Assembly: GCA_965237675.1 (NCBI GenBank)
Contig: OZ250150.1
Span: 1,504,001-1,568,000, forward strand
DNA: 64,000 nucleotides
Origin: Candidatus Latescibacterota bacterium
GTDB taxonomy: Bacteria > Latescibacterota > UBA2968 > GCA-2709665
Reading direction: 5' to 3'
The position numbers and the translations under genes were made by a program. Under the pieces are notes generated by a model. It ran no database searches and was not told the origin of the DNA. It saw only the letters and a list, made by a program, of their open reading frames with translations. The stretch's first letter is position 1. The number at the start of each line of letters is the position of its first letter. Shown here piece by piece: positions 1-64,000 of the stretch.

Positions 1-357
1 ATGAACGAAAAAGGGGCGCTTGAAGAGAACCTGCAGTACGGGAATAAATCTCAATCCGTGGGTGTTAACCACGTCCGGCCGGATTCGGTAGATCACGCGG
101 TTCAGGTTCCGAAGGTAGATTTGAGCCCGGCTTTTGATGGGCACAATCGAGGGCAACCTCCAGATCCGTACGGCGTCTTCTCTGAATACTCCCTGTGGAA
201 GCCGGCCCCCGGATTCGGGGTATTTCTTCGGGTGGGGCATTCGATCGCTTGTCAGGATCCACACCTCGTGTCCCAGCTTTGCCTGTTCGTGAGGCAGGAT
301 ATTATCCTGGTAGCTCAGTCCGGGTATATAGAACTGATTGACGTGGACGATGCGCAT
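1..357 (-). CDS. Glycosyltransferase family 4 (GT-B), N-terminal part, runs off the window start
   Basis: Manual translation from ATG at 357 gives MRIVHVNQFYIPGLSYQDNILPHEQAKLGHEVWILTSDR...IRPDVVNTHG, open to position 1. AGGGGA RBS upstream. Not in the supplied ORF track. Confidence 0.85.
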   Translation of the reverse strand, partial: MRIVHVNQFYIPGLSYQDNILPHEQAKLGHEVWILTSDRMPHPKKYPESGGRLPQGVFREDAVRIWRLPSIVPIKSRAQIYLRNLNRVIYRIRPDVVNTHGLRFIPVLQVLFKRPFFVH

Positions 358-514
358 GAATTCCCTTTAACGAGGCGGATTGGATGTTTTCGCGACGACG
401 ACCTCCGGTATCACATGGAAACATGGCCCCTTTATGAAGCCGTGCAATCGCTCTGCCATTGTGTCATCTTACAACATCAGTATCTTCCCGCCGTCCCGCA
501 TCCGGACTGGCCGT

Positions 515-3500
515 TCAGTTCCCCGCCACGACGGTTTCGATGTGATCCGAACCAAGGAAGACAATCAAGCCGGCTTTCGCCCCGGTTGCCTTCATATAGG
601 CGCGAACCTGGTCCCGGTAAATTGCGATCTGTTTCGATCTGAGACTGATGTCGCTCTTCCAGTCCACCACCACGTCGATGCGGCCTTCGTCATCGAAGGC
701 GACGGCGTCGGCGATGCCCGCCGTAATCGACATCTCCGGCCCATCGGCGTGGCTGTCGTAGACCCAGTACTCGGGAACGAGCCGCGGGCGAAGGGCCGCG
801 ATCTCGGGGCGTCGAAGAGTACGGATGACCATCTCCGCCATTCCCGCGCTGGATATACGGGACGACGCATCCGGGGAGTCCTCGAGTTCCTGCTGGGCGA
901 TGAGTTCGGCGCCCCGAGCTTGCAAATAAGCCGAATCATCCGGCGTTTCTCCAGTCAGTACTTCCTCCATCAGCTTGTGCAGGATCAGGCCTCGTTTCAG
1001 CGCGACATTGACGGGGCTCCCGCCGGCTTCTTCTTCAGTGGCTTCCTTGGCCTCCTCCTCCCCGGAAAACACGGCCAGCGGCAATTCCTCTTCGACCTGC
1101 TCCGTATCCTCGTGACGGCTGGGCCTGTGCCAGGTGATCCGCCTCAGGTTGGCGGCGATGAACGCTTTCTCCCGCTGCCAGGTTTCCGTGTCCTGTCGGT
1201 TGGCCATGGGCTCGTCCGCGACAGGCGGCGAGCGCGTGAATCGCTCGGCATCGAAAGCGGGTAGTGAATTCACGTCGATGTCGATCAGGCTCATCCAGTC
1301 CCCCTTCACGCGTTCGCTCTGCCTGGGCAGCAGCAGCAGGTCCCGCGCGCGGGTCAGCGCCACGTACCATAGCCGCACCCGCTCCCGGTTGAGTTCCTCG
1401 ACCTCCTCCAGCATGGCCTCTTCATATTCAGTACCGGCATAGCCCAATATCTTGAAATGGACGGTGTCGTCGCGCCGCCGATAAAGGAACGTATCCAGAT
1501 ACGTGGGACTGGTTGTGGAATTGATCGGGATCACTATGGGCCATTCCAGGCCCTTGGCCGAATGCATGGTGATGATCGAAACCGCATCCGCCGCCGCGTC
1601 GTGACGGCCTTCCACCTGGGCCTCCGCGTCTTCCCACCTCTGCCAGAGCGCTCGCGCGAAGTCTTCAATGCCCCGCGCCGCATAGGGCCGCGCCATTTCC
1701 AATAACAATTCAACGTTGGCCATGGCGCGTTCGGCGCCCCCCCGGTGGCGCGCCATGAGAATCGGACGAACGTGAAGCGCCTCGACCGCCTCCGCGATGA
1801 TCTGGTAGGGCGTGGTGCCGCGGCGTTTCCGGCGCAGGTCTTGCAGGACTTCCAGCGTCTGTTGCAGAACCGGGCTCCGGACCAACGATGGATCGGTATT
1901 GACGTCGAGGCGGACGGCGCGGTCCGCGCAGACAGGCAACGCCAGGATCTCGTCGGCGATCTGCTCTTCGGAAAGGCCAACCAGCGGACCCCGGATCAAT
2001 GCGCCGAACGCCAGCGTGTCGCGGGCGTCGGCGACTGTTCTGGCCACCGCGATCAGATCCTGGACCTCCTGCCGTCGGAAGAAACCCTTGCCCGCCTGAG
2101 TCGCGATGGGTATATCGCCGTCCTCGAGAGCCCGCTCGTAGATCCAGAGGCTGGTACCGGTGGGGGCGAGCAGGGCGATGTCGGAGGCTCGCGCGGGCCT
2201 CGATTTCCCCTCGTCCTTGTCGTAGACGGGATAGGATCCGATCAGCCGCGCTACGACATCGGTGACGACTCTGGCTTCCTCTTCGCGGATTCTTTCGACA
2301 ACCAGCTTACCCTTCGTGTTCCTGTGCGCGTCGTCCAGTGCGATATCGAAGGCCGCGACGCTTGCGCCGATGGTTTCATCGCCCGCCTCGCGCGTCGTCG
2401 TTAGCGGCGTAAAGCCGGGTTGTCCTCGGGACGCATCCAGCAGGCCCTCGAAGTGACTGTTGACGCAATCCAGAATCGGCGCCCGTGATCGGAAGTTGGC
2501 CGTGATGCTGAGGATGGATGCCGGGTCGCGGCTGGAAAGCGCGCGCCTGGCCTCAAGGTACGTCTGCACGTCCGCGCCGCGGAACCTGTAAATCGCCTGC
2601 TTGGGATCGCCCACCAGAAAGAGCGCGCCCGGACAAATGGCGCGTTCCTGCCAGGGTGTCTTCGGATCCCCCTCTCCGGCCAGTCGCCAGACAATTTCGG
2701 CCTGTAGCGGATCGGTGTCCTGGAACTCATCCACGAGGATGTGTTGGTAGCGCTTAGACAGGGCACGGCGGACCGGTTCGTTTTCCCGGAGGAGATCCCT
2801 GGCCCGATACAACAGGTCGTCGAAATCGAGCAGAGCCGTGTCGCGCTTGAACTTTCCGTAAAGATCCCGTAGCGCGTCAAATTCCCCAACGAAGCGCTGC
2901 AACGCCATACTGCCGAGGGTGTCGCAAAATGCGCCGTACATCCTGTCGCACGCTTCGTATAGCGCCAGACCCTCAGCGTAAAGGCGTGCCCCATACGCGC
3001 CGCTGCCGCCCGCGGCTTTCGCCGCCCTCTGCCACTTTCCCTTGGCATGCCACTGTTTGAACTTCCTTTCGCCTTTCTTGCAGGCAGACGGCGGGCGATG
3101 ATAGATCAGATCGGCAAGGCCTTCCCCCGGAACAGGACCGGCCTCCGGTGTGTCCGTCTTTTCCGCCACGTCCAGAAGATCATCGATTACCGCGGTTGTG
3201 CCTGGTTCTTCAATACCGGTGTCTCCATACCAGGCCGCGAACGCACGCGCGGCATTGACGAACGCCACCTGGGCTTCCCTATCGACTTCGGAAATGGCCG
3301 CCCGGGCTGTCCGGTGTGTTCTGAGAAAGTGCGCCGCGCCCCGGATCAGGCTTAGCGTCTGATCAGGCGATCTCTGCAGGAGGGAAGCGAAGAGATCTTC
3401 CCCTTTGGCGCCGGAATGCTCAATCGGAGGCATACGCCCCAGGCCGTCGTCGCCCGGGTTCCGTCCGAACCGCGCTGAGAGCCAGGCCTCCACGAGATCC

Positions 3501-3967
3501 TCGAAGACGAGTTCCGCCACGCCGGGATCCATGATGGCGGCGCCGGGATCCTGGCCGGACTCCACCGGATACGGCGCGATCAGTTTCTGGCAGAAGCCGT
3601 GGATGGTGGTGCAGGTCAGTTCATCGAGCGCGCCGGCGCCCTTCTTGAGATTGGCGCGTTGCAGGTCGCTCAGACCGGTCGGCAGGGCAGGGGCAAGCTC
3701 GGGAGGCACAACGCCGGATTCCAGATCCCGTACGATGCCTTCTATCCGTTCCAGAAGCTCGGCAGCGGCCGCTTCGGTGAAGGTAATGGCCGCGATGTGC
3801 TTCGGAGCGATACCGGCGGCCACGAGCAGCGCCGCCCGCCCGGCCATGAGCGCCGTCTTTCCACTTCCCGCGCCGGCCTCGACAAGAAGCGAGCGATGGT
3901 GATGCGTCAGCGCCGTGATGCGCGCCTTTATGTCGGCAATGGGTGCCTGTGGGTGATCGCATGGCAT
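515..3967 (-). CDS. AddA/UvrD-like SF1 helicase with C-terminal PD-(D/E)XK nuclease
   Basis: Motifs AGAGSGKT, TIHGFC, DEFQD, VGDPKQAIYRFRGA, NFRS, TMHSAKGLE, YVALTRA, and C-terminal GIADAV...VVDWKS. Confidence 0.92.
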   Translation of the reverse strand: MPCDHPQAPIADIKARITALTHHHRSLLVEAGAGSGKTALMAGRAALLVAAGIAPKHIAAITFTEAAAAELLERIEGIVRDLESGVVPPELAPALPTGLSDLQRANLKKGAGALDELTCTTIHGFCQKLIAPYPVESGQDPGAAIMDPGVAELVFEDLVEAWLSARFGRNPGDDGLGRMPPIEHSGAKGEDLFASLLQRSPDQTLSLIRGAAHFLRTHRTARAAISEVDREAQVAFVNAARAFAAWYGDTGIEEPGTTAVIDDLLDVAEKTDTPEAGPVPGEGLADLIYHRPPSACKKGERKFKQWHAKGKWQRAAKAAGGSGAYGARLYAEGLALYEACDRMYGAFCDTLGSMALQRFVGEFDALRDLYGKFKRDTALLDFDDLLYRARDLLRENEPVRRALSKRYQHILVDEFQDTDPLQAEIVWRLAGEGDPKTPWQERAICPGALFLVGDPKQAIYRFRGADVQTYLEARRALSSRDPASILSITANFRSRAPILDCVNSHFEGLLDASRGQPGFTPLTTTREAGDETIGASVAAFDIALDDAHRNTKGKLVVERIREEEARVVTDVVARLIGSYPVYDKDEGKSRPARASDIALLAPTGTSLWIYERALEDGDIPIATQAGKGFFRRQEVQDLIAVARTVADARDTLAFGALIRGPLVGLSEEQIADEILALPVCADRAVRLDVNTDPSLVRSPVLQQTLEVLQDLRRKRRGTTPYQIIAEAVEALHVRPILMARHRGGAERAMANVELLLEMARPYAARGIEDFARALWQRWEDAEAQVEGRHDAAADAVSIITMHSAKGLEWPIVIPINSTTSPTYLDTFLYRRRDDTVHFKILGYAGTEYEEAMLEEVEELNRERVRLWYVALTRARDLLLLPRQSERVKGDWMSLIDIDVNSLPAFDAERFTRSPPVADEPMANRQDTETWQREKAFIAANLRRITWHRPSRHEDTEQVEEELPLAVFSGEEEAKEATEEEAGGSPVNVALKRGLILHKLMEEVLTGETPDDSAYLQARGAELIAQQELEDSPDASSRISSAGMAEMVIRTLRRPEIAALRPRLVPEYWVYDSHADGPEMSITAGIADAVAFDDEGRIDVVVDWKSDISLRSKQIAIYRDQVRAYMKATGAKAGLIVFLGSDHIETVVAGN

Positions 3968-3968
3968 C

Positions 3969-6671
3969 TCAGGGTGTCTCCCACAGGAGCGGGAGCGGGG
4001 CGAGAGCCCTCCTAACCAGTCGTCCCTTGGTCCTCAGATAGCCGTCCTTCGCGCCCGCGGGAAGCGCGAATGAAAGATCGTACCACCTGTCCTCCGCGGG
4101 AGGACCGCTAAACGCGTTACCGTCGACAAAGAGGATCCTGGCCGCATCGAGATATCCCGCCAGTTCTGCGAGTGTTTCCTCGGTGTCGTCCAGGACCAGG
4201 GCTGGATCGTCGCTGCGCGGATAGACCAGGCGCGCCTCGACCTCGGGCCGCGTCACGATGAGCGACCTGACCGCAAAGCCATAGAGGCACCGTTGCAATT
4301 CCGCGCCGCCGTCGATCTGAGGCGGTTTGCCGGGTACCCTGCCCGATTTGTAGTCCGTAACGCGGGCTCGTCGTCCGTCGTCCGAAAGGTCCAGCCGGTC
4401 GATGTATCCGCCGATGCGAATCTGCGTGCCGTCGATGTGGACGGGCGCCGAGGGGTCCCACGGCAGCCGGGCGCGTCCGCTGGAGGGTTTAACGTTCCAC
4501 ACGTTCCCGAACGGGATTTCCGCCCAGGTGCGCTGCCCCGGCAGCGAGGTCTCCTCGCGGGTCAGCGCGGCCACCGCCAGCAACCGTGCCTCTTCGCATT
4601 TCCGCTGCCAGATGACGGGTGGCGGTACCGGGCGGGTGGCCGCCCATCGATCCGCGACTGCGTGTGCTGCCGATGCCACCGCGCGTTCGATGGCGCCGTG
4701 AGAAGCGCCGGCAAATCCGCCGGCTTCGACGCCCTCTGTTCGGGTCACAGCTTCCTGGAGGAATTGGTGCAGAAGCTCGCCGAACGCAAGCGCGTCAAGC
4801 GTGAGCGGCTCGTCCGTTTCCTCGGGCGCCTTCCAGCCGAAACCGTAGGTCCACAGATAGCCGAGGGGATCCCGAAGCAGCCTCGCCAGCGAACTGGCGG
4901 ATTGGGTGCGGTTGAGGGCGCGAAGCAGCATCGGATGCCCCGGCATGATCACGCCGTCGTGGGCCGTCAGCTTCTCGCTCCGCCAATCCATCCAGGTCCG
5001 GGTCGCGGACCCCGCCAATGGCAGCGCGGCGAATTCGCGGGGTCTGGCCATCAGTCGATCGGCCTGGCTTGCGGCATGCTCCGGCGCCCGGCTCTGGGCG
5101 AGGAACGCTTCATCGCTGTCCTGCGGATAGAGGGGCGAAACGCCGTTGAGCCGTCCTTCGCTATCCCGCCGCGCCCGCGAACAGACGACCTGGCGGTCCG
5201 TCATCCTGCAGATGGTTCCGAAATCACGACGGTCTGATTCGTGAACAGGCAGGGGATCCAGGCGCTCCTGCGGCATGACGTGAGTGGGAAGCAAGGGGTC
5301 CTCGCTGGCGCGCCGGGGCCAGGAGCGCGAGGTGAGGCCGACCAGCCAGCAAAAGGGCCGGGGAACCGCCGCGACGGCCGATGCCGGCCCCCATACAATG
5401 GCAGCGCCCGGTTCTGCGTCGTCCTGTACGCGGAGCCCGGCCAGGGTCACGTCCAGAGCGGCAGGCGGCCCCTCCACCAGGGCCCTTTGCCAGATCCCCA
5501 GCGCCTCCGAATCTTTGAAGAGCACCGCACCCATCTCTTCCGCCCGGGTCAGGCCCAGGCGGAGAACCTTGACGATATGCTGCAGCAGCGGCCGGTGGTT
5601 TTCGCCGTCGGAAAAGTCCTCCGGCGTCAACTCGCTCAAGCGTTGGTCCCATCGGTCCGCGGATAACAGTGGGGCATGGTCCGGCAGGATTTCCCACCAG
5701 TCTTCCGGCAAAGATTGGAAAGGCTTGACGCAAGACCGAAGCAGGCCTATGAAGCGGACCATGCGCGGGCGGGACAGCCCGCGGAGGAGAATTTCGGCGA
5801 GCGCCGCGGCAAGCTGCCCGTCCTGGGTCGCAAGAGCAGGCCGGCCGTGAATGAAGTGAACCGGCAGATTCGCGGCGGCCGACAGGGCCAGCATGTGATC
5901 GTCCCACGCCGCGGGTGATGCCGCCGCGATCGCAATCTGACGGGCGGGTGTTCCTTTTGTGAGATGCCTCCGCGTCCATCGAAGGGCTTCCAGTATTTCG
6001 TGGCGGGGCGTGGCGCACGACACCGCGCGGATCTCGGGTTGTGACGGCTTCGTCGTATGTACCGTGATACCCGACCCGGAAAGCCAGTCCGGAAACAGCC
6101 TGGCGCCGGCCACCCAGACCAGATCCGTTTCGGTGCCGAGCCGCAACAACAGATTTCTCCACACCGGCGGCAACTCGGTGCGGCCGTGGATCTCTATGCG
6201 GCCAAAGAGGGTGGGGGCAAAGTGTACTCGCTCGATCGCCGCCTTCGCCAGTTCGGCAGGCGGGAGTTGATTTTTTGGCAGCCTCGAACGCACCTCCCGT
6301 TCCAGGGTCGCCAGGGAGCCGGTGCGCGTTGAACCGTTCCCGTCCACCGCCAGGCCCGCTCGCCAGGCCTTTGACAGGGTGGCCGCGGCCGCGCGTTGGA
6401 ACCCGGGCAGGCCTTTGATTGTATCGAGTTCCTCGAGCGATCCGGCGGCGGCAGCGTCCCTCAACCGTTCCTTCAGAATATCGGTCCGGATGGACCGGAG
6501 GAATCCTCCGGCAAGCCGTGCGGCCAGCTCCTCCATTGATACAACCAGCAGACCCTGTTCGCCACCAATGGCCGCTTGTGTCTGATGCCATCGTCGCGGG
6601 TACCCGCCTTCCACCACCACCGTCCTGCGCCATTGCGAATTCAATTTCAGGTCATGTTTTGTTTCTGGCAT
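3969..6671 (-). CDS. AddB-like protein: degenerate helicase N-terminus plus PD-(D/E)XK nuclease
   Basis: SASSL..LLRDPLGY, FGELLH, GYIDRLDL...VTDYKSG, LQRCLY. Abuts the AddA-like gene with a 1-nt gap. Confidence 0.85.
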   Translation of the reverse strand: MPETKHDLKLNSQWRRTVVVEGGYPRRWHQTQAAIGGEQGLLVVSMEELAARLAGGFLRSIRTDILKERLRDAAAAGSLEELDTIKGLPGFQRAAAATLSKAWRAGLAVDGNGSTRTGSLATLEREVRSRLPKNQLPPAELAKAAIERVHFAPTLFGRIEIHGRTELPPVWRNLLLRLGTETDLVWVAGARLFPDWLSGSGITVHTTKPSQPEIRAVSCATPRHEILEALRWTRRHLTKGTPARQIAIAAASPAAWDDHMLALSAAANLPVHFIHGRPALATQDGQLAAALAEILLRGLSRPRMVRFIGLLRSCVKPFQSLPEDWWEILPDHAPLLSADRWDQRLSELTPEDFSDGENHRPLLQHIVKVLRLGLTRAEEMGAVLFKDSEALGIWQRALVEGPPAALDVTLAGLRVQDDAEPGAAIVWGPASAVAAVPRPFCWLVGLTSRSWPRRASEDPLLPTHVMPQERLDPLPVHESDRRDFGTICRMTDRQVVCSRARRDSEGRLNGVSPLYPQDSDEAFLAQSRAPEHAASQADRLMARPREFAALPLAGSATRTWMDWRSEKLTAHDGVIMPGHPMLLRALNRTQSASSLARLLRDPLGYLWTYGFGWKAPEETDEPLTLDALAFGELLHQFLQEAVTRTEGVEAGGFAGASHGAIERAVASAAHAVADRWAATRPVPPPVIWQRKCEEARLLAVAALTREETSLPGQRTWAEIPFGNVWNVKPSSGRARLPWDPSAPVHIDGTQIRIGGYIDRLDLSDDGRRARVTDYKSGRVPGKPPQIDGGAELQRCLYGFAVRSLIVTRPEVEARLVYPRSDDPALVLDDTEETLAELAGYLDAARILFVDGNAFSGPPAEDRWYDLSFALPAGAKDGYLRTKGRLVRRALAPLPLLWETP

Positions 6672-6724
6672 AGCTGCTCCGACGCCTCCACCTGCCTATT
6701 GCATTTCCTGTCGTCGAAAAAAAA

Positions 6725-6972
6725 GACCTCTCCCCCCGGCCCCCTCTCCTGCGAGGAGAGGGGAAGTCAAACGCAGTGTTGCGTAAACAACGTTTTATAC
6801 ATGCTGTGATTGCTCGGACAACGCCATCTCGTCACCCTCCCAATTGCAACTCGCCGACCAATCACGATGTCTCGACCGGATTTTTTCATTCGAAACGTCT
6901 TCATCCAATCCAACCGTTCATCAGCCGATCACAGTTCCCCCTTCCTCTCAGGAAGGGGGTTAGGGGGTAGGA
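6725..6972. repeat. MITE-like element with hairpin ends (CCCCCTCTCCTGCGAGGAGAGGGG ... CCCCCTTCCTCTCAGGAAGGGGGTTAGGGGG)
   Basis: Homologous copies at ~42171-42382, ~43051-43261 and ~43944-44155. Isolated end hairpins at many other sites. Confidence 0.75.
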
Positions 6973-6976
6973 CTCG

Positions 6977-7705
6977 TCAACCGACGTTTACACTTTCACC
7001 GGTGACAACCATCGGATGCGCCCATACGGTCGACTCGTCCTTGACGGATCCATCCCTGTACGTGGAGATAAAGCACCAGCGGTCCGCGCCCGTGATATTC
7101 GGATAGGAGCTGTGCAGGGTCTGATCGTGAAAAAAGACCGCGTCGCCCCGGTTCACCGCAAGCGTGGTCTCGGGGCGTCCGGCGAACTCTTCGTTTTCAA
7201 TGCGCCATGCGAAGCCGTTCTCTCCCCGGACCTGTTTCACTTTGAACCGCTTGGCGTGGCTGCCGGCAATCATCTTCAAACAGCCGTTTTCCGGCGTGGC
7301 GTCGTCCAGGGCGATCCATACGGAAATCTTGTTCGCACCCTTCCAATAGTACCAGTCCTGGTGCCAGGGAGACCCGAACCGGGTGAACTTGTTCTTGTAG
7401 ACCGACTTCACGCTCAGAAACTCCACGTTCGGACCGATTATCCGGTTCACGATGGACACCACGCAGTCGTCTTTCATCCGGTCCCGGAAGAAGGGGTCCA
7501 GCGTCTCCGGCATGAAGACGTGGACGCCAGTAGACGCCGGGTCCGTGCTGATATGACCCCCCGCCTCGAGGATGTTTATTATGCGCGACTTCCAGTCCAG
7601 CATCTCTTCCGGAGAATAAAGGCCCTTCGCAATCAGGAATCCATCACGTTTAAACGCCTCGGCGGCATCTACTACAGAATCCGGAACCGTTTTATTGGAT
7701 ACCAT
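6977..7705 (-). CDS. Phytanoyl-CoA dioxygenase (PhyH) family Fe(II)/2OG oxygenase
   Basis: WHQD, ISVWIALDDATPENGCLKMIAGSH, GDAVFF..TLHSS..N...R. The ORF-track N-terminal extension is repeat-derived, so the start is placed at MVSNK (7705). Confidence 0.9.
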   Translation of the reverse strand: MVSNKTVPDSVVDAAEAFKRDGFLIAKGLYSPEEMLDWKSRIINILEAGGHISTDPASTGVHVFMPETLDPFFRDRMKDDCVVSIVNRIIGPNVEFLSVKSVYKNKFTRFGSPWHQDWYYWKGANKISVWIALDDATPENGCLKMIAGSHAKRFKVKQVRGENGFAWRIENEEFAGRPETTLAVNRGDAVFFHDQTLHSSYPNITGADRWCFISTYRDGSVKDESTVWAHPMVVTGESVNVG

Positions 7706-7779
7706 CCCGCGTCTCCCGATTTTGGATGACAGTAATTGATACCCTGGTTTGAGCCAGGCCCCCTCTACACCACCTTTTG

Positions 7780-9455
7780 AAGTTGACGCAAAATGCGACA
7801 CGGACAATCCGATACGGTGGAACACGGATATGATAAACCAAATCCGATCAGCATCCAACAAAACGAAGGGGCGGTTCGCGAACCGCCCCTTCAAAATCCA
7901 GGCATTGGCAGATTGACCCCACCAAGCCATATCGCCTTCTCCCCCTCTCCTCGCAGGAGAGGGGGCCGGGGGGAGAGGTTCCCCCTCGTCGCGTCACGCA
8001 ATTAGCCGATTGACAACGCCAGTCCGTATCGATGTCCGGTGGGTGCAGGGTGGTCCTCTTCCGTCTCCCCTCTCCCTTCTAACTGCCGTTCGTGGTTGCT
8101 CATGTCGCGGCATGGATATGATAATCCAAATCCCTTCAGCATCCAACACTACGTAGGGGCGGTTCGGGAACCGCCCCTACAAAAACCGGACATCTGCGAA
8201 TTGATATCTCCGGGTTTCGCGTCTCCGTCGTTACAATTGTAGGGGCAACCCTTGTGGTTGCCCTCCTTGCGGCGCTCACGTCAATCGATTGGGTTTTAGC
8301 TGATCGCTGCCTGCTGACCGCTGATTGGTTCTCGCTGGCAGGAAACAACTGGAAATTCGGTCGACAGACCTTTCGAGAGAATAACCAGAGCAGAGCGCGC
8401 TGTTCCGTCCAGCAACGAACACCACTATCCTCCATCGTTTTCAGGGCAAAGGATCATGTGCATCCCGTTAGGTAGTTCGCGCTGTGCATGTCGACGGCCC
8501 CGCCTGCCTGTGCGTGGCCGCACGCAGACAGGCGCCTGGCGGCGACTTTTAAAAACGGTAAGAAGCAAGAGGCAAGAAGGTAGAAGGGTTAATAACTTTG
8601 TCATATGAAACCCTCTGAACCGGAGTCTCGCTAACTGGAAAATAGAAGTGGATCGCGAAAGAGGGCGTGTAACCGGTGGGTGGCTGAGTGGCCTTCTTAC
8701 CTCTACCGTCTTACGTCTCACGGTTTCAAGGAACCCGCCGCAGGCAGGGAATTTGGGGAGAAGTGGATTTTGTGTTTATTTTTTCCGCTGTGCCTTTGTG
8801 TGAGCTGTTGTTTCTGCACCGACAGGCGGCCGACCCGTGGGTCGCCCCTACAAAAACCAGACGTCGGCAAATCGATATGGCGTGGCCATGTCGCTAACCG
8901 GTGTTGGCTGACTGCTAGTTCCGCCGGAGGCACGAAAAAACATATAGGCAAAGGCGAATGATGGGTTGTGCTCCCGACCTGTGGAGTCATTTCTCTCTCT
9001 ATCTTTTCATTCTCTTTTCTTCGTCCTTTTTCACGCCCAAGAAAAAGGACCAAAAAGAACGGCGCCGTTCGGCACGGGGCCGGTTTTTCCGCGAATCACC
9101 TTAGTGGAGAAATCGTGAGACATTGGCCTGAGACCGCGTGAGCATACGCGATGCGGTGGCGGGTGACGGAATAACGCAGAAAAACCCCCCTCTCCGCCAC
9201 CGGGCGGGTGAGTGGGAACGGTGTTTGGCCGCGGTCGCCTCATCCTCACCAAACGGGAGGTTCGCGAACCGCCCCTACAAAAACCGGACATCCGCGAATT
9301 GATATCGCCGGGTTTCGCGGCGCCGCTGTTGCATTTGCAGGGGCAACCCTTGTGGTTGCCCCATGATGGCGTTGACATCGGCAATTGACATCGCCGATCC
9401 GTGTCGCCAACCGGTTCTGGCTGACCGCTGACTACTGATGGCTGATCGCTGTTTT
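7780..9455. repeat. Intergenic mosaic of REP/REPIN/MITE modules
   Basis: REP palindromes GTAGGGGCGGTTCGGGAACCGCCCCTAC (8153) and GTAGGGGCAACCCTTGTGGTTGCCC (8239), a 177-bp element at 8551-8727, a variable-arm element at 9021-9185, and GCTGACC-type heptamer runs. Confidence 0.85.
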
Positions 9456-9458
9456 TTT

Positions 9459-11579
9459 CTAACCGCTATTCCTTCCGAAGTCTTTCGCGAAGACCAGAAA
9501 GTCGCCGAACCCAATTGTCCCGTCGCCATCCAGATCGTACCGCGTGCTGTAACGCAGGTCTCCCTGACTCAACCCGAATTTCGCCGCGAACTGAATGAAG
9601 TCGTCAAAATCCACGGCGCCATCGCCGTTGAAATCGGGATCGGGGGTTTGCGAAACTCGGTACGGCGCCAGGTCCCACAGTAGCATCGTGCCAGCATGAG
9701 ATCCCGACGCAAGCGTCTTGCTATCGGGAGAAAACAACACGCTGCTGATGGCGAGATTGTGCCCTTCAAAGGTAGCGACAATGTCGCCCGTCGACATGTC
9801 GTATAGCCTCACCAGCGTTCCCTGCTCACTCGTGGCGAACATCGTCCTGTCCGGGGAGAATGCCACGCAAGCTTTCGCCTTTTCTTCCAACGTGGCGCTG
9901 GCAGAGCCCGTCGCCAGGTCCCACACCTTGACGGTACCGTGGTATGAAGCGGTAGCCAGTGCTGTCCCGTCCTGTGAAAAGGCCATGGAGAGAACCCGTT
10001 CAGAATGTCCTTCCAGGTCGCGGGTGGTGGAACCCGTCACCACGTCCCACATCCTGATCTCGCCGTTGCTGGTCCCGGCAGCCAGCGTCGCGCCATCCGG
10101 GGAAAAAAGCAGCGTCCCGACGCGATAATTGAGGCTGTTAAGCCTGACGATCCTGGTTGCGGTTTTCGCGTGCCAGAGGTTGACATTTCCTTCGAAGTCC
10201 CCCGAAGCAATGGTTGTTCCATCGGGTGAAAAGGACACCGAAGCGACTTGAAAATTGTGTGGGAATGTGTTGATGCGGCTGTGTGTGTCCAGGTTCCATA
10301 ACCTGACCGTCCTGTCGGATGATGCGGAAGCAAGGGTCGCCCCGTCCGGTGAAAACGATATCGAGTAGACCACACTGGTATGCCCGCTTAGGGTTGCCTG
10401 CATCAGTCCCGTTGCGGCGTCCCATATATTGACGTCTCCCATTGCTGCAGGGGTATGGGAAGCCAGCGTTGTGCCGTCTGGTGAAAACGCCATACCCCAG
10501 ACATCTCCCATGTAGCCTGAGATGGCGGTGGTATTTCCCGTAACCAGGTTCCACAGGAAAACGCCACCATCTTCAGATGCGGTGGCGAGGGTCGTCCCAT
10601 CAGAAGAATATGAAATCGCACTGACCTTGCCCCGATGGCGGTCAAACGTGGCGATATTTCGGCCAGTCGCCGTGTGCCAGATTTTGACCGAGCCGTTATA
10701 TGCCCCGGAGGCGAGAGTGGAGCCAGTTGGAGAAAACGCGACAGCGTAAATGCCGAAACCTTGTTTCGGGAGGGTAGCGGCTATTGTGCCCGACGCGACA
10801 TCCCACAGCTTGATCGTGCCGTCAGCGGATGCCGACGCGAGGGTTCTCCCATCTGGAGAAAAGGACACGGAGGTGACCTCCCGACCATGCCCCTCCAGGG
10901 TAGTGGTATTGGTGCGCGTCGTCACGTCCCACAAATGGACCGTGCTGCCACCGGAAGCCCACGCGAGGGTCTTCCCATCCGGTGAAAAGGACATCGAGAT
11001 GTCGAAGGACCAATCTCCCACGATTCCCACGAGGGCAGAGGTGAGTCTTCCGGTGGCCACGTCCAACCGTTCGAGTCTTCCACGACTGGAGGGAAAAATG
11101 AAGGTTTTACCGTCCGGAGACAACGACAGATATATCTTTCTCCACGTTTCAGGTGTAACAGTGGCCGTATTTGTTCCCGTAGCCACGTCCCACAGCCTGA
11201 CCTCCGAGTGTCCCCGCAAGTGGCCTCCTGCGGCAAGCGTCGTACCGTCGGACGAAAAGGACAACGAATGGACGACGCCGGACGGTAGCAGAGTGAATCT
11301 TTCGGGATCCTCCACGGAGTAGAGCCATACGCCGATGCCGCTTGCTACGGCGACAAGTTTACCGTCCGGAGAAAAAGCAACCGCCCTGTCGGTTAGTCCA
11401 ATGCGTCCCTTCCCAATTCGGACGGTGGCGCCTTGCGGAAGGTGCCACGTCGGATAATCGAGGGCGTTACCAGGCGATGCGGAAATGGCAGACATCGGTG
11501 AGAGGAAGAGCCCGACCGCGGCGAAAAGGCAAGTGCTGAAGCCTTTAACTGACACAAGCCGATGAATGGCATTGCACAT
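9459..11579 (-). CDS. Secreted WD40-repeat (about 13-14 blades) protein with C-terminal dockerin/EF-hand-like pair
   Basis: AGGAGG RBS and signal-peptide-like N-terminus, repeated SVSFSPDG.TLAS.S.DGT.KLWD, C-terminal PDFNGDGAVDFDDF...DLDGDGTIGFGDF. Confidence 0.92.
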   Translation of the reverse strand: MCNAIHRLVSVKGFSTCLFAAVGLFLSPMSAISASPGNALDYPTWHLPQGATVRIGKGRIGLTDRAVAFSPDGKLVAVASGIGVWLYSVEDPERFTLLPSGVVHSLSFSSDGTTLAAGGHLRGHSEVRLWDVATGTNTATVTPETWRKIYLSLSPDGKTFIFPSSRGRLERLDVATGRLTSALVGIVGDWSFDISMSFSPDGKTLAWASGGSTVHLWDVTTRTNTTTLEGHGREVTSVSFSPDGRTLASASADGTIKLWDVASGTIAATLPKQGFGIYAVAFSPTGSTLASGAYNGSVKIWHTATGRNIATFDRHRGKVSAISYSSDGTTLATASEDGGVFLWNLVTGNTTAISGYMGDVWGMAFSPDGTTLASHTPAAMGDVNIWDAATGLMQATLSGHTSVVYSISFSPDGATLASASSDRTVRLWNLDTHSRINTFPHNFQVASVSFSPDGTTIASGDFEGNVNLWHAKTATRIVRLNSLNYRVGTLLFSPDGATLAAGTSNGEIRMWDVVTGSTTRDLEGHSERVLSMAFSQDGTALATASYHGTVKVWDLATGSASATLEEKAKACVAFSPDRTMFATSEQGTLVRLYDMSTGDIVATFEGHNLAISSVLFSPDSKTLASGSHAGTMLLWDLAPYRVSQTPDPDFNGDGAVDFDDFIQFAAKFGLSQGDLRYSTRYDLDGDGTIGFGDFLVFAKDFGRNSG

Positions 11580-11914
11580 GGGAAACCTCCTTCTTTGTGA
11601 GAGCGGGTTGCCTGTAACGTGAGGCGGGCCCGTATACCACCGGCGTCGTGTAATTTCATTCACTTTCGGAACCTCAAGCAGCCCGTTACAGGCAGGCGTG
11701 CGAACCGTGTCCGGAATCGTCGAAGTTCTGCTATTGAAGATCAAGAGGATTGTATGTTTTGCGATCTTGTCTCTTTCGCTACTTCATGCTCTCTTAATTC
11801 GTAAAATAAGGCTCATTGATTTAGATAACAAGAGGAATTCGTGGTTTTTTTCAATTGCCATTCCTGGTTGAAATTGCCTGTGCCGATGGGTCTGATGCGA
11901 AAGCGTTATTCGGA

Positions 11915-12400
11915 AGTGTCGCAAAACGCGACAGTGTGTCTAGCGATTTCCCCTTCGTATGAGCCGGTGTTTCCATGTGGTCAGGCGGGCGGTTCGCGAA
12001 CCGCCCCTACAAAAAACGGACATCCGTGAATTGATATCGCCAGGCCAAATCGTTAGCCGGTGTTAGCTGATTGCTGTAATCTGTCCGCTATCTGCTGCAC
12101 GTTCTTCCCGGGAGCGAGGGATTCCAGCCCTCGTGGCGCCGTCGTTACAATTGTAGGGGCAACCCTTGTGGTTGCCCCATCATGGCGTTGACATCGGCAA
12201 TTGACATCGCCGGTCCGTATCGCCAACTGCTGATCGCTGACCACGCCGGCCGGGCGGTTCGCGAACCGCCCCTACAAAAAACGGACATCCGTGATATTGA
12301 TATCGCCGGGCCATATCGCCAACTCCCCCTCTCCTCGCAGGAGAGGGGGCTGGGGGGAGAGGTCCCGCCTTTAGCTGACAACTGAGAGCTGTACGCTGAT
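11915..12400. repeat. Intergenic REP mosaic
   Basis: GGGCGGTTCGCGAACCGCCCCTAC at ~11987 and ~12252, REP at 12153, CCCCCTCTCC..GGAGAGGGGG hairpin at ~12325, heptamer runs. Confidence 0.8.
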
Positions 12401-12402
12401 AG

Positions 12403-13842
12403 CTATTTGCGGAGCTGCTTGAGAAGGGCCAGGTCTTCCCGGGTGACGCCTTTCAGCAGTACGATCAGCGCGCCGTAGACGAGAAACCCCGCCACGCCGG
12501 CAACGAAGAAGTGATCCCGGATGGCAGCGACGCAGAGCACCGTCAGCAGGGTCGCCAGCAGCGGTTTGACGGCGGCGGCGCCCAGTATGACCGCGTACTT
12601 TCGCAGAGGAGCGAAGAAGAGCCCCGCAACCGGGTACGCGATGGATCCGACCAGGACGGCCGCGGCCGATCCGAGAATGTGGTGGGCGGGGATCAGCGCG
12701 ATATTCAGGAAAATGCCGAGCAGCGCGGCGGCGCCCAGGCAGACGAGGCGTCGTTTCTCCTGTCCCACGGCCACGATCAGAAAACTGAAGGCGGTGCCCA
12801 TGTATTTGAACACCTGCGCCCACACGAGCAGGACGAGGGTCCCGCTGGCATAGGCGAACAGAGCTCCCGGAATCCGGCCGGGATAGAGCAGGTTCAGGAT
12901 GTCCCGGGAAGCGAGGGTGCAGAAGCCGGCGACGGGGACGACAAAGAGCAGCAGGTAACGCGCGCTGCGGTGGTAGATTCTGTCGAACGCAACCGGATCG
13001 GTCTCCCGATGTCTCACCATCACGGGGAAGACGGAGGCGATGAATATCGAGGCCAGAAAGGGTAGGCTGTCCGGAATTCGCGCCGCCATATTGTAAAGGC
13101 CCACGGCCTCCTTGTTCTTGATGGATTCGAGCATCATGATGCCGATTTTGTCGTGGACGGTGGCGCAGACCGAGGCGAGCATCAGCGGGATGCTCTGCCG
13201 CAGTAGAGATTTGACGATTTGCGGATCGAACCGGAACCGGGGAAGTTTGAATAGACGCCGGTGCGTGATGCACAGACCGGCAAATGAGAGGATCTCAGCG
13301 GCGATCAGCGCGCAGAAGATGGAGGTAAGAAAGCCGTTGTTGAGGACAACAACGACAAGCAGGCCGGCCATGAGAAGGTGGGAGGCCGTGTTCCACGCCA
13401 CCACGTATCCCATTTCGAGTTTGGCCTGAAACCGCACCTGGAACATCCTGCGAAAGGCGTTCAGCCGCGGCGATACGAACAGGGTGAGCGAGGCGACGAA
13501 CGCGGGCATGAGGGTTTCCGCGCCCTGGCCTGTAAGATAGAGATATGCGTTTGAAGCCAGAATGGCGGCCGCGGAACCGATCAGGCCGATCGATAAGGCG
13601 TTCCCCAGAAGCCGGTCGGTACTCTCGCGGCTCGCGGTCTCTCGCACCAGGACGTTAAAGGTGCCCGCGTCCGCCAGCACGCTCCACAGCATGAGGTTGG
13701 TCAGGATGAACGTATAGGCGCCGAAGGCTTTCAGGTCCAGGTAGTGGACGAGGAACAGAAAGATCGCCAACTCGATGGTTCGTCCGGATACCTGGACCGC
13801 GGTGTTGCCGGCGATCCGTCTGACCGGTGTCTTGCCGCCCAT
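12403..13842 (-). CDS. Wzx-like oligosaccharide flippase (MOP/PST family)
   Basis: About 14 hydrophobic segments, IAGNTAVQVSGR N-terminus, VGLYNMAARI and FPVM motifs. Confidence 0.85.
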   Translation of the reverse strand: MGGKTPVRRIAGNTAVQVSGRTIELAIFLFLVHYLDLKAFGAYTFILTNLMLWSVLADAGTFNVLVRETASRESTDRLLGNALSIGLIGSAAAILASNAYLYLTGQGAETLMPAFVASLTLFVSPRLNAFRRMFQVRFQAKLEMGYVVAWNTASHLLMAGLLVVVVLNNGFLTSIFCALIAAEILSFAGLCITHRRLFKLPRFRFDPQIVKSLLRQSIPLMLASVCATVHDKIGIMMLESIKNKEAVGLYNMAARIPDSLPFLASIFIASVFPVMVRHRETDPVAFDRIYHRSARYLLLFVVPVAGFCTLASRDILNLLYPGRIPGALFAYASGTLVLLVWAQVFKYMGTAFSFLIVAVGQEKRRLVCLGAAALLGIFLNIALIPAHHILGSAAAVLVGSIAYPVAGLFFAPLRKYAVILGAAAVKPLLATLLTVLCVAAIRDHFFVAGVAGFLVYGALIVLLKGVTREDLALLKQLRK

Positions 13843-13845
13843 GGA

Positions 13846-16290
13846 TTACTCCGCGGTGGCGGGGGCCGCGTCCCCGGAGCGTTGTCGCCAGTACCAGCCG
13901 GCGGCGCATGCGATGGCGCAGAGGGTGGAAAGGAGGGTGATCCAGCGGCAGGCCGTGGCAATGGGATCGTGGAAGCGGAGTTCGACCCGGTGTTCGCCCG
14001 CGGGCACGGCAACCGCCTTCCACGCGTAGTTGGCCCTGAACAGCGGCCGTTCCTCGCCGTCGACGTAGGCGTGCCAGAAGGGATGGTAATTCTCGGAGAT
14101 CACGAGGATACGCGGGCCCCCGGCGTTGACGTTGAGTTCGATATGTCCCCCGCGTTCGCCGTACGCGACCTTCTCGATGGGGTCCTTCGATCGCGTGTCC
14201 GCATCGTCAGCCGAAAATCCGTCCGGCTCGGCCTCGAGGATAACGGTCTCATCGGGCTTGAATCCGGGCTCAGACAGCAGTTCAAGGATGCGGGCCTCGT
14301 CGGTTTCGATTCGGTAACGGGACGCCAGGTAGAACCAGGGCAGCGCGAAGTCGTTCCTGTAGATATGCAGGCCGTTGGCAACCACGGATGCCGGCGAGCC
14401 CGGAAAGGGTTCCCGGGTCACGACGTAACGGGTGTTCAGCAGATTCAGGATGGGGAAGTGCCTGAGGGTTTGGGGTTCGGTGATCCGGTCATAACGCAGC
14501 ATGGTAAAGGGTTCGTGATAGTCCACGCGGACCCTGTCGACAATCGTTCGCTTTCCCGCGCCCATATGCGGTGGGGGCACGGAGAGTTGTGATACGAATA
14601 GCACGCGGTAAAGGTCCGCGTCCTGATTGAAGTAACGCAGGAGGTCGCCGTAGACGCGTTCGGGCGGCGGCTGAAGGCCCGGGTCGAAATATCGGAGGAA
14701 CTGCCGGTCGATCCGCCAGGTGTCGAAGAGCATCAGGGGAATGAGAAGGCAGCCGAAGACGGCGGGGGATACGGCGCCGCCCAGGCGTTTCCAGGTAAGA
14801 AAGGCCAGGACCGCCACGAGCATGGCGGCCAGCATGGCGCCCCGGCTGAGGTTGTGTGAGTTCGCCTGCGCGACCCGGACGGCGGAATCCGGAATATCGC
14901 TCCAGAACAGGCCGTTCCATGCGTTGATGGCGCCCTGGGGAGCCAGGGCGACGCCCAGCAGGAGGAGCACCGCGACGGCGGCGCCGATGGCGAGATTGCG
15001 CCGCGATTGAGGCGAGATGTCCGTCGGGTAAAGAACGCGCTGCAAGCCGATGGCGGCCAGAACACAGGCCGGGAAGGCGAACAGAAAGGCGATCATACCC
15101 GGTGCGCGGAGCACTTTCATGCCCGGAATATAGCGGTACGCGTAACCGTGCAGAAAGGTATGGGGCCCGAGGGCGAATGCCAGGGCGATGAGAAAGAGCA
15201 AAAGGAAGATCGAGATTCTGGGGTCGCGACGGACGCGGCCGAAGGCGAGGGCTGCGAAGAAGAGAACGGCGATTCCGAAATATTCGGAGTTGAGTTTAAA
15301 GGGATTGCGGCCCCAGTAGTTTCGTGTTCGCCGGTCCGGATCGTCGAAGTGCGCGAATTCCGGAATGACCAGCGATGCGATTTCTTCGGGGTGCAGCGAC
15401 CACGTTTGGGCGTATTCGAGGCCCTTGCCCCCGCCGTTCTCCAACGCCCGCCTGGATTCCGTGCGCGTGTACCAGTATTGAGGAAACACGCCCATTGCGC
15501 CGATGGCCAGGCCCAGGCACACCGCGCCGGCGCTGAGGAGGCTTCGGCGGAATGCGGCCGCGATGTTTCTTTCACAATAGAAGAGATGGACGAGCCTTGC
15601 GGCGAAAATGATGCCCAGGCCGCAGAGGGCATAATAGAGCATCTGGAGGTGCGGTGTATAGATGCCCGCGCCGACGGCGACGGCCACAACGAGGTAGTAG
15701 ATCAGGCGGCCGGTTTCCAGGCCGCGGTACAGCCCCCAGACCATCAAGGGAAAAAGGCCGATGACCAGCATTTTGGCTTCATGGCCGGCGTAGATGAAGG
15801 TGAGCAGCGTGGGTGCGGAGGCGTAAGCGATTCCGGTGAGCCAGGCGGTGAGCGGTTTCAGGCCAAGGCCGCGGATACAGAGGTACATGAAATATCCGGC
15901 CATGAACATGGCGAAGACATATCGCCAACCGAGAAGACGGTGCCGGGTTGTAAACAGGGCGATGATCTCGAGTGGGAAGTACTGGGACGTCCGTTGTCCG
16001 GTCACGGGTGTGCCGCCCAGGTACCGCGTCCAGTTGGCGGGGGCCAGGTCGGCCAGCTTCTGAAGGAAAGGCTCTCTGCCCTTGTGAAAATCCGTTCCTG
16101 TGTCCTGTCCGAGGATGACATGGTCGGTGAAGACGAATCCGGCGAAGTACACCACGCTCAGGAACAGAAAGAACACGACCGGGGCCCACGGCGAGGCGAG
16201 GTAGGGAGCGAAACGGTCGGGGAGGCTTTTCGAGGCCTGCGGCCGCGGTGTTACGCTTCGACCGACCGCTCTTTTTTTGCGTTTGCTCAC
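13846..16290 (-). CDS. YfhO-family GT-C-like membrane protein
   Basis: WTRYLGGTP, multiple TM segments, LLNTRYVV, ISENYHPFWHAYVDG...ANYAWKAVAVPAGEHRVELRF. GTG start with GGAG RBS chosen. Confidence 0.85.
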   Translation of the reverse strand: MSKRKKRAVGRSVTPRPQASKSLPDRFAPYLASPWAPVVFFLFLSVVYFAGFVFTDHVILGQDTGTDFHKGREPFLQKLADLAPANWTRYLGGTPVTGQRTSQYFPLEIIALFTTRHRLLGWRYVFAMFMAGYFMYLCIRGLGLKPLTAWLTGIAYASAPTLLTFIYAGHEAKMLVIGLFPLMVWGLYRGLETGRLIYYLVVAVAVGAGIYTPHLQMLYYALCGLGIIFAARLVHLFYCERNIAAAFRRSLLSAGAVCLGLAIGAMGVFPQYWYTRTESRRALENGGGKGLEYAQTWSLHPEEIASLVIPEFAHFDDPDRRTRNYWGRNPFKLNSEYFGIAVLFFAALAFGRVRRDPRISIFLLLFLIALAFALGPHTFLHGYAYRYIPGMKVLRAPGMIAFLFAFPACVLAAIGLQRVLYPTDISPQSRRNLAIGAAVAVLLLLGVALAPQGAINAWNGLFWSDIPDSAVRVAQANSHNLSRGAMLAAMLVAVLAFLTWKRLGGAVSPAVFGCLLIPLMLFDTWRIDRQFLRYFDPGLQPPPERVYGDLLRYFNQDADLYRVLFVSQLSVPPPHMGAGKRTIVDRVRVDYHEPFTMLRYDRITEPQTLRHFPILNLLNTRYVVTREPFPGSPASVVANGLHIYRNDFALPWFYLASRYRIETDEARILELLSEPGFKPDETVILEAEPDGFSADDADTRSKDPIEKVAYGERGGHIELNVNAGGPRILVISENYHPFWHAYVDGEERPLFRANYAWKAVAVPAGEHRVELRFHDPIATACRWITLLSTLCAIACAAGWYWRQRSGDAAPATAE

Positions 16291-16524
16291 GTTACGGCTC
16301 CACGGGTTGGGCGGCCGTGCCGGGGCAGGGGGCGTGGTGGGCAATAGGGTTCAAGACCGACATCCGGGTGTCTCGATTTTCGCTCGGTCCAGCAGGCGCC
16401 CGCGATGAATCGGCCGGCCGCGCCGTACTCAGCGGAGACCGCCCGCGCGGTTGTGTCTGGGGGCCGCGTTGACAACCTCTTGGCGCGATCTCCGGCTGGC
16501 TCGGCGCGAGTTGGGAATGCAGGA

Positions 16525-17628
16525 TCACCCGAGGGAGTGGACGTAAACCCGATCCTGTTCGCGTGCAATCCGGTCCCAGGAGAAATTGGCGGCCCATTTT
16601 CGCCCGTTGTGGCCGAGGTCGGCGCGGCGTCGGGGGTTTTCGAGGAGGTGTTTCATGGCGCCCGCGAGGGCGTCCGCGTTCTCCGCGGGCACCAGCAGGC
16701 CGGTCCGGTCGCGTTGGATCGCGTCGACAAGCCCGGGGATCTCCGTGCCGATCACCGCTTTTCCGGCGGCGCCGGCTTCGATGGCGGTGATGCCCCACCC
16801 TTCGTAACGGGAAGGCTGACAGGTGAACAATGCGCCGGCGTAGAGGTCCCATTTTTCCGCTTCGGAGACGGGGCCCGTGAGTTCCACGCGATCCGATATG
16901 CCGAGGGACCGGGAGATGGACCTCAGTTCTTTCAGGCGCGCGTCGGTACCCCGCCCCGCCAGGACCAGGCGGACGTCCGGATGCGCGGGTCTCAGCCTGG
17001 CGAATGCGGGGAGCAGGATGTCGATGCCCTTGTTATAGGTGTCCAGGCGGCCGAAAAAGAGAATATAATCTTCTTCGCGGGTTTCCGCGATCTGCGGATG
17101 ATTCACGCCGTTGCATATCGTATGGATGGTCGTGTTCGGACGCGCGCGCCTCCGGAGGTGCAGGGCCGTACTCGGGGAAACGGCGATGATCCGGCGTTGG
17201 AGCCGGGTGTGGAGGCATTCGGCGGCGGCGGCCAGCAGGCCGATCCCGGGATATTTCCGCGTGGCGTGCCCAGCAATGGGATGGTGGAAGACCATCACCG
17301 ACCGTGCCTGCCGGGAAGGAAGGGCGAATACGGGCGAGAAGGCGGAAAAGTCGTAGACCCAGAGGTCGAAGGGCCATCCCGCCAGCGCCCGGGCCGCCAG
17401 CGCCGAGAAACTCAGGCGGCTGAGCGCATAGTTTCGATTCGACCCCACCCGGCGGATGCGGATACCATAACGATCTTCCTCCATGCCGGCGCCGGGAAAG
17501 TTGCCCGTCAACAGGGTGATGTCGTGATTCCCGGCGAGGCGGCGGTTGATCTCCATCGCGCGGACCGCCCCCCCTCCTCCGCACCAGGGGTTGTCCACGT
17601 CGTCGTAAATGGTGTGGAGGATTTTCAT
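16525..17628 (-). CDS. Glycosyltransferase family 4
   Basis: FFGRLD..NKG, PSRYEGWGITAIEAGAAGKAVI. Confidence 0.93.
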   Translation of the reverse strand: MKILHTIYDDVDNPWCGGGGAVRAMEINRRLAGNHDITLLTGNFPGAGMEEDRYGIRIRRVGSNRNYALSRLSFSALAARALAGWPFDLWVYDFSAFSPVFALPSRQARSVMVFHHPIAGHATRKYPGIGLLAAAAECLHTRLQRRIIAVSPSTALHLRRRARPNTTIHTICNGVNHPQIAETREEDYILFFGRLDTYNKGIDILLPAFARLRPAHPDVRLVLAGRGTDARLKELRSISRSLGISDRVELTGPVSEAEKWDLYAGALFTCQPSRYEGWGITAIEAGAAGKAVIGTEIPGLVDAIQRDRTGLLVPAENADALAGAMKHLLENPRRRADLGHNGRKWAANFSWDRIAREQDRVYVHSLG

Positions 17629-17634
17629 AATGCC

Positions 17635-17792
17635 GTGAGAGGTAAGAGGTAAGAAGGGAGAGGTGTTGGCAACTTTTCCATATCACTCGTCCCTAATCGG
17701 ATTCTCGTTCTGCTCCCCCTCTCCCTGTGGGAGAGGGGGTTGGGGGGTGAGGGACTCGGGGCCGGGGGAGGGGTCGCCATCCTCCCCTCCCG
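17635..17792. repeat. Short repeat module (AAGAGGT heptamers plus CCCTCTCCC..GGGAGAGGG hairpin)
   Basis: Same modules occur in the larger mosaic islands. Confidence 0.6.
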
Positions 17793-17794
17793 CT

Positions 17795-18325
17795 CTATCT
17801 CGCGGCCTCCAGGATGCGTTTTATGACGGCGGTGGTGGAGGTGTCGAACGCCGTGGATACGGTGGCGGCGCGGCCCCCGGCGTTTTCAACCACCTCGCGG
17901 GCGACGATCTGATCCGGCGAATAATCCCCGCCCTTGACGAGAATGTCGGGCAACAGGGCACGGAGCACATTATGCGGGGTGTCCTCTTCGAACACGCAGA
18001 TATAGTCCACGGCTTCCAGGCCCGCCAGCACGGCTGTCCGTTCCTCAACCGAGAGAATCGGGCGGCCCCTGCCCTTGATGCGGCGGACGGAGTCATCGCT
18101 GTTGAGGCCCAGCAGGAGCGCGTCGCCCAGGGCGCGCGCCCGCTGCAGGAAAGCGACGTGGCCCGGATGGATCAGGTCGAAGCAGCCGTTTGTGAAAACC
18201 AGCCTGGCGCGGGTTCGTTTCAGGCGCTGCCGGACACGGCGGGCCTGATCCAGGGTAAGGACCTTTCGGCCTGCGGCATCGGGATCGAATCGTGGAGTTT
18301 CCGGGAGCGCCTTGTCAAGAGTCAT
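17795..18325 (-). CDS. rfaE2: D-glycero-beta-D-manno-heptose 1-phosphate adenylyltransferase (RfaE domain II)
   Basis: VFTNGCFDLIHPGH, GLNSDDSVRRIKG..RP, LVKGGDY, STT. Confidence 0.88.
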   Translation of the reverse strand: MTLDKALPETPRFDPDAAGRKVLTLDQARRVRQRLKRTRARLVFTNGCFDLIHPGHVAFLQRARALGDALLLGLNSDDSVRRIKGRGRPILSVEERTAVLAGLEAVDYICVFEEDTPHNVLRALLPDILVKGGDYSPDQIVAREVVENAGGRAATVSTAFDTSTTAVIKRILEAAR

Positions 18326-18356
18326 ACTGAACCCAATGCGGATGGACGGGCGGGCC

Positions 18357-18950
18357 CTACAACACGCCCTTGGTCGAAGGAATCCCCACGACGCCGGGGT
18401 CCCGTCCGCATGCCTGCCGGAGCGCCAGGCCAACGGCCTTGAAAATCGCTTCGGTGGCGTGGTGGGCGTTCGTGCCGCGAATCAGGTCGATGTGTGCGTT
18501 GAGACGCCCGTGGTCCGCGAGGGACCGGAAGAACTCCGGGCTCATTGTCGTCGGATACGCGCCGACCATCTCGTCCGCCAGATCGGCGTTGTAGACCAGG
18601 AATGGCCGGCCCGAAAGGTCGATGGCCGCGCGTGCGAGGGCTTCGTCCATGGGAACGAAACTGTGTCCGAAGCGCGTCATGCCGGCTTTGTCTCCCAGCG
18701 CATCCGAGAATGCCCGGCCGAGGCAGATGCCCACATCTTCCACCGTGTGGTGCGCGTCCACGTCCAGGTCGCCCCGGCAGGCCACGTCCAGGTCGAAGCC
18801 TCCGTGCCTGGCGAACGCGTTGAGCATATGGTCGAAAAAACCGATGCCGGTTTCCAGCCTGCAATCGCCCGAACCATCCAGGTTGAGCGTGAGGTCAATG
18901 TCGGTTTCGGATGTCTTGCGTTGTATGCGGGCGGTGCGCAGGGCCGGCAT
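18357..18950 (-). CDS. hisB: Imidazoleglycerol-phosphate dehydratase
   Basis: RKTSETDI, TGIGFFDHML, DAHHTVED, PMDEAL, NAHHATEAIFKA, PSTKG. Confidence 0.97.
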   Translation of the reverse strand: MPALRTARIQRKTSETDIDLTLNLDGSGDCRLETGIGFFDHMLNAFARHGGFDLDVACRGDLDVDAHHTVEDVGICLGRAFSDALGDKAGMTRFGHSFVPMDEALARAAIDLSGRPFLVYNADLADEMVGAYPTTMSPEFFRSLADHGRLNAHIDLIRGTNAHHATEAIFKAVGLALRQACGRDPGVVGIPSTKGVL

Positions 18951-19006
18951 GGGGTTTACCTTTCCTGAATGACTGCAACTTTCCGGGACAGGACACCGGG
19001 TGTGTA

Positions 19007-20086
19007 TTATACACACGAGTCCTTGAGTGTTTGTTCGAGCGCGCTCAGGAACCGGGTGTTGTCTTCGGTCGTGCCGATACTGACGCGCAGGGCGTTCTCG
19101 AGCAGAGGATAGGACGTGACGTTTCGGATGAGGATGCCCCTTTCGATCAGCCCGTCGAAGACCTGGCCCGGGTTGCTGACCTCAAAAAGGGTGAAGTTGG
19201 CATGCGATGGATACGGGCGGACGCCGTCGATTTTTCGCAAAGCGGCGAATACCCGCTGGCGTTCGTCCCGGATCAGCCCGACGCGTTCCCGGATCAGGCG
19301 ATCGTGTTTCAGAATGTGCAGTGCCGCTGTATGAGAGAAGACGTTGATGTCGAATGGGATTTTGACTTTCAGGATCTCCCGCGCGATCTCGGGGTGGGCC
19401 ATCAGATAACCGATGCGGATGCCCGCGGCGCCGAGGGCCTTGGAGAAGGTTCTCAATACGATGAGGTTCGGGTACCGGGAAATCAGGTCTCGGGCGGTGT
19501 CGTCCGTGAACTCGGCATAGGCTTCGTCCACCATCACCAGCGCGTCGGTTTCCCGGAGCAGATCTTCCAGGTCCGGGTTGGAAACGATGCAGCCCGTGGG
19601 GTTGTTGGGCGAACAGAAGATGACCATGTTTGCCGATTCACGCCGTACGGCTTCCCGGATTCCGGGCAGGTCGAAGGTATAGTCCGTCTTGAGGTCCACC
19701 GGAATCACGCGCCCCCCGGAGAAGCCGGTGTAAAGCCCGTATAGCGAGAAACTTGGCGATGGGATGACCACCGGCGCGCCCGGACTGGTGGTGGCGGCCA
19801 GGACAAGCTGTACGAGGGTGTTGGAGCCGTTGCAGACGATCAGCGCGTCCGGACGCCAGCCGGCGTATTCCGCCAGGGCATCCACCAGGTCCGTCTGCAT
19901 GGGCTGGGGGTAGCGGAACCAGGGCCGCTTCCTGACGGCTTCCAGGATCTCGTTTTTCAGATCCTCCGGAAGGTCGAACGGGCTTTCGTTCTGATTCAGC
20001 TTCACCGGACAGGTGTAGTGCGTCAGGTGGTACCCGTCCACCGAACGGACTTCCGGCTTGATGCGTTGCAGGGGCGGATCGATCAT
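19007..20086 (-). CDS. hisC: Histidinol-phosphate aminotransferase
   Basis: KLNQNESP, NGS, SPNNPTG, VDEAY, RTFSKALG.AG.R.GY. Located in the his operon. Confidence 0.95.
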   Translation of the reverse strand: MIDPPLQRIKPEVRSVDGYHLTHYTCPVKLNQNESPFDLPEDLKNEILEAVRKRPWFRYPQPMQTDLVDALAEYAGWRPDALIVCNGSNTLVQLVLAATTSPGAPVVIPSPSFSLYGLYTGFSGGRVIPVDLKTDYTFDLPGIREAVRRESANMVIFCSPNNPTGCIVSNPDLEDLLRETDALVMVDEAYAEFTDDTARDLISRYPNLIVLRTFSKALGAAGIRIGYLMAHPEIAREILKVKIPFDINVFSHTAALHILKHDRLIRERVGLIRDERQRVFAALRKIDGVRPYPSHANFTLFEVSNPGQVFDGLIERGILIRNVTSYPLLENALRVSIGTTEDNTRFLSALEQTLKDSCV

Positions 20087-20167
20087 CGGGACCGATTTGA
20101 AATGAGAACGCCTCGCCCAGGGCCCCCACCGGTAAGGGGAGGTTGCGCGGGCGGGCGGTTGCGGGCT

Positions 20168-21463
20168 CTATTCCTGCCGGACACGGATGGCGTTGGCGTG
20201 GGCGTCCAGTCCCTCGGCTTCGGCCAGGGCGATAATGTCGCCGGCCGTTTTTTTCAGCCGGCGGTCCGTGTAGGAGACGATACTCGCGCTTTTCAGAAAG
20301 GTATCCACGCCCACCGGCGAGGCGAAGCGGGCGGCGCCGGCCGTCGGCAGGATGTGGTTCACGCCGGCGTAGTAGTCGCCGACCGGCTCGGGCGAGGCCG
20401 TGCCCAGAAACACGGCGCCCGCGTGTCTGACGTCGCTCAGGCAGGCCCATGGGTCCCGCACCAGGAGTTCCATGTGTTCCGGGGCGATCCGATTGGCCAG
20501 CCGGATGCCTTCGTCCAGGTCCTTCACCACCACAACCGCGCCGAAGTTGCGCAGGGCCTTTCGGATGGCGTCGCGTCGGTCCAGGCGGGCGGCCTGCCGT
20601 TCGACTTCGTCCGCGACCCTCCTGGCGAGGTCGACGCACGGCGTGATGCAGACGGCGGCTTCGAAGCCGCTGCCGTGTTCGGCCTGGGATAGCAGGTCGG
20701 CGGCGACGTGTCTGGGGTTGGCGGTTTCGTCGGCCAGAACGACGATTTCACTGGGGCCGGCGACCATGTCGATGTCGACGGTTCCGAAAACGAGTTTTTT
20801 CGCGATCTGGACGGAGGGGTGGCCGGGACCCACGAGTTTGTCCACCGCCGGGATGGAGGCGGTGCCGTAGGCCATGGCGGCAACGGCCTGGGCGCCGAAA
20901 ACCCGGTAGATTTCCGTCACACCGACGATATGTGCGGCCGCCAGCACGGCCGGATGGACGGAGCCGTCGGGTCGTGGTGGCGTGGCCATGCAGATTCGCG
21001 TCACCCCCGCGATGCGGGCGGGAATGGCGGCCATCAACAGCGTCGAGAAAAGCGGGGCGCTGGCGCCGGGGATGAGAATGCCAACCCGTTCGATGGGGAG
21101 CACGCGTCTGCCGAGCACCACGCCATCGCCGTCCTCGATGAACCAGGAGGTCTGTTTCTGCACGTCGTGAAACCGCCGGATGTTGTCCGCCGCGGCCGTG
21201 ATGGTTTTGATCAGGTCCGGATCCGCATCGCGGTAAGCGGCTTCGATGTCCGACCCGGGCACCCGCATCCGGTCCGCGGTAAGGGCGACGCCATCGAATT
21301 CCCGAGTGTATTCCAGGACCGCGTCGTCCCCGCGTTCCCGCACGGCCCGGACGATTTCCTGCACGTAGGCCAGCAATTGGGGCTCGAAATCGGTGGTCCG
21401 GGAGAGAATGGCCTGGAGTTTTCGGGGCGGATTCTGCGGATCGTAGGCGACAACGTCGATCAT
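20168..21463 (-). CDS. hisD: Histidinol dehydrogenase
   Basis: GAQAVAAMAYGT, IDMVAGPSE, DLLSQAEH, APEH, NHILPT. Confidence 0.97.
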   Translation of the reverse strand: MIDVVAYDPQNPPRKLQAILSRTTDFEPQLLAYVQEIVRAVRERGDDAVLEYTREFDGVALTADRMRVPGSDIEAAYRDADPDLIKTITAAADNIRRFHDVQKQTSWFIEDGDGVVLGRRVLPIERVGILIPGASAPLFSTLLMAAIPARIAGVTRICMATPPRPDGSVHPAVLAAAHIVGVTEIYRVFGAQAVAAMAYGTASIPAVDKLVGPGHPSVQIAKKLVFGTVDIDMVAGPSEIVVLADETANPRHVAADLLSQAEHGSGFEAAVCITPCVDLARRVADEVERQAARLDRRDAIRKALRNFGAVVVVKDLDEGIRLANRIAPEHMELLVRDPWACLSDVRHAGAVFLGTASPEPVGDYYAGVNHILPTAGAARFASPVGVDTFLKSASIVSYTDRRLKKTAGDIIALAEAEGLDAHANAIRVRQE

Positions 21464-22392
21464 CAGTAGATCACTTTGTTCAATGGGTATTCGATAATGC
21501 CTTCAGCGCCCTTGTTCTTCAGCAGGGGCACGGTGTCGCGCACGACGCGTTCGTCAACGACAACCTCGACGGCCACCCAGTCGCCGTCGAGCAGATTGGA
21601 AATGGTGGGGTTGTTCAGCGCCGGAAGCAGCCCGACGACCGCATCCAGGTCTCTCCGACGGACGTTCATCTTGAGGCCCACCTTGTCTTCGGCCTGAAAG
21701 GCGCCGACAAGCAGCGTGGCGATATTCTGCGCCTTCTCCCGTTTCCACGGGTCGTCCCATGCGCTTCTGTTGGCAATGAAGCGGGGGGTCGTTTCAAGCA
21801 GATTTTCCACAATCCGAAGTTTGTTGGCCCGGATCGAGGATCCGGTTTCCGTGAGTTCCACAATGGCATCCACCAGGCCGGGCTCGTAGACCGGGCCGTC
21901 CCCTTCCAGTGCGTTTCCGCACGGCGTCCCCGCCGTCCGGACCTTGGCTTCGGTGGACCCCCAGGAGAACTCCACCTCCGCCTGTACGCCCCGCGAGTCA
22001 AGAAATTTTCGGGTGACATTGACCAGTTCGGTCGCGATACGTTTGCCCTGAAGATCGTCGACCGTCCGAATGGGCGATTCTTCCGGAACGGCGATGACCC
22101 AGCGCGCCGGCTGCGCGGTGGATTTGCTGTACGGGAGTTCCGCGACCTCGACCACGTCGGCGTCGTTTTCCAGGATCCAGTCTTTGCCGGTCAGGCCAAC
22201 GTCGAGCACACCCCGCTCCACGTAATGGGCGATTTCCTGCGCGCGCAGGAACAGGCCCTCCAGATCCGGATCGTCGATCGACGGGATGTAGGACCTGGGG
22301 TTGGCGAGAATGCGGTAGCCGGCGTTCGCAAACAGATTGAGGGTGGATTCCTGGAGGCTTCCCGACGGAAGCGCGATTTTCAAAACTGCCAT
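21463..22392 (-). CDS. hisG: ATP phosphoribosyltransferase, long form
   Basis: [40 protein letters not shown]-terminal regulatory domain. Confidence 0.96.
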
Positions 22393-22481
22393 TGAAGTTT
22401 CCTCTGTGTGGCGGGGTGGACGGTCTCAAAATTCACATAATCTATCATACTTGTCAACATAAACTTACACGGTTTCTCCGT

Positions 22482-22510
22482 TTGACAACCCGGAGACACA
22501 GTCGTATAAC
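22482..22510 (+). promoter_or_regulatory. Sigma70-type promoter
   Basis: TTGACA-N17-TATAAC upstream of 22566. Confidence 0.65.
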
Positions 22511-22565
22511 AATAACACTTGCCCTGGAAAACTGCGAAACATATACTAAGGTGCTACGTGCCTGA

Positions 22566-23219
22566 TTGACGGATAACCCTGAATGCCCGGAGGAAGTTTA
22601 CTTGTGCAAGCCGGTTAGGTTGAACATCGGGTGTGGAGACGATATTCGCCCGGGCTATCTCAATATCGATCCCTTTGCGGATGGACCTGTTCTGAGAATG
22701 GAGGCCGCGCGGCTCGGTTTCACCGGTCACTCAGTGGACGAGATCTTCTCCTCCCACATGCTGGAGCATCTGTCCAAGCACGAGGTGATGGACGTTCTCG
22801 TTGAATGGAACCGGGTGCTCAAGCCCACGGGGAAGGTGGAGATCGTCGTTCCCGACCTGCCATGGTGCTTGGAGCAGTGGCTGCGGCTGCCGGAGCAGGC
22901 GCGTTGGGACTGGGCCCTGGACACGATCTTCGGCTTGCAGAATCATCCGGGAGGGTTCCACAAAACCGGGTTCAGCGGGGACAGACTGCACCATCTCCTG
23001 AAGGAGGCGGGTTTCCAATGGGTCAAGGTGAACACCTGTTTCGACCACGGCATGCAGTCGATCCGGGCCCTGGCGTCGGCTGGCGACGCAGCACACGCCC
23101 CCCTTCCGGATGGTTGTCGCGCAGCAAATTGGATCCGTAAACAGCTCGTGTTTCTGTTTTATGGACTTGCCCGTATCCGGACTTTCCATAGGAGCAAGGG
23201 AAAAAACAGATCCCTCTGA
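22566..23219 (+). CDS. SAM-dependent methyltransferase domain protein (glycan-locus type)
   Basis: RLNIGCG, SVDEIFSSHMLEH, RVLKPTG...VPD. Confidence 0.85.
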   Translation: MTDNPECPEEVYLCKPVRLNIGCGDDIRPGYLNIDPFADGPVLRMEAARLGFTGHSVDEIFSSHMLEHLSKHEVMDVLVEWNRVLKPTGKVEIVVPDLPWCLEQWLRLPEQARWDWALDTIFGLQNHPGGFHKTGFSGDRLHHLLKEAGFQWVKVNTCFDHGMQSIRALASAGDAAHAPLPDGCRAANWIRKQLVFLFYGLARIRTFHRSKGKNRSL

Positions 23220-23388
23220 TTATACGTTTGAGAGCGAAAGGGATTTTCGAAAATGATGGACACGAACGATGAAAATCCGGGGGGAATTGGCGGCAATGAT
23301 CTTTCAAAGAATCATTCCTCATGACCGGGTATCCTTCTCAAGGTCCTTGCCGAGATAAAACCGGTTTTCAAAACACGCAAACAAACGG

Positions 23389-23892
23389 ATGGTTTCCATG
23401 GCACACGCGCATCTGGTGGGGCTGATTGCCGACACGCACGATAACAGGATTTCCGTGGAGAAGTCGGTGGCGCTGTTCAATGAACGGGAGGTTGGGCTGG
23501 TGGTCCACGCGGGAGACTACATCGCGCCCTTCAACGCCAGGTGGATGGCGGACCTGAACGCGCCCATGGTGGGCGTATTCGGTAATAACGACGGCGAGCG
23601 GTTCGGGCTTCGCGCCCAGTTCGAGGCGTTGGGCCCCATCCACCGGGCGCCCCATGCGTTAGACTATGAGGGCAGGCGGCTGCTGGTTCTGCACGAACCC
23701 GATGAACTCGACGCGCTGGCGGAAAGCGGCGCCTACGACGTGATCGTCTACGGCCATACCCACGAGATAGACGTCCGACCCGGCGGGACCCTGGTGGTCA
23801 ATCCCGGAGAGGCGGGCGGCTGGGTGACCGGCCGGTCCACGGTCGGGATGCTGGATCTGCAGCGCATGCAGGTCGAGATTCTGGACATTTGA
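23389..23892 (+). CDS. YfcE/MJ0936-family metallophosphoesterase
   Basis: DTHD, HAGD, GNND, GHTH, NPGE motifs. Confidence 0.92.
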   Translation: MVSMAHAHLVGLIADTHDNRISVEKSVALFNEREVGLVVHAGDYIAPFNARWMADLNAPMVGVFGNNDGERFGLRAQFEALGPIHRAPHALDYEGRRLLVLHEPDELDALAESGAYDVIVYGHTHEIDVRPGGTLVVNPGEAGGWVTGRSTVGMLDLQRMQVEILDI

Positions 23893-23930
23893 CCGCGGGA
23901 GTCGGGCGGCAATGCGCCTCCCGCGGATAA

Positions 23931-24090
23931 CAGTCCGTTGAGAAAGTCGCTCTGCAGGCGAGGCCGAGCCATTGTGGCCGAAGACAAGGCGCGCAACCGA
24001 GTCGAATCGAGCGATTCGGCGAGGGAGCGCAACGCAGTATTTCGACCTCAAGGGCCGGCCGTAGCCCGGATGGACTTTTTCAACGGGCTG
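23931..24090. mobile_element. 160-bp MITE with 18-bp TIRs and ATAA target duplication
   Basis: CAGTCCGTTGAGAAAGTC ... GACTTTTTCAACGGGCTG (16/18 inverted match). ATAA at 23927-23930 and 24091-24094. Confidence 0.8.
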
Positions 24091-24104
24091 ATAAGGCAGA
24101 AGAG

Positions 24105-25991
24105 ATGGATTCGGGATCCACGGACCGGATTTCAGAACCGGCGAAAATAAGCCGTAAAGCCGTGCGCAGGCGCCTCAATGAGATTGTGGCCCATATGCCG
24201 AGGGAACCCGGTGTATATATGTTGAAGGACGAACAGGGGCGGATCATATACATTGGAAAGGCCAAGTGTCTGCGAAGCCGGGCGCAATCCTACATCCGGT
24301 CCAATGCGGACGACGGCCGGCGTCAGTTCCGGGCGCTCGTGCGCAACGTGAGGGATCTGGAATATATCGTGGCGGATACCGAGGTGGAGGCCCTGATTCT
24401 GGAGGCCAACCTGATTAAGGAGCACAAGCCCCGTTACAATATCAATCTGAAGGACGACAAGAAGTACCCGTTTATCAGAATTACCGATGAACCGTTTCCC
24501 CGGATTGTGTTTACGCGCGACGTAGTCAAGGACGGTTCGCGTTATCTGGGACCCTATACGGACGTGAAGGCCATGCGCCGGACCCTGGAAACGATGCACC
24601 GGCTGTTCCGGATCCGCAGTTGCGACTACGCGTTGCCCGCGGGCAACGTCCGGCTCTGCCTGGACTATGAGATCAAACGGTGCGACGGCCCCTGCGAGGG
24701 GCTGATTTCTGCGGTGGAGTACCGCAAGATCGTGCGCGAGGCCGTGCTGTTTCTGACCGGGCGCCATACCCAGGTGGTGGCCGCGCTGAAGGAACGCATG
24801 CGGAATGCGGCGGCCGGGCAGCGTTACGAGGAGGCCGCGGTCTACCGGGACCGTCTGAGGGACCTGGAGCAGACGACCAACCGCCAGAAGGTGGTGTCCC
24901 CGGAACAGAAGGACTGGGATACGATCGCCGTTGCCAGGGAAGACGACGAAGCCTGCTGCGTGGTAATGGAGGTCCGGGAGGGAAGGCTGATCGGGAGGCA
25001 GCACTATTTCCTGGGCGGCGTTCTGGACGCGCCGATGGCCGAGGTGGTTGGTTCCTTTGTCCAATTGCTTTATCTGACGGCCTCGTTCGTGCCGGAGGAG
25101 ATCTGCCTGCCGTGCGATATCGAATCGCGCGAAACCGTGCTGGATTGGTTGCGGGGGCGGGCAGGCGGTCTTGTGGAAATCCGGGTGCCCCAGCGGGGCG
25201 ACAAGGCGCGGCTGGTGAAGATGGCGGAGAACAACGCCGCGCTGTTGCTGAGCGAACGCCGGTTGAGACGTGAGAACCGGAGGGCCCAGGCGCCTGCCGC
25301 CGTTGCCGCGCTGCAGCGCGACCTGCGCCTGGAGGGTCCCCCGAAACGGATCGAGGCGATGGACATTTCCAATTTCCAGGGAACGGATCCCGTGGCGTCG
25401 CTGGTCTGTTTTGTGGATGGCCGGCCCCGGAAGTCCGAGTACAGGCACTTCAGGATTGCCGGAATCGAGGGGCCGGACGATTTCGCGATGATGCGGCAGG
25501 TGGTGACGCGGCGGTTCAAACGCCTGATGGAGGAGGGGCGGGTGTTTCCCGATCTGCTGTTGATCGACGGCGGAAAGGGGCAGCTTTCCAGCGCGGTGGC
25601 GGCGTTGCATGCGCTGGGCGTTCGGAAACAGCCCGTGATTGGTCTCGCCAAACGCCTGGAGGAAGTGTTCCTGCCGGCCCATTCGGACCCTCAGAATATT
25701 CCCAAGGCCTCGGCGGCGCTCAAGTTGTTGCAGGCCGTTCGGGATGAATCGCACCGGTTTGCGATTACCTATCACCGCAAGCTGAGGCAAAAGCGAACGC
25801 TGGCTTCCCAACTGGATGATATCGACGGGGTGGGTCCGGCCCGTCGCAAGGCGCTGTTGACCCATTTTGGCTCGATGAAGAAGATCTGGGAGGCGGGCGC
25901 TTCGGAAATCGCGGCGGTGGAGGGCATCGGATCGAAGCTCGCGGAACAGATAGCGGAGCAATTGAAAACCACCGTTCATTCCAGAAAATAG
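24105..25991 (+). CDS. uvrC: Excinuclease ABC subunit C
   Basis: GIY-YIG (PGVY...IYIGKAK), KPRYN..LKDDK.YP, UVR domain, DISN, DGGKGQ, RDESHRFA, HhH. Confidence 0.97.
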   Translation: MDSGSTDRISEPAKISRKAVRRRLNEIVAHMPREPGVYMLKDEQGRIIYIGKAKCLRSRAQSYIRSNADDGRRQFRALVRNVRDLEYIVADTEVEALILEANLIKEHKPRYNINLKDDKKYPFIRITDEPFPRIVFTRDVVKDGSRYLGPYTDVKAMRRTLETMHRLFRIRSCDYALPAGNVRLCLDYEIKRCDGPCEGLISAVEYRKIVREAVLFLTGRHTQVVAALKERMRNAAAGQRYEEAAVYRDRLRDLEQTTNRQKVVSPEQKDWDTIAVAREDDEACCVVMEVREGRLIGRQHYFLGGVLDAPMAEVVGSFVQLLYLTASFVPEEICLPCDIESRETVLDWLRGRAGGLVEIRVPQRGDKARLVKMAENNAALLLSERRLRRENRRAQAPAAVAALQRDLRLEGPPKRIEAMDISNFQGTDPVASLVCFVDGRPRKSEYRHFRIAGIEGPDDFAMMRQVVTRRFKRLMEEGRVFPDLLLIDGGKGQLSSAVAALHALGVRKQPVIGLAKRLEEVFLPAHSDPQNIPKASAALKLLQAVRDESHRFAITYHRKLRQKRTLASQLDDIDGVGPARRKALLTHFGSMKKIWEAGASEIAAVEGIGSKLAEQIAEQLKTTVHSRK

Positions 25992-26024
25992 ATTACCGGC
26001 CGTTTGTAATACGGGGAGCAAGCG

Positions 26025-26567
26025 ATGAAAAATGGATCGGGCAAGGCGCGGACGACGCAATCCGCGGTCATGCAGACGGGACTGGGGCGGGTGAGCGTAA
26101 CATGGGATAAAAGCAGGCTGGGGTCCATCCAACTGGGGCGTTTCGAGCGGGTCGACGTTGCCCGGCCCGACCTGGTGGAGGGCGAACCCCCGGATCCAGC
26201 GGGGGAGCGCCTCATGAACGCGCTGGCGGGTTATTTTTCCGGCGATCTTGTGCGATTTCCCAACGTTCCCGACCCGTCCCGATATACGGATTTTCAAGAG
26301 ATGGTCTGGCGGGCAACACGGGAGATTCCGTATGGCCGGCGACGATCCTACGGCAGCATTGCCACGGCGATCGGGCGCCCGAAGGCGGCCCGGGCGGTGG
26401 GCGCCGCCATCGGTAAGAATCCGTACGTGATCCTGGTGCCATGCCATCGGGTTGTCGGAGCTTCCGGAGCCCTGACGGGATTTGCCTATGGCGGGGAATG
26501 GAAGGCCGCCCTGCTGGCGCTGGAGGGTAATGGCGGACGCGGGAGCACGCAGGAATGGCGGACGTAA
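26025..26567 (+). CDS. ogt: Methylated-DNA-protein-cysteine methyltransferase
   Basis: IPYG...SYG, RAVG.A..NP, PCHRV active site. Confidence 0.93.
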   Translation: MKNGSGKARTTQSAVMQTGLGRVSVTWDKSRLGSIQLGRFERVDVARPDLVEGEPPDPAGERLMNALAGYFSGDLVRFPNVPDPSRYTDFQEMVWRATREIPYGRRRSYGSIATAIGRPKAARAVGAAIGKNPYVILVPCHRVVGASGALTGFAYGGEWKAALLALEGNGGRGSTQEWRT

Positions 26568-27493
26568 TGGGTATCGAGGCCGGAGAGCAGCGCCTCACAG
26601 CGGAATGGCGGGGGGCGCTGCAATCGTTTATGGACTACGTGCACCTTGAGCAGGGGTTAGCCGAAAATACGGTATCGGCCTATGCGCGGGACCTGGACCG
26701 GTACGCCACGGTTCTGGAGGCGCGGGGCGTAGGGAGGCCCGTCGACGTCTCACAGGCGGACGTGTCGGCGTTATTGCAGTTGCTGGGAGACCTCGGCCTG
26801 GAAGCGTCCAGCGTGGCGCGCAATCTGACCTCGGTCCGGATGTTTCATCGGTTTCTGCAGGCGGAGGGGGTGATCGATAACGATCCCACCGAGCACATGA
26901 AGTCGCCTAAACAGGGCCGGAAACTGCCCTCTGTCCTGAATATCTACGAGGTGGAACGCCTGATGATGGAGCCGGACGCTGAGACGCCTCTGGGATTGCG
27001 GGACCGCGCGCTGCTGGAAATGTTGTACGGAGCGGGTCTCCGGGTGTCGGAATTGATCGGACTGGAACGGGTGCACCTGTTGTTCGACCTGGAGGTGGTG
27101 CGCGTGATCGGCAAGGGCAGCCGGGAGCGGATCGTGCCCATCGGATCGGAAGCCGTCGACTGGGTCAATCGTTACCTGGGCGAGGCCCGGGCCGAACTGA
27201 GCGGGCCGACGTCCGGCAATACGGTCTTCCTGAATTTTCGCGGCGGCGCCATGTCCCGAATGGGAATATGGAAGAAAATGCGCGGATACGTCCGGAGTTC
27301 CGGCATTGAAAAGGCGGTCAGCCCCCATACCATGCGCCATTCGTTCGCGACCCATCTGCTGGAGGGCGGCGCCGATCTCAGGGCCGTGCAGGAGATGCTG
27401 GGGCACGTGGATATATCCACAACGCAGATCTACACCCACGTCGACCGGGAATACCTGAAGGAGGTGCATCGGACGTTCCATCCCCGGGCATGA
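26555..27493 (+). CDS. xerD: Site-specific tyrosine recombinase XerD
   Basis: GLAENT..AY.RDL, RDRALLE.LY..GLRVSEL, HTMRHSFATHLLEGGADLRAVQEMLGH..ISTTQIYTHV, HPRA terminus. Confidence 0.93.
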   Translation: MADVMGIEAGEQRLTAEWRGALQSFMDYVHLEQGLAENTVSAYARDLDRYATVLEARGVGRPVDVSQADVSALLQLLGDLGLEASSVARNLTSVRMFHRFLQAEGVIDNDPTEHMKSPKQGRKLPSVLNIYEVERLMMEPDAETPLGLRDRALLEMLYGAGLRVSELIGLERVHLLFDLEVVRVIGKGSRERIVPIGSEAVDWVNRYLGEARAELSGPTSGNTVFLNFRGGAMSRMGIWKKMRGYVRSSGIEKAVSPHTMRHSFATHLLEGGADLRAVQEMLGHVDISTTQIYTHVDREYLKEVHRTFHPRA

Positions 27494-28596
27494 CGGGACA
27501 CCGATCGAAAATGACTATGCACGCGGATCTCAGCGCACATCTTAAGACGGTTGAAATCGTGTCTTCGGCGCCATGCCGCCTCGACGTCGGCGGCACGTGG
27601 GACCTGAAGTGTTTCGCGCTTCCGTATGCCAGCCTGAATCCCGCCACGACCAATATTGCCATTTCCGCGCGCACACGCATCCGCCTTAAAGCCTACCGGC
27701 CTGGCTGGGTGCGAATCGTCGATGAGTATCATCACGAGGCGTTTCCCGCCGATGCGTTCGACATGACGGGACATTTCGGGCTGCTGTTCGCCATTGCGGC
27801 TCATTTTGCGCTGGGCGGCGTCGAAATCGAGATCGCCTACGGTTGCCCGCCCCGCAGCGGCGTGGGCGGTTCCGGCACGCTCTCGGTCGCCCTGGCCGGG
27901 GCCCTTGCCCGCACGCGCGAGCTTGTCGGCGGCGTCCGACTGTCGCCGGAGGAAATCGTCGAGATCGTCTACAATATTGAAGACGGTCTGCGGTACTCCT
28001 ATACCGGCCTGCAGGACCAGTGCGCCGCCACGTACGGCGGCGTCAACACCTGGCATTGGACCTACGGCGACCCGCGGGGCAAGTTCCGGCGGGAAGCGAT
28101 TCTTTCCCCCGATCAATACAGCGCCCTTAGCGACCGTCTGCTGGTCGCGTATATTGGCAAACCGCACGACTCCAACGACGTCAACAGCCGGCAGGTGGAC
28201 GACTTCCTGGCAGGTCGACATCGCAAACGGTGGTTCCGGATCAACGAAATCGGCGCGGAGTTCGCCGAGTCACTGAAACGGGCCGATTGGGAGGCCGCAG
28301 GCAGGCTGATGGACGAGGAAACCGGGGTTCGCTGTGCGATCGTCCCGGCCCGTATGACCGTCGTCGGAGAAAAACTGCAGGCTGTATGCAACGAATTCGG
28401 GGCGGGTTTCGCCACGGCGGGCAGCGGCAACGGCGGGTGCGTCTGGGCGCTTTTGCCGCACCCCGGGGTCGTTCCCGAAATCTCGGACGCCTGGCGGGAG
28501 ATCCTGTGCGCCGTACCCACGGCACGAATCCTTCCCGCAACGGTGGATCCCCGGGGTCTCGAAGTCAAGCGGGTCGCTCCCGGAGCCGCCGCCTGA
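27490..28596 (+). CDS. GHMP-family sugar kinase (HddA-like)
   Basis: APCRLDVGGTWD, PPRSGVGGSG ATP loop, GLQDQ.AA.YGG, GSGNGGC. Confidence 0.8.
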   Translation: MTGHRSKMTMHADLSAHLKTVEIVSSAPCRLDVGGTWDLKCFALPYASLNPATTNIAISARTRIRLKAYRPGWVRIVDEYHHEAFPADAFDMTGHFGLLFAIAAHFALGGVEIEIAYGCPPRSGVGGSGTLSVALAGALARTRELVGGVRLSPEEIVEIVYNIEDGLRYSYTGLQDQCAATYGGVNTWHWTYGDPRGKFRREAILSPDQYSALSDRLLVAYIGKPHDSNDVNSRQVDDFLAGRHRKRWFRINEIGAEFAESLKRADWEAAGRLMDEETGVRCAIVPARMTVVGEKLQAVCNEFGAGFATAGSGNGGCVWALLPHPGVVPEISDAWREILCAVPTARILPATVDPRGLEVKRVAPGAAA

Positions 28597-28684
28597 ATAC
28601 GGTTTCGATTCCTGCGCGTTTTGTCCAGGATGGTTGATGCGCTCAAGCGATACCTCGAACCAAAGTTTGAAAGGGATTCACGCC

Positions 28685-28865
28685 CGCTTCCTCAACGACT
28701 CGCGGATCCAGAAAAGCGCGAACGACGACTGGAAGGTGGAGCGGACATTCTTGTCTGCTCACGTACATCGAACCCTAACCTCGGAATCCTGTGTCCGGAC
28801 ACGCCGCGACTCGCCGCCGTCTCCCGCACTGGAAGAAGGACGGCGCTATCTATTGGATCACCTTT
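28685..28865 (+). repeat. 181-bp direct repeat, copy 1 (REP hairpin plus first ~25 codons of the RAYT gene)
   Basis: Matches 29458-29638 with one mismatch seen. Confidence 0.9.
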
Positions 28866-29420
28866 CGCCTCGCTGACGCGATCCCCCGGGACAAACGTCG
28901 CGCCTTCCAGGAAGCGCGTAAGCTGTGGCTCAAGCGCCACCCCGAACCGTGGACGGACGCTGAGTGGAAAGAATACAACCGACGTTTCGATGAAAAGATC
29001 GAATCTTGGCTCGATGCCGGATTGGGTTCCCGCGCCTTGGCGCACATCGATGCCCGCGAAGCTGTCAAGAACTGTCTTTTGCGCTTCGACGGTGAAAGAC
29101 TGCGGCTTCACGCAGCCGTCATCATGCCCACGCATGTTCACCTCCTTATGGAACCGCTGGGAGGCCATAACCTTTCGCGGATTCTGCGGGGCATTAAGGG
29201 CGCATCTGCCCGCGAAATCAACAAACTCATTGGCGTCACCGGGACTTTCTGGCTCGACGAATCCTATGATCACGTAGTGCGCAGCGAAAAGCAGTATTGG
29301 CGCTTCGTCCGCTACATCATGGAAAACCCCACAAAAGCCGGACTGCGCAACCAGGAGTATTGGCTTTATAGAGGCGGCGCAAGCCTTTCTTCTGTCCGCA
29401 TTCTGGCAGAAGGACAATGA
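28791..29420 (+). CDS. REP-associated tyrosine transposase (RAYT, HUH/Y1, IS200-like)
   Basis: RRRLPHW, YWITFRL, IMPTHVHLL (HUH), FWLDESYDHVVR, YIMENP catalytic Tyr. Flanked by GTGG-type REP hairpins. Confidence 0.9.
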   Translation: MSGHAATRRRLPHWKKDGAIYWITFRLADAIPRDKRRAFQEARKLWLKRHPEPWTDAEWKEYNRRFDEKIESWLDAGLGSRALAHIDAREAVKNCLLRFDGERLRLHAAVIMPTHVHLLMEPLGGHNLSRILRGIKGASAREINKLIGVTGTFWLDESYDHVVRSEKQYWRFVRYIMENPTKAGLRNQEYWLYRGGASLSSVRILAEGQ

Positions 29421-29457
29421 GAAGGGCAGACAGGAATGTCTGCCCCACCTTCACACA

Positions 29458-29638
29458 CGCTTCCTCAACGACTCGCGGATCCAGAAAAGCGCGAACGACG
29501 ACTGGAAGGTGGAGCGGACATTCTTGTCTGCTCACGTACATCGAACCCTAACCTCGGAATCCTGTGTCCGGACACGCCGCGACTCGCCGCCGTCTCCCGC
29601 ACTGGAAGAAGGACGGCGCTATCTATTGGATTACCTTT
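29458..29638 (+). repeat. 181-bp direct repeat, copy 2
   Basis: Duplicate of 28685-28865 at an offset of 773 bp. Confidence 0.9.
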
Positions 29639-29735
29639 GTCTGCATTCCGGGAGAAGGACCTCTACCCCCGGCCCCCTCTCCTACGAGAAGAGGGGGAGT
29701 CCAACGAAGCGTTGCGTAAACACGAGAAGGGCAGA

Positions 29736-30464
29736 ATGGAGGAAAGCGTCAAAACAAACGCTCAGGATTACCTGCTTTCCATCATGATTCCCGTGTATAA
29801 CGAGTCGAACACGCTGGGCGCCGTGATCGAGCGCGTCAGGGCCGTTCAGGTTCAGGAAGGCGTGCGTAAGGAGATCATCGTTGTGGACGACGGTTCCACC
29901 GACGGAACGGATTCGATATTGAGGAACCTGGACGACGCCGGCATCGTGGTCGTACGCCACCCCCGGAACCGGGGCAAGGGCGCGGCCGTTCGCACGGCCC
30001 TGGAACACGTGAACGGGGACTGGGCCCTCATCCAGGATGCCGACCTGGAATACGCCCCGGAAGACGTCCCCGAACTGATCGCCCCTCTTCTGCGAGATCC
30101 TTCGATCGACGCGGTTTTCGGTTCGCGTTTCCTGGGCCAAATCGAAGGCATGAAGCTGCCGAATTTCATCGCGAACAAACTGCTCACCTGGTTCACGAAT
30201 CTACTCTTTCTTTCGCGGATCACCGACCTCTGCACCGGATACAAACTCTACCGGACCGATGCCCTTCTTCAGATACCATTGGTTCGAGACGGATTCGACC
30301 TGGAACACGAGCTTACGGCCAAGCTCCTGAAAAATGGCTGCCGGATCGTTGACGTCCCGATCACGTACCGGGGCCGGGACGTGAGTGCGGGCAAAAAGGT
30401 GCGCTGGACAGACTTTTTTCTCAACATTAAAACCCTCCTCAAATACCGATTCTCCAGAATATGA
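29736..30464 (+). CDS. Glycosyltransferase family 2 (DPM-synthase-like)
   Basis: IPVYNE, VDDGSTDGT, NRGKGAA, QDADLEY, GSRF, YRGR...GKK. The ORF-track N-terminal extension is repeat-derived. Confidence 0.92.
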   Translation: MEESVKTNAQDYLLSIMIPVYNESNTLGAVIERVRAVQVQEGVRKEIIVVDDGSTDGTDSILRNLDDAGIVVVRHPRNRGKGAAVRTALEHVNGDWALIQDADLEYAPEDVPELIAPLLRDPSIDAVFGSRFLGQIEGMKLPNFIANKLLTWFTNLLFLSRITDLCTGYKLYRTDALLQIPLVRDGFDLEHELTAKLLKNGCRIVDVPITYRGRDVSAGKKVRWTDFFLNIKTLLKYRFSRI

Positions 30465-32215
30465 ACGCGCGATATCTCAGCCTCATCTTTCCGTACAGCC
30501 TCGTGGTTCTTCTGGCTTTTCAGTGCCTTTACGATCTGAACCTGGCCACCCTCGCACCCACTATGGCCTGTATGGTGGCGATTCTCTGTGTCGCCGGCCT
30601 GGCGGCGTTTCGCGGGATTCCTGAAAACCTGTTTCTGACCGCGGCCGCTGTGGGTTCCCTGGCCGTTTGCGGCATATATCTTCTTACGTGCAACGAATGG
30701 GTCCATATTATCGGCGACAATATTGCGTACATCAGGGACGCCAGGCGCCTGGTTCAGGGCACGGGCGTGCTGGACAGCCAGTACGGTCTGGGCGTGAAAA
30801 CGATGCTGATGCCGGCGGTCGTCCTGTTCCCGGACAGTGTAGTCGCGCTCAAGGTGACGATCGCCGTTTCGGGTTTCTTATTCCCGTTCTGCACGTTCCT
30901 GGTCCTCCGGGATTTTATCGACAACAGCCGGGCGCTTCTGATTGCGATGATCTCCGGTGCGTTCTGGATTTCGGTGGAATACGCCCATGTCGTAACGGCG
31001 GATATTCCCTTCCCGGCCTTCTCGATGCTCGCACTCTGGGCGATCCTGCAATACATCAAACAACCGGGGATTTCCCGGAAATGGTTGATTGGCGCCGCTT
31101 GCGCCGTGGGCTGGGCCTACCACGTGAAATCGCCGTCCATCTACCTGGTGATTGCGGCAACCCTCTATCTTTTACTTCGCAAGGAGATAAAAAAACCTCT
31201 GCTTCTTGTCGTATTCGCCTCCGTGTGGGTTCTTCCCTGGGCGTTCTACCTCAACGTCAACTTCCCCGAATCCCAGGGCTACCTGGGAATGATCAACCAG
31301 ATCGCCACGGGAACGTATATCCCGGAAAGCGACGTGGGGTCCTTCTGGCATAATTTCTTCTATTATTTCTTTCAGAAGAATCCGGTGGGCTATCTCAAGA
31401 ACCTGGAATACCTCCTGCTGCCCAAACTATATATGAGCCAGTTGCCGATCTCCGCGGAGTGGCGTCCCGTGGGCTGGTTCTTCCTCATTCTGATTGCCAC
31501 AGGGTTCGTATTCGGCAGAAGCCCCGCCAGCAGAAAACCGCTCCCGCTTCTCCGAAGCCTCCAGGTCCACGATTGGTACGTTTTAGGCTACGTTGCCACG
31601 CTCTTCACGCTGCCCGGTTCCCCCAATCGTTACTTGCTCCCCGTATTGCCTTTTATTGTTTTCTACGTCTTCAAGGGCGTGGAAAGGATCTGCGCTTGCT
31701 TCCCGGAAACCATCTCCCCGCCCAAATGCCTACCCAGCTATCTGCCATTGGGGAAAGTCATCGCCGTCTTTCAACGCCCTGCATTGGCCAGGCACAACCC
31801 CGTTTTTCTGGCCTGTTTGTTTCTGCTGCCGTCCTTGTTCACGGATTTCGCAATCATCAAAAGCCAGCGAATGACGCCGGGCTATCACGCTTACTGGAAA
31901 CCGTATTACGAGGCCAGCGTCTGGATGAAGGATAATACGCCCCCCCAGAGCCGTGTCACCACGCGGAAGCCGGGCCTGGTGTGGTTCTGGTCGGGGCGGG
32001 AAGCCGAAGGCTATCCTCCCTTCGAGGACCCCGTTAAGGCCCTGCAGGCTCTGGAAGCATTCGATTACATCCTGCTGGACAACCTACCGTTTTTTCGCGA
32101 GAAACTGAAGTACATCGTCCCGGTCATGAAAGCCTATCCCGAGAGTTTCAAGGTAGTGCATGTCTCGGAACCCCCTAAAACCTACGTCATCAGAATCAAA
32201 AAAACGGTCCCTTAA
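30461..32215 (+). CDS. Polytopic membrane protein, ArnT/PMT-like GT-C fold (putative)
   Basis: GDNIAY loop, many TM segments, RYLLPVLP. Overlaps the GT2 stop (ATGA). Confidence 0.7.
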   Translation: MNARYLSLIFPYSLVVLLAFQCLYDLNLATLAPTMACMVAILCVAGLAAFRGIPENLFLTAAAVGSLAVCGIYLLTCNEWVHIIGDNIAYIRDARRLVQGTGVLDSQYGLGVKTMLMPAVVLFPDSVVALKVTIAVSGFLFPFCTFLVLRDFIDNSRALLIAMISGAFWISVEYAHVVTADIPFPAFSMLALWAILQYIKQPGISRKWLIGAACAVGWAYHVKSPSIYLVIAATLYLLLRKEIKKPLLLVVFASVWVLPWAFYLNVNFPESQGYLGMINQIATGTYIPESDVGSFWHNFFYYFFQKNPVGYLKNLEYLLLPKLYMSQLPISAEWRPVGWFFLILIATGFVFGRSPASRKPLPLLRSLQVHDWYVLGYVATLFTLPGSPNRYLLPVLPFIVFYVFKGVERICACFPETISPPKCLPSYLPLGKVIAVFQRPALARHNPVFLACLFLLPSLFTDFAIIKSQRMTPGYHAYWKPYYEASVWMKDNTPPQSRVTTRKPGLVWFWSGREAEGYPPFEDPVKALQALEAFDYILLDNLPFFREKLKYIVPVMKAYPESFKVVHVSEPPKTYVIRIKKTVP

Positions 32216-32227
32216 AACGGGACCGCT

Positions 32228-32371
32228 CTGTAGGGGCGACCGGCCGGTCGCCCTGGTGTCGGCAGACAGCCAACGCCCTTCAACGTCAACCTGACTCTTC
32301 GCTGTCGAGGGACGGGATCATGCCTCCCCTCCCCGTGCCGGGGAGGGGCCGGGGGAGGGGTCGCCATCCGG
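32228..32371 (+). repeat. ~144-bp REP-headed direct repeat, left of TA module
   Basis: CTGTAGGGGCGACCGGCCGGTCGCCC..., near-identical to 33879-34022. Confidence 0.9.
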
Positions 32372-32491
32372 TCGCCCCTACGCCGGATCTGAATCGGAGG
32401 CCGCATCAGATGGAGAGTAACGGTGGTAGATTCCAATGATTCAAGAACGAAATCAGCGTTTTTGCTTACCGATGAAGACGGAGTTGAGGTA

Positions 32492-32941
32492 TCAGAGGTC
32501 GATTTCTCTAATTTGCCCATTCCGGTAAACCAGGGCTATGAATGGCGGCCTGTGTTGCTCTGCAAAACTTACGATCCTGTTCATTGCCTTGAGGATAATT
32601 TCAGCCAGTTCCCGGGAAGACACATTTTTCGCAGTTATTGCGAAGAATGAAGCTCCGGAGTTCTTGATGGCCTGTTTTTCGACCTCGTTATACCTAATTT
32701 TCAGATCTCGAGACAATATCAGCCAACCGCGTTCGCCGATTTCTCCCAACCACTCCGCGTCGGTCACCTCGCCTTCGGTATTGAATTCAGGAAATTCCGT
32801 TACGTGGTCTCGGATTTCGAGGCCCAGATCTTTTGTGATCTGAGCCTCGCGCAATTCTCGTAACAAAACGCGACTCGACAGGTTGCGGTCAACAAATAGG
32901 TGTATAGGGGATTCAGGCGGCCCGGCTGATCGCGGACTCAT
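32492..32941 (-). CDS. VapC45-like PIN-domain toxin
   Basis: LFVDRNL, VTDAEWL..IGERGWLILSRDLKIRY...E. Overlaps the upstream DUF433 gene. Confidence 0.8.
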   Translation of the reverse strand: MSPRSAGPPESPIHLFVDRNLSSRVLLRELREAQITKDLGLEIRDHVTEFPEFNTEGEVTDAEWLGEIGERGWLILSRDLKIRYNEVEKQAIKNSGASFFAITAKNVSSRELAEIILKAMNRIVSFAEQHRPPFIALVYRNGQIREIDL

Positions 32942-33590
32942 ACCTTAGAACTTCCTCAATCTGGACGGGTGTGAGACGATAGTCCTTACACATTTCGCTG
33001 ATGGTGTCTCCCGCAACGAATCTGTCGCAAACAACCTCGGTGGCCACTCCTACGCCAGTGATAGATGGTCGACCAAACGAGACGTATGGGCTGATGAGAA
33101 CGGGACGTCTATTTGCTCTTTGCCAATTCAACCGTGGATCTATGGTGAAGGGATGAAGGCGCACTGGGCCTATCTCATCCCGGTCGATGCGATGCAAGTA
33201 AATTTGTATAAGCTCGCCCACCTCTATCTGTCTACCTCGATTAAGGTTGAACAGTTGGCCGAGTTTCTCAACGATCAGGTACTTCCCATCGGTGAAGAAT
33301 TCTTCGGTTGCCAGCGGATATTCAGCGTCTGGCCATTGATGTTGTAATTCGTTTAAAGCAATTCGAATGCGTTGCATCGAAAGACCGAATCTTCCACGAA
33401 GTGCGGACAGTACATGAGCCTCGACAAGATTCAAAAAAGACAGTTGAATTCGCGGTGCTTCAGGAAGTCCAAAAAGCCCGCTGCCCTTCAACCACGTTCT
33501 GAGTGTCCCGGGGTGCATCCTGAGAAAGCGAGCGGCTTCAGCCACTTGGTAGGTGGCTAAGAATCTGTATTTAGGATCCTTGTCGTTCAT
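32913..33590 (-). CDS. HTH-DUF433 antitoxin (VapB45-like)
   Basis: YQVAEAARFL...TLRTW HTH, LSFLNLVEAHVL, ISPYVSFGRPSI...AGDTISE..DY.L...IEEVLRYE. Confidence 0.85.
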   Translation of the reverse strand: MNDKDPKYRFLATYQVAEAARFLRMHPGTLRTWLKGSGLFGLPEAPRIQLSFLNLVEAHVLSALRGRFGLSMQRIRIALNELQHQWPDAEYPLATEEFFTDGKYLIVEKLGQLFNLNRGRQIEVGELIQIYLHRIDRDEIGPVRLHPFTIDPRLNWQRANRRPVLISPYVSFGRPSITGVGVATEVVCDRFVAGDTISEMCKDYRLTPVQIEEVLRYESAISRAA

Positions 33591-33878
33591 TTCGGGGAGC
33601 CTCTCGGGAGTCGTTGTTCGTGTTCTGAAAATCGCTTATGAGTGTATCAATAGGCGACATATCGACCAGATTAAATTTGCCGAATATACCTACCCTGACG
33701 GCGCAACGCCGTACCCGTCGCATTTGGATATCCCTGCCATTTATATAATATAGAATGTTGTGGTGGTCTTGCACAAGGGATGTTTTCAATTTCCCACGTG
33801 GCGTGGCTGCGTTTCAGGATCGATATGTTTTCGTAGATTCAGAAATCACACGGCAACCGTCACCTGCCATTGGCGCTC

Positions 33879-34022
33879 CTGTAGGGGCGACCGGCCGGTC
33901 GCCCTGGTGTCGGCAGACAGCCAACGCCCTTCAACGTCACCCCGACTTTTCGCTGTCGAGGGACGGGATCATGCCCCCCCTCCCCGTGCCGGGGAGGGGC
34001 CGGGGGAGGGGTCGCCATCCGG
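33879..34022 (+). repeat. ~144-bp REP-headed direct repeat, right of TA module
   Basis: Near-identical to 32228-32371. Confidence 0.9.
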
Positions 34023-34051
34023 CCGGTCGCCCCGAGGTGCTAAATAGACAG

Positions 34052-34084
34052 AAAGCCCGGCGGGATGCCCGCCGGGCTATTTTT
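34052..34084. terminator. Intrinsic terminator, probably bidirectional, downstream of htrA
   Basis: AAAGCCCGGCGGG-ATG-CCCGCCGGGCT-ATTTTT. Confidence 0.7.
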
Positions 34085-34149
34085 GGTGTCGTGAGAATCG
34101 ATGTGGTGAGCCGCGTCGGCGCCGTGTGTGGCGATCGGCGGATGCGTTT

Positions 34150-35601
34150 CTATTCAGGTATTTTCATGGTCAGGAACAGGTTGCTCGTTCCCCGGCGGAC
34201 GAAAAAAGCGGCGTTGCGGCCCTTTTCAAGTTTGGCCAGGGAAGCCTTGAAATCAACCACGGAGCGCACCTCCAGTTCGAAACGGCCCTGGCGGATCTTG
34301 AAGATGATATCGCCCCGTCCGAAGCGGGCCCTCCCCGCCGGGCTTCTGGGGGCCACGTCCGTTACGAGAATGCCGTCCATCGCGTCTCTCAAGCCCCAGC
34401 TCTCGGCGACGTCGGGAGTGATGTCGCGCAGACTGAGGCCGTGAAGGGCGGTCGGGCCGGTCGCCGCCCTCGCCGAGGCGGTCTCGCCGAGCCTCGCGGG
34501 CTTTTCCCCCAGTTTGACCCGGAGGGGGATCGTCTTGCTCATCCGCTTGATTTCCAATGAAACGGTGTCGTCAGGGTGTTTTCGCGCAATCAGGCTCTGA
34601 ACGTGGTTGGGGCGATTGACCGGTTTGCCGTCTATACTCAAAATGATATCCTCGGTTTTCAGTCCCGCGGCATCCGCCGGCGTGTCTGAAAAAACATCGG
34701 CGATGAGTACGCCGCGGGGGCGGTCCAGGCCGAACGCATCGGCCAGGGCGGCGTCGACCTGTTTGAGGGCTACGCCGAGAAAACCCCTGCGGACCCGTCC
34801 ATCGGTGACGATATCGTCCATTACCTTTCTTGCCAGGTTGATCGGAATGGCGAAGCCGTACCCGATAAACCCCCGATCCTCCGTTGCGATCGCCGTGTTC
34901 ACGCCGATGACTTCGCCTTTGAGATTAATCAATGCGCCGCCGGAGTTGCCGGGGTTGATGGCGGCGTCGGTCTGGATGAAATCTTCCACGCCGAACGAGT
35001 TCGAGATGATATTCAGGTTGCGGCCCAGGGCGCTGACAATACCGGAGGTGACGGTGGAACGCAGGCGGAGCGGCGCGCCGACCGCCATCACCCACTCCCC
35101 GATTCGGACCTGGTCGGAGTCGCCCATAGGCGCGGCCGGGAGGTCGCTGGCGTCGATCTTGATGACCGCCACGTCCGTAAGCGAATCGGTGCCGACCAGC
35201 CGGGCTTCGAACTCCTGGTTGTCATTGAGAATGACCGTGATCTGGTCCGCTCTGCCCACGACGTGGTGGTTGGTCAGTATATATCCGTCCGCGGTCATGA
35301 TAATGCCGGAGCCGAGTCCCGGCCGTTCCTCTTTCCGGTCACGCGGCATCCGGAAATAGGGACGAAAGTAAAACCGGGGGTCCATTTCCCGGCCCGAAAC
35401 CGAAACGGTCTGCCTCGTGCCGATCGTAACCACGGTGGGCGTAATCCGCCCGGCAATGCTCGTAAAGGCTTTGTTGAGGTTCTGAAGCTGCTCAATGGCC
35501 TGGTCCTCGGATCCGATTGCGGGCGTCGTAAAGGCGCCTGCGGCGAGGAGCAGGCCCGCGAAAAGCGTCAGCCGCCGGTAGCGGATCATTTGAATCGACA
35601 T
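34150..35601 (-). CDS. htrA: DegP/DegQ (HtrA) serine protease with two PDZ domains
   Basis: Signal peptide, GSG, TNHHV, D.AV.K, TDAAINPGNSGG, two PDZ domains. Confidence 0.93.
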   Translation of the reverse strand: MSIQMIRYRRLTLFAGLLLAAGAFTTPAIGSEDQAIEQLQNLNKAFTSIAGRITPTVVTIGTRQTVSVSGREMDPRFYFRPYFRMPRDRKEERPGLGSGIIMTADGYILTNHHVVGRADQITVILNDNQEFEARLVGTDSLTDVAVIKIDASDLPAAPMGDSDQVRIGEWVMAVGAPLRLRSTVTSGIVSALGRNLNIISNSFGVEDFIQTDAAINPGNSGGALINLKGEVIGVNTAIATEDRGFIGYGFAIPINLARKVMDDIVTDGRVRRGFLGVALKQVDAALADAFGLDRPRGVLIADVFSDTPADAAGLKTEDIILSIDGKPVNRPNHVQSLIARKHPDDTVSLEIKRMSKTIPLRVKLGEKPARLGETASARAATGPTALHGLSLRDITPDVAESWGLRDAMDGILVTDVAPRSPAGRARFGRGDIIFKIRQGRFELEVRSVVDFKASLAKLEKGRNAAFFVRRGTSNLFLTMKIPE

Positions 35602-35727
35602 CGTGAAAAAGCCCCTTTCGTTTGTATCCTGGTTTGCTCGATATTTCGAGGATGAATCACCCGGGTTCACGGGAATTAGACCCGGAAGGCGGGGGAAAGG
35701 TTCCGAAAAACCGCCTTGAATCGGTTA

Positions 35728-36185
35728 GAGGTGAGACGGAAGAGGTGAGATGGGTCGGTAACGTTGCCGCATGATATCCCGCTGGGTGGTCTTAATGCTG
35801 TGCGCCGCCGGCTTCCTCTGGGAGCGCGGGTGTCCCGCCCGCGTGGCGCCGTCGTCTTTGCATTTGTAGGGGCAACCCTTGGGGTTGCCCTCTAGATAGC
35901 GAGGATATCGCTGTCTGAATCGCTGCAGTTAACACCCGGCAGTACGCTGTCCGTTGATTGATATGGGGTATCTGTAGGGGCGACCGGCCGGTCGCCCCTA
36001 CGCCTTGCTGCGCCCTATCTGATCCTGCCACGTCACGGCGCCGACATCCGTGAATTGATATCGCCAGGCCTTGTCGCAAACCGCCTTTAGCTGACTGCTG
36101 ATAGCTGACTGCTGATCGCTGATGGCTGGTGGCTGCGAGCGGCGTGGAGGGGTGGCCTTCTCACCTCTCCCGTCTTACTTCTTGC
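35728..36185. repeat. Intergenic REP mosaic
   Basis: REPs at 35866 and 35974, GCTGACT/GCTGATA heptamer run at 36089-36125, GTGAGAC / TCTCACC heptamer ends. Confidence 0.8.
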
Positions 36186-36192
36186 CGCTTCT

Positions 36193-37740
<1,548 letters not shown>

Positions 37741-37785
37741 GGTGAATGGATGGTTGATTCGGGTTCGTTAGCTGGAAACAGCGGG

Positions 37786-40700
37786 TCATTGCGCGCGCGG
37801 CGTGGTTTCCTGGATACTTTGCAACAGGTCCTGCAGCATCTCGATGCGTTTTCCGGCCTGAAGGCCCAGGTCGCTGGCGGCACCCTCCCGGCGCCGGATG
37901 GCCTCGAGTTCCCGGATCGCCTCCTTGAAATTCCCCAGGGCTTCGTAGCAGTTGGCCAGGCCCCAGTGTGCGCTGGCCAGCCATTGCGGCTGGCCCTGAA
38001 ACTGGTACTGGAGTTTCAGAAATTCCCGTTTCGCGCTTTCGTAGTCTCCGAGGGCGAAATGGCACTCCGCGAGCAATTGCTGAATGGCCGACCAGTCGTC
38101 TCCCTCGACGTTTTTCAGCATGGGAGTCAGCCGGGCGATTGCCAGCCGGAATTGCTTGTTGTCGTACAGCATACTTCCGATGTCGATGCGGACGTCCGCC
38201 GCAAGGCGGTGCCGGGGAAACTCTTGAACGAGCCGGTTGGCATAGGCGATCGCCGTATCGAACAGCTTCAGACGTCTGTGAACCTTCATCAGCCTGGACA
38301 GCACCTTCGGCGTTTCATCGGGCGACGGGCCGGCTTCAAGCACGTTCCGATAGGCCCTGGACGCCCTCTCAAAGTCCCCGTCGTTGTAAAGGATATCGGC
38401 CAGATCGAGGGCCGCGGCGGGCCAGTTGCGACTGCCTGAACGGGTTTTCACAAAGCCGGCGAGGGCTTCCCGGTACGCTTCCTTCCGTCCTTCCTTTTCC
38501 AGTGCCCGGACGCGATAGTAGGCGGCTTCGGCCGCGGCGTCGCCGCCGGGATGGGTCTTGACGACGCGCTCGAAAATCTGGCGGGCCTTCTTGAAATTGC
38601 CCGCGTTCAGATAGTACCTGCCCTCTTCGTTCTTGAACCGGGCGAGCCAGGTTCGGCTGTCCGCGTGGGTCTTCTTGAACCTGCCCGCGGCTTTTTTCGC
38701 CTCCTGCACGCGCTTCAGACGGAACAGGCTGAGGACTTCGCGCCCGTCAACCGACGCGTCTCTTGCGCCCGCCGGGACATTTCCAAGGGCCGCAAGCGCG
38801 TTCTGGTAGTCCTCGGCTTCGAACAGGAGGACGGCCAGGGTCGTGGCCGCTTCCGCTTTGAGCGGGCTTCCTGGATACTGTTTCGGGAACGCCCTGAAGG
38901 CGGCGACGGCTTCGGGTTTCCGGTCGAGGCCCGCCAGGAGCCGCGCCCTGGCGTACGCGAAGCTGTCCGCATCCGCGGCATTGGGAAACGCGCTCAGCAG
39001 GGTCTCGCAGGTTTCGATGGCTTCAACCGCCTGCCCGTTTGCTTGGTAGGACCGCGCCAGCCGGCGAAGTACGGAGCCGTCGGGCCCGGCCGACAGCAGT
39101 CCGGTGTCGATTTCAATGGCGCGCCGGTAGTCCCCGGCCCGGAAGGTACTCTCGGCCAACAGGGCGCGTGCGGCGCGCGCCAGTTCGGGCGGTGCGGGCC
39201 CCGCGAGAAGCTCGGCCAGGTCGTCCGCCGCGCTCCGCGCGAACCCGCGCTCCAGGAGGATGCGGCCCAGTTGATACCTGGCGTGGCCCGCCAGGTCGCT
39301 CTGCGGAAACTCGAAGAGGAAATCGCGCAGCGTTTCCTCGGCCGCGACGTAGTCTTTCTTCAGGGCCTGGCACAGCCCGATGCCGTAGGTTGCCCGTTCC
39401 GCGGCCGGGCTTTGTGGATTTGCATCCCGAATGCCGCGATAGGTTGTCGCGGCGGTATCGATACGCGAGGGTTCGAACCGGCCGAGAACGCGCATCGCGT
39501 CAGCCATGCCCAGCAGCGCGCGGTCCATCCGGTCGGAATTGGGGTAGGTGTTCCTGAATTCGCCGTATGCCGCCAGTTGCCGCCGCGCGCGCGCGGTATC
39601 GGGGGCCGCCGCGCCTGCCTGCGCCGTGTCCGGCGCGGCAGGCAGGCGGGTTACCGTTTCGATCCGCAGCAGGCCGGCGTCGTCGGCAGTTTCGCTATCG
39701 GGATGTCCGGTTTCAACTTCCCGAAGCGCCGCCAGGCCCCTTTCCCGCCAGGACGCCGCCGCTTCGGGCCGGCTTTCCAGATCCGCTCTTCGCGCCATTT
39801 TCAGGGCGCTCTCGCCCAGAAGATAGGTGGCCTCGGGAGCGAACGGCGCAGGCGGGTCGGCGGACAGCGACGCGGTGAGTTTCTCGGTGGCTTCCCGGAA
39901 TTGCCGGCGGCTGAAAAGGAACTTACCCAGAACGAACTGGGCCTGCGGATCGGCGGCGATTGCCGGGAAATTGGAGAGAAGCGCGGCCAGGTCGGCTGGC
40001 GGAACGCCCGGGCTCTCGGGCGCGAACTCCCGGAGGTACTGGATGCGGATTACGGCCTCGTCGGCGCGTTGATGGAAGCTCTGCAGGTAGGAGCGGTATT
40101 CGCGGATCGCCAGGTCCTGTCGCCCCGTTCTTTCCATAATGCGGGCGATGCCGAACTGCGCTTCGCCGGCAACGGCGGCCGGGGCCGTGTCCACCAGATC
40201 CCGGTAGGCCTCCAGCGCGAGGTCGTGCCAGCCGAGGTCGTGTTCGCAGGTGCGCGCGATGTGCAACTGTACCGCCGCCACGGCGCCGGGCGTCTCCGCC
40301 CGTTCGATATAGGACCGGTAGGACCTCAGCGCCCTGCGAGGGGCGCCGGCGGCCCGCCAGGCGTCGCCCATCTCCGCGTGCGCCTGGATGCCGGCCTCCG
40401 ATTCCGGGTAGAGCTCACGAAGGCGGCGGAACGCGTTCAGGGCCTCGCGGTATTGTCTCAGACCCGCGTGGGCGCGCCCCATACCCAGCCACGCGCGATC
40501 CAGGTAGGGGCTGGCCTCGTATACGTTGATGAACTCGGTGAAGAGCGCGAGCGCTTCCGTCGAGCGTCCCAGTTCACGATAGGCGTTGCCCAGCCCCAGG
40601 ACCGCCATCTGGCGGACCTCGCTTTTGGGCAGGCTGCCCCGGGCGAGTTCGTGGATTTCGGCCGCCCTGGCCCAGTTCCCGCGGCCTTCGAACCAGGCGG

Positions 40701-41511
40701 CCAGTTCCAGGGTGGACGCACCGGCCGCTGAACTGCGGGGATAGGCCCTTCGCAGCCTGCCGAAGACTGCTTCCGCCTCCTTGACGTCCTTCATGCCCAG
40801 GGCGATTTTGCCGATTTCGAGCAGGGCCTCCGGCGTCCGTTTGGAATTTCCAACGGGTTCGGATATCGTTTTGAACCGCTCGAGCGCCTCTTCGGGACGT
40901 CCGGCGTCGAGCAGTACGAGACCCCAGTTGTAGTTCGCCTCCGTGGCGAGGTCGGATTGCGGGTATCTCGCCACGAGTGCGCCGAATGCCTTCCCCGCGG
41001 CGTCCGGTTCCTTTCCCTTGTGGAAGTTGATTCCCGCCGCGAGCAGGTTCCGGTCGGCGTGTTGACCGCCGGCGAACCGGTCGTGCGCCTCCTGGAAGGC
41101 CGTGCCGGCCTTTGCGTATTCCGAGAGGCGCTCGAGGGCCTCGGCCTTGCGCCGCATGGCCGGGGCGGTTTCGAGGCGCCCGGGGTAGCGCACGAGAAAG
41201 TCTTCATACGCGCCGACCGCTTCCTTGTACTGTTCGTCCAGAAAATGGGCCTCTCCCAGTTGATAGAGCGTCGAGGGAAGCCGCTCGCTCGTGGGATACC
41301 TGGCGAGGAACCGCCGGAACTCCTGCGCCGCATTGGCATAATCGCGGTTGTCGAACAGGCGTTGCGCGAGTTCGAAGCTCTCGCTTTCCTCCTCGACGGC
41401 CTGTCCCGGGAGCGGCGTGGACGAGGCCGGCAGAAGACAGAGACCGAGGGCCGCGCCCGCGAGGAATCGCGGCCATGAAACCGGTTTGTGAAAAGTAGAT
41501 AAAATAGCCAT
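37786..41511 (-). CDS. Large secreted tetratricopeptide-repeat protein (BamD/YbgF-like repeats)
   Basis: Signal peptide followed by many A..F..F...YP.S...A.Y.LG repeats. Confidence 0.9.
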   Translation of the reverse strand: MAILSTFHKPVSWPRFLAGAALGLCLLPASSTPLPGQAVEEESESFELAQRLFDNRDYANAAQEFRRFLARYPTSERLPSTLYQLGEAHFLDEQYKEAVGAYEDFLVRYPGRLETAPAMRRKAEALERLSEYAKAGTAFQEAHDRFAGGQHADRNLLAAGINFHKGKEPDAAGKAFGALVARYPQSDLATEANYNWGLVLLDAGRPEEALERFKTISEPVGNSKRTPEALLEIGKIALGMKDVKEAEAVFGRLRRAYPRSSAAGASTLELAAWFEGRGNWARAAEIHELARGSLPKSEVRQMAVLGLGNAYRELGRSTEALALFTEFINVYEASPYLDRAWLGMGRAHAGLRQYREALNAFRRLRELYPESEAGIQAHAEMGDAWRAAGAPRRALRSYRSYIERAETPGAVAAVQLHIARTCEHDLGWHDLALEAYRDLVDTAPAAVAGEAQFGIARIMERTGRQDLAIREYRSYLQSFHQRADEAVIRIQYLREFAPESPGVPPADLAALLSNFPAIAADPQAQFVLGKFLFSRRQFREATEKLTASLSADPPAPFAPEATYLLGESALKMARRADLESRPEAAASWRERGLAALREVETGHPDSETADDAGLLRIETVTRLPAAPDTAQAGAAAPDTARARRQLAAYGEFRNTYPNSDRMDRALLGMADAMRVLGRFEPSRIDTAATTYRGIRDANPQSPAAERATYGIGLCQALKKDYVAAEETLRDFLFEFPQSDLAGHARYQLGRILLERGFARSAADDLAELLAGPAPPELARAARALLAESTFRAGDYRRAIEIDTGLLSAGPDGSVLRRLARSYQANGQAVEAIETCETLLSAFPNAADADSFAYARARLLAGLDRKPEAVAAFRAFPKQYPGSPLKAEAATTLAVLLFEAEDYQNALAALGNVPAGARDASVDGREVLSLFRLKRVQEAKKAAGRFKKTHADSRTWLARFKNEEGRYYLNAGNFKKARQIFERVVKTHPGGDAAAEAAYYRVRALEKEGRKEAYREALAGFVKTRSGSRNWPAAALDLADILYNDGDFERASRAYRNVLEAGPSPDETPKVLSRLMKVHRRLKLFDTAIAYANRLVQEFPRHRLAADVRIDIGSMLYDNKQFRLAIARLTPMLKNVEGDDWSAIQQLLAECHFALGDYESAKREFLKLQYQFQGQPQWLASAHWGLANCYEALGNFKEAIRELEAIRRREGAASDLGLQAGKRIEMLQDLLQSIQETTPRAQ

Positions 41512-41560
41512 AATTTATAGAGGTTACGGATGTTTATAACGCCACCGCGCGACGCATTTC

Positions 41561-41589
41561 AATTTATCACATTTGCGCGGGGGCGTCAA
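41561..41589 (-). promoter_or_regulatory. Sigma70-type promoter for the TPR operon
   Basis: On the minus strand, TTGACG-N17-TAAATT with a TG extension. Confidence 0.55.
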
Positions 41590-41872
41590 TCCCTAACTTC
41601 GATTTCGTCCGTACACGGACGCCACGGGGCGGGGCGGGCAACCGGGAAATTCGCGTGTGGGTCCGGGTCGATGCGGACTGCAAGTTTGGCAGACGGTCCC
41701 GTCTCCCGGGCGAAACGCCGCCGCGGGGAATCGGCCTGGATGCCTATCCGTCCGTCCAAATGCGATCGGGTCCCGGCCGCGCGGGCGCCGCGGATTGGCG
41801 CTTGACACAACCGCGCCGGGCGTCGTTATTGCCGAACTCCGAGATCCGCCGCGTAGCGCCGCTGTTGCATTT

Positions 41873-44503
41873 GTAGGGGCAACCCTTGTGGTTGCCCAGG
41901 TGATGGCGTTGATATCGCCCATTGATATAGCCAGGCCATATCGCTAACCGGCTTTAGCTGACCGCTGCAGGCTGATCGCTGACATCAGAGCTAAGGTGAA
42001 TTATTCGCAAAAAAGGTAGATTCGTTACTCCAAGTCATTGTATTATGGTTACGCAAATAACCTTATAGCAATGAATTTGGAAGAAACTACCGTGGGGGCT
42101 CAAGATAGTCATCACAGGATCCTTTTCTCAAGTCTATTCGGTGAAAAGTGAAGGGATTGATCATCATGGAGGACCTCTCCCCCCGGCCCCCTCTCCTGCA
42201 AGGAAAGGGGGAGTTGAACCAGGCGTTGTGCCAACACGGTTTTATATGAGCTCTGATTGAGCGGACCAACCACAATATTTCGCCGGGATTTTTTCAACAA
42301 TGGAAACGTCTTCAGCCAATCCAACGGTTCATTAACCGATCACGGTTCCCCCTTCCTCTCAGGAAGGGGGTTAGGGGGTAGGTCTCGCAGGTCTCGCCAG
42401 AGCTGTCGTTCTTCTTCTAACATGTCAGCCCGCAAACCTCACGCCGACTTCACTTTCTCGATTCACTCGGAAGCTGTTTCTGCTTCCTGAAACTGCAATC
42501 CGTGACAATTCATGAATTAATCAGATCTAAATTATTATTTTTCACGCCCTTTTTCTTGTACGCCCAAGAAAAAGGACCAAAAAGAACGGCGCCGTTCGGC
42601 ACGGGGCCGGTTTTTCCGCGAAACGTTTCAGGGGTAATAAAGGGAATTGGCTGCCCTGAGAGCCACTCAGGTGTACCAGTGCGATGGTGCTGGACGGATT
42701 AGCGCGGAAAAGCCCCGTCACCACCGCTGTTGCATTTTGCGACACCTGGAAGCGGGGGCGTAGCGCCGTCGTTTTATTTGTAGGGGCAACCCTTGTGGTT
42801 GCCCAGGTGATGGCGTTGATATCGCCCATTGATATAGCTAGGCCATATCGCTAACCGGCTTTAGCTGACCGCTGCAGGCTGATCGCTGACATCAGAGCTA
42901 AGGTGAATTATTCGCAAGAAAGGCAGTTTCGTTACTCCAAGTCATTGTATTATGGTTACGCAAATAACCTTATAGCAATGAATTTGGAAGAAACTACCGT
43001 GGGGGCTCAAGATAGTCATCACAGGATCCTTTTCTCAAGTCTTTAGCGAGGACCTCTCCCCCCGGCCCCCTCTCCTGCGAGGAGAGGGGGAGTTAAACCA
43101 GGCGTTGTGCCAACACGGTTTTATATGAGCTCTGATTGAGCGGACCAACCACAATATTTCGCCGGGATTTTTTCAACAATGGAAACGTCTTCAGCCAATC
43201 CAACGGTTCATTAACCGATCACGGTTCCCCCTTCCTCTCAGGAAGGGGGTTAGGGGGTAGGTCTCGCAGGTCTCGCCAGAGCTGTCGTTCTTCTTGTAAC
43301 ATGTCAGCCCGCAAACCTCACGCCGACTTCACTTTCTCGATTCACTCGGAAGCTGTTTCTGCTTCCTGATACCGCTATCCGTGACAATTCATGAATGAAT
43401 CAGATCTAAATTCTTGATTCTTATTTTTCCTCGCCCTTTTTCTTGTACGCCCAAGAAAAAGGGCCAAAAAGAACGGCGCCGCTCAAACGCCGCGGGGCTG
43501 CTTTTCCGCGAAACCCCTCAGTGGCGCAGACCAGCTTCGATGCCCTACGAGCGTTTGCGGAGTTCCCAGGCGACAGGCGTTGGACGGAATAGCGCGGAAA
43601 AACCCCCCACGCCACCGTTGTTGCATTTTGCGACACCTGGAAGCGCGGGTTCCCGCGCCGCCGTTGCAGTTTGTAGGGGCAACCCTTGTGGTTGCCCAGG
43701 TGATGGCGTTGATATCGCCCATTGATATCGCTAGGCCATATCGCTAACCGGCTTTAGCTGACCGCTGCAGGCGGATCGCTGACATCAGAGCTAAGCCTCT
43801 TTAATTCACACAAAAGGAAGTCTCCTTGCTCAAGTCATTGTATTCTGGCTTACTTAATTAACCTTATAACAATGAACCTGGAGCAACCTGGCGTGGAGGC
43901 TCAAGATAATCATCACAGAATCCTTTTCGCGAGTCTTTAGTGAGGACCTCTCCCCCCGGCCCCCTCTCCTGCGAGGAGAGGGGGAGTTGAACCAGGCGTT
44001 GTGCCAACACGGTTTTATATGAGCTCTGATTGAGCGGACCAACCACAATATTTCGCCTGGATTTTTTCAACAATGGAAACGTCTTCAGCCAATCCAACGG
44101 TTCATTAACCGATCGCAGTTCCCCCTTCCTCTCAGGAAGGGGGTTAGGGGGTAGGTCTCGCAGGTCTCGCCAGAGCTGTCGTTCTTCTTCTAACATGTCA
44201 GCCCGCAAACCTCACGCCGACTTCACTTTCTCGATTCACCCGGAAGCTGTTTCTGCTTCCTGAAACTGCAATCCGTGACAATTCATGAATTAATCAGATT
44301 TAAATGCTTGATTTTTCTTCGCCCTTTTTCTTGTACGCCCAAGAAAAAGGGCCAAAAAGAACGGCGCCGCTCAAACGCCGCGGGGCTGCTTTTCCGCGAA
44401 ACCCCTCAGTGGCGCAGACCAGCTTCGATGCCCTACGAGACCTTGCGGAATTTCCAGGCAATAGTGCTGGACGGAATAGCGCGGAAAAGCCCCGTCACCA
44501 CCA
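41873..44503 (+). repeat. Three tandem ~900-bp composite repeat units made of nested MITEs
   Basis: Units start at REPs 41873, 42780 and 43673 (periods 907 and 893 bp), with long near-identical stretches. Confidence 0.92.
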
Positions 44504-44950
44504 CCGGGCGGGTTAGAGAGAAACGCGAGGGACCGGAAAAAAGAACGCCTCCCTCGCGTTCGGAAAGCAAAACGGGACTGGAACGCAAAGCCCGTCCGGA
44601 GGGCAACCAGAGCAGAGCGCGCTATTCCGTCCATCTCGGAGATCGGGTACCCGCCCTCGCTGGCAGGGCAACGGGTCGTGTGCATCCTGTGAGGAAATTC
44701 GCGCTGTGTATAAGTACGGCCCCGCGCCCAGCGGCGACTTTTAAAAGCGGTAAGAAGCAAGAGGCAAGAAGGTAGAAGGGTTAATAACTTTGTCATATGA
44801 AACCCTCTGAACCGGAGTCTCGCTAACTGGAAAATAGAAGTGGATCGCGAAAGAGGGCGCGTAACCGGTGGGTGGCGGCGTGGCCTTCTCACCTCTACCG
44901 TCTTACGTCTCACGGTTTCAAGGAACCCTCCGAAGGCAGGGAATTTGGGG
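44320..44950. mobile_element. Full-length variable-arm element carrying a nested 177-bp element (44743-44919)
   Basis: Left arm 44320-44488 and inverted right arm 44606-44705. Second full copy at 51483-52110. Confidence 0.65.
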
Positions 44951-45054
44951 AGATGTAGAATTGGATTCTGGTTTTCGCTCTTTGCTACAAGGTGTCTGCT
45001 GACCGCTAATAGCTGTTTTTTCTGATCGCTATTTGTTGCTTTGGGGTTTCTCCA

Positions 45055-45924
45055 ATGGATCGCGTGGTTGAAAACGCCCCGGCCAAGCTCAACCTGGGTC
45101 TGAAAATCCTGGGCCGCCGGGCGGATGGGTATCACGATATCGTTTCCGTGCTTCAGACGGTGGATCTGTGCGACCGGCTGGTGTTCACGCCCGCGGCGCC
45201 CGGGGAAACCCTGATTGTCTGCGACCATCCGGACGTTCCCGAGGGGCCGGAAAACCTCGTCCATCGGGCCGTGGAGATTCTGCGCCGCGCAACGGGGGCC
45301 GACCACGGGGTGCGCGTGGATCTGAACAAACGGATACCGACGGGTGCGGGCCTGGGCGGCGGAAGTTCCGACGCGGCCACGTCCCTGCGGGCGCTGGACC
45401 GGCTCTGGGGACTGCATTTGCATCCGGAAAAATTGGCCGCGCTCGCGGCGGAACTCGGGTCCGACGTCCCGTTCTTTCTCACCGGAGGCACGGCCGTCGT
45501 GACGGGGCGCGGGGAGCGGATCCGGCCCGTCGATTGGGGGGGCGAATTCTGGTACGTGCTGGTGTATCCCGGGTTCCCCGTGTCCACCGCCTGGGCCTAT
45601 CGAAACGTGAGAATTGGCTTGACAGAAACCCGGGCGTATGGTAGATTTCTGGACTTTACGATAAAATCCGGCCGGATCTGCGCTGGCCGATTGTTCGCGT
45701 GCCTGGAAAACGACTTTCTGCCGCTCGTGGAAGCCGCAAGCACCGACGTCGCGCGGATCCTTACGGCGCTGGTCGGCGAGGGGGCGGTCGCATGCTCCCT
45801 TTCGGGCAGCGGATCCACGCTCTTCGGCGTTTTTCGCGAGGCCCGGCAGGCGTCGGCCGCGGTTGCGCTTGTACAGGGCCGCGGGCGTCGGGTCTATCTG
45901 TGTCGTAACCGGCCCCGGGCGTGA
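45055..45924 (+). CDS. ispE: 4-diphosphocytidyl-2-C-methyl-D-erythritol kinase
   Basis: APAKLNLGL, KRIPTGAGLGGGSSDAA, LGSDVPFF, GRGE, NDF, SGSGST. Confidence 0.97.
   Translation: MDRVVENAPAKLNLGLKILGRRADGYHDIVSVLQTVDLCDRLVFTPAAPGETLIVCDHPDVPEGPENLVHRAVEILRRATGADHGVRVDLNKRIPTGAGLGGGSSDAATSLRALDRLWGLHLHPEKLAALAAELGSDVPFFLTGGTAVVTGRGERIRPVDWGGEFWYVLVYPGFPVSTAWAYRNVRIGLTETRAYGRFLDFTIKSGRICAGRLFACLENDFLPLVEAASTDVARILTALVGEGAVACSLSGSGSTLFGVFREARQASAAVALVQGRGRRVYLCRNRPRA
45619..45647 (+). promoter_or_regulatory. Promoter internal to ispE, probably driving tRNA-Gln-rplY
   Basis: TTGACA-N17-TAGATT with extended -10 TG. Confidence 0.6.
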
Positions 45925-46067
45925 GTTCGGCAGAGCGGCCGGCCTCGTCGGAACCGGATCGGCTGTTGCAACGATATATTATTGTATAGAAAACGACCCC
46001 GGTCGATTGCCGCCTCAATGGAGGTTTGGGGATCGATCGTAGCGCGCACCCGGGTTACCGTATTTGA

Positions 46068-46138
46068 TGCCGGGTCGTCTAAAGGTAAGACAACGGCCTT
46101 TGGAGCCGTCTATCGGGGTTCGAATCCCTGCCCGGCAG
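46068..46138 (+). tRNA. tRNA-Gln (anticodon TTG), CCA not encoded
   Basis: Acceptor stem TGCCGGG/CCCGGCA, anticodon arm ACGGC-CTTTGGA-GCCGT, T-loop GGTTCGAATCC. Conserved position after ispE. Confidence 0.95.
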
Positions 46139-46172
46139 TTTAAAGTCGCACCGTTCAGTGGAGGATCAGTCA

Positions 46173-46859
46173 ATGGCTGACAATAACGGCGTAAGGCTGC
46201 AGGCCGAAGTACGCACGGGAACCGGAAAGGGCGAGGCCAAGCGCATCCGGCGTACCGGAAGGATACCGGCGGTGGTCTATGGGGACCGGAGCGCGCCCGT
46301 CACCTGTTCGGTCGACGCGAAGGCGTTATCAACGGTCTTGCACGAACACGGGCGGAATACGCTTCTGTCCCTGGTTCTGGGCAACGGCGAGAGCGAATCC
46401 GAAAACACCGCCATTGTCAAAGATCTTCAACACCACCCGATCGGCGACCACGTCCTCCACGTGGATTTTTACCGGATTTCGCTCACCCAGAAAATCGTTG
46501 TGGAAGTGCGCATCGAGCCCGAAGGCATTCCGGCCGGCGTCCGTGCGGAGAGCGGTATTCTGGAGCAGTTGCTGCACCATGTGGAGGTGTCCTGCCTGCC
46601 CGGCGAGATTCCGGAACGCATCGGGTACGAGGTTACGAATCTGAATATCGGAGATTCGGTGCATGTGTCCGATCTGAGCGTGACGGCCAACGTGGAGATC
46701 GTTGCCGAGGGCGACCGGTCCGTGTTCGTGGTGGTTCCGCCAACCGTGGCCCCGGTCGTAGAGGAAGAGGAAGAGGAAGAGGACATGGAGGCCGAGGCCG
46801 AGATGCAGGAACCCGAGGTGATCGAACGCGGCAAACGCGAGGAAGACGAGGACGAATAG
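46173..46859 (+). CDS. rplY: 50S ribosomal protein L25/Ctc
   Basis: GKGEAKRIRRTGRIPAVVYG, LHVDF, acidic tail. GGAGGA RBS. Confidence 0.96.
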   Translation: MADNNGVRLQAEVRTGTGKGEAKRIRRTGRIPAVVYGDRSAPVTCSVDAKALSTVLHEHGRNTLLSLVLGNGESESENTAIVKDLQHHPIGDHVLHVDFYRISLTQKIVVEVRIEPEGIPAGVRAESGILEQLLHHVEVSCLPGEIPERIGYEVTNLNIGDSVHVSDLSVTANVEIVAEGDRSVFVVVPPTVAPVVEEEEEEEDMEAEAEMQEPEVIERGKREEDEDE

Positions 46860-46956
46860 CGGTGTGCCGACGTGTCGCAAAATGCGACACCTGGGGCCGC
46901 GGGGAGGTCTTCTTGCGTCTCACGTGTTGCTTCTTGCCGCATGAAGGCGGTGCGGA

Positions 46957-47523
46957 GTGACAGCTAAGGTTGTCGTGGGTCTGGGCAACCCGGGTTCCGA
47001 ATACGCTCATACCCGCCACAACCTGGGCTTTCGGGTGGTCGATCTGCTGGCGGGAAGGTTGAAGGGAACCTGGTCGGAAAGCACCTGGTATTTTTTTTGC
47101 CGGATCGCGACGGGTTCCGAGACGCTGGTGCTCGTGAAACCGACCACTTTCATGAATCGAAGCGGCGTTGCGGTTACAGACGTTCTGGATCGATTCGAAG
47201 CCGATGTCGAGGACGTTCTGGTGGTGGTGGACGACGTCCACCTCGACCTGGGCCGGATCCGGTTGCGGCGCGGGGGCAGCGACGGGGGGCACAACGGGCT
47301 GCGGTCGATTATCGATTGCGTCGGGTCCGCCGCGTTTCCCAGGCTGCGACTGGGTATCGGCGCACCGCCGGAGGGTACGGACCGGATCGGGCACGTTCTG
47401 AGCGCGTTAGAAGCCGGAGAATACGACACGGTCGAGGCGGCGATTCGCGAAGCGGCCAGCGGTGTGAGATGCTGGATGGAATCCGGAATAGACGTGGCGA
47501 TGAATCGGTATAATTCACTGTAG
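46957..47523 (+). CDS. pth: Peptidyl-tRNA hydrolase
   Basis: VGLGNPG..Y..TRHNLGF, KPTTFMNRSG, GGHNGL.SI, RLRLGIG. Confidence 0.97.
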   Translation: MTAKVVVGLGNPGSEYAHTRHNLGFRVVDLLAGRLKGTWSESTWYFFCRIATGSETLVLVKPTTFMNRSGVAVTDVLDRFEADVEDVLVVVDDVHLDLGRIRLRRGGSDGGHNGLRSIIDCVGSAAFPRLRLGIGAPPEGTDRIGHVLSALEAGEYDTVEAAIREAASGVRCWMESGIDVAMNRYNSL

Positions 47524-47524
47524 G

Positions 47525-48960
47525 AGCAACCCTCACGGCCGCTCCCCGGGAGCGCGGGCGTCTCGCCCGCATGGCGCCGACGTCGCATTTGTAGGGGCAA
47601 CCCTTGTGGTTGCCCGCATCACGACGCTGACATCCGTGATAATGATATCGCCAGGCCATATTGAAAGCCGGTTTTAGCTCACTGCTGATGGCTGACATCA
47701 GAGCCAAATTCTTAAATATTATTTTTCCTCGCCCTTTTTCTTGTACGCCCAAGAATCGGCTGGAAGCAAGAGGGAAGACGTGGGAAGGGTTGGTAACATT
47801 GTCGGATGACACCCCCGCACAATGGCTTGTCGAGCCGTTGAGGAAGCGTGTGTGAAGGTGGGGCAGACATTCCTGTCTGCCCATCTCGTGTTTACGCAAC
47901 ACTTCGTTCGACTCCCCCTCTCCTCGCAGGAGAGGGGGCCGGGGGGAGAGGTCCTTCTGCCGGAATGCAGACAGAAGAAAGGGTTGCGCCGACGTCAGCA
48001 TTTGTAGGGGCAACCCTTGTGGTTACCCGCGTCAGGGCGATGTTATCGGTAATGGTCTTCGCCAGGCCATATTGCAACGGACTCTCGCCGAGTTGAAGTT
48101 GACCGCTCATCTTCCGAAAGCCAGTCAGTTCTCGATCGCGAGCCCTGTCCGGAGGACCACCAGAGCAGAGCGCGCGGTTCCGTCCATCTCGGAGATCGGG
48201 TACCCGCCCTCGCAGGTAGGGCAACGGGTCGTGTGCATCCTGTGAGGGTGTTCGCGCTGTGTATATGGCAGGCTCCGCCTGCCTGTGCGTTGCCGCACGC
48301 AGACAGGCGCCTGGCGGCGACTTTTAAAAGCGGTAAGAAGCAAGAAGGTAGAAGGGTTAATAACTTTGTCATATGAAACCCTCTGAACCGGAGTCTCGCT
48401 AACTGGAAAATAGAAGTGGATCGCGAAAGAGGGCGCGTAACCGGTGGGTGGCGGCGTGGCCTTCTCACCTCTCCCGTCTTTCGTCTCACGGTTTCAAGGA
48501 ACCCTCCGGAGGCAGGGAATTTGAGGAGAGGTTGTGATTTTGGAGTAAAATTCTTATTTATTATTTTCTTCGCCCTTTTTCTTGTACGCCCAAGAAAAAG
48601 GGCCAAAAAGAACGGCGCCGCTCAAACGCCGCGGGGCTGCTTTTCCGCAAATCGCCTCAACAGTGTCGACAGGCTTTGGTGCCCTTTGTCCCTTCCATCC
48701 GTTCCTGAACCATGGTGGTGGACGGATTAGCGCGGAAAAGCCCCGTCACCACCACCGGGCGGGCGTGAGGCAGATCGGGAAGGACCGCCACGCGGATTGG
48801 CTTCGAACCGCAGGTGTCGCATTTGTAGGGGCAACCCTTGTGGTTACCCGCGTCAGGGCGATGTTATCGGTAATGGTCTTCGCCAGGCCATATTGCAACG
48901 GACTCTCGCCGGGTTTAAGCTGATTCCTGTTTTTCCCCTTGTGTCTTCGTGTGAGTTGAT
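47525..48960. repeat. Intergenic REP/MITE mosaic island
   Basis: REPs at 47591, 48004 and 48825, RAYT-flank homolog at ~47831-47990 (minus), 170-bp element at 48326-48495, variable arms at 48159-48262 and 48571-48739. Confidence 0.88.
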
Positions 48961-49010
48961 TGTCGACTTTCCTGCTGTATGCTGACTGCTGCTTTTTCAG
49001 GAGGATTCTT

Positions 49011-51038
49011 ATGGTCTGGACGCCAATAGTCTGGACGCCAATCTTTGGGATTGCCGGGTTGCTGGTCGCCGGGCTGATTTACTTGAGAATTGCCCGTAAA
49101 CCGGCCGGAACGGATCGGATGCGAGAGATTTCGGATGCCATCCACGAAGGCGCCATGGCGTTCTTGAAACGCGAATACGTGGTTCTGGCGGTTTTCATCG
49201 TGGCGGTTTTCATCTTGCTTTCGATCGGGATCAGGCCGTTCAGCACGGCGTTCGCGTTCCTGGCCGGCGCAATCTGTTCCATCGGCGCCGGTTTTTTCGG
49301 TATGAAGGCGGCCACCAAGGCCAACGTGCGCACCGCGTATGCCGCCAACCGCGAGGGCCAGGCAGAGGCCCTGGGCGTGGCTTTCTCCGGCGGAACGGTG
49401 ATGGGCCTCTCGGTGGCCAGCCTCGGGCTGTTGGGCGTGGGCGTGCTGTTCCTCCTGTTCGGTAATGCGGACCAGGCCGTGGTCATCAACGGATTCGCCA
49501 TGGGCGCCAGTTCCATCGCCCTGTTCGCGCGTGTGGGCGGCGGTATCTATACCAAAACGGCCGACGTGGGGGCCGACCTGGTCGGCAAGGTGGAGGCCGG
49601 CATTCCCGAGGACGACCCGCGCAACCCCGCGGCGCTCGCCGATTTCGTGGGCGACAACGTGGGCGACGTGGCCGGGATGGGGGCCGATATCTTCGAGTCC
49701 TACGTGGGATCGATCGTGGCAACCATCGCCATCGCGGCCACGGCCGGGCCGGCCCTGATGGACACGTTGGCCGGCAGTTCCGTGTATGCCGACGCGGCCG
49801 TGAAACTGACGGCTATGCAACTGCCGCTTATCGTGGCCACGATCGGCCTGGTGGCATCGCTGATCGGCATGTTGTCCATGCCGGTCCTGCAGCGTTTCAA
49901 TCCCGCGTCCGCCCTTCGCTACGCTTCGTTCGTGGCCGCCATCGTCATGTTCGCCGGCAGCTATTTCGCGGTGGACGGCTTGGGGCTCTCCGAAGGCGTG
50001 TTCTGGGCGATTCTGCTGGGCGGCCTCACCGGCATTCTGATTGGCCTGCTCACCGAATATTACACCGGCGGCCCACCGGTCAGAAGGGTGGCCGAAGCCT
50101 CTGAAACCGGGCCCGCCACCAATATCATCTCGGGCCTGGCCATCGGCATGCAGAGCACGTTTCTGCCCGTACTGGCCATCTGCGCCGCCATCGGGTTCGC
50201 CCATCATTTCGCCGGGCTTTACGGCATCGGCATCGCGGCCGTGGGGATGCTGGCAACCGTGGGCATCACCATGGCGGTGGACGCGTACGGGCCCATCGCG
50301 GACAACGCGGGCGGCATTTCCGAAATGGCGGAACTCGGACCCGAAACCCGGAAGATCACGGACGGCCTGGACGCGCTGGGCAACACCACGGCGGCCATCG
50401 GCAAGGGCTTCGCCATCGGATCGGCGGCTCTGACGGCCCTGGCCCTCTTCTCGGCCTACGCCTCGACCGTGAAACTGGAGGTGATCAACCTCACCTCGCC
50501 GATGGTGGTGATCGGCCTTTTCATCGGTGGTTCCATCCCGTTCCTCGTCGCCGCCCAGACCATGACCTCGGTGGGGCGGGCGGCCTTCCGGATGGTGGAA
50601 GAGGTCCGGCGGCAGTTCCGGGAGATTCCCGGGTTGATGGAAGGCACCGGCAAACCCGATACCCGGCGCTGCGTGGATATCAGTACGGTCGCGGCGCTGC
50701 GGGAAATGGTGCCGCCCGGGGTCGTTGCCTTGCTCACGCCCGTGCTGGTCGGATTCATCCTCGGCAAGGAAGCGCTCGGCGGCATGCTGGCCGGCGCCCT
50801 GTTGAGCGGCATGCTGATGGCGCTGATGATGGCCAACAGCGGCGGCGTGCTGGATAACGGAAAGAAATACATCGAGGACGGCCACTTCGGCGGCAAGGGG
50901 TCCGAAGCCCACATGGCCTCGGTGGTCGGCGACACCGTGGGGGATCCGCTGAAGGACACCTCCGGCCCCTCGCTCAACATATTGATCAAATTGATGTCCG
51001 TCGTCTCGCTCGTGCTTGCACCGCTATTGATCGACTGA
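49011..51038 (+). CDS. hppA: Membrane-bound K+-dependent ion-translocating pyrophosphatase (probably Na+)
   Basis: [73 protein letters not shown]. Confidence 0.95.
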
Positions 51039-51059
51039 TATAATAACACGGCCGGTTCG

Positions 51060-52190
51060 CAGGATTCCCTGGCGCCGCGTCGTCGTTGCATTTTGCAGGA
51101 GCAACCCTTGTGGTTGCCCGCATCAAGGCGCTGACATCCGTGATTATGATATCGCCAGACCATATTGCAAGCCGGTTTTAGCTGACCGCTGTCAGCTCGA
51201 CGTTGAAAAGCCAGTCGGTTCTCGATCGCGAGCCCTGTCCGGAGGACCACCAGAGCAGAGCGCGCGGTTCCGTCCAGGGCCGAGTACCGATGTTCTTCCG
51301 TGGTTGGCAGGGCAGAGGATCATGTGCATCTCGTGAGGGGATTCGCGCTGTGCATAAGTACGGCCCCGCGCCCAGCGGCGACTTTTGGTTCCTTTTGGTC
51401 GGTTCAAAAGGAACTCGCCGAAGGCAGGTAATTTGGGGAGAGGTTGTGATTTTGGAGTAAAATTCTTATTTATTATTTTTTACGCCCTTTTTCTTTCTCG
51501 CCCAAGAAAAAGGGCCAAAAAGAACGGCGCTGCTCAGACGCCGCAGGGCTGGTTTTTCCGCGAAACGCCTCAGTGGAGAAATCGTGAGACATTGCCCTGA
51601 GACCGCCTGAGCATACACGGGACAATAGTGTTGGACGGAATAGCGCGGAAAAACCCCCCACGCCACCACCGGGCGGGTTAGTGAAACGCGAAGGACCGGA
51701 AAAAAGAACATCTCCCTCGCGTTCCGAAAGCAAAATGGGACTGGACGGCAAAGCCCGTCTGGAGGATAACCAAAGCAGAGCGCGCGGTTCCGTCTCGCAC
51801 GGAGTACCCAATTTCTTCCGTGTTTGGCAGGGCACCGGCTTTGTTGCGTCCGCCGTCGAGATTCGCGCTGTGTATAAGTACGGCCCCGCGCCCAGCGGCG
51901 ACTTTTAAAAGCGGTAAGAAGCAAGAGGCAAGAAGGTAGAAGGGTTAATAACTTTGTCATATGAAACCCTCTGAACCGGAGTCTCGCTAACTGGAAAATA
52001 GAAGTGGATCGCGAAAGAGGGCGCGTAACCGGTGGGTGGCGGCGTGGCCTTCTCACCTCTCCCGTCTTTCGTCTCACGGTTTTAAGGAACCCTCCGGAGG
52101 CAGGGAATTTGGGGAGAGGTTGTGGTTTTGAATTTGTCTTTTGCTTATAGCTGACCGCTGTACACTGACTGCTGACCGCTGAAAGCTGTT
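51060..52190. repeat. Intergenic REP/MITE mosaic island
   Basis: Variable arms at 51249-51350, 51483-51652 and 51769-51872, 177-bp element at 51907-52083, heptamer runs. Confidence 0.88.
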
Positions 52191-52258
52191 TCCCATTCAC
52201 CCCGCTCGAGGCCGCCCGGTCGGGCCGCCTTCGGGCCACACGTCCAAGGGGAGGTTCC

Positions 52259-52621
52259 ATGGCAAAACGTTACGAACTCACGATCATCGTCAATACCCAG
52301 GCGCCGGAAGGCGGTGTGGACCGCATCGTCGCGGGTTTCGAACGCCTGCTTTCGGAGAACGGCGGCAGCACGGTCAACGTCAACCGTCTGGGCACGCGCA
52401 AGCTGGCGTACGAAATCGGCAAACAGCAGCGCGGCGACTACACGTTCATCCGCTTCGAGACCTCGCCGGACGTCCTTCCCGAGGTGGACAGGATGTTCAA
52501 ACTGGACGAATCCGTGCTGCGGCACATGGTCGTCCTGGACGAGACCCCCGTGGAGGAAGAACCGGAAGCGGCCGAAGAAGACGAAAACACGGATTCAGAC
52601 GCGAAAAAGGAGGGCGCATGA
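52259..52621 (+). CDS. rpsF: 30S ribosomal protein S6
   Basis: RYELTII, G.RKLAYEI.K...[10 protein letters not shown]. Confidence 0.95.
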
Positions 52622-52706
52622 ACCGGTCCAAACAACGCGAAAAAGGAGGGCGCACGAACGGGCCCAATATACGCGAAAAAGGTGGGCGCATGAACCGGCC
52701 CAGTAT
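52599..52706 (+). repeat. 3 x 36-bp tandem repeat spanning the rpsF stop, rpsR RBS and start
   Basis: ACGCGAAAAAGG(A/T)GGGCGCA(T/C)GAAC(C/G)GG... units at 52599, 52635 and 52671. Confidence 0.9.
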
Positions 52707-52914
52707 AAAGGTTTGCAGATTTTGTGAAGACAAGGCGTTGACGATCGATTACAAGGACGTGCGGATGCTCCAGCGGTTCGTGACGGAACGGGGAAAGATT
52801 ATCCCCCGGCGCGTGTCGGGTACCTGCGCCAGGCACCAGCGCATCCTCACCCGGAATCTCAAGCGCGCCCGCCAGATCGCGCTGTTGCCCTTTACAACAG
52901 ACAACATGAATTAG
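52618..52914 (+). CDS. rpsR: 30S ribosomal protein S18 (Zn-binding C+ form)
   Basis: [34 protein letters not shown]. Alternative start at 52690. Confidence 0.96.
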
Positions 52915-52919
52915 AGTGG

Positions 52920-53810
52920 AAAGAGGTAAGAAGTAAGAGGCAAGAGGTGTTGGTAACTTTGTCACATGAGACGTCCGCAACCGGACTCTCGCAATATTCA
53001 AAAAGAAGCGGATTACGAAAGGGGGCGCGAGACTGGTGGGTTGGGGTGTGGTCCTCTCACTTCTCTCGTCTTTCCTCTTACGGCTTTTTTTGGAACTGCG
53101 TTTCGGGCAGACACTGGCATTTCTACTCTCTTCATCCTTTTTTCTTTTTCCTCGCCCTTTTTCTTGTACGCCCAAGAAAAAGGGCCAAAAAGAACGGCGC
53201 CGCTCAAACGCCGCGGGGCTGCTTTTCCGCGAAACGCGTCGGTGGCGGTGAACGGAGGAGGTGGCCTAAGAGCCTCTAAAGAGTTCCTGTACGCAGGCGT
53301 GGGACGGATTGGCGCGGAAAAGCCCCATCTCCGCCACCGTGCGCGCGAGACGTTGACCGGTAAGGCCCTCCGAGCGGGTTTGCGATTGTACCGCTTTTCG
53401 CTGTCTGCAGCTTGCGGTTTTTTCCTTTGTGTTTTTGTGTGAGGCGGTGTTTTCGTGGGTACAGGCGGGCGACCGGCCGGTCGCCCCTACCAAAACCAGG
53501 TATCCGCGAATTGACATCGCCGGTCCGTATCGCTAACCCTCCCCCTCTCCCCGTGGGAGAGGGGGCCGGGGGGTGAGGGACTTGGGGCCGATGTGGATTG
53601 GCATCGCCAGGCCGTATGGCAATCTGCCTTTTGCTTTTCGTTCTTAGCTGACCGCTGATAGCTTTCTGCTGCTTTCGTCGATGCTGCTGCCCGCTACAAA
53701 TATATCGGGGTTAACTCCCCCTTTCCTTTAGGAGAGGGGGCCGGGGGGAGAGGTCCCGCTTTTTTTTGCCTTTTGTTGTAAGCTGACTGCTGACCGCTGA
53801 TAGCTGTTCG
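52920..53810. repeat. Intergenic mosaic, including 289-bp direct repeat 53302-53590
   Basis: 53302-53590 matches 54668-54956. Variable arm at 53153-53321. Confidence 0.88.
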
Positions 53811-53867
53811 CTATATAATTAATGTAAAACGCCAGATGGCCATCGCGCCGAACGAAAGGGAACCACC

Positions 53868-54311
53868 ATGAAGGTTATATTGACGGAAGAACTGAACAAC
53901 CTTGGCCGGGCCGGATCCGTTGTGGTCGTCAAGGACGGCTACGCCCGGAACTACCTCATCCCCCGGAAACTTGCCCTGGCGGCCAGCAAGGGAAACATGA
54001 ATGTCTACGAGGAACTCAAGCGCCAGAAAGAGGCCGGCAACACCCGCGCCCAGCGCGAGGCCGCGGCCCTCTCGAGGAAACTCGAAAAGGCATCCTGCAC
54101 CATTCCCGTGGCCGTGGGCAAGGAAGACCAGATCTTCGGCTCCGTGACGGCGCAGCACATTTCCGATCAACTCGTGGAGCAGGGCTTCGAGATCGACAGG
54201 CGGTGGATCGAACTCGAGGAACCCATCCGAGCGCTCGGGGTCTACGACGTGTCCGTCCGGCTCCATGCCGAAGTACGCGCAACCGTGAAGGTGTGGGTGG
54301 TGAAGGAATAA
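53868..54311 (+). CDS. rplI: 50S ribosomal protein L9
   Basis: MKVIL...LG..G.VV.VKDGYARNYLIP, FGSVT, PIRALG.Y.V.V.LH. Confidence 0.97.
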   Translation: MKVILTEELNNLGRAGSVVVVKDGYARNYLIPRKLALAASKGNMNVYEELKRQKEAGNTRAQREAAALSRKLEKASCTIPVAVGKEDQIFGSVTAQHISDQLVEQGFEIDRRWIELEEPIRALGVYDVSVRLHAEVRATVKVWVVKE

Positions 54312-54369
54312 CCCGGCTTTTGACGTCTCAGGTTTGGTTTTCGCTTCTCGCTGTATGGTTTTCGATTTT

Positions 54370-55150
54370 TGCTTCAAGCTGACTGCTGACCGCTGATAGC
54401 TGTTTCCAGGGAATAGCACGTCATCGGCATACAAAAGCAGTGGGGAAAGACGGATGGTGGGTCTTGTTCAAGGCCCATGAGACGTTTTTCCTCCTTTCTT
54501 TTTGTTTTTTATTCATTTACGCCCTTTTTCTTTCTCGCCAAAGAAAAAGGGCCAAAAAGAACGGCGCCGCTCAGACGCCGCGGGGCTGCTTTTCCGCGAA
54601 CCACCTCGGTGTCGGAACAGGCGTCTGTGCCCTACGTACCCATATGACCACACAGCGCTCCGGTGCTGGACGGATTGGCGCGGAAAAGCCCCATCTCCGC
54701 CACCGTGCGCGCGAGACGTTGACCGGTAAGGCCCTCCGAGCGGGTTTGCGATTGTACCGCTTTTCGCTGTCTGCAGCTTGCGGTTTTTTCCTTTGTGTTT
54801 TTGTGTGAGGCGGTGTTTTCGTGGGTACAGGCGGGCGACCGGCCGGTCGCCCCTACCAAAACCAGGTATCCGCGAATTGACATCGCCGGTCCGTATCGCT
54901 AACCCTCCCCCTCTCCCCGTGGGAGAGGGGGCCGGGGGGTGAGGGACTTGGGGCCGGGGGGAGAGGTCCCGCGCGGTCGTTGCATTTGTAGGGGCGACCG
55001 CTGGGTCGCCCGGTTCGTGGCGCGCATATCGCTGATTGACATCGCCATGCCATATCGCTAACCCTCCCCCTTTCCTTTAGGAGAGGGGGCCGGGGGGAGA
55101 GGTCGTGAATTTGGTTTTCGCTTTTGCTTCAAGCTGATTGCTGATTTCTT
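54370..55150. repeat. Intergenic mosaic, including 289-bp direct repeat 54668-54956
   Basis: Variable arm at 54520-54687, REP and hairpin modules. Confidence 0.88.
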
Positions 55151-55179
55151 TCACATATGTGAAAGAAAATTTCGATCGT

Positions 55180-55815
55180 TCCGAGTCATTCACCGCCCGA
55201 TGCCTCACGCCTTGAGTCTCTTTATAGGCTGAGGCATTATCTGTATATGCTGTAACGTTTTTGTCCGTATGTCGCGCCACAAAGCCCCGCCAATAGCTTC
55301 TGCAACCTCAGCGTCAACCCTATTGGTCTGCCCCGTCCCACCCTCCCACAACTAGGGTGAATTATTCGCAAAGAGTTGTGGTGTTCTTGAATAAGAGGTT
55401 GTTTTTCAATAAATTAAGAGTAGGGAATCACGACAACTCTTGAAGTTGTGGGATCGGGTTGGCAAAAGTGATGTCGTACAGTCGTATGATGGACGGATTC
55501 ATCGCTATAACCCGGAATAGGGAGCATGCTTCCTGCTTTTCGTTTTTATCCCTTCCATCCTGTCCATCCATGTAAATTCCGGTTTCTGAATTTTTAAGGC
55601 TGGGGTCTTGCCTGCAGTGCCGCGTCCAGCGTTCGGCTTCTTGCTGGCATGTTTTTTGCGTTCCTTGCCGCCAATGGTGGTTTCCTCTACCGGACCCTCA
55701 AAGAGCCCGTTGGTTGCTGAGCCTGTCGAAGCATCGGCGCATGCCTCGCGGATGCGGAGCGCCATGTGCCACTCGGTCTTCTGAGTTACGCCAATGTCCC
55801 GGTGCAATTTCAGAG
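55180..55815 (-). pseudogene. Fragmented IS1595-family transposase remnant
   Basis: Two pieces: LHRDIGVTQKTEWHM..RIRE...GPVEETTIGGKE...GRGTAGKTP (~55600-55810) and FVARHT...AYTDNASAY...HRAVNDS (~55180-55290), separated by unrelated DNA. Confidence 0.8.
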
Positions 55816-55876
55816 GTGTTTTACGGCGCAGCAAGGCAGTTTTATCGGAGCGTGCTGATTCACAGGGAGGTTGGTG

Positions 55877-56177
55877 ATGCAGGTTCGAACGTTTTTAAGT
55901 CCGGGTTTGGCGTTTTTGCTGTCAGTTGGCGTTGTTGGCGTCGCGTCCGCACAGGAAGTCGCCCGCACGCGGGGTATTATGATTCGCGTCGACAAACCGG
56001 CTGCCAACGCGTGGGTGAAAATCGACGACAAGATCGAGATTCGCATCCTGGCTTTCGACGGTCTCCTCAATGGCGGTTTCCGGGTGTCGGTTGTCGATTC
56101 AAAGCTCGCTGACGACGATGTCGGTACCACTGCCGGCGGGTCGGCCGCCGCCGATGGATTCGTTTACTATAATATAA
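55877..56177 (+). pseudogene. 5' part (signal peptide, ~100 codons) of the large surface protein interrupted by the IS1595 element
   Basis: GGAGG RBS, MQVRTFLSPGLAFLLSVGVVGVASA signal peptide. Joins 59341 in frame when the element and one TSD are removed. Confidence 0.9.
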
Positions 56178-56328
56178 GGCACCTATATACTTAACTACCC
56201 GTCCATAACCCTTTAATTTATAACGGTTTAATAATTATTATAAGATGAATATTGTCTTTACTTAAAATAATTGTTATAATTGTTGTAAATTAAAGGGTTA
56301 TGGGGGTACCCTAGACTATAAATAAGTG

Positions 56329-56356
56329 AAAACCCTCGATCGGTCAGGATCGAGGG
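56329..56356 (-). terminator. Intrinsic terminator after the DUF2188 gene
   Basis: CCCTCGATC-6nt-GATCGAGGG stem followed by TTTT on the minus strand. Confidence 0.6.
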
Positions 56357-56383
56357 CTCAGACAGGTCATCGTTGGTTGGGGT

Positions 56384-56605
56384 TTAACCACGGGGTGGAA
56401 ACGGGTCTTTCCCGTAGCTGTTTTTGGTTCCGAATTGCCCATTCTTCTTATGGATGATCAATTCGCTTTCAGAAACCTTAGCTATCATTCTGCCTATGCG
56501 AGCGGCTTCAGCCTGTGTTGTGGCATTGGAAATTGGTTCCGGTCGGCCAGCCTGCTTTACGGCCCAATCTCCATCATCGGGTACAACATGGATTGAATTT
56601 GCCAT
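56384..56605 (-). CDS. DUF2188-family small protein (IS passenger)
   Basis: HVVP...WAVK..G......TQAEA...GR.IA....SELIIH..NG.....SYG.DPFPPRG. Confidence 0.85.
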   Translation of the reverse strand: MANSIHVVPDDGDWAVKQAGRPEPISNATTQAEAARIGRMIAKVSESELIIHKKNGQFGTKNSYGKDPFPPRG

Positions 56606-56681
56606 CGCGGATTCCTTCCACGATGACCTGTCGTTTGAAATATACTGATGAGGCTATGTTTAGTCAAGTTCCAGGGTGCGT

Positions 56682-57017
56682 CTAAGTCGCTTTGCCATCA
56701 AGAATTTCATCTATTCTATCCAATAATGGTTCGATTATTTCTCTATTTTCTTTAATCCAATATTCAGTATCTGTTAAATCTTCCCTGATTAATGAAACAT
56801 GATTTAAAATATCCTTCTTAATATCAGGAAATTTAGTACCTACGCTTCTCATAAAAATGCGAAGGAAAGAATACATTAAGAGATTTTCCAAATACATTTT
56901 TGCAATAACTGGTGAAGCGTTTGCCAAAACGGTCTCTTTGGCTATTTCTTCCATCATATTCCGAATTTCTTGAATAGAATATCTTCGTTTAAAACCGATT
57001 CGTGATTGTGTAGACAT
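56682..57017 (-). CDS. Hypothetical protein (IS passenger)
   Basis: 111-aa ORF with AAGGAG RBS, divergent from the transposase. No recognised motif. Confidence 0.6.
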   Translation of the reverse strand: MSTQSRIGFKRRYSIQEIRNMMEEIAKETVLANASPVIAKMYLENLLMYSFLRIFMRSVGTKFPDIKKDILNHVSLIREDLTDTEYWIKENREIIEPLLDRIDEILDGKAT

Positions 57018-57131
57018 AATTCTCCTTTTGCCTCCTCGAAAAAACCCCTTGTCTTCTGGATCTTCCTTATATATATTATTAATACACCTTATAGTTTATG
57101 ATAAACCCGTATTAATAATATATATGAGGAG

Positions 57132-58049
57132 GTGAATATGTCAACTGAAATATCGATATTTAAGCTGCACGAGATGTTCCCGGATGAAGCCTCGGCCGAA
57201 GCCTGGTTTGAGAAGTTACTTTGGCCGGAAGGTGTTCGTTGCTCAGGCTGTGGAAGTGAGGATATCCAGGCACGACCGACGAAAAAGCCTTTGCCTTATC
57301 GCTGCCGCAGTTGTCGGACAGATTTTTCGGTAAGGACTGGAACCTTACTGCACAGGTCACATCTACCCTTGCGGAAATGGGTTTTCGCCATTTACTTAAT
57401 AAGTCGCCCAAAGGGAATTCCTTCTACTCAGTTGGCACGTGATTTAGGCATAACGCAGAAAACAGCTTGGTTCTTGGGCCATCGAATACGACAGGCTTGT
57501 TTACAATTTGGACGGAAGTTTTTGGGAACGGTTGAAGTAGATGAAACTTTTGTAGGTGGGAAAAAATCAAATAAACATCGTATTAAAGGGCAAAAATTTA
57601 AGCGAGGAACTGCGGATAAAGTTCCCATAATTGGTGTTTTTGAAAGAGGGACGAAAAAGGTTCAAACAAAGGTCTTAGGTGATATGTACGGAGGAACATT
57701 ACGTAAACCGATATACGATTGGGTATATAAAGGAATGTCCGTTTATAGTGATGAAAAATTAGAATATAAGAAAATATCTGAAGACTATTATCACGCATTT
57801 GTCCGACACGGCGCAGGACAGTATGTTAAGGGTAAGGCGCATACCAACGGGTTAGAAAATTTCTGGAGTCTGTTCAAACGTGGGTATATGGGAACTTATC
57901 ATGTAATGAGCCCTAAACATCTTTGGAGATATGCGCGAGAGTTCACCGCCCGACATAACGCAAAACCCTTGGGCGTTTACGGATTTATGAAGAAACTAGT
58001 CCAGGGGATGAGAGGTCAGCGACTACAATACCAGGAGCTTATAGCATGA
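57132..58049 (+). CDS. IS1595-family (ISXO2-like) DDE transposase, apparently intact
   Basis: Zn ribbon CSGC...YRCRSC, HTH (QLARDLGITQKTAW), VEVDETFVGG, YSDE, HTNGLENFWSLFKRG, SPKHL.RY..EF. Confidence 0.95.
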   Translation: MNMSTEISIFKLHEMFPDEASAEAWFEKLLWPEGVRCSGCGSEDIQARPTKKPLPYRCRSCRTDFSVRTGTLLHRSHLPLRKWVFAIYLISRPKGIPSTQLARDLGITQKTAWFLGHRIRQACLQFGRKFLGTVEVDETFVGGKKSNKHRIKGQKFKRGTADKVPIIGVFERGTKKVQTKVLGDMYGGTLRKPIYDWVYKGMSVYSDEKLEYKKISEDYYHAFVRHGAGQYVKGKAHTNGLENFWSLFKRGYMGTYHVMSPKHLWRYAREFTARHNAKPLGVYGFMKKLVQGMRGQRLQYQELIA

Positions 58050-58180
58050 AGAAAGAGAAGACATTTAAAACGAACCTCAGCCCTGAAGATGTTGGCCGGG
58101 CGATATTACAGCCGAATAAATTTGCGGCACCAAAAGGTACACGTCGAAAGAAAAAGAAGAAAAAAGTAAGGGTTAAGTAG
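58046..58180 (+). CDS. Small basic protein (44 aa) coupled to the transposase
   Basis: ATGA overlap with the transposase stop. MKKEKTFKTNLSPEDVGRAILQPNKFAAPKGTRRKKKKKKVRVK. Confidence 0.55.
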   Translation: MKKEKTFKTNLSPEDVGRAILQPNKFAAPKGTRRKKKKKKVRVK

Positions 58181-58384
58181 TTGGGTTAGATTTATTTTCT
58201 TGTGATTTTTTCTCTATCAGTTATATTCACAATTGCAAGCATCCAGGAGGTCGCTATGCCGGGTCTCCTGCCTAATATAATAGCCAATTTGTGGCGAATA
58301 AGCAGGGCTCACCCTCCTGTGATGCTTGCAAGGCCCGTCACCAATTAAAGTAGTACTCGCTCCGCAAGGGCGACAGGAGGAAAA

Positions 58385-58915
58385 ATGAACTGGCTTCGTA
58401 GGGAGGGGTATGTACCCTATCGTTTAGCGATAGGGTTTTTTGTGTTATTAAGCTATTCACAACAGATCAATGCAGAAGAAAAATCAGTAAAAGAAGAACC
58501 GTTCATAGTAAGAAAGGTCCGTTGGGGAATGAGTAGGAAACAAGTGTGGCTGTCTGAAGATTGGAAACTAGTCCATCAAGAATCTAATATTTTGATTTAC
58601 AAAGGTTCTGTCGGTGGCTATGAATGTCGCCTCAACTATCATTTTGTAGCGGGTAATTTAAAAAAAGTTAAATATAGTTTTTCCTATGTAACTATAGATT
58701 TTTATCGTCGTACGGTAACTCAACTTATTGCAAAGTATGGTCACCCAAAAACTAAATTTCACATAGGATTTCTATGGACGGTGAAAGATGAAACATTTAT
58801 TGGTATTGCGCACGAACCTGAATACCGTAAACCGAGTCCGATGATAGTATCGTATGAAAAAATAGACGAATCAAAAGTAAACGAAGACGTTCTCTTTGAT
58901 GAATTTGCATTTTAA
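58385..58915 (+). CDS. Hypothetical exported protein (IS passenger)
   Basis: AGGAGG RBS, hydrophobic signal-like stretch, RKVRWGMS motif. Confidence 0.7.
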   Translation: MNWLRREGYVPYRLAIGFFVLLSYSQQINAEEKSVKEEPFIVRKVRWGMSRKQVWLSEDWKLVHQESNILIYKGSVGGYECRLNYHFVAGNLKKVKYSFSYVTIDFYRRTVTQLIAKYGHPKTKFHIGFLWTVKDETFIGIAHEPEYRKPSPMIVSYEKIDESKVNEDVLFDEFAF

Positions 58916-59160
58916 CATGAATATATGTGTTGATATTTTTTACCCAATTTACTTAATTCTTGATCTGAGTACCAACCTTCCTTTAATGCTACCGTTGGCC
59001 AATCTTTGATTGGAATTTCATTTTTCAGTTTTGTATAGAGTTCCTTTTCAAGTAGTTGCATCCTCTTAGGTGAGGTATGAGGGGCAGCTGTTTTTACCAT
59101 TGTCGCCAGAATTGGGAGACGGTATTTTGGGATGTACTTGACCGGTAAGGGAAGTCTCAT
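58912..59160 (-). CDS. Hypothetical protein (IS passenger)
   Basis: AAGGAG RBS before the ATG at 59160, 82 aa, no recognised motif. Confidence 0.45.
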   Translation of the reverse strand: MRLPLPVKYIPKYRLPILATMVKTAAPHTSPKRMQLLEKELYTKLKNEIPIKDWPTVALKEGWYSDQELSKLGKKYQHIYSC

Positions 59161-59340
59161 GGTAAAGTCTCCTTTTATCGTTGTCATTTGTAGTTTCAAC
59201 CGTCGTGTGTCTGCACGGCGGTTGATTTATTGTGGGGTCATAAATAATATACTGATATGGGGGACAGGAGACAACCCTTATGTCAAGTTTCTACTAGGCT
59301 TATAGGCGCGGGTAATCAAGTATATAGGTGCTTAATATAA

Positions 59341-62300
59341 ATGTGCCCAATCCTGGTAATCTCCCAGGCGGAGTCGAGTTTGGCGACGGCGAGTCGTCAG
59401 GTGTCGACACGTTCAATGTTTCCATAGCCGTCGTCGCGCAGGGTACAGCCTTCGAGTCGGAAAACAGCCGTGCTGTGAAAGTTGTGGTCGACCTCGACGC
59501 GGCCACGGCCGGCAACGAGTTGAACAACCTGATGACGAACAAGAAGATCACCCCCGGTTCCTCGGGCTTCGGCGCCAGCAGGGTCGGCGACGGGGTGCGG
59601 TTCGGTATCGACGCCAATCGCCCGAGGCACGCCAACGTGTTCAAGTCCTTCTCCGTTGAAACAGAAGACCTGAGTGTCGATACGACCCGGGCGGGTCTGA
59701 TCGATCGGGTGAAGATCAGGAGTGGAGATGAAATTACCATCAGACTCGGTCTGAACACGGGCAGTGTGTTAAATGCAGGAGCAAACAGCATCCAGGTCGG
59801 TATTGTGGAGACAGACTCGGCATTTTCCACGGCGCCAGTTTCCTTTGAGCTTCGCCGAGACAAGCTGTACAGTGCGAATCTGCGGGATTCGGAGATCGTT
59901 GAGGAGGGCGATTTTGCCGATAACCAGCGGGTACGGGTCGAAGCCTATCTCGTGGATGCCGCCGGTAACCTGGGCGGCGCCTCAATGGGTGCTCGAACGG
60001 CTTCAGCCGTCAGCGCCCCGCATGGATTTCCCGACGGTTTCGATCCCAATGGTGTCGAGTGGATCGCGGACGCAACCCCGCCCGGGATTACGATCATCTA
60101 CCCCCATCCGGATCGCATGGAAGATCGGATCTCGGCGGCCGTCACACAGACGCTGTCGGGTTATTATCCCCTGCCCGGGGAGGCGCAGGATGTTCAGACC
60201 GACCGCAGGTTGAACCCGCTCGAGTTTGAAATCAGCGAAGTTCCGGACGCCATCAGGATCACCCATGGCGACAGCACGCACGGGTTTGGCAGTGGCGCTA
60301 TCGATGATGCAACCCCCACGGACGTCGACGAAGATATGGCTCCGACCGGCAACGATTCCACGGCCACGCTCAGTCTCCCGTGGAAATACGCCAAAGCGGG
60401 CGGTGTAAAGAAAGACCTGAAGATTGAGGTCTGGGACAGCCTTGGGAACACGTCTTCGATGGACCTTGCGGGCATCTGGTACGACGAGAAAGCGCCGGAA
60501 ATCGGCAATCTGTTTCCCTCCGACGCCACCGCGCCCAGGGACGTGGAAAACGACGACGAGCGCACCATCAACCTGGCCACCAGGGATCCGGTCTTCACGA
60601 TCGATGAAGCGTTGGATTCGCTGTCCGTCCGTTATATTGAGACCGGCGGTGGAGCCACGGCCATAAAGCAGAGTTTCGGCCAGGGCAACCCTCGCCTGAA
60701 GACCACCGGCGAACGGGTGTACTGGCCGGTGCACGATACGAACTTTGTAGAACGAAGTCGGTACGATTTGCAGATCCTGGCGATCGACCTTGCCGGTAAC
60801 GCCAGCGTGACCGACGGCGGGACGCTCACGTTCACCCGGGGCTTCCTGAACCCGAACGCCGACATCTTCAAGATCGTCGACATGCCGGATCAGCAGGGCG
60901 GGGTCGTTACCGGTCGGGATTTCTCGATGCGGATCTCCGTCCTGGACACCATGCTGACCCGCATCGAGGAAGCCGACGTTCGCGCGGCGACCTATCATCG
61001 GATTGCGTCGTTAGGCGTCATCGTTTCCGGAGACCAGGCCGACGCGCTTGCCGGCGTGAGCTTCAGCGGAATCGGCGTATCGGATGCGCCGGACTTTACT
61101 CTTCCCGCCGAGTTGGCGGCCGCGGGCATGGTTGCCAGGGCCGCCATTCTGGACGGCGAGGGATGGCACGCGGGCCAACGTGACGTCAAGTTCAAATCGT
61201 CAAAGCCGCTCAGCAATGTCACCGTTATGGCGGCAGAGCGATTCAAGGACCCCGCCACCGGGAGCTACTCCCTGAAGACCGTCGGGCAGCTTGATGTTCC
61301 CGTCGACGTCAGCGCCTCCGAGTTGTCGCGGTTTGTGGTAACGGCCATCGAGGGCCAGGCCACGTCCAGCAACGTCGTTGGCGGGTTTACCGTCCGGGTG
61401 GTTCCGGCCGATGAATTCGGCAACCCGAGTATGAAGATCGATCCAACGCCCGATTCCAGGACGTATGAATCGGTGGCCGTTACGTTCGCTTCCAATAACG
61501 GCGCGGTAAAGGTGCCCTTTGGCCGGCAGGAAGTTGCCGCCGGTGGGACCGATTTCGGGGCGGTGGCGGCCAACATGGACGGCAGTGCGGTGGTTTCCGT
61601 ACGGACGATCAGGGAAGACTTCATTACTGACGCGGACATCCACTTCGCCGCGGCCGATGGAACTGATAGGGATGATACCGCCGGCGCCCTCAGCGGTAGC
61701 GTGACAGTCAGTTTCGCGCCTGAAGGCGGTCCCGTACCGGATCCGGGCGCCCCGTCTGCTCCTGCATACATTGGGGTCCGGGACTACATGGGCGCGGACG
61801 GACAGGGCGACCAGGGCGGCCTGGTGATGATCAACTTCCCGTATTCCGCGCAGCACGACGCCGTGGTGGCCTACCAGATCCACAGGGAAATCGACAAGAC
61901 CGCCAGGTTGGATGATGAGGGCAACGTGATCGAGCTCGAAGTAGCCGTGAAGGAATGGGTGCCCTGGGCCAGCATCAGCTTCGGCGCCGATGATCTCGGC
62001 GGCAACGTGAAGGGCGACATGCAGAATGTGGTCATCCCGGCACTCGACAACGTATCCACCAACTGGGGCGTCGTGTCTGTGGGCAAGGCGGGAACCTCCG
62101 ATATGACCGCGGCCGGCAAGCGCGTGTTCACGGTGGAGAGCGTGCAGCAAACCCTCGAGTTGCCGGGTATGGCGCCCGACGCGGTTCTGACGGACGAGGA
62201 ACTGGCGGATCGGTTCAATGCTCCCGAAGACGACGTCAAGTCCATCATCGGCAATCGGAAGAACCTGGTCTTCGTCCCCGTCAATCCCGATGTGAGCGTG

Positions 62301-63734
62301 TTGATGGGCAACGCCTCGGTTCCGGCCGACATCCGGACGGCCGCGGGTAATCTCATGCTGTCCGATCGCACGGTCACCGAGGAGCCCGTCGCAGCCGTTG
62401 ACAACATCGCGCCTGCCGCGGTCACCGGCGCTTCCGGCGACGGCGCCGGAGGCGTTGTACTTCGGTGGACGGCTTCCGCCGATGACAGGATTGTGTCATA
62501 CATCCCCTATACCATATACAACAACGAGGACAGCAACATCCCGATTCTGGGTGTCAGCGGCTACAAGGTGATGAGGGGCGCCTCGGCCGACGACCTCGAG
62601 GAGATTGCCACCCTCGATCCGGGATCCGCGCAGTTCACGGACGACAACGTGCCGGACGGGGCCACCTCGCTGGTGTACCGGATTGACGCGTATGACGACA
62701 ACAACGTGGCGATGGGTGAACGGATCGCGGTCGACAACATTTCGGTCCGTGTGCGTTTCGTCGATGCCAACGGCGATCCGGTCTACCTCGTCAGGCTGCC
62801 GTCGCAGGGCGGCAACATGGAGGTTGACTTCGAAGACTTCGTCGCCTTTGCACAGGCCTTCAACAGCCGGAAGGGCGATGCCAACTACAATCCGCAGGCC
62901 GACGTCAACGACGACGGCTCGGTGGACTTCTCCGACTTCGTAACGGCGTCAGCTACCTTTGGTCTTACGGCCGTGGTTCCGGCAGGCAGCAAGCTGGCCA
63001 TTTCGCCGCAGCGCCCGGGCGTGAACGCCAATACGGAGATGACCCTCGAACTGACCAGCGAGACGGTGAAGGTTGGCGAGACGATCTCGGTGACGGTATC
63101 CATGGCCAACGCGAAACAGTTGAACGGCTTCGGTCTGGAACTGACGTATGACGCCGAGAAGTTCGAATTCGTCAGTGCCGTTCCCGCTGAAGACGATCTG
63201 TTGAACTCTCAGGGTGGCGAGACGCCGTTGTTCAAGAACTGGCCGGAAGAGGGCCGGGTCTCGGTGGTCAACGCCATTATCGACGCGGGTTCCGTGAGCG
63301 GCGAGGGTGCGCTTGTGACCTTCACGTTCAAGGTTCTGCGGGAGTTCGAGGACAACGCCCGGTTGGAGATCGCACAGGGCGTGGTATTCGATCCCGATCA
63401 GCTACAGAACCCGGTGGTGTCGCTCGGTGCGCTGGACGTGCAGAGCACGCCCACCGAGTTCGCGCTGCACCAGAACTTCCCGAACCCGTTCAATCCTCAA
63501 ACCAACATTCCGTACGACCTGGCGGAAAGCGGCGACGTGGTTCTGCGGATCTACAACCTGCTGGGCCAGGAGGTGCGCACGCTGGTGCGTGAGCGTCAGC
63601 CCGTCGGTCGCTACACGGTTCAGTGGAGCGGAATGGACGACCGTGGCGTCTCGGTTTCGAGTGGAATTTACTTCTATCAGGTCTCGGTTGCCGGTAAGTT
63701 CCAGGATGCCAGGCGGTTGACGTTGCTTAAATAA
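59341..63734 (+). pseudogene. 3' part of large secreted protein: Ig/Fn3-like repeats, dockerin-like EF-hand pair, cohesin-like domain and FlgD-Ig/T9SS-like CTD
   Basis: D.AGN motifs, DFEDFVAFAQAFN...ADVNDDGSVDFSDF, VKVGETISVTV...LNGFGLELTYD..KFEFVS, EFALHQNFPNPFNPQT...IYNLLGQEVRTLV...SGIYFY. No internal stops. Confidence 0.88.
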
Positions 63735-63760
63735 TCGCTTTCGCGCAGCAGGATATTCAG

Positions 63761-63800
63761 GAGCCGCCGGACATCGTCCGACGGCTCTCTCTTTATTATT
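63761..63800 (+). terminator. Intrinsic terminator
   Basis: GAGCCGCCGGAC-ATC-GTCCGACGGCTC followed by a T-rich tail. Confidence 0.6.
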
Positions 63801-63968
63801 ACCACACCCGAACTCTGCCCTATACTTCCCCACTCCCCCACTTCAACATCCACCTCTCCCCAAATTCCCTGCCTCCGGGCGGGCGACAGGTCGTACGCGA
63901 GGGACCGCGGGGTGTGCATGGATGCTCTGGCCGATGTACGCACGACATCTCGCGCCGTTGTTGAAATT

Positions 63969-63993
63969 GTAGGGGCAACCCTTGTGGTTGCCC
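63969..63993 (+). repeat. REP palindrome (start of the next mosaic island)
   Basis: GTAGGGGCAACCCTTGTGGTTGCCC. Confidence 0.85.
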
Positions 63994-64000
63994 ACGTTGT

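Follow-up and report, generated by a model that had tools for sequence, protein, structure and literature searches.

Dispersed intergenic repeats are common, and the copies within one family are usually alike along their whole length. The pneumococcal SPRITE and the ERIC, BOX and RUP repeats are dispersed intergenic units that carry a Rho-independent-terminator-like hairpin and share transcripts with their neighbours; they are short palindromes and have no boxed variable core of fixed length. The Correia repeat enclosed elements (CREE/NEMIS) of Neisseria, as outlined in PMC2649163, combine an inverted repeat with a conserved core; they can form promoters and interact with IHF, and RNase III binds or cuts them. 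The REP/REPIN sequences with their RAYT, and the BIME mosaics of E. coli, are in outline many-copy, vertically persisting, intergenic, hairpin-forming and modular (PMC3337134, PMC3116915).

The family reported here is an undescribed, many-copy, non-coding element of Latescibacterota genomes. Our reading, to which we give about an even chance, is that of a clade-restricted modular non-coding intergenic repeat, a small non-autonomous mobile-like element functioning as a folded single strand. Going by the outlined features of CREE/NEMIS, both are small intergenic non-coding repeats with pairing inverted-repeat ends; they are also alike as a class in a protein-binding inner part and effects on neighbouring transcripts, which are here predicted at most. 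CREE copies are alike throughout, whereas the interior of the Latescibacterota core is 41% identical and the boxes alone are kept; the Latescibacterota units also have a terminator attached, show no TA duplication or promoter-forming end, and bear no sequence likeness to CREE. Like REP/REPIN/BIME in outline, the units are many-copy, vertically persisting, intergenic, hairpin-forming and modular. The core, however, is not a 20-40-nt palindrome, its stem encloses ~80 unpaired nt, and membership in REP/REPIN-RAYT was rejected because the cores have no GTAG hairpin and an MFE z of ~0 (45/90 tested), and Y1/RAYT genes do not co-occur with the element. The archaeal and eukaryotic C/D-box guide RNAs and the IS110 bridge RNAs share the plan of boxes enclosing fixed-length variable segments within a terminal stem, but the boxes are unrelated, rRNA complementarity does not rise above shuffles, and neither an IS110 gene nor a partner protein was found.

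Copies in the window

The window is the whole 64,000-nt stretch of a Candidatus Latescibacterota genome that was analysed. The initial annotation had described in it eight "left arms" and five "right arms"; each holds one core, and all 13 of 13 copies lie where they had been placed (covariance-model E = 1e-15 to 2e-21). Its box consensus, searched as CGCGAA-N26-30-TGSCCT-N30-38-ACGGANNNNCGCG, matches 11 of the 13 window cores exactly and has 0 matches in 100 dinucleotide shuffles of the window; the remaining two carry a one-letter end-box change (CGCA at 9178; CGCAAA at 48646). Rather than opposite ends of one element, the arms are a single core found in two flank contexts, types A and B. The strand given for the A cores is the box-consensus strand; the proposed active strand of the + cores is -.

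9090..9178, + strand: type A core, 67.3 bits (CM R1); the unit around it, hairpins included, spans ~9021-9195
42617..42706, + strand: type A core, first of three tandem units, 77.3 bits
43507..43596, + strand: type A core, second tandem unit, 83.7 bits
44395..44483, + strand: type A core, third tandem unit, 86.7 bits
48646..48734, + strand: type A core upstream of the H+-pyrophosphatase gene, 72.7 bits
51559..51647, + strand: type A core downstream of the H+-pyrophosphatase gene, flanked by two B cores, 87.8 bits
53228..53316, + strand: type A core in the rpsR/rplI interval, 77.9 bits
54595..54682, + strand: type A core downstream of rplI, 75.0 bits
8396..8481, - strand: type B core with flanks CAGAG..CTGTG, then the 296-nt module D1, 69.2 bits
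44618..44703, - strand: type B core, then D1, then ispE, 78.8 bits
48171..48256, - strand: type B core, then D1, 72.8 bits
51261..51347, - strand: type B core, 77.9 bits
51781..51867, - strand: type B core, then D1, then rpsF (covariance model)

The three tandem units (cores at 42617, 43507 and 44395) are ~890 nt each and gene-free, and 134 nt separate the third A core, 44395..44483, from the B core at 44618. Several modules recur around the cores:

44320..44352, no strand assigned: AT-rich palindrome CCCTTTTTCTT..AAGAAAAAGGG, example, at the outer end of a type-A unit (repeat family D6)
47711..47782, + strand: cut-off AT-rich hairpin module without a core (D6, 63% to the reference)
44661..44956, + strand: module D1, 296 nt, after a type-B core (repeat search)
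44361..44381, - strand: GC hairpin and T-run (terminator-like), example, after a type-A core

The AT-rich terminal hairpin had been correctly recognised in all 8 of the 8 "+" copies; family D6 occupies 9 places in the window, the ninth being the cut-off copy at 47711-47782, which was overlooked. The TTTTCCGCG..CGCGGAAAA inverted repeat, also noted at the outset, is real and covaries. Further D1 copies lie at 8469-8764, 48237-48532 and 51825-52120, and further terminator-like hairpins follow A cores on the - strand at 43473-43493, 48612-48632, 51524-51544, 53194-53214 and 54561-54581. The window also contains an IS1595 gene, and GTAG-type REP hairpins in this genome adjoin many units.

The genome-wide family

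The 5.6-Mb genome has 90 (nhmmer) to 91 (covariance model) full-length copies. The 90 nhmmer matches each cover at least 83 of the 89 model positions, and the 91 covariance-model matches all span positions 1-89. By a crude in-house gene finder all 90 copies are intergenic, with 0/90 overlapping a predicted gene, and the gaps that hold them have a median of 1060-1230 nt vs 88-298 nt genome-wide. Just over half (49/90) lie within 1.0-2.0 Mb of the genome. A protein-coding mini-gene was rejected because no frame is open in nearly all copies (the best is open in 72% of A and 83% of B copies) and the lengths of 86, 87, 88, 89, 90 and 91 nt do not go in threes. That the family had no recognised name was borne out: Rfam 15 found tRNA-Gln only in the whole window at the gathering score, and no match on the cores in 42000-55500 at E up to 10.

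The 72 type-A cores are 89 nt (55 copies), 90 (13), 88 (3) or 91 (1) long, and the 18 type-B cores 86 nt (13) or 87 (5). The 86-91 nt comprise 29 conserved and 60 variable columns, with pairwise identities of 89% and 41%, respectively; the ~29 nearly fixed positions form three or four boxes whose spacing is constant, while ~60 drift. The near-constant length with divergent sequence first seen in the window thus extends to the genome (A 88-91, B 86-87 nt). The 90 copies form 63 clusters at 80% identity, so most are not recent duplicates. Among close pairs, per-site differences are 0.059 in boxes vs 0.162 in variable columns, i.e., boxes change 2.7 times more slowly. Together with the fixed lengths and conservation in a sister family, these figures uphold the suggestion that length and boxes are constrained while most of the sequence drifts. 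Most A copies have no neighbouring B copy, and 12 of the 18 B copies adjoin an A in a single fixed relative orientation; the 72 A vs 18 B copies, with most A unaccompanied, rule out two arms of one transposon.

Closing stem and strand

The core is closed by a stem consisting of P1 (4 bp) and P0 (~7-11 bp), and compensatory changes preserve its pairing. Across 114 distinct sequences P1 pairing stands at 97.4%, and both partners have changed at three of its four pairs (in 2, 8 and 11 sequences). At P0 offsets 1-7 almost every pair is Watson-Crick, and a C-G/T-A switch is seen. The covariation score of the two stored helices together is 0.163 vs 0.123+-0.005, a value reached by 0/500 shuffles. 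Genomes of the sister family have other stem sequences (GATTTTC/GAAAATC, GCACAG/CTGTGC, CGCA/TGCG) and keep the boxes at 86-87 nt. RNAalifold on 115 sequences returned P1 only. The MFE z of the core was ~0 in the 45 of 90 copies tested, its pairing profile equals that of shuffles save a 2-bp hairpin signal, subfamily folds disagree with each other, and the one pseudoknot candidate tested failed (4.32 vs 4.26 of 8 pairs). A conserved internally structured small RNA was therefore rejected, the closing stem alone being predicted and no covarying internal fold found.

The first reading had displayed the box-consensus, or "left arm", strand. The likely active strand is its reverse complement (R strand), on which a terminator-like GC hairpin and T-run follows 66/72 A cores, immediately behind the closing stem, as against 0/72 on the other strand; in relatives the counts are 35/86 and 7/86. 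G.U intermediates in P1 occur in 25 of 173 sequences on the R strand and 2 on the other. Opposing this reading, 44 U.G cells fall on the box-consensus strand in a weak second helix that pairs box CCTC with GA.GG, and P0 wobbles number only 18 vs 12 between strands. By the analysis's own criterion, 0/18 type-B cores are followed by a terminator. A sigma-70-like promoter, whose consensus may differ in this phylum, was sought upstream of A units and gave 2 loose matches in 69 copies and 5 on the opposite strand, and A units have no orientation bias relative to neighbouring genes. RNA libraries turned up contigs of relatives only, which carry no information on strand or transcript ends. Regular transcription of the R strand is thus not assured.

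Distribution and turnover among relatives

The family is present in 38 of 61 related genomes. By bacterial family, it occurs in 19/21 and 18/31 genomes of two sister families, which share boxes and length, and in 0/8 genomes of two others; genomes have from 10 to more than 70 matches. The covariance model scores true copies above 30 bits and chance matches at 21 bits or less, making it a practical marker that picks out the clade cleanly.

Individual sites turn over. A syntenic 15-kb stretch with 10 copies here has 7, 2, 0 and 0 in other genomes. A second junction carries one A copy in this genome and, in congeners, an opposite-orientation B (1), a 20-nt remnant (1) or nothing (3). At a third, a 745-nt block with one copy is present here, and the flanks of a congener are 2-3 nt apart; at this single filled/empty site no direct repeat flanks the insert, a 745-nt composite. 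The B core 51781..51867 has a 98.9% identical copy at a different locus of a congener; the pyrophosphatase genes of the two genomes are 92% identical. Neither a target-site duplication nor a gene-enclosing copy nor a partner enzyme turned up, and no copy pair near the clusters examined encloses a transposase; the term "mobile" therefore refers to presence and absence. Repeat deletion or recombination could yield the same picture.

Partner enzymes and targets of the variable parts

No cognate enzyme had been evident in the window, and the genome (99.9% complete) agrees: it has 0 TnpB (PF07282) and 0 IS110 recombinase (PF01548) genes, and an IS200/IS605 omega-RNA or IS110 bridge RNA was rejected on that ground. 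Its three Y1_Tnp genes, one inside the window, belong to a class that does not track the element. All 14 other genomes of the genus have the element, 7 of the 14 gave no Y1_Tnp match, and two genomes with 32 and 61 Y1_Tnp matches have 0 element matches.

The proposal of two guide-like loops found no support in the sequences searched. The best match of the variable parts in their own genome is 28.9 bits vs 28.8 for shuffles, and the longest complementary runs to the rRNA operon are 8.77 vs 8.63+-0.19 and 7.99 vs 8.67+-0.18 nt; a C/D-box-like guide RNA was accordingly rejected, complementarity being no better than in shuffles. Phage and plasmid collections, queried with two stretches holding 5 cores, gave no match.

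Proposed mechanism and alternative explanations

The suggestion of spaced protein-binding boxes is still the best reading of the core; the boxes may be bound as DNA or as RNA. We propose that the unit acts through the reverse complement of the box consensus. Transcription of that strand, by read-through or otherwise, would yield a stem-clamped, otherwise unstructured ~80-nt loop followed by an intrinsic terminator. The boxes would be the contact points for a putative distance-measuring protein, either part of the machinery that copies the units or a host factor acting at transcript ends. Length would be kept, and sequence not, because the protein reads the boxes at a fixed distance.

Much of the same evidence would suit a large family of paralogous small RNA genes, each transcribed independently and stem-clamped, with its own terminator and a copy-specific target (as guide, antisense or decoy, with a box-binding protein). 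The one-strand terminator, the covarying closing stem with G.U intermediates on that same strand, the mostly distinct copies and the boxes and length kept across two bacterial families are all as expected. Conserved sRNA genes, however, would keep their copies at syntenic sites between congeners, which these do not, and the missing promoter-like motif (for a sigma-70-like consensus that may not be the phylum's), the lack of excess complementarity to genome or rRNA and the empty phage and plasmid searches with 5 cores make this explanation unlikely. A new bacterial RNA class, in which a stem-clamped scaffold has three invariant protein-docking boxes and two programmable ruler-length variable segments (~20 and ~34 nt) with targets absent from the searched collections, is a long shot. 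If true, each genome would hold tens of different specificities, and the targets would lie in environmental phages or other members of the community, or be matched by short seeds of <12 nt. Duplex DNA sites for a protein that organises the chromosome or has a regulatory role, with three boxes ~34 and ~42 bp apart contacted on a wrapped or bent duplex as in E. coli BIMEs, which bind IHF or gyrase, would explain the fixed spacing with free spacers, the absence of an internal fold, and the strictly intergenic, clustered copies. We consider them quite improbable, as compensatory changes and strand-biased G.T in the closing stem and a one-sided T-run are unexpected of a duplex site, and no binding protein is known.

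A folded single-stranded DNA substrate of the kind represented by integron attC, IS200/IS605 or REP/RAYT hairpins, on which a tyrosine recombinase or HUH enzyme would act to move it, would fit the conserved internal asymmetry of the stem, the strand-biased G.T and the Y1_Tnp genes of this genome. Type-A copies show no replication-strand bias (37 vs 35), and there is neither a GTAG nor a GTTRRRY core; the copies lie in both orientations, their length is fixed rather than variable, and Y1_Tnp gave no match in half of the other genus genomes, all of which have the element, and is abundant in two genomes without it, so that we regard such a substrate as very improbable. An integron attC in particular was rejected (end boxes CGCG/CGCG, copies dispersed in both orientations, length fixed at 86-91). 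The refuting condition set beforehand, neutral decay of an ordinary MITE whose boxes are chance survivors, has a close to negligible probability. The differing presence between congeners, the cut-off remnant in one of them and the cut-off hairpin in the window are what decay would leave, but it is contradicted by 91/91 full-length copies, the slowly changing boxes, a length that stays within 4 nt despite 59% difference at the variable positions, and a sister family that keeps both boxes and length.

Significance

The preferred reading, a modular mobile-like repeat acting as a folded single strand, concerns a family in which two bacterial families keep the boxes, the closing stem and the exact length while ~60 of 89 positions are near-random, the signature of a molecular ruler. 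Identifying the reader of the boxes would reveal either how elements that contain no gene are copied with no transposase close by, or which host system uses them. In this uncultured phylum the units occupy long gene gaps around housekeeping operons (ribosomal proteins, pth, pyrophosphatase). Because it fills these gaps, the family probably shapes transcript ends around those operons.

Copies and genomic placement

The 13 copies of the boxed intergenic core (86-91 nt) that the initial annotation had described in the window as eight "left arms" and five "right arms" are real, with one core of 86-90 nt at each place. A covariance model of the core, R1, was built from these copies and recovers them at 65-88 bits. 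The box pattern CGCGAA-N26-30-TGSCCT-N30-38-ACGGANNNNCGCG is exact in 11 of the 13, the other two deviating by a single letter within the end box, and never turns up when the window is shuffled 100 times with dinucleotides preserved. Across the 5.6-Mb genome (three contigs), nhmmer finds 90 copies, each covering at least 83 of the 89 model positions, and the covariance model finds 91, all covering positions 1-89. None of the 90 overlaps a gene predicted by our codon-usage gene finder, a crude in-house tool that recovers the Pfam-supported genes of the window. The gaps that bear copies are long (median 1060-1230 nt vs 88-298 nt genome-wide), and 49 of the 90 copies lie within 1.0-2.0 Mb. The element matches no Rfam family, in agreement with the initial annotation, and among the titles and abstracts retrieved for Latescibacteria intergenic repeats none describes such an element.

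One core in two flank contexts

The copies share one core and divide by their flanks into type A (72 copies, including all eight plus-strand copies of the window) and type B (18 copies, including the five minus-strand ones). Read on R, the reverse complement of the strand F on which the box consensus was first written, type A runs ..GGGG(C/T)TTTTC, core, GAAAA(G/A)C..CCCC, a GC hairpin and TTCTTTTT, followed by an AT-rich palindrome, CCCTTTTTCTT..AAGAAAAAGGG. In type B the core is flanked by CAGAG..CTGTG and then by a 296-nt module, D1. Twelve of the 18 type-B copies have an A neighbour within 450 nt in one constant relative orientation, six more A/B neighbours show the opposite arrangement, and type-A copies mostly have no adjoining B. 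Since one core is used in two contexts and most A copies lack a B, the "arms" do not represent opposite ends of a single transposon; what had been taken for a full element is an A core facing a B core.

Repeat modules adjoining the cores (window coordinates):
8469-8764, 44661-44956, 48237-48532 and 51825-52120: D1 (296 nt), behind type-B cores and ahead of genes; contains purine-rich GGTAAGAAG words and one TAACTTTG word
~41850-44500: three tandem gene-free units of ~890 nt (D3, D5; spacing 879-907), one type-A copy each; at this junction a single A + B is present in the closest congener

Read on R, 16 of the 18 type-B cores aim at a co-directional downstream gene, so B + D1 together may supply a leader or a promoter. 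The orientation of type-A copies shows no bias relative to neighbouring genes.

Conserved boxes at fixed distances

The alignment of 90 copies has 29 columns with conservation of 80% or more, whose pairwise identity is 89%, and 60 remaining columns at 41%. The earlier description of constant length with divergent sequence thus holds, length being nearly fixed within each type.

Core lengths (copies in brackets):
Type A: 89 nt (55), 90 nt (13), 88 nt (3), 91 nt (1)
Type B: 86 nt (13), 87 nt (5)

Clustering the 90 copies by their variable columns at 80% identity gives 63 groups, so the majority are not recent duplicates. Between close pairs, the per-site difference is 0.059 in boxes and 0.162 in variable columns. 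Sister-family cores, from copies of five genomes, are 86-87 nt long with identical, identically placed boxes. An ordinary MITE under neutral decay is contradicted by the conserved boxes, the near-fixed length and this agreement with the sister family. A protein-coding core was also rejected, as no reading frame is open in most copies.

A closing stem around a loop with no conserved fold

The core is closed by a four-pair stem, P1, beyond which lies an outer stem, P0, of ~7-11 bp. Among 114 distinct sequences from several genomes P1 is 97.4% paired, and three of its four pairs show two-sided changes (in 2, 8 and 11 sequences). The switches among 173 distinct cores are G-C to A-T (9), C-G to T-A (14) and G-C to A-T (7). 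The joint covariation score of the two stored helices lies above all 500 shuffles. In P0, offsets 1-7 form Watson-Crick pairs in almost every type-A copy, and the pair at offset 6 switches between C-G and T-A. The sister family builds its P0 from different complementary words, GATTTTC/GAAAATC and GCACAG/CTGTGC.

Within the loop no conserved fold was found. In the 45 of 90 copies examined, each against 25 mononucleotide shuffles, minimum free energy z-scores are ~0 for either strand; RNAalifold predicts nothing beyond P1 from 115 sequences; position-wise covariation within the core does not rise above subfamily linkage; and the subfamily consensus folds are mutually inconsistent. Pairing probabilities match those obtained when the variable columns are shuffled, apart from a small hairpin signal at box 2 (CC..GG). 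Two candidate structures were rejected. A fold derived from 17 sister-family copies, with a hairpin at box 2 and pairing of box 3 with box 4, fails on the 173 cores, leaving the CC/GG and partial outer pairs. A pseudoknot that would pair the upstream GGTGGTGG with the core gave a slight excess in a first duplex test (-14.5 vs -13.6 kcal); position-wise it scores 4.32 vs 4.26 of 8 pairs, and 51 of 300 permutations are as high.

The probable active strand

R is probably the active strand, judging from sequence patterns: i) a terminator-like pattern (GC hairpin, then at least 5 T in 8) stands right behind the stem on R in 66 of the 72 type-A copies and on F in none of the 72, and recurs in relatives in 35 of 86 cases on R vs 7 of 86 on F; ii) the sister family, judged by eye, has a hairpin and T-run of different sequence at the matching place; and iii) half-changed P1 states, counted over 173 sequences, read as G.U on R in 25 and on F in 2. 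Counting against R is a weak second helix (box CCTC with GA.GG, 85% paired), with 44 U.G cells on F. The case for R is also weakened by the wobbles in P0, 18 on R and 12 on F, and by the type-B copies, which have no terminator by the pattern criterion. No sigma-70-like promoter was found upstream of type-A units. Four metatranscriptome runs contain 5% of the sampled words; the contigs recovered at 90% likeness are those of relatives, reach tens of kb and touch repeat modules, and are uninformative on strand, ends and transcription of the unit.

Partner enzyme and guide targets

The earlier remark that no cognate enzyme is evident is borne out by the gene content: TnpB-type and IS110-type genes are absent from the genome, and Y1_Tnp, with three genes here, is uncorrelated with the element. 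Seven of the 14 other genomes of the genus gave no Y1_Tnp hit, and the element is missing from two genomes in which Y1_Tnp gave 32 and 61 hits. Type-A copies have no replication-strand bias (37 vs 35). An autonomous partner beside the copy at genome position 2832356 was considered and rejected, its coding-looking flank adjoining an McrBC island and not a recombinase. There, an McrB-like AAA_5/Mrr_N gene and an McrC gene (contig C1, 2829256-2832245) terminate at a distance of 110 nt from a type-A core in which the terminator and hairpin modules have been lost; the McrBC genes look like an island inserted into a type-A unit.

The suggestion that the variable parts are guide-like loops found no backing in three comparisons: they have no excess of matches in their own genome, are no more complementary to the rRNA operon than shuffles, and, for two stretches that contain five cores, gave no hit in phage and plasmid collections.

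Distribution and turnover

Among 61 related genomes searched with the model, 38 carry the family.

Positive genomes by group:
Other genomes of the genus: 14 of 14, with 10 to at least 72 matches each (best 72 candidates scored)
Family containing this genus (f1): 19 of 21
Sister family (f2): 18 of 31
Further related families (f3 and f4): 0 of 8

An exact box-pattern scan, one genome per species, gave at least 110 stretches; 31 loci among the matches listed were scored with the model. Sixteen reach 32-64 bits, namely 5 from records titled Latescibacterota, 8 from three "Gemmatimonadota" MAGs and 3 from another MAG; the other 15, single hits in other phyla, score at most 21 bits or nothing, which is chance level. 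The 8 loci in the three MAGs whose depositor title reads Gemmatimonadota are bona fide copies (51-64 bits), and either that label or the presumed clade range is open to question.

Four congeners keep the gene order TPR protein, ispE, tRNA-Gln, L25, pth, H+-pyrophosphatase, S6, S18, L9. The copies in this housekeeping stretch are not kept: 10 here vs 7, 2, 0 and 0. Three junctions were compared between genomes. Same-junction copies of congeners are divergent within the core, and the B copy ahead of ispE in one congener shares 98.9% identity with the B copy ahead of rpsF in this genome. At a second junction an A copy here corresponds to an oppositely oriented B in one congener, a 20-nt remnant in another and nothing in three. 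At a third junction, one A copy is part of a composite block of 745 nt just upstream of a promoter-like TTGACA-N17-TAGATA site, and the flanks of this block are 2-3 nt apart in a congener; at this one clean empty site, no direct repeat marks a target-site duplication at the block edges.

Other repeats and genes in the window

Several further repeats and genes lie in the window:
28621-29420 (+): Y1_Tnp (RAYT-like) reading frame; genome match 1533097-1533321
29375-29752: ~370 nt behind this frame, recurring inverted at 47831-47991 in the pth-pyrophosphatase gap (inverted pairs I1, I6, I25)
8190-8263, 9288-9361, 12104-12177, 35817-35890, 41824-41897, 42731-42804, 47542-47615, 63920-63993: REP-like family D8, TGTAGGGGCAACCCTTGTGGTTGCCC, GTAG + GC hairpin, 8 copies
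6725-6819, 29658-29752, 42172-42266, 43051-43145, 43945-44039: hairpin repeat CTCCCCCTCTCC..GGAGAGGGGG..GGGGGGAGAGG, found in both orientations (D10, D18, many inverted pairs)
7939-7994, 12323-12378, 47912-47967 and others: the same hairpin repeat, inverted
44969-45018, 52142-52191, 53760-53809, 54356-54405 and others: D9, short periodic GCTGAC(C/T)GCTGA words, 10 copies, immediately 5' of several genes
56000-60000: low-GC stretch (0.42-0.46 vs ~0.60)
57132-58049 (+): IS1595-family transposase (DDE_Tnp_IS1595 + zinc ribbon), inside the low-GC stretch
9459-11744 (-): WD40 beta-propeller protein, 761 aa (Pfam), with a DNA repeat of ~126 nt (D17)

A second REP-like family, D19 (GGGGCGGTTCGCGAACCGCCCCTAC, 8 copies), is often found immediately upstream of type-A units.

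Relation to known systems and proposed role

By behaviour, the nearest described systems are Correia elements, reported to combine an inverted repeat and a conserved core with binding of IHF and RNase III (PMC2649163), and REPIN/BIME mosaics (PMC3337134, PMC3116915); this family does not share the defining features of either. The findings are consistent with a modular repeat between genes that behaves like a mobile element and is under selection in a folded, single-stranded form. The stem would clamp an unstructured loop of ~80 nt in which a few boxes are needed at set distances, and type A would contribute a predicted one-way terminator. The boxes may be read as a ruler by a protein, either the copying machinery or a host factor, with RNA or DNA as the substrate.
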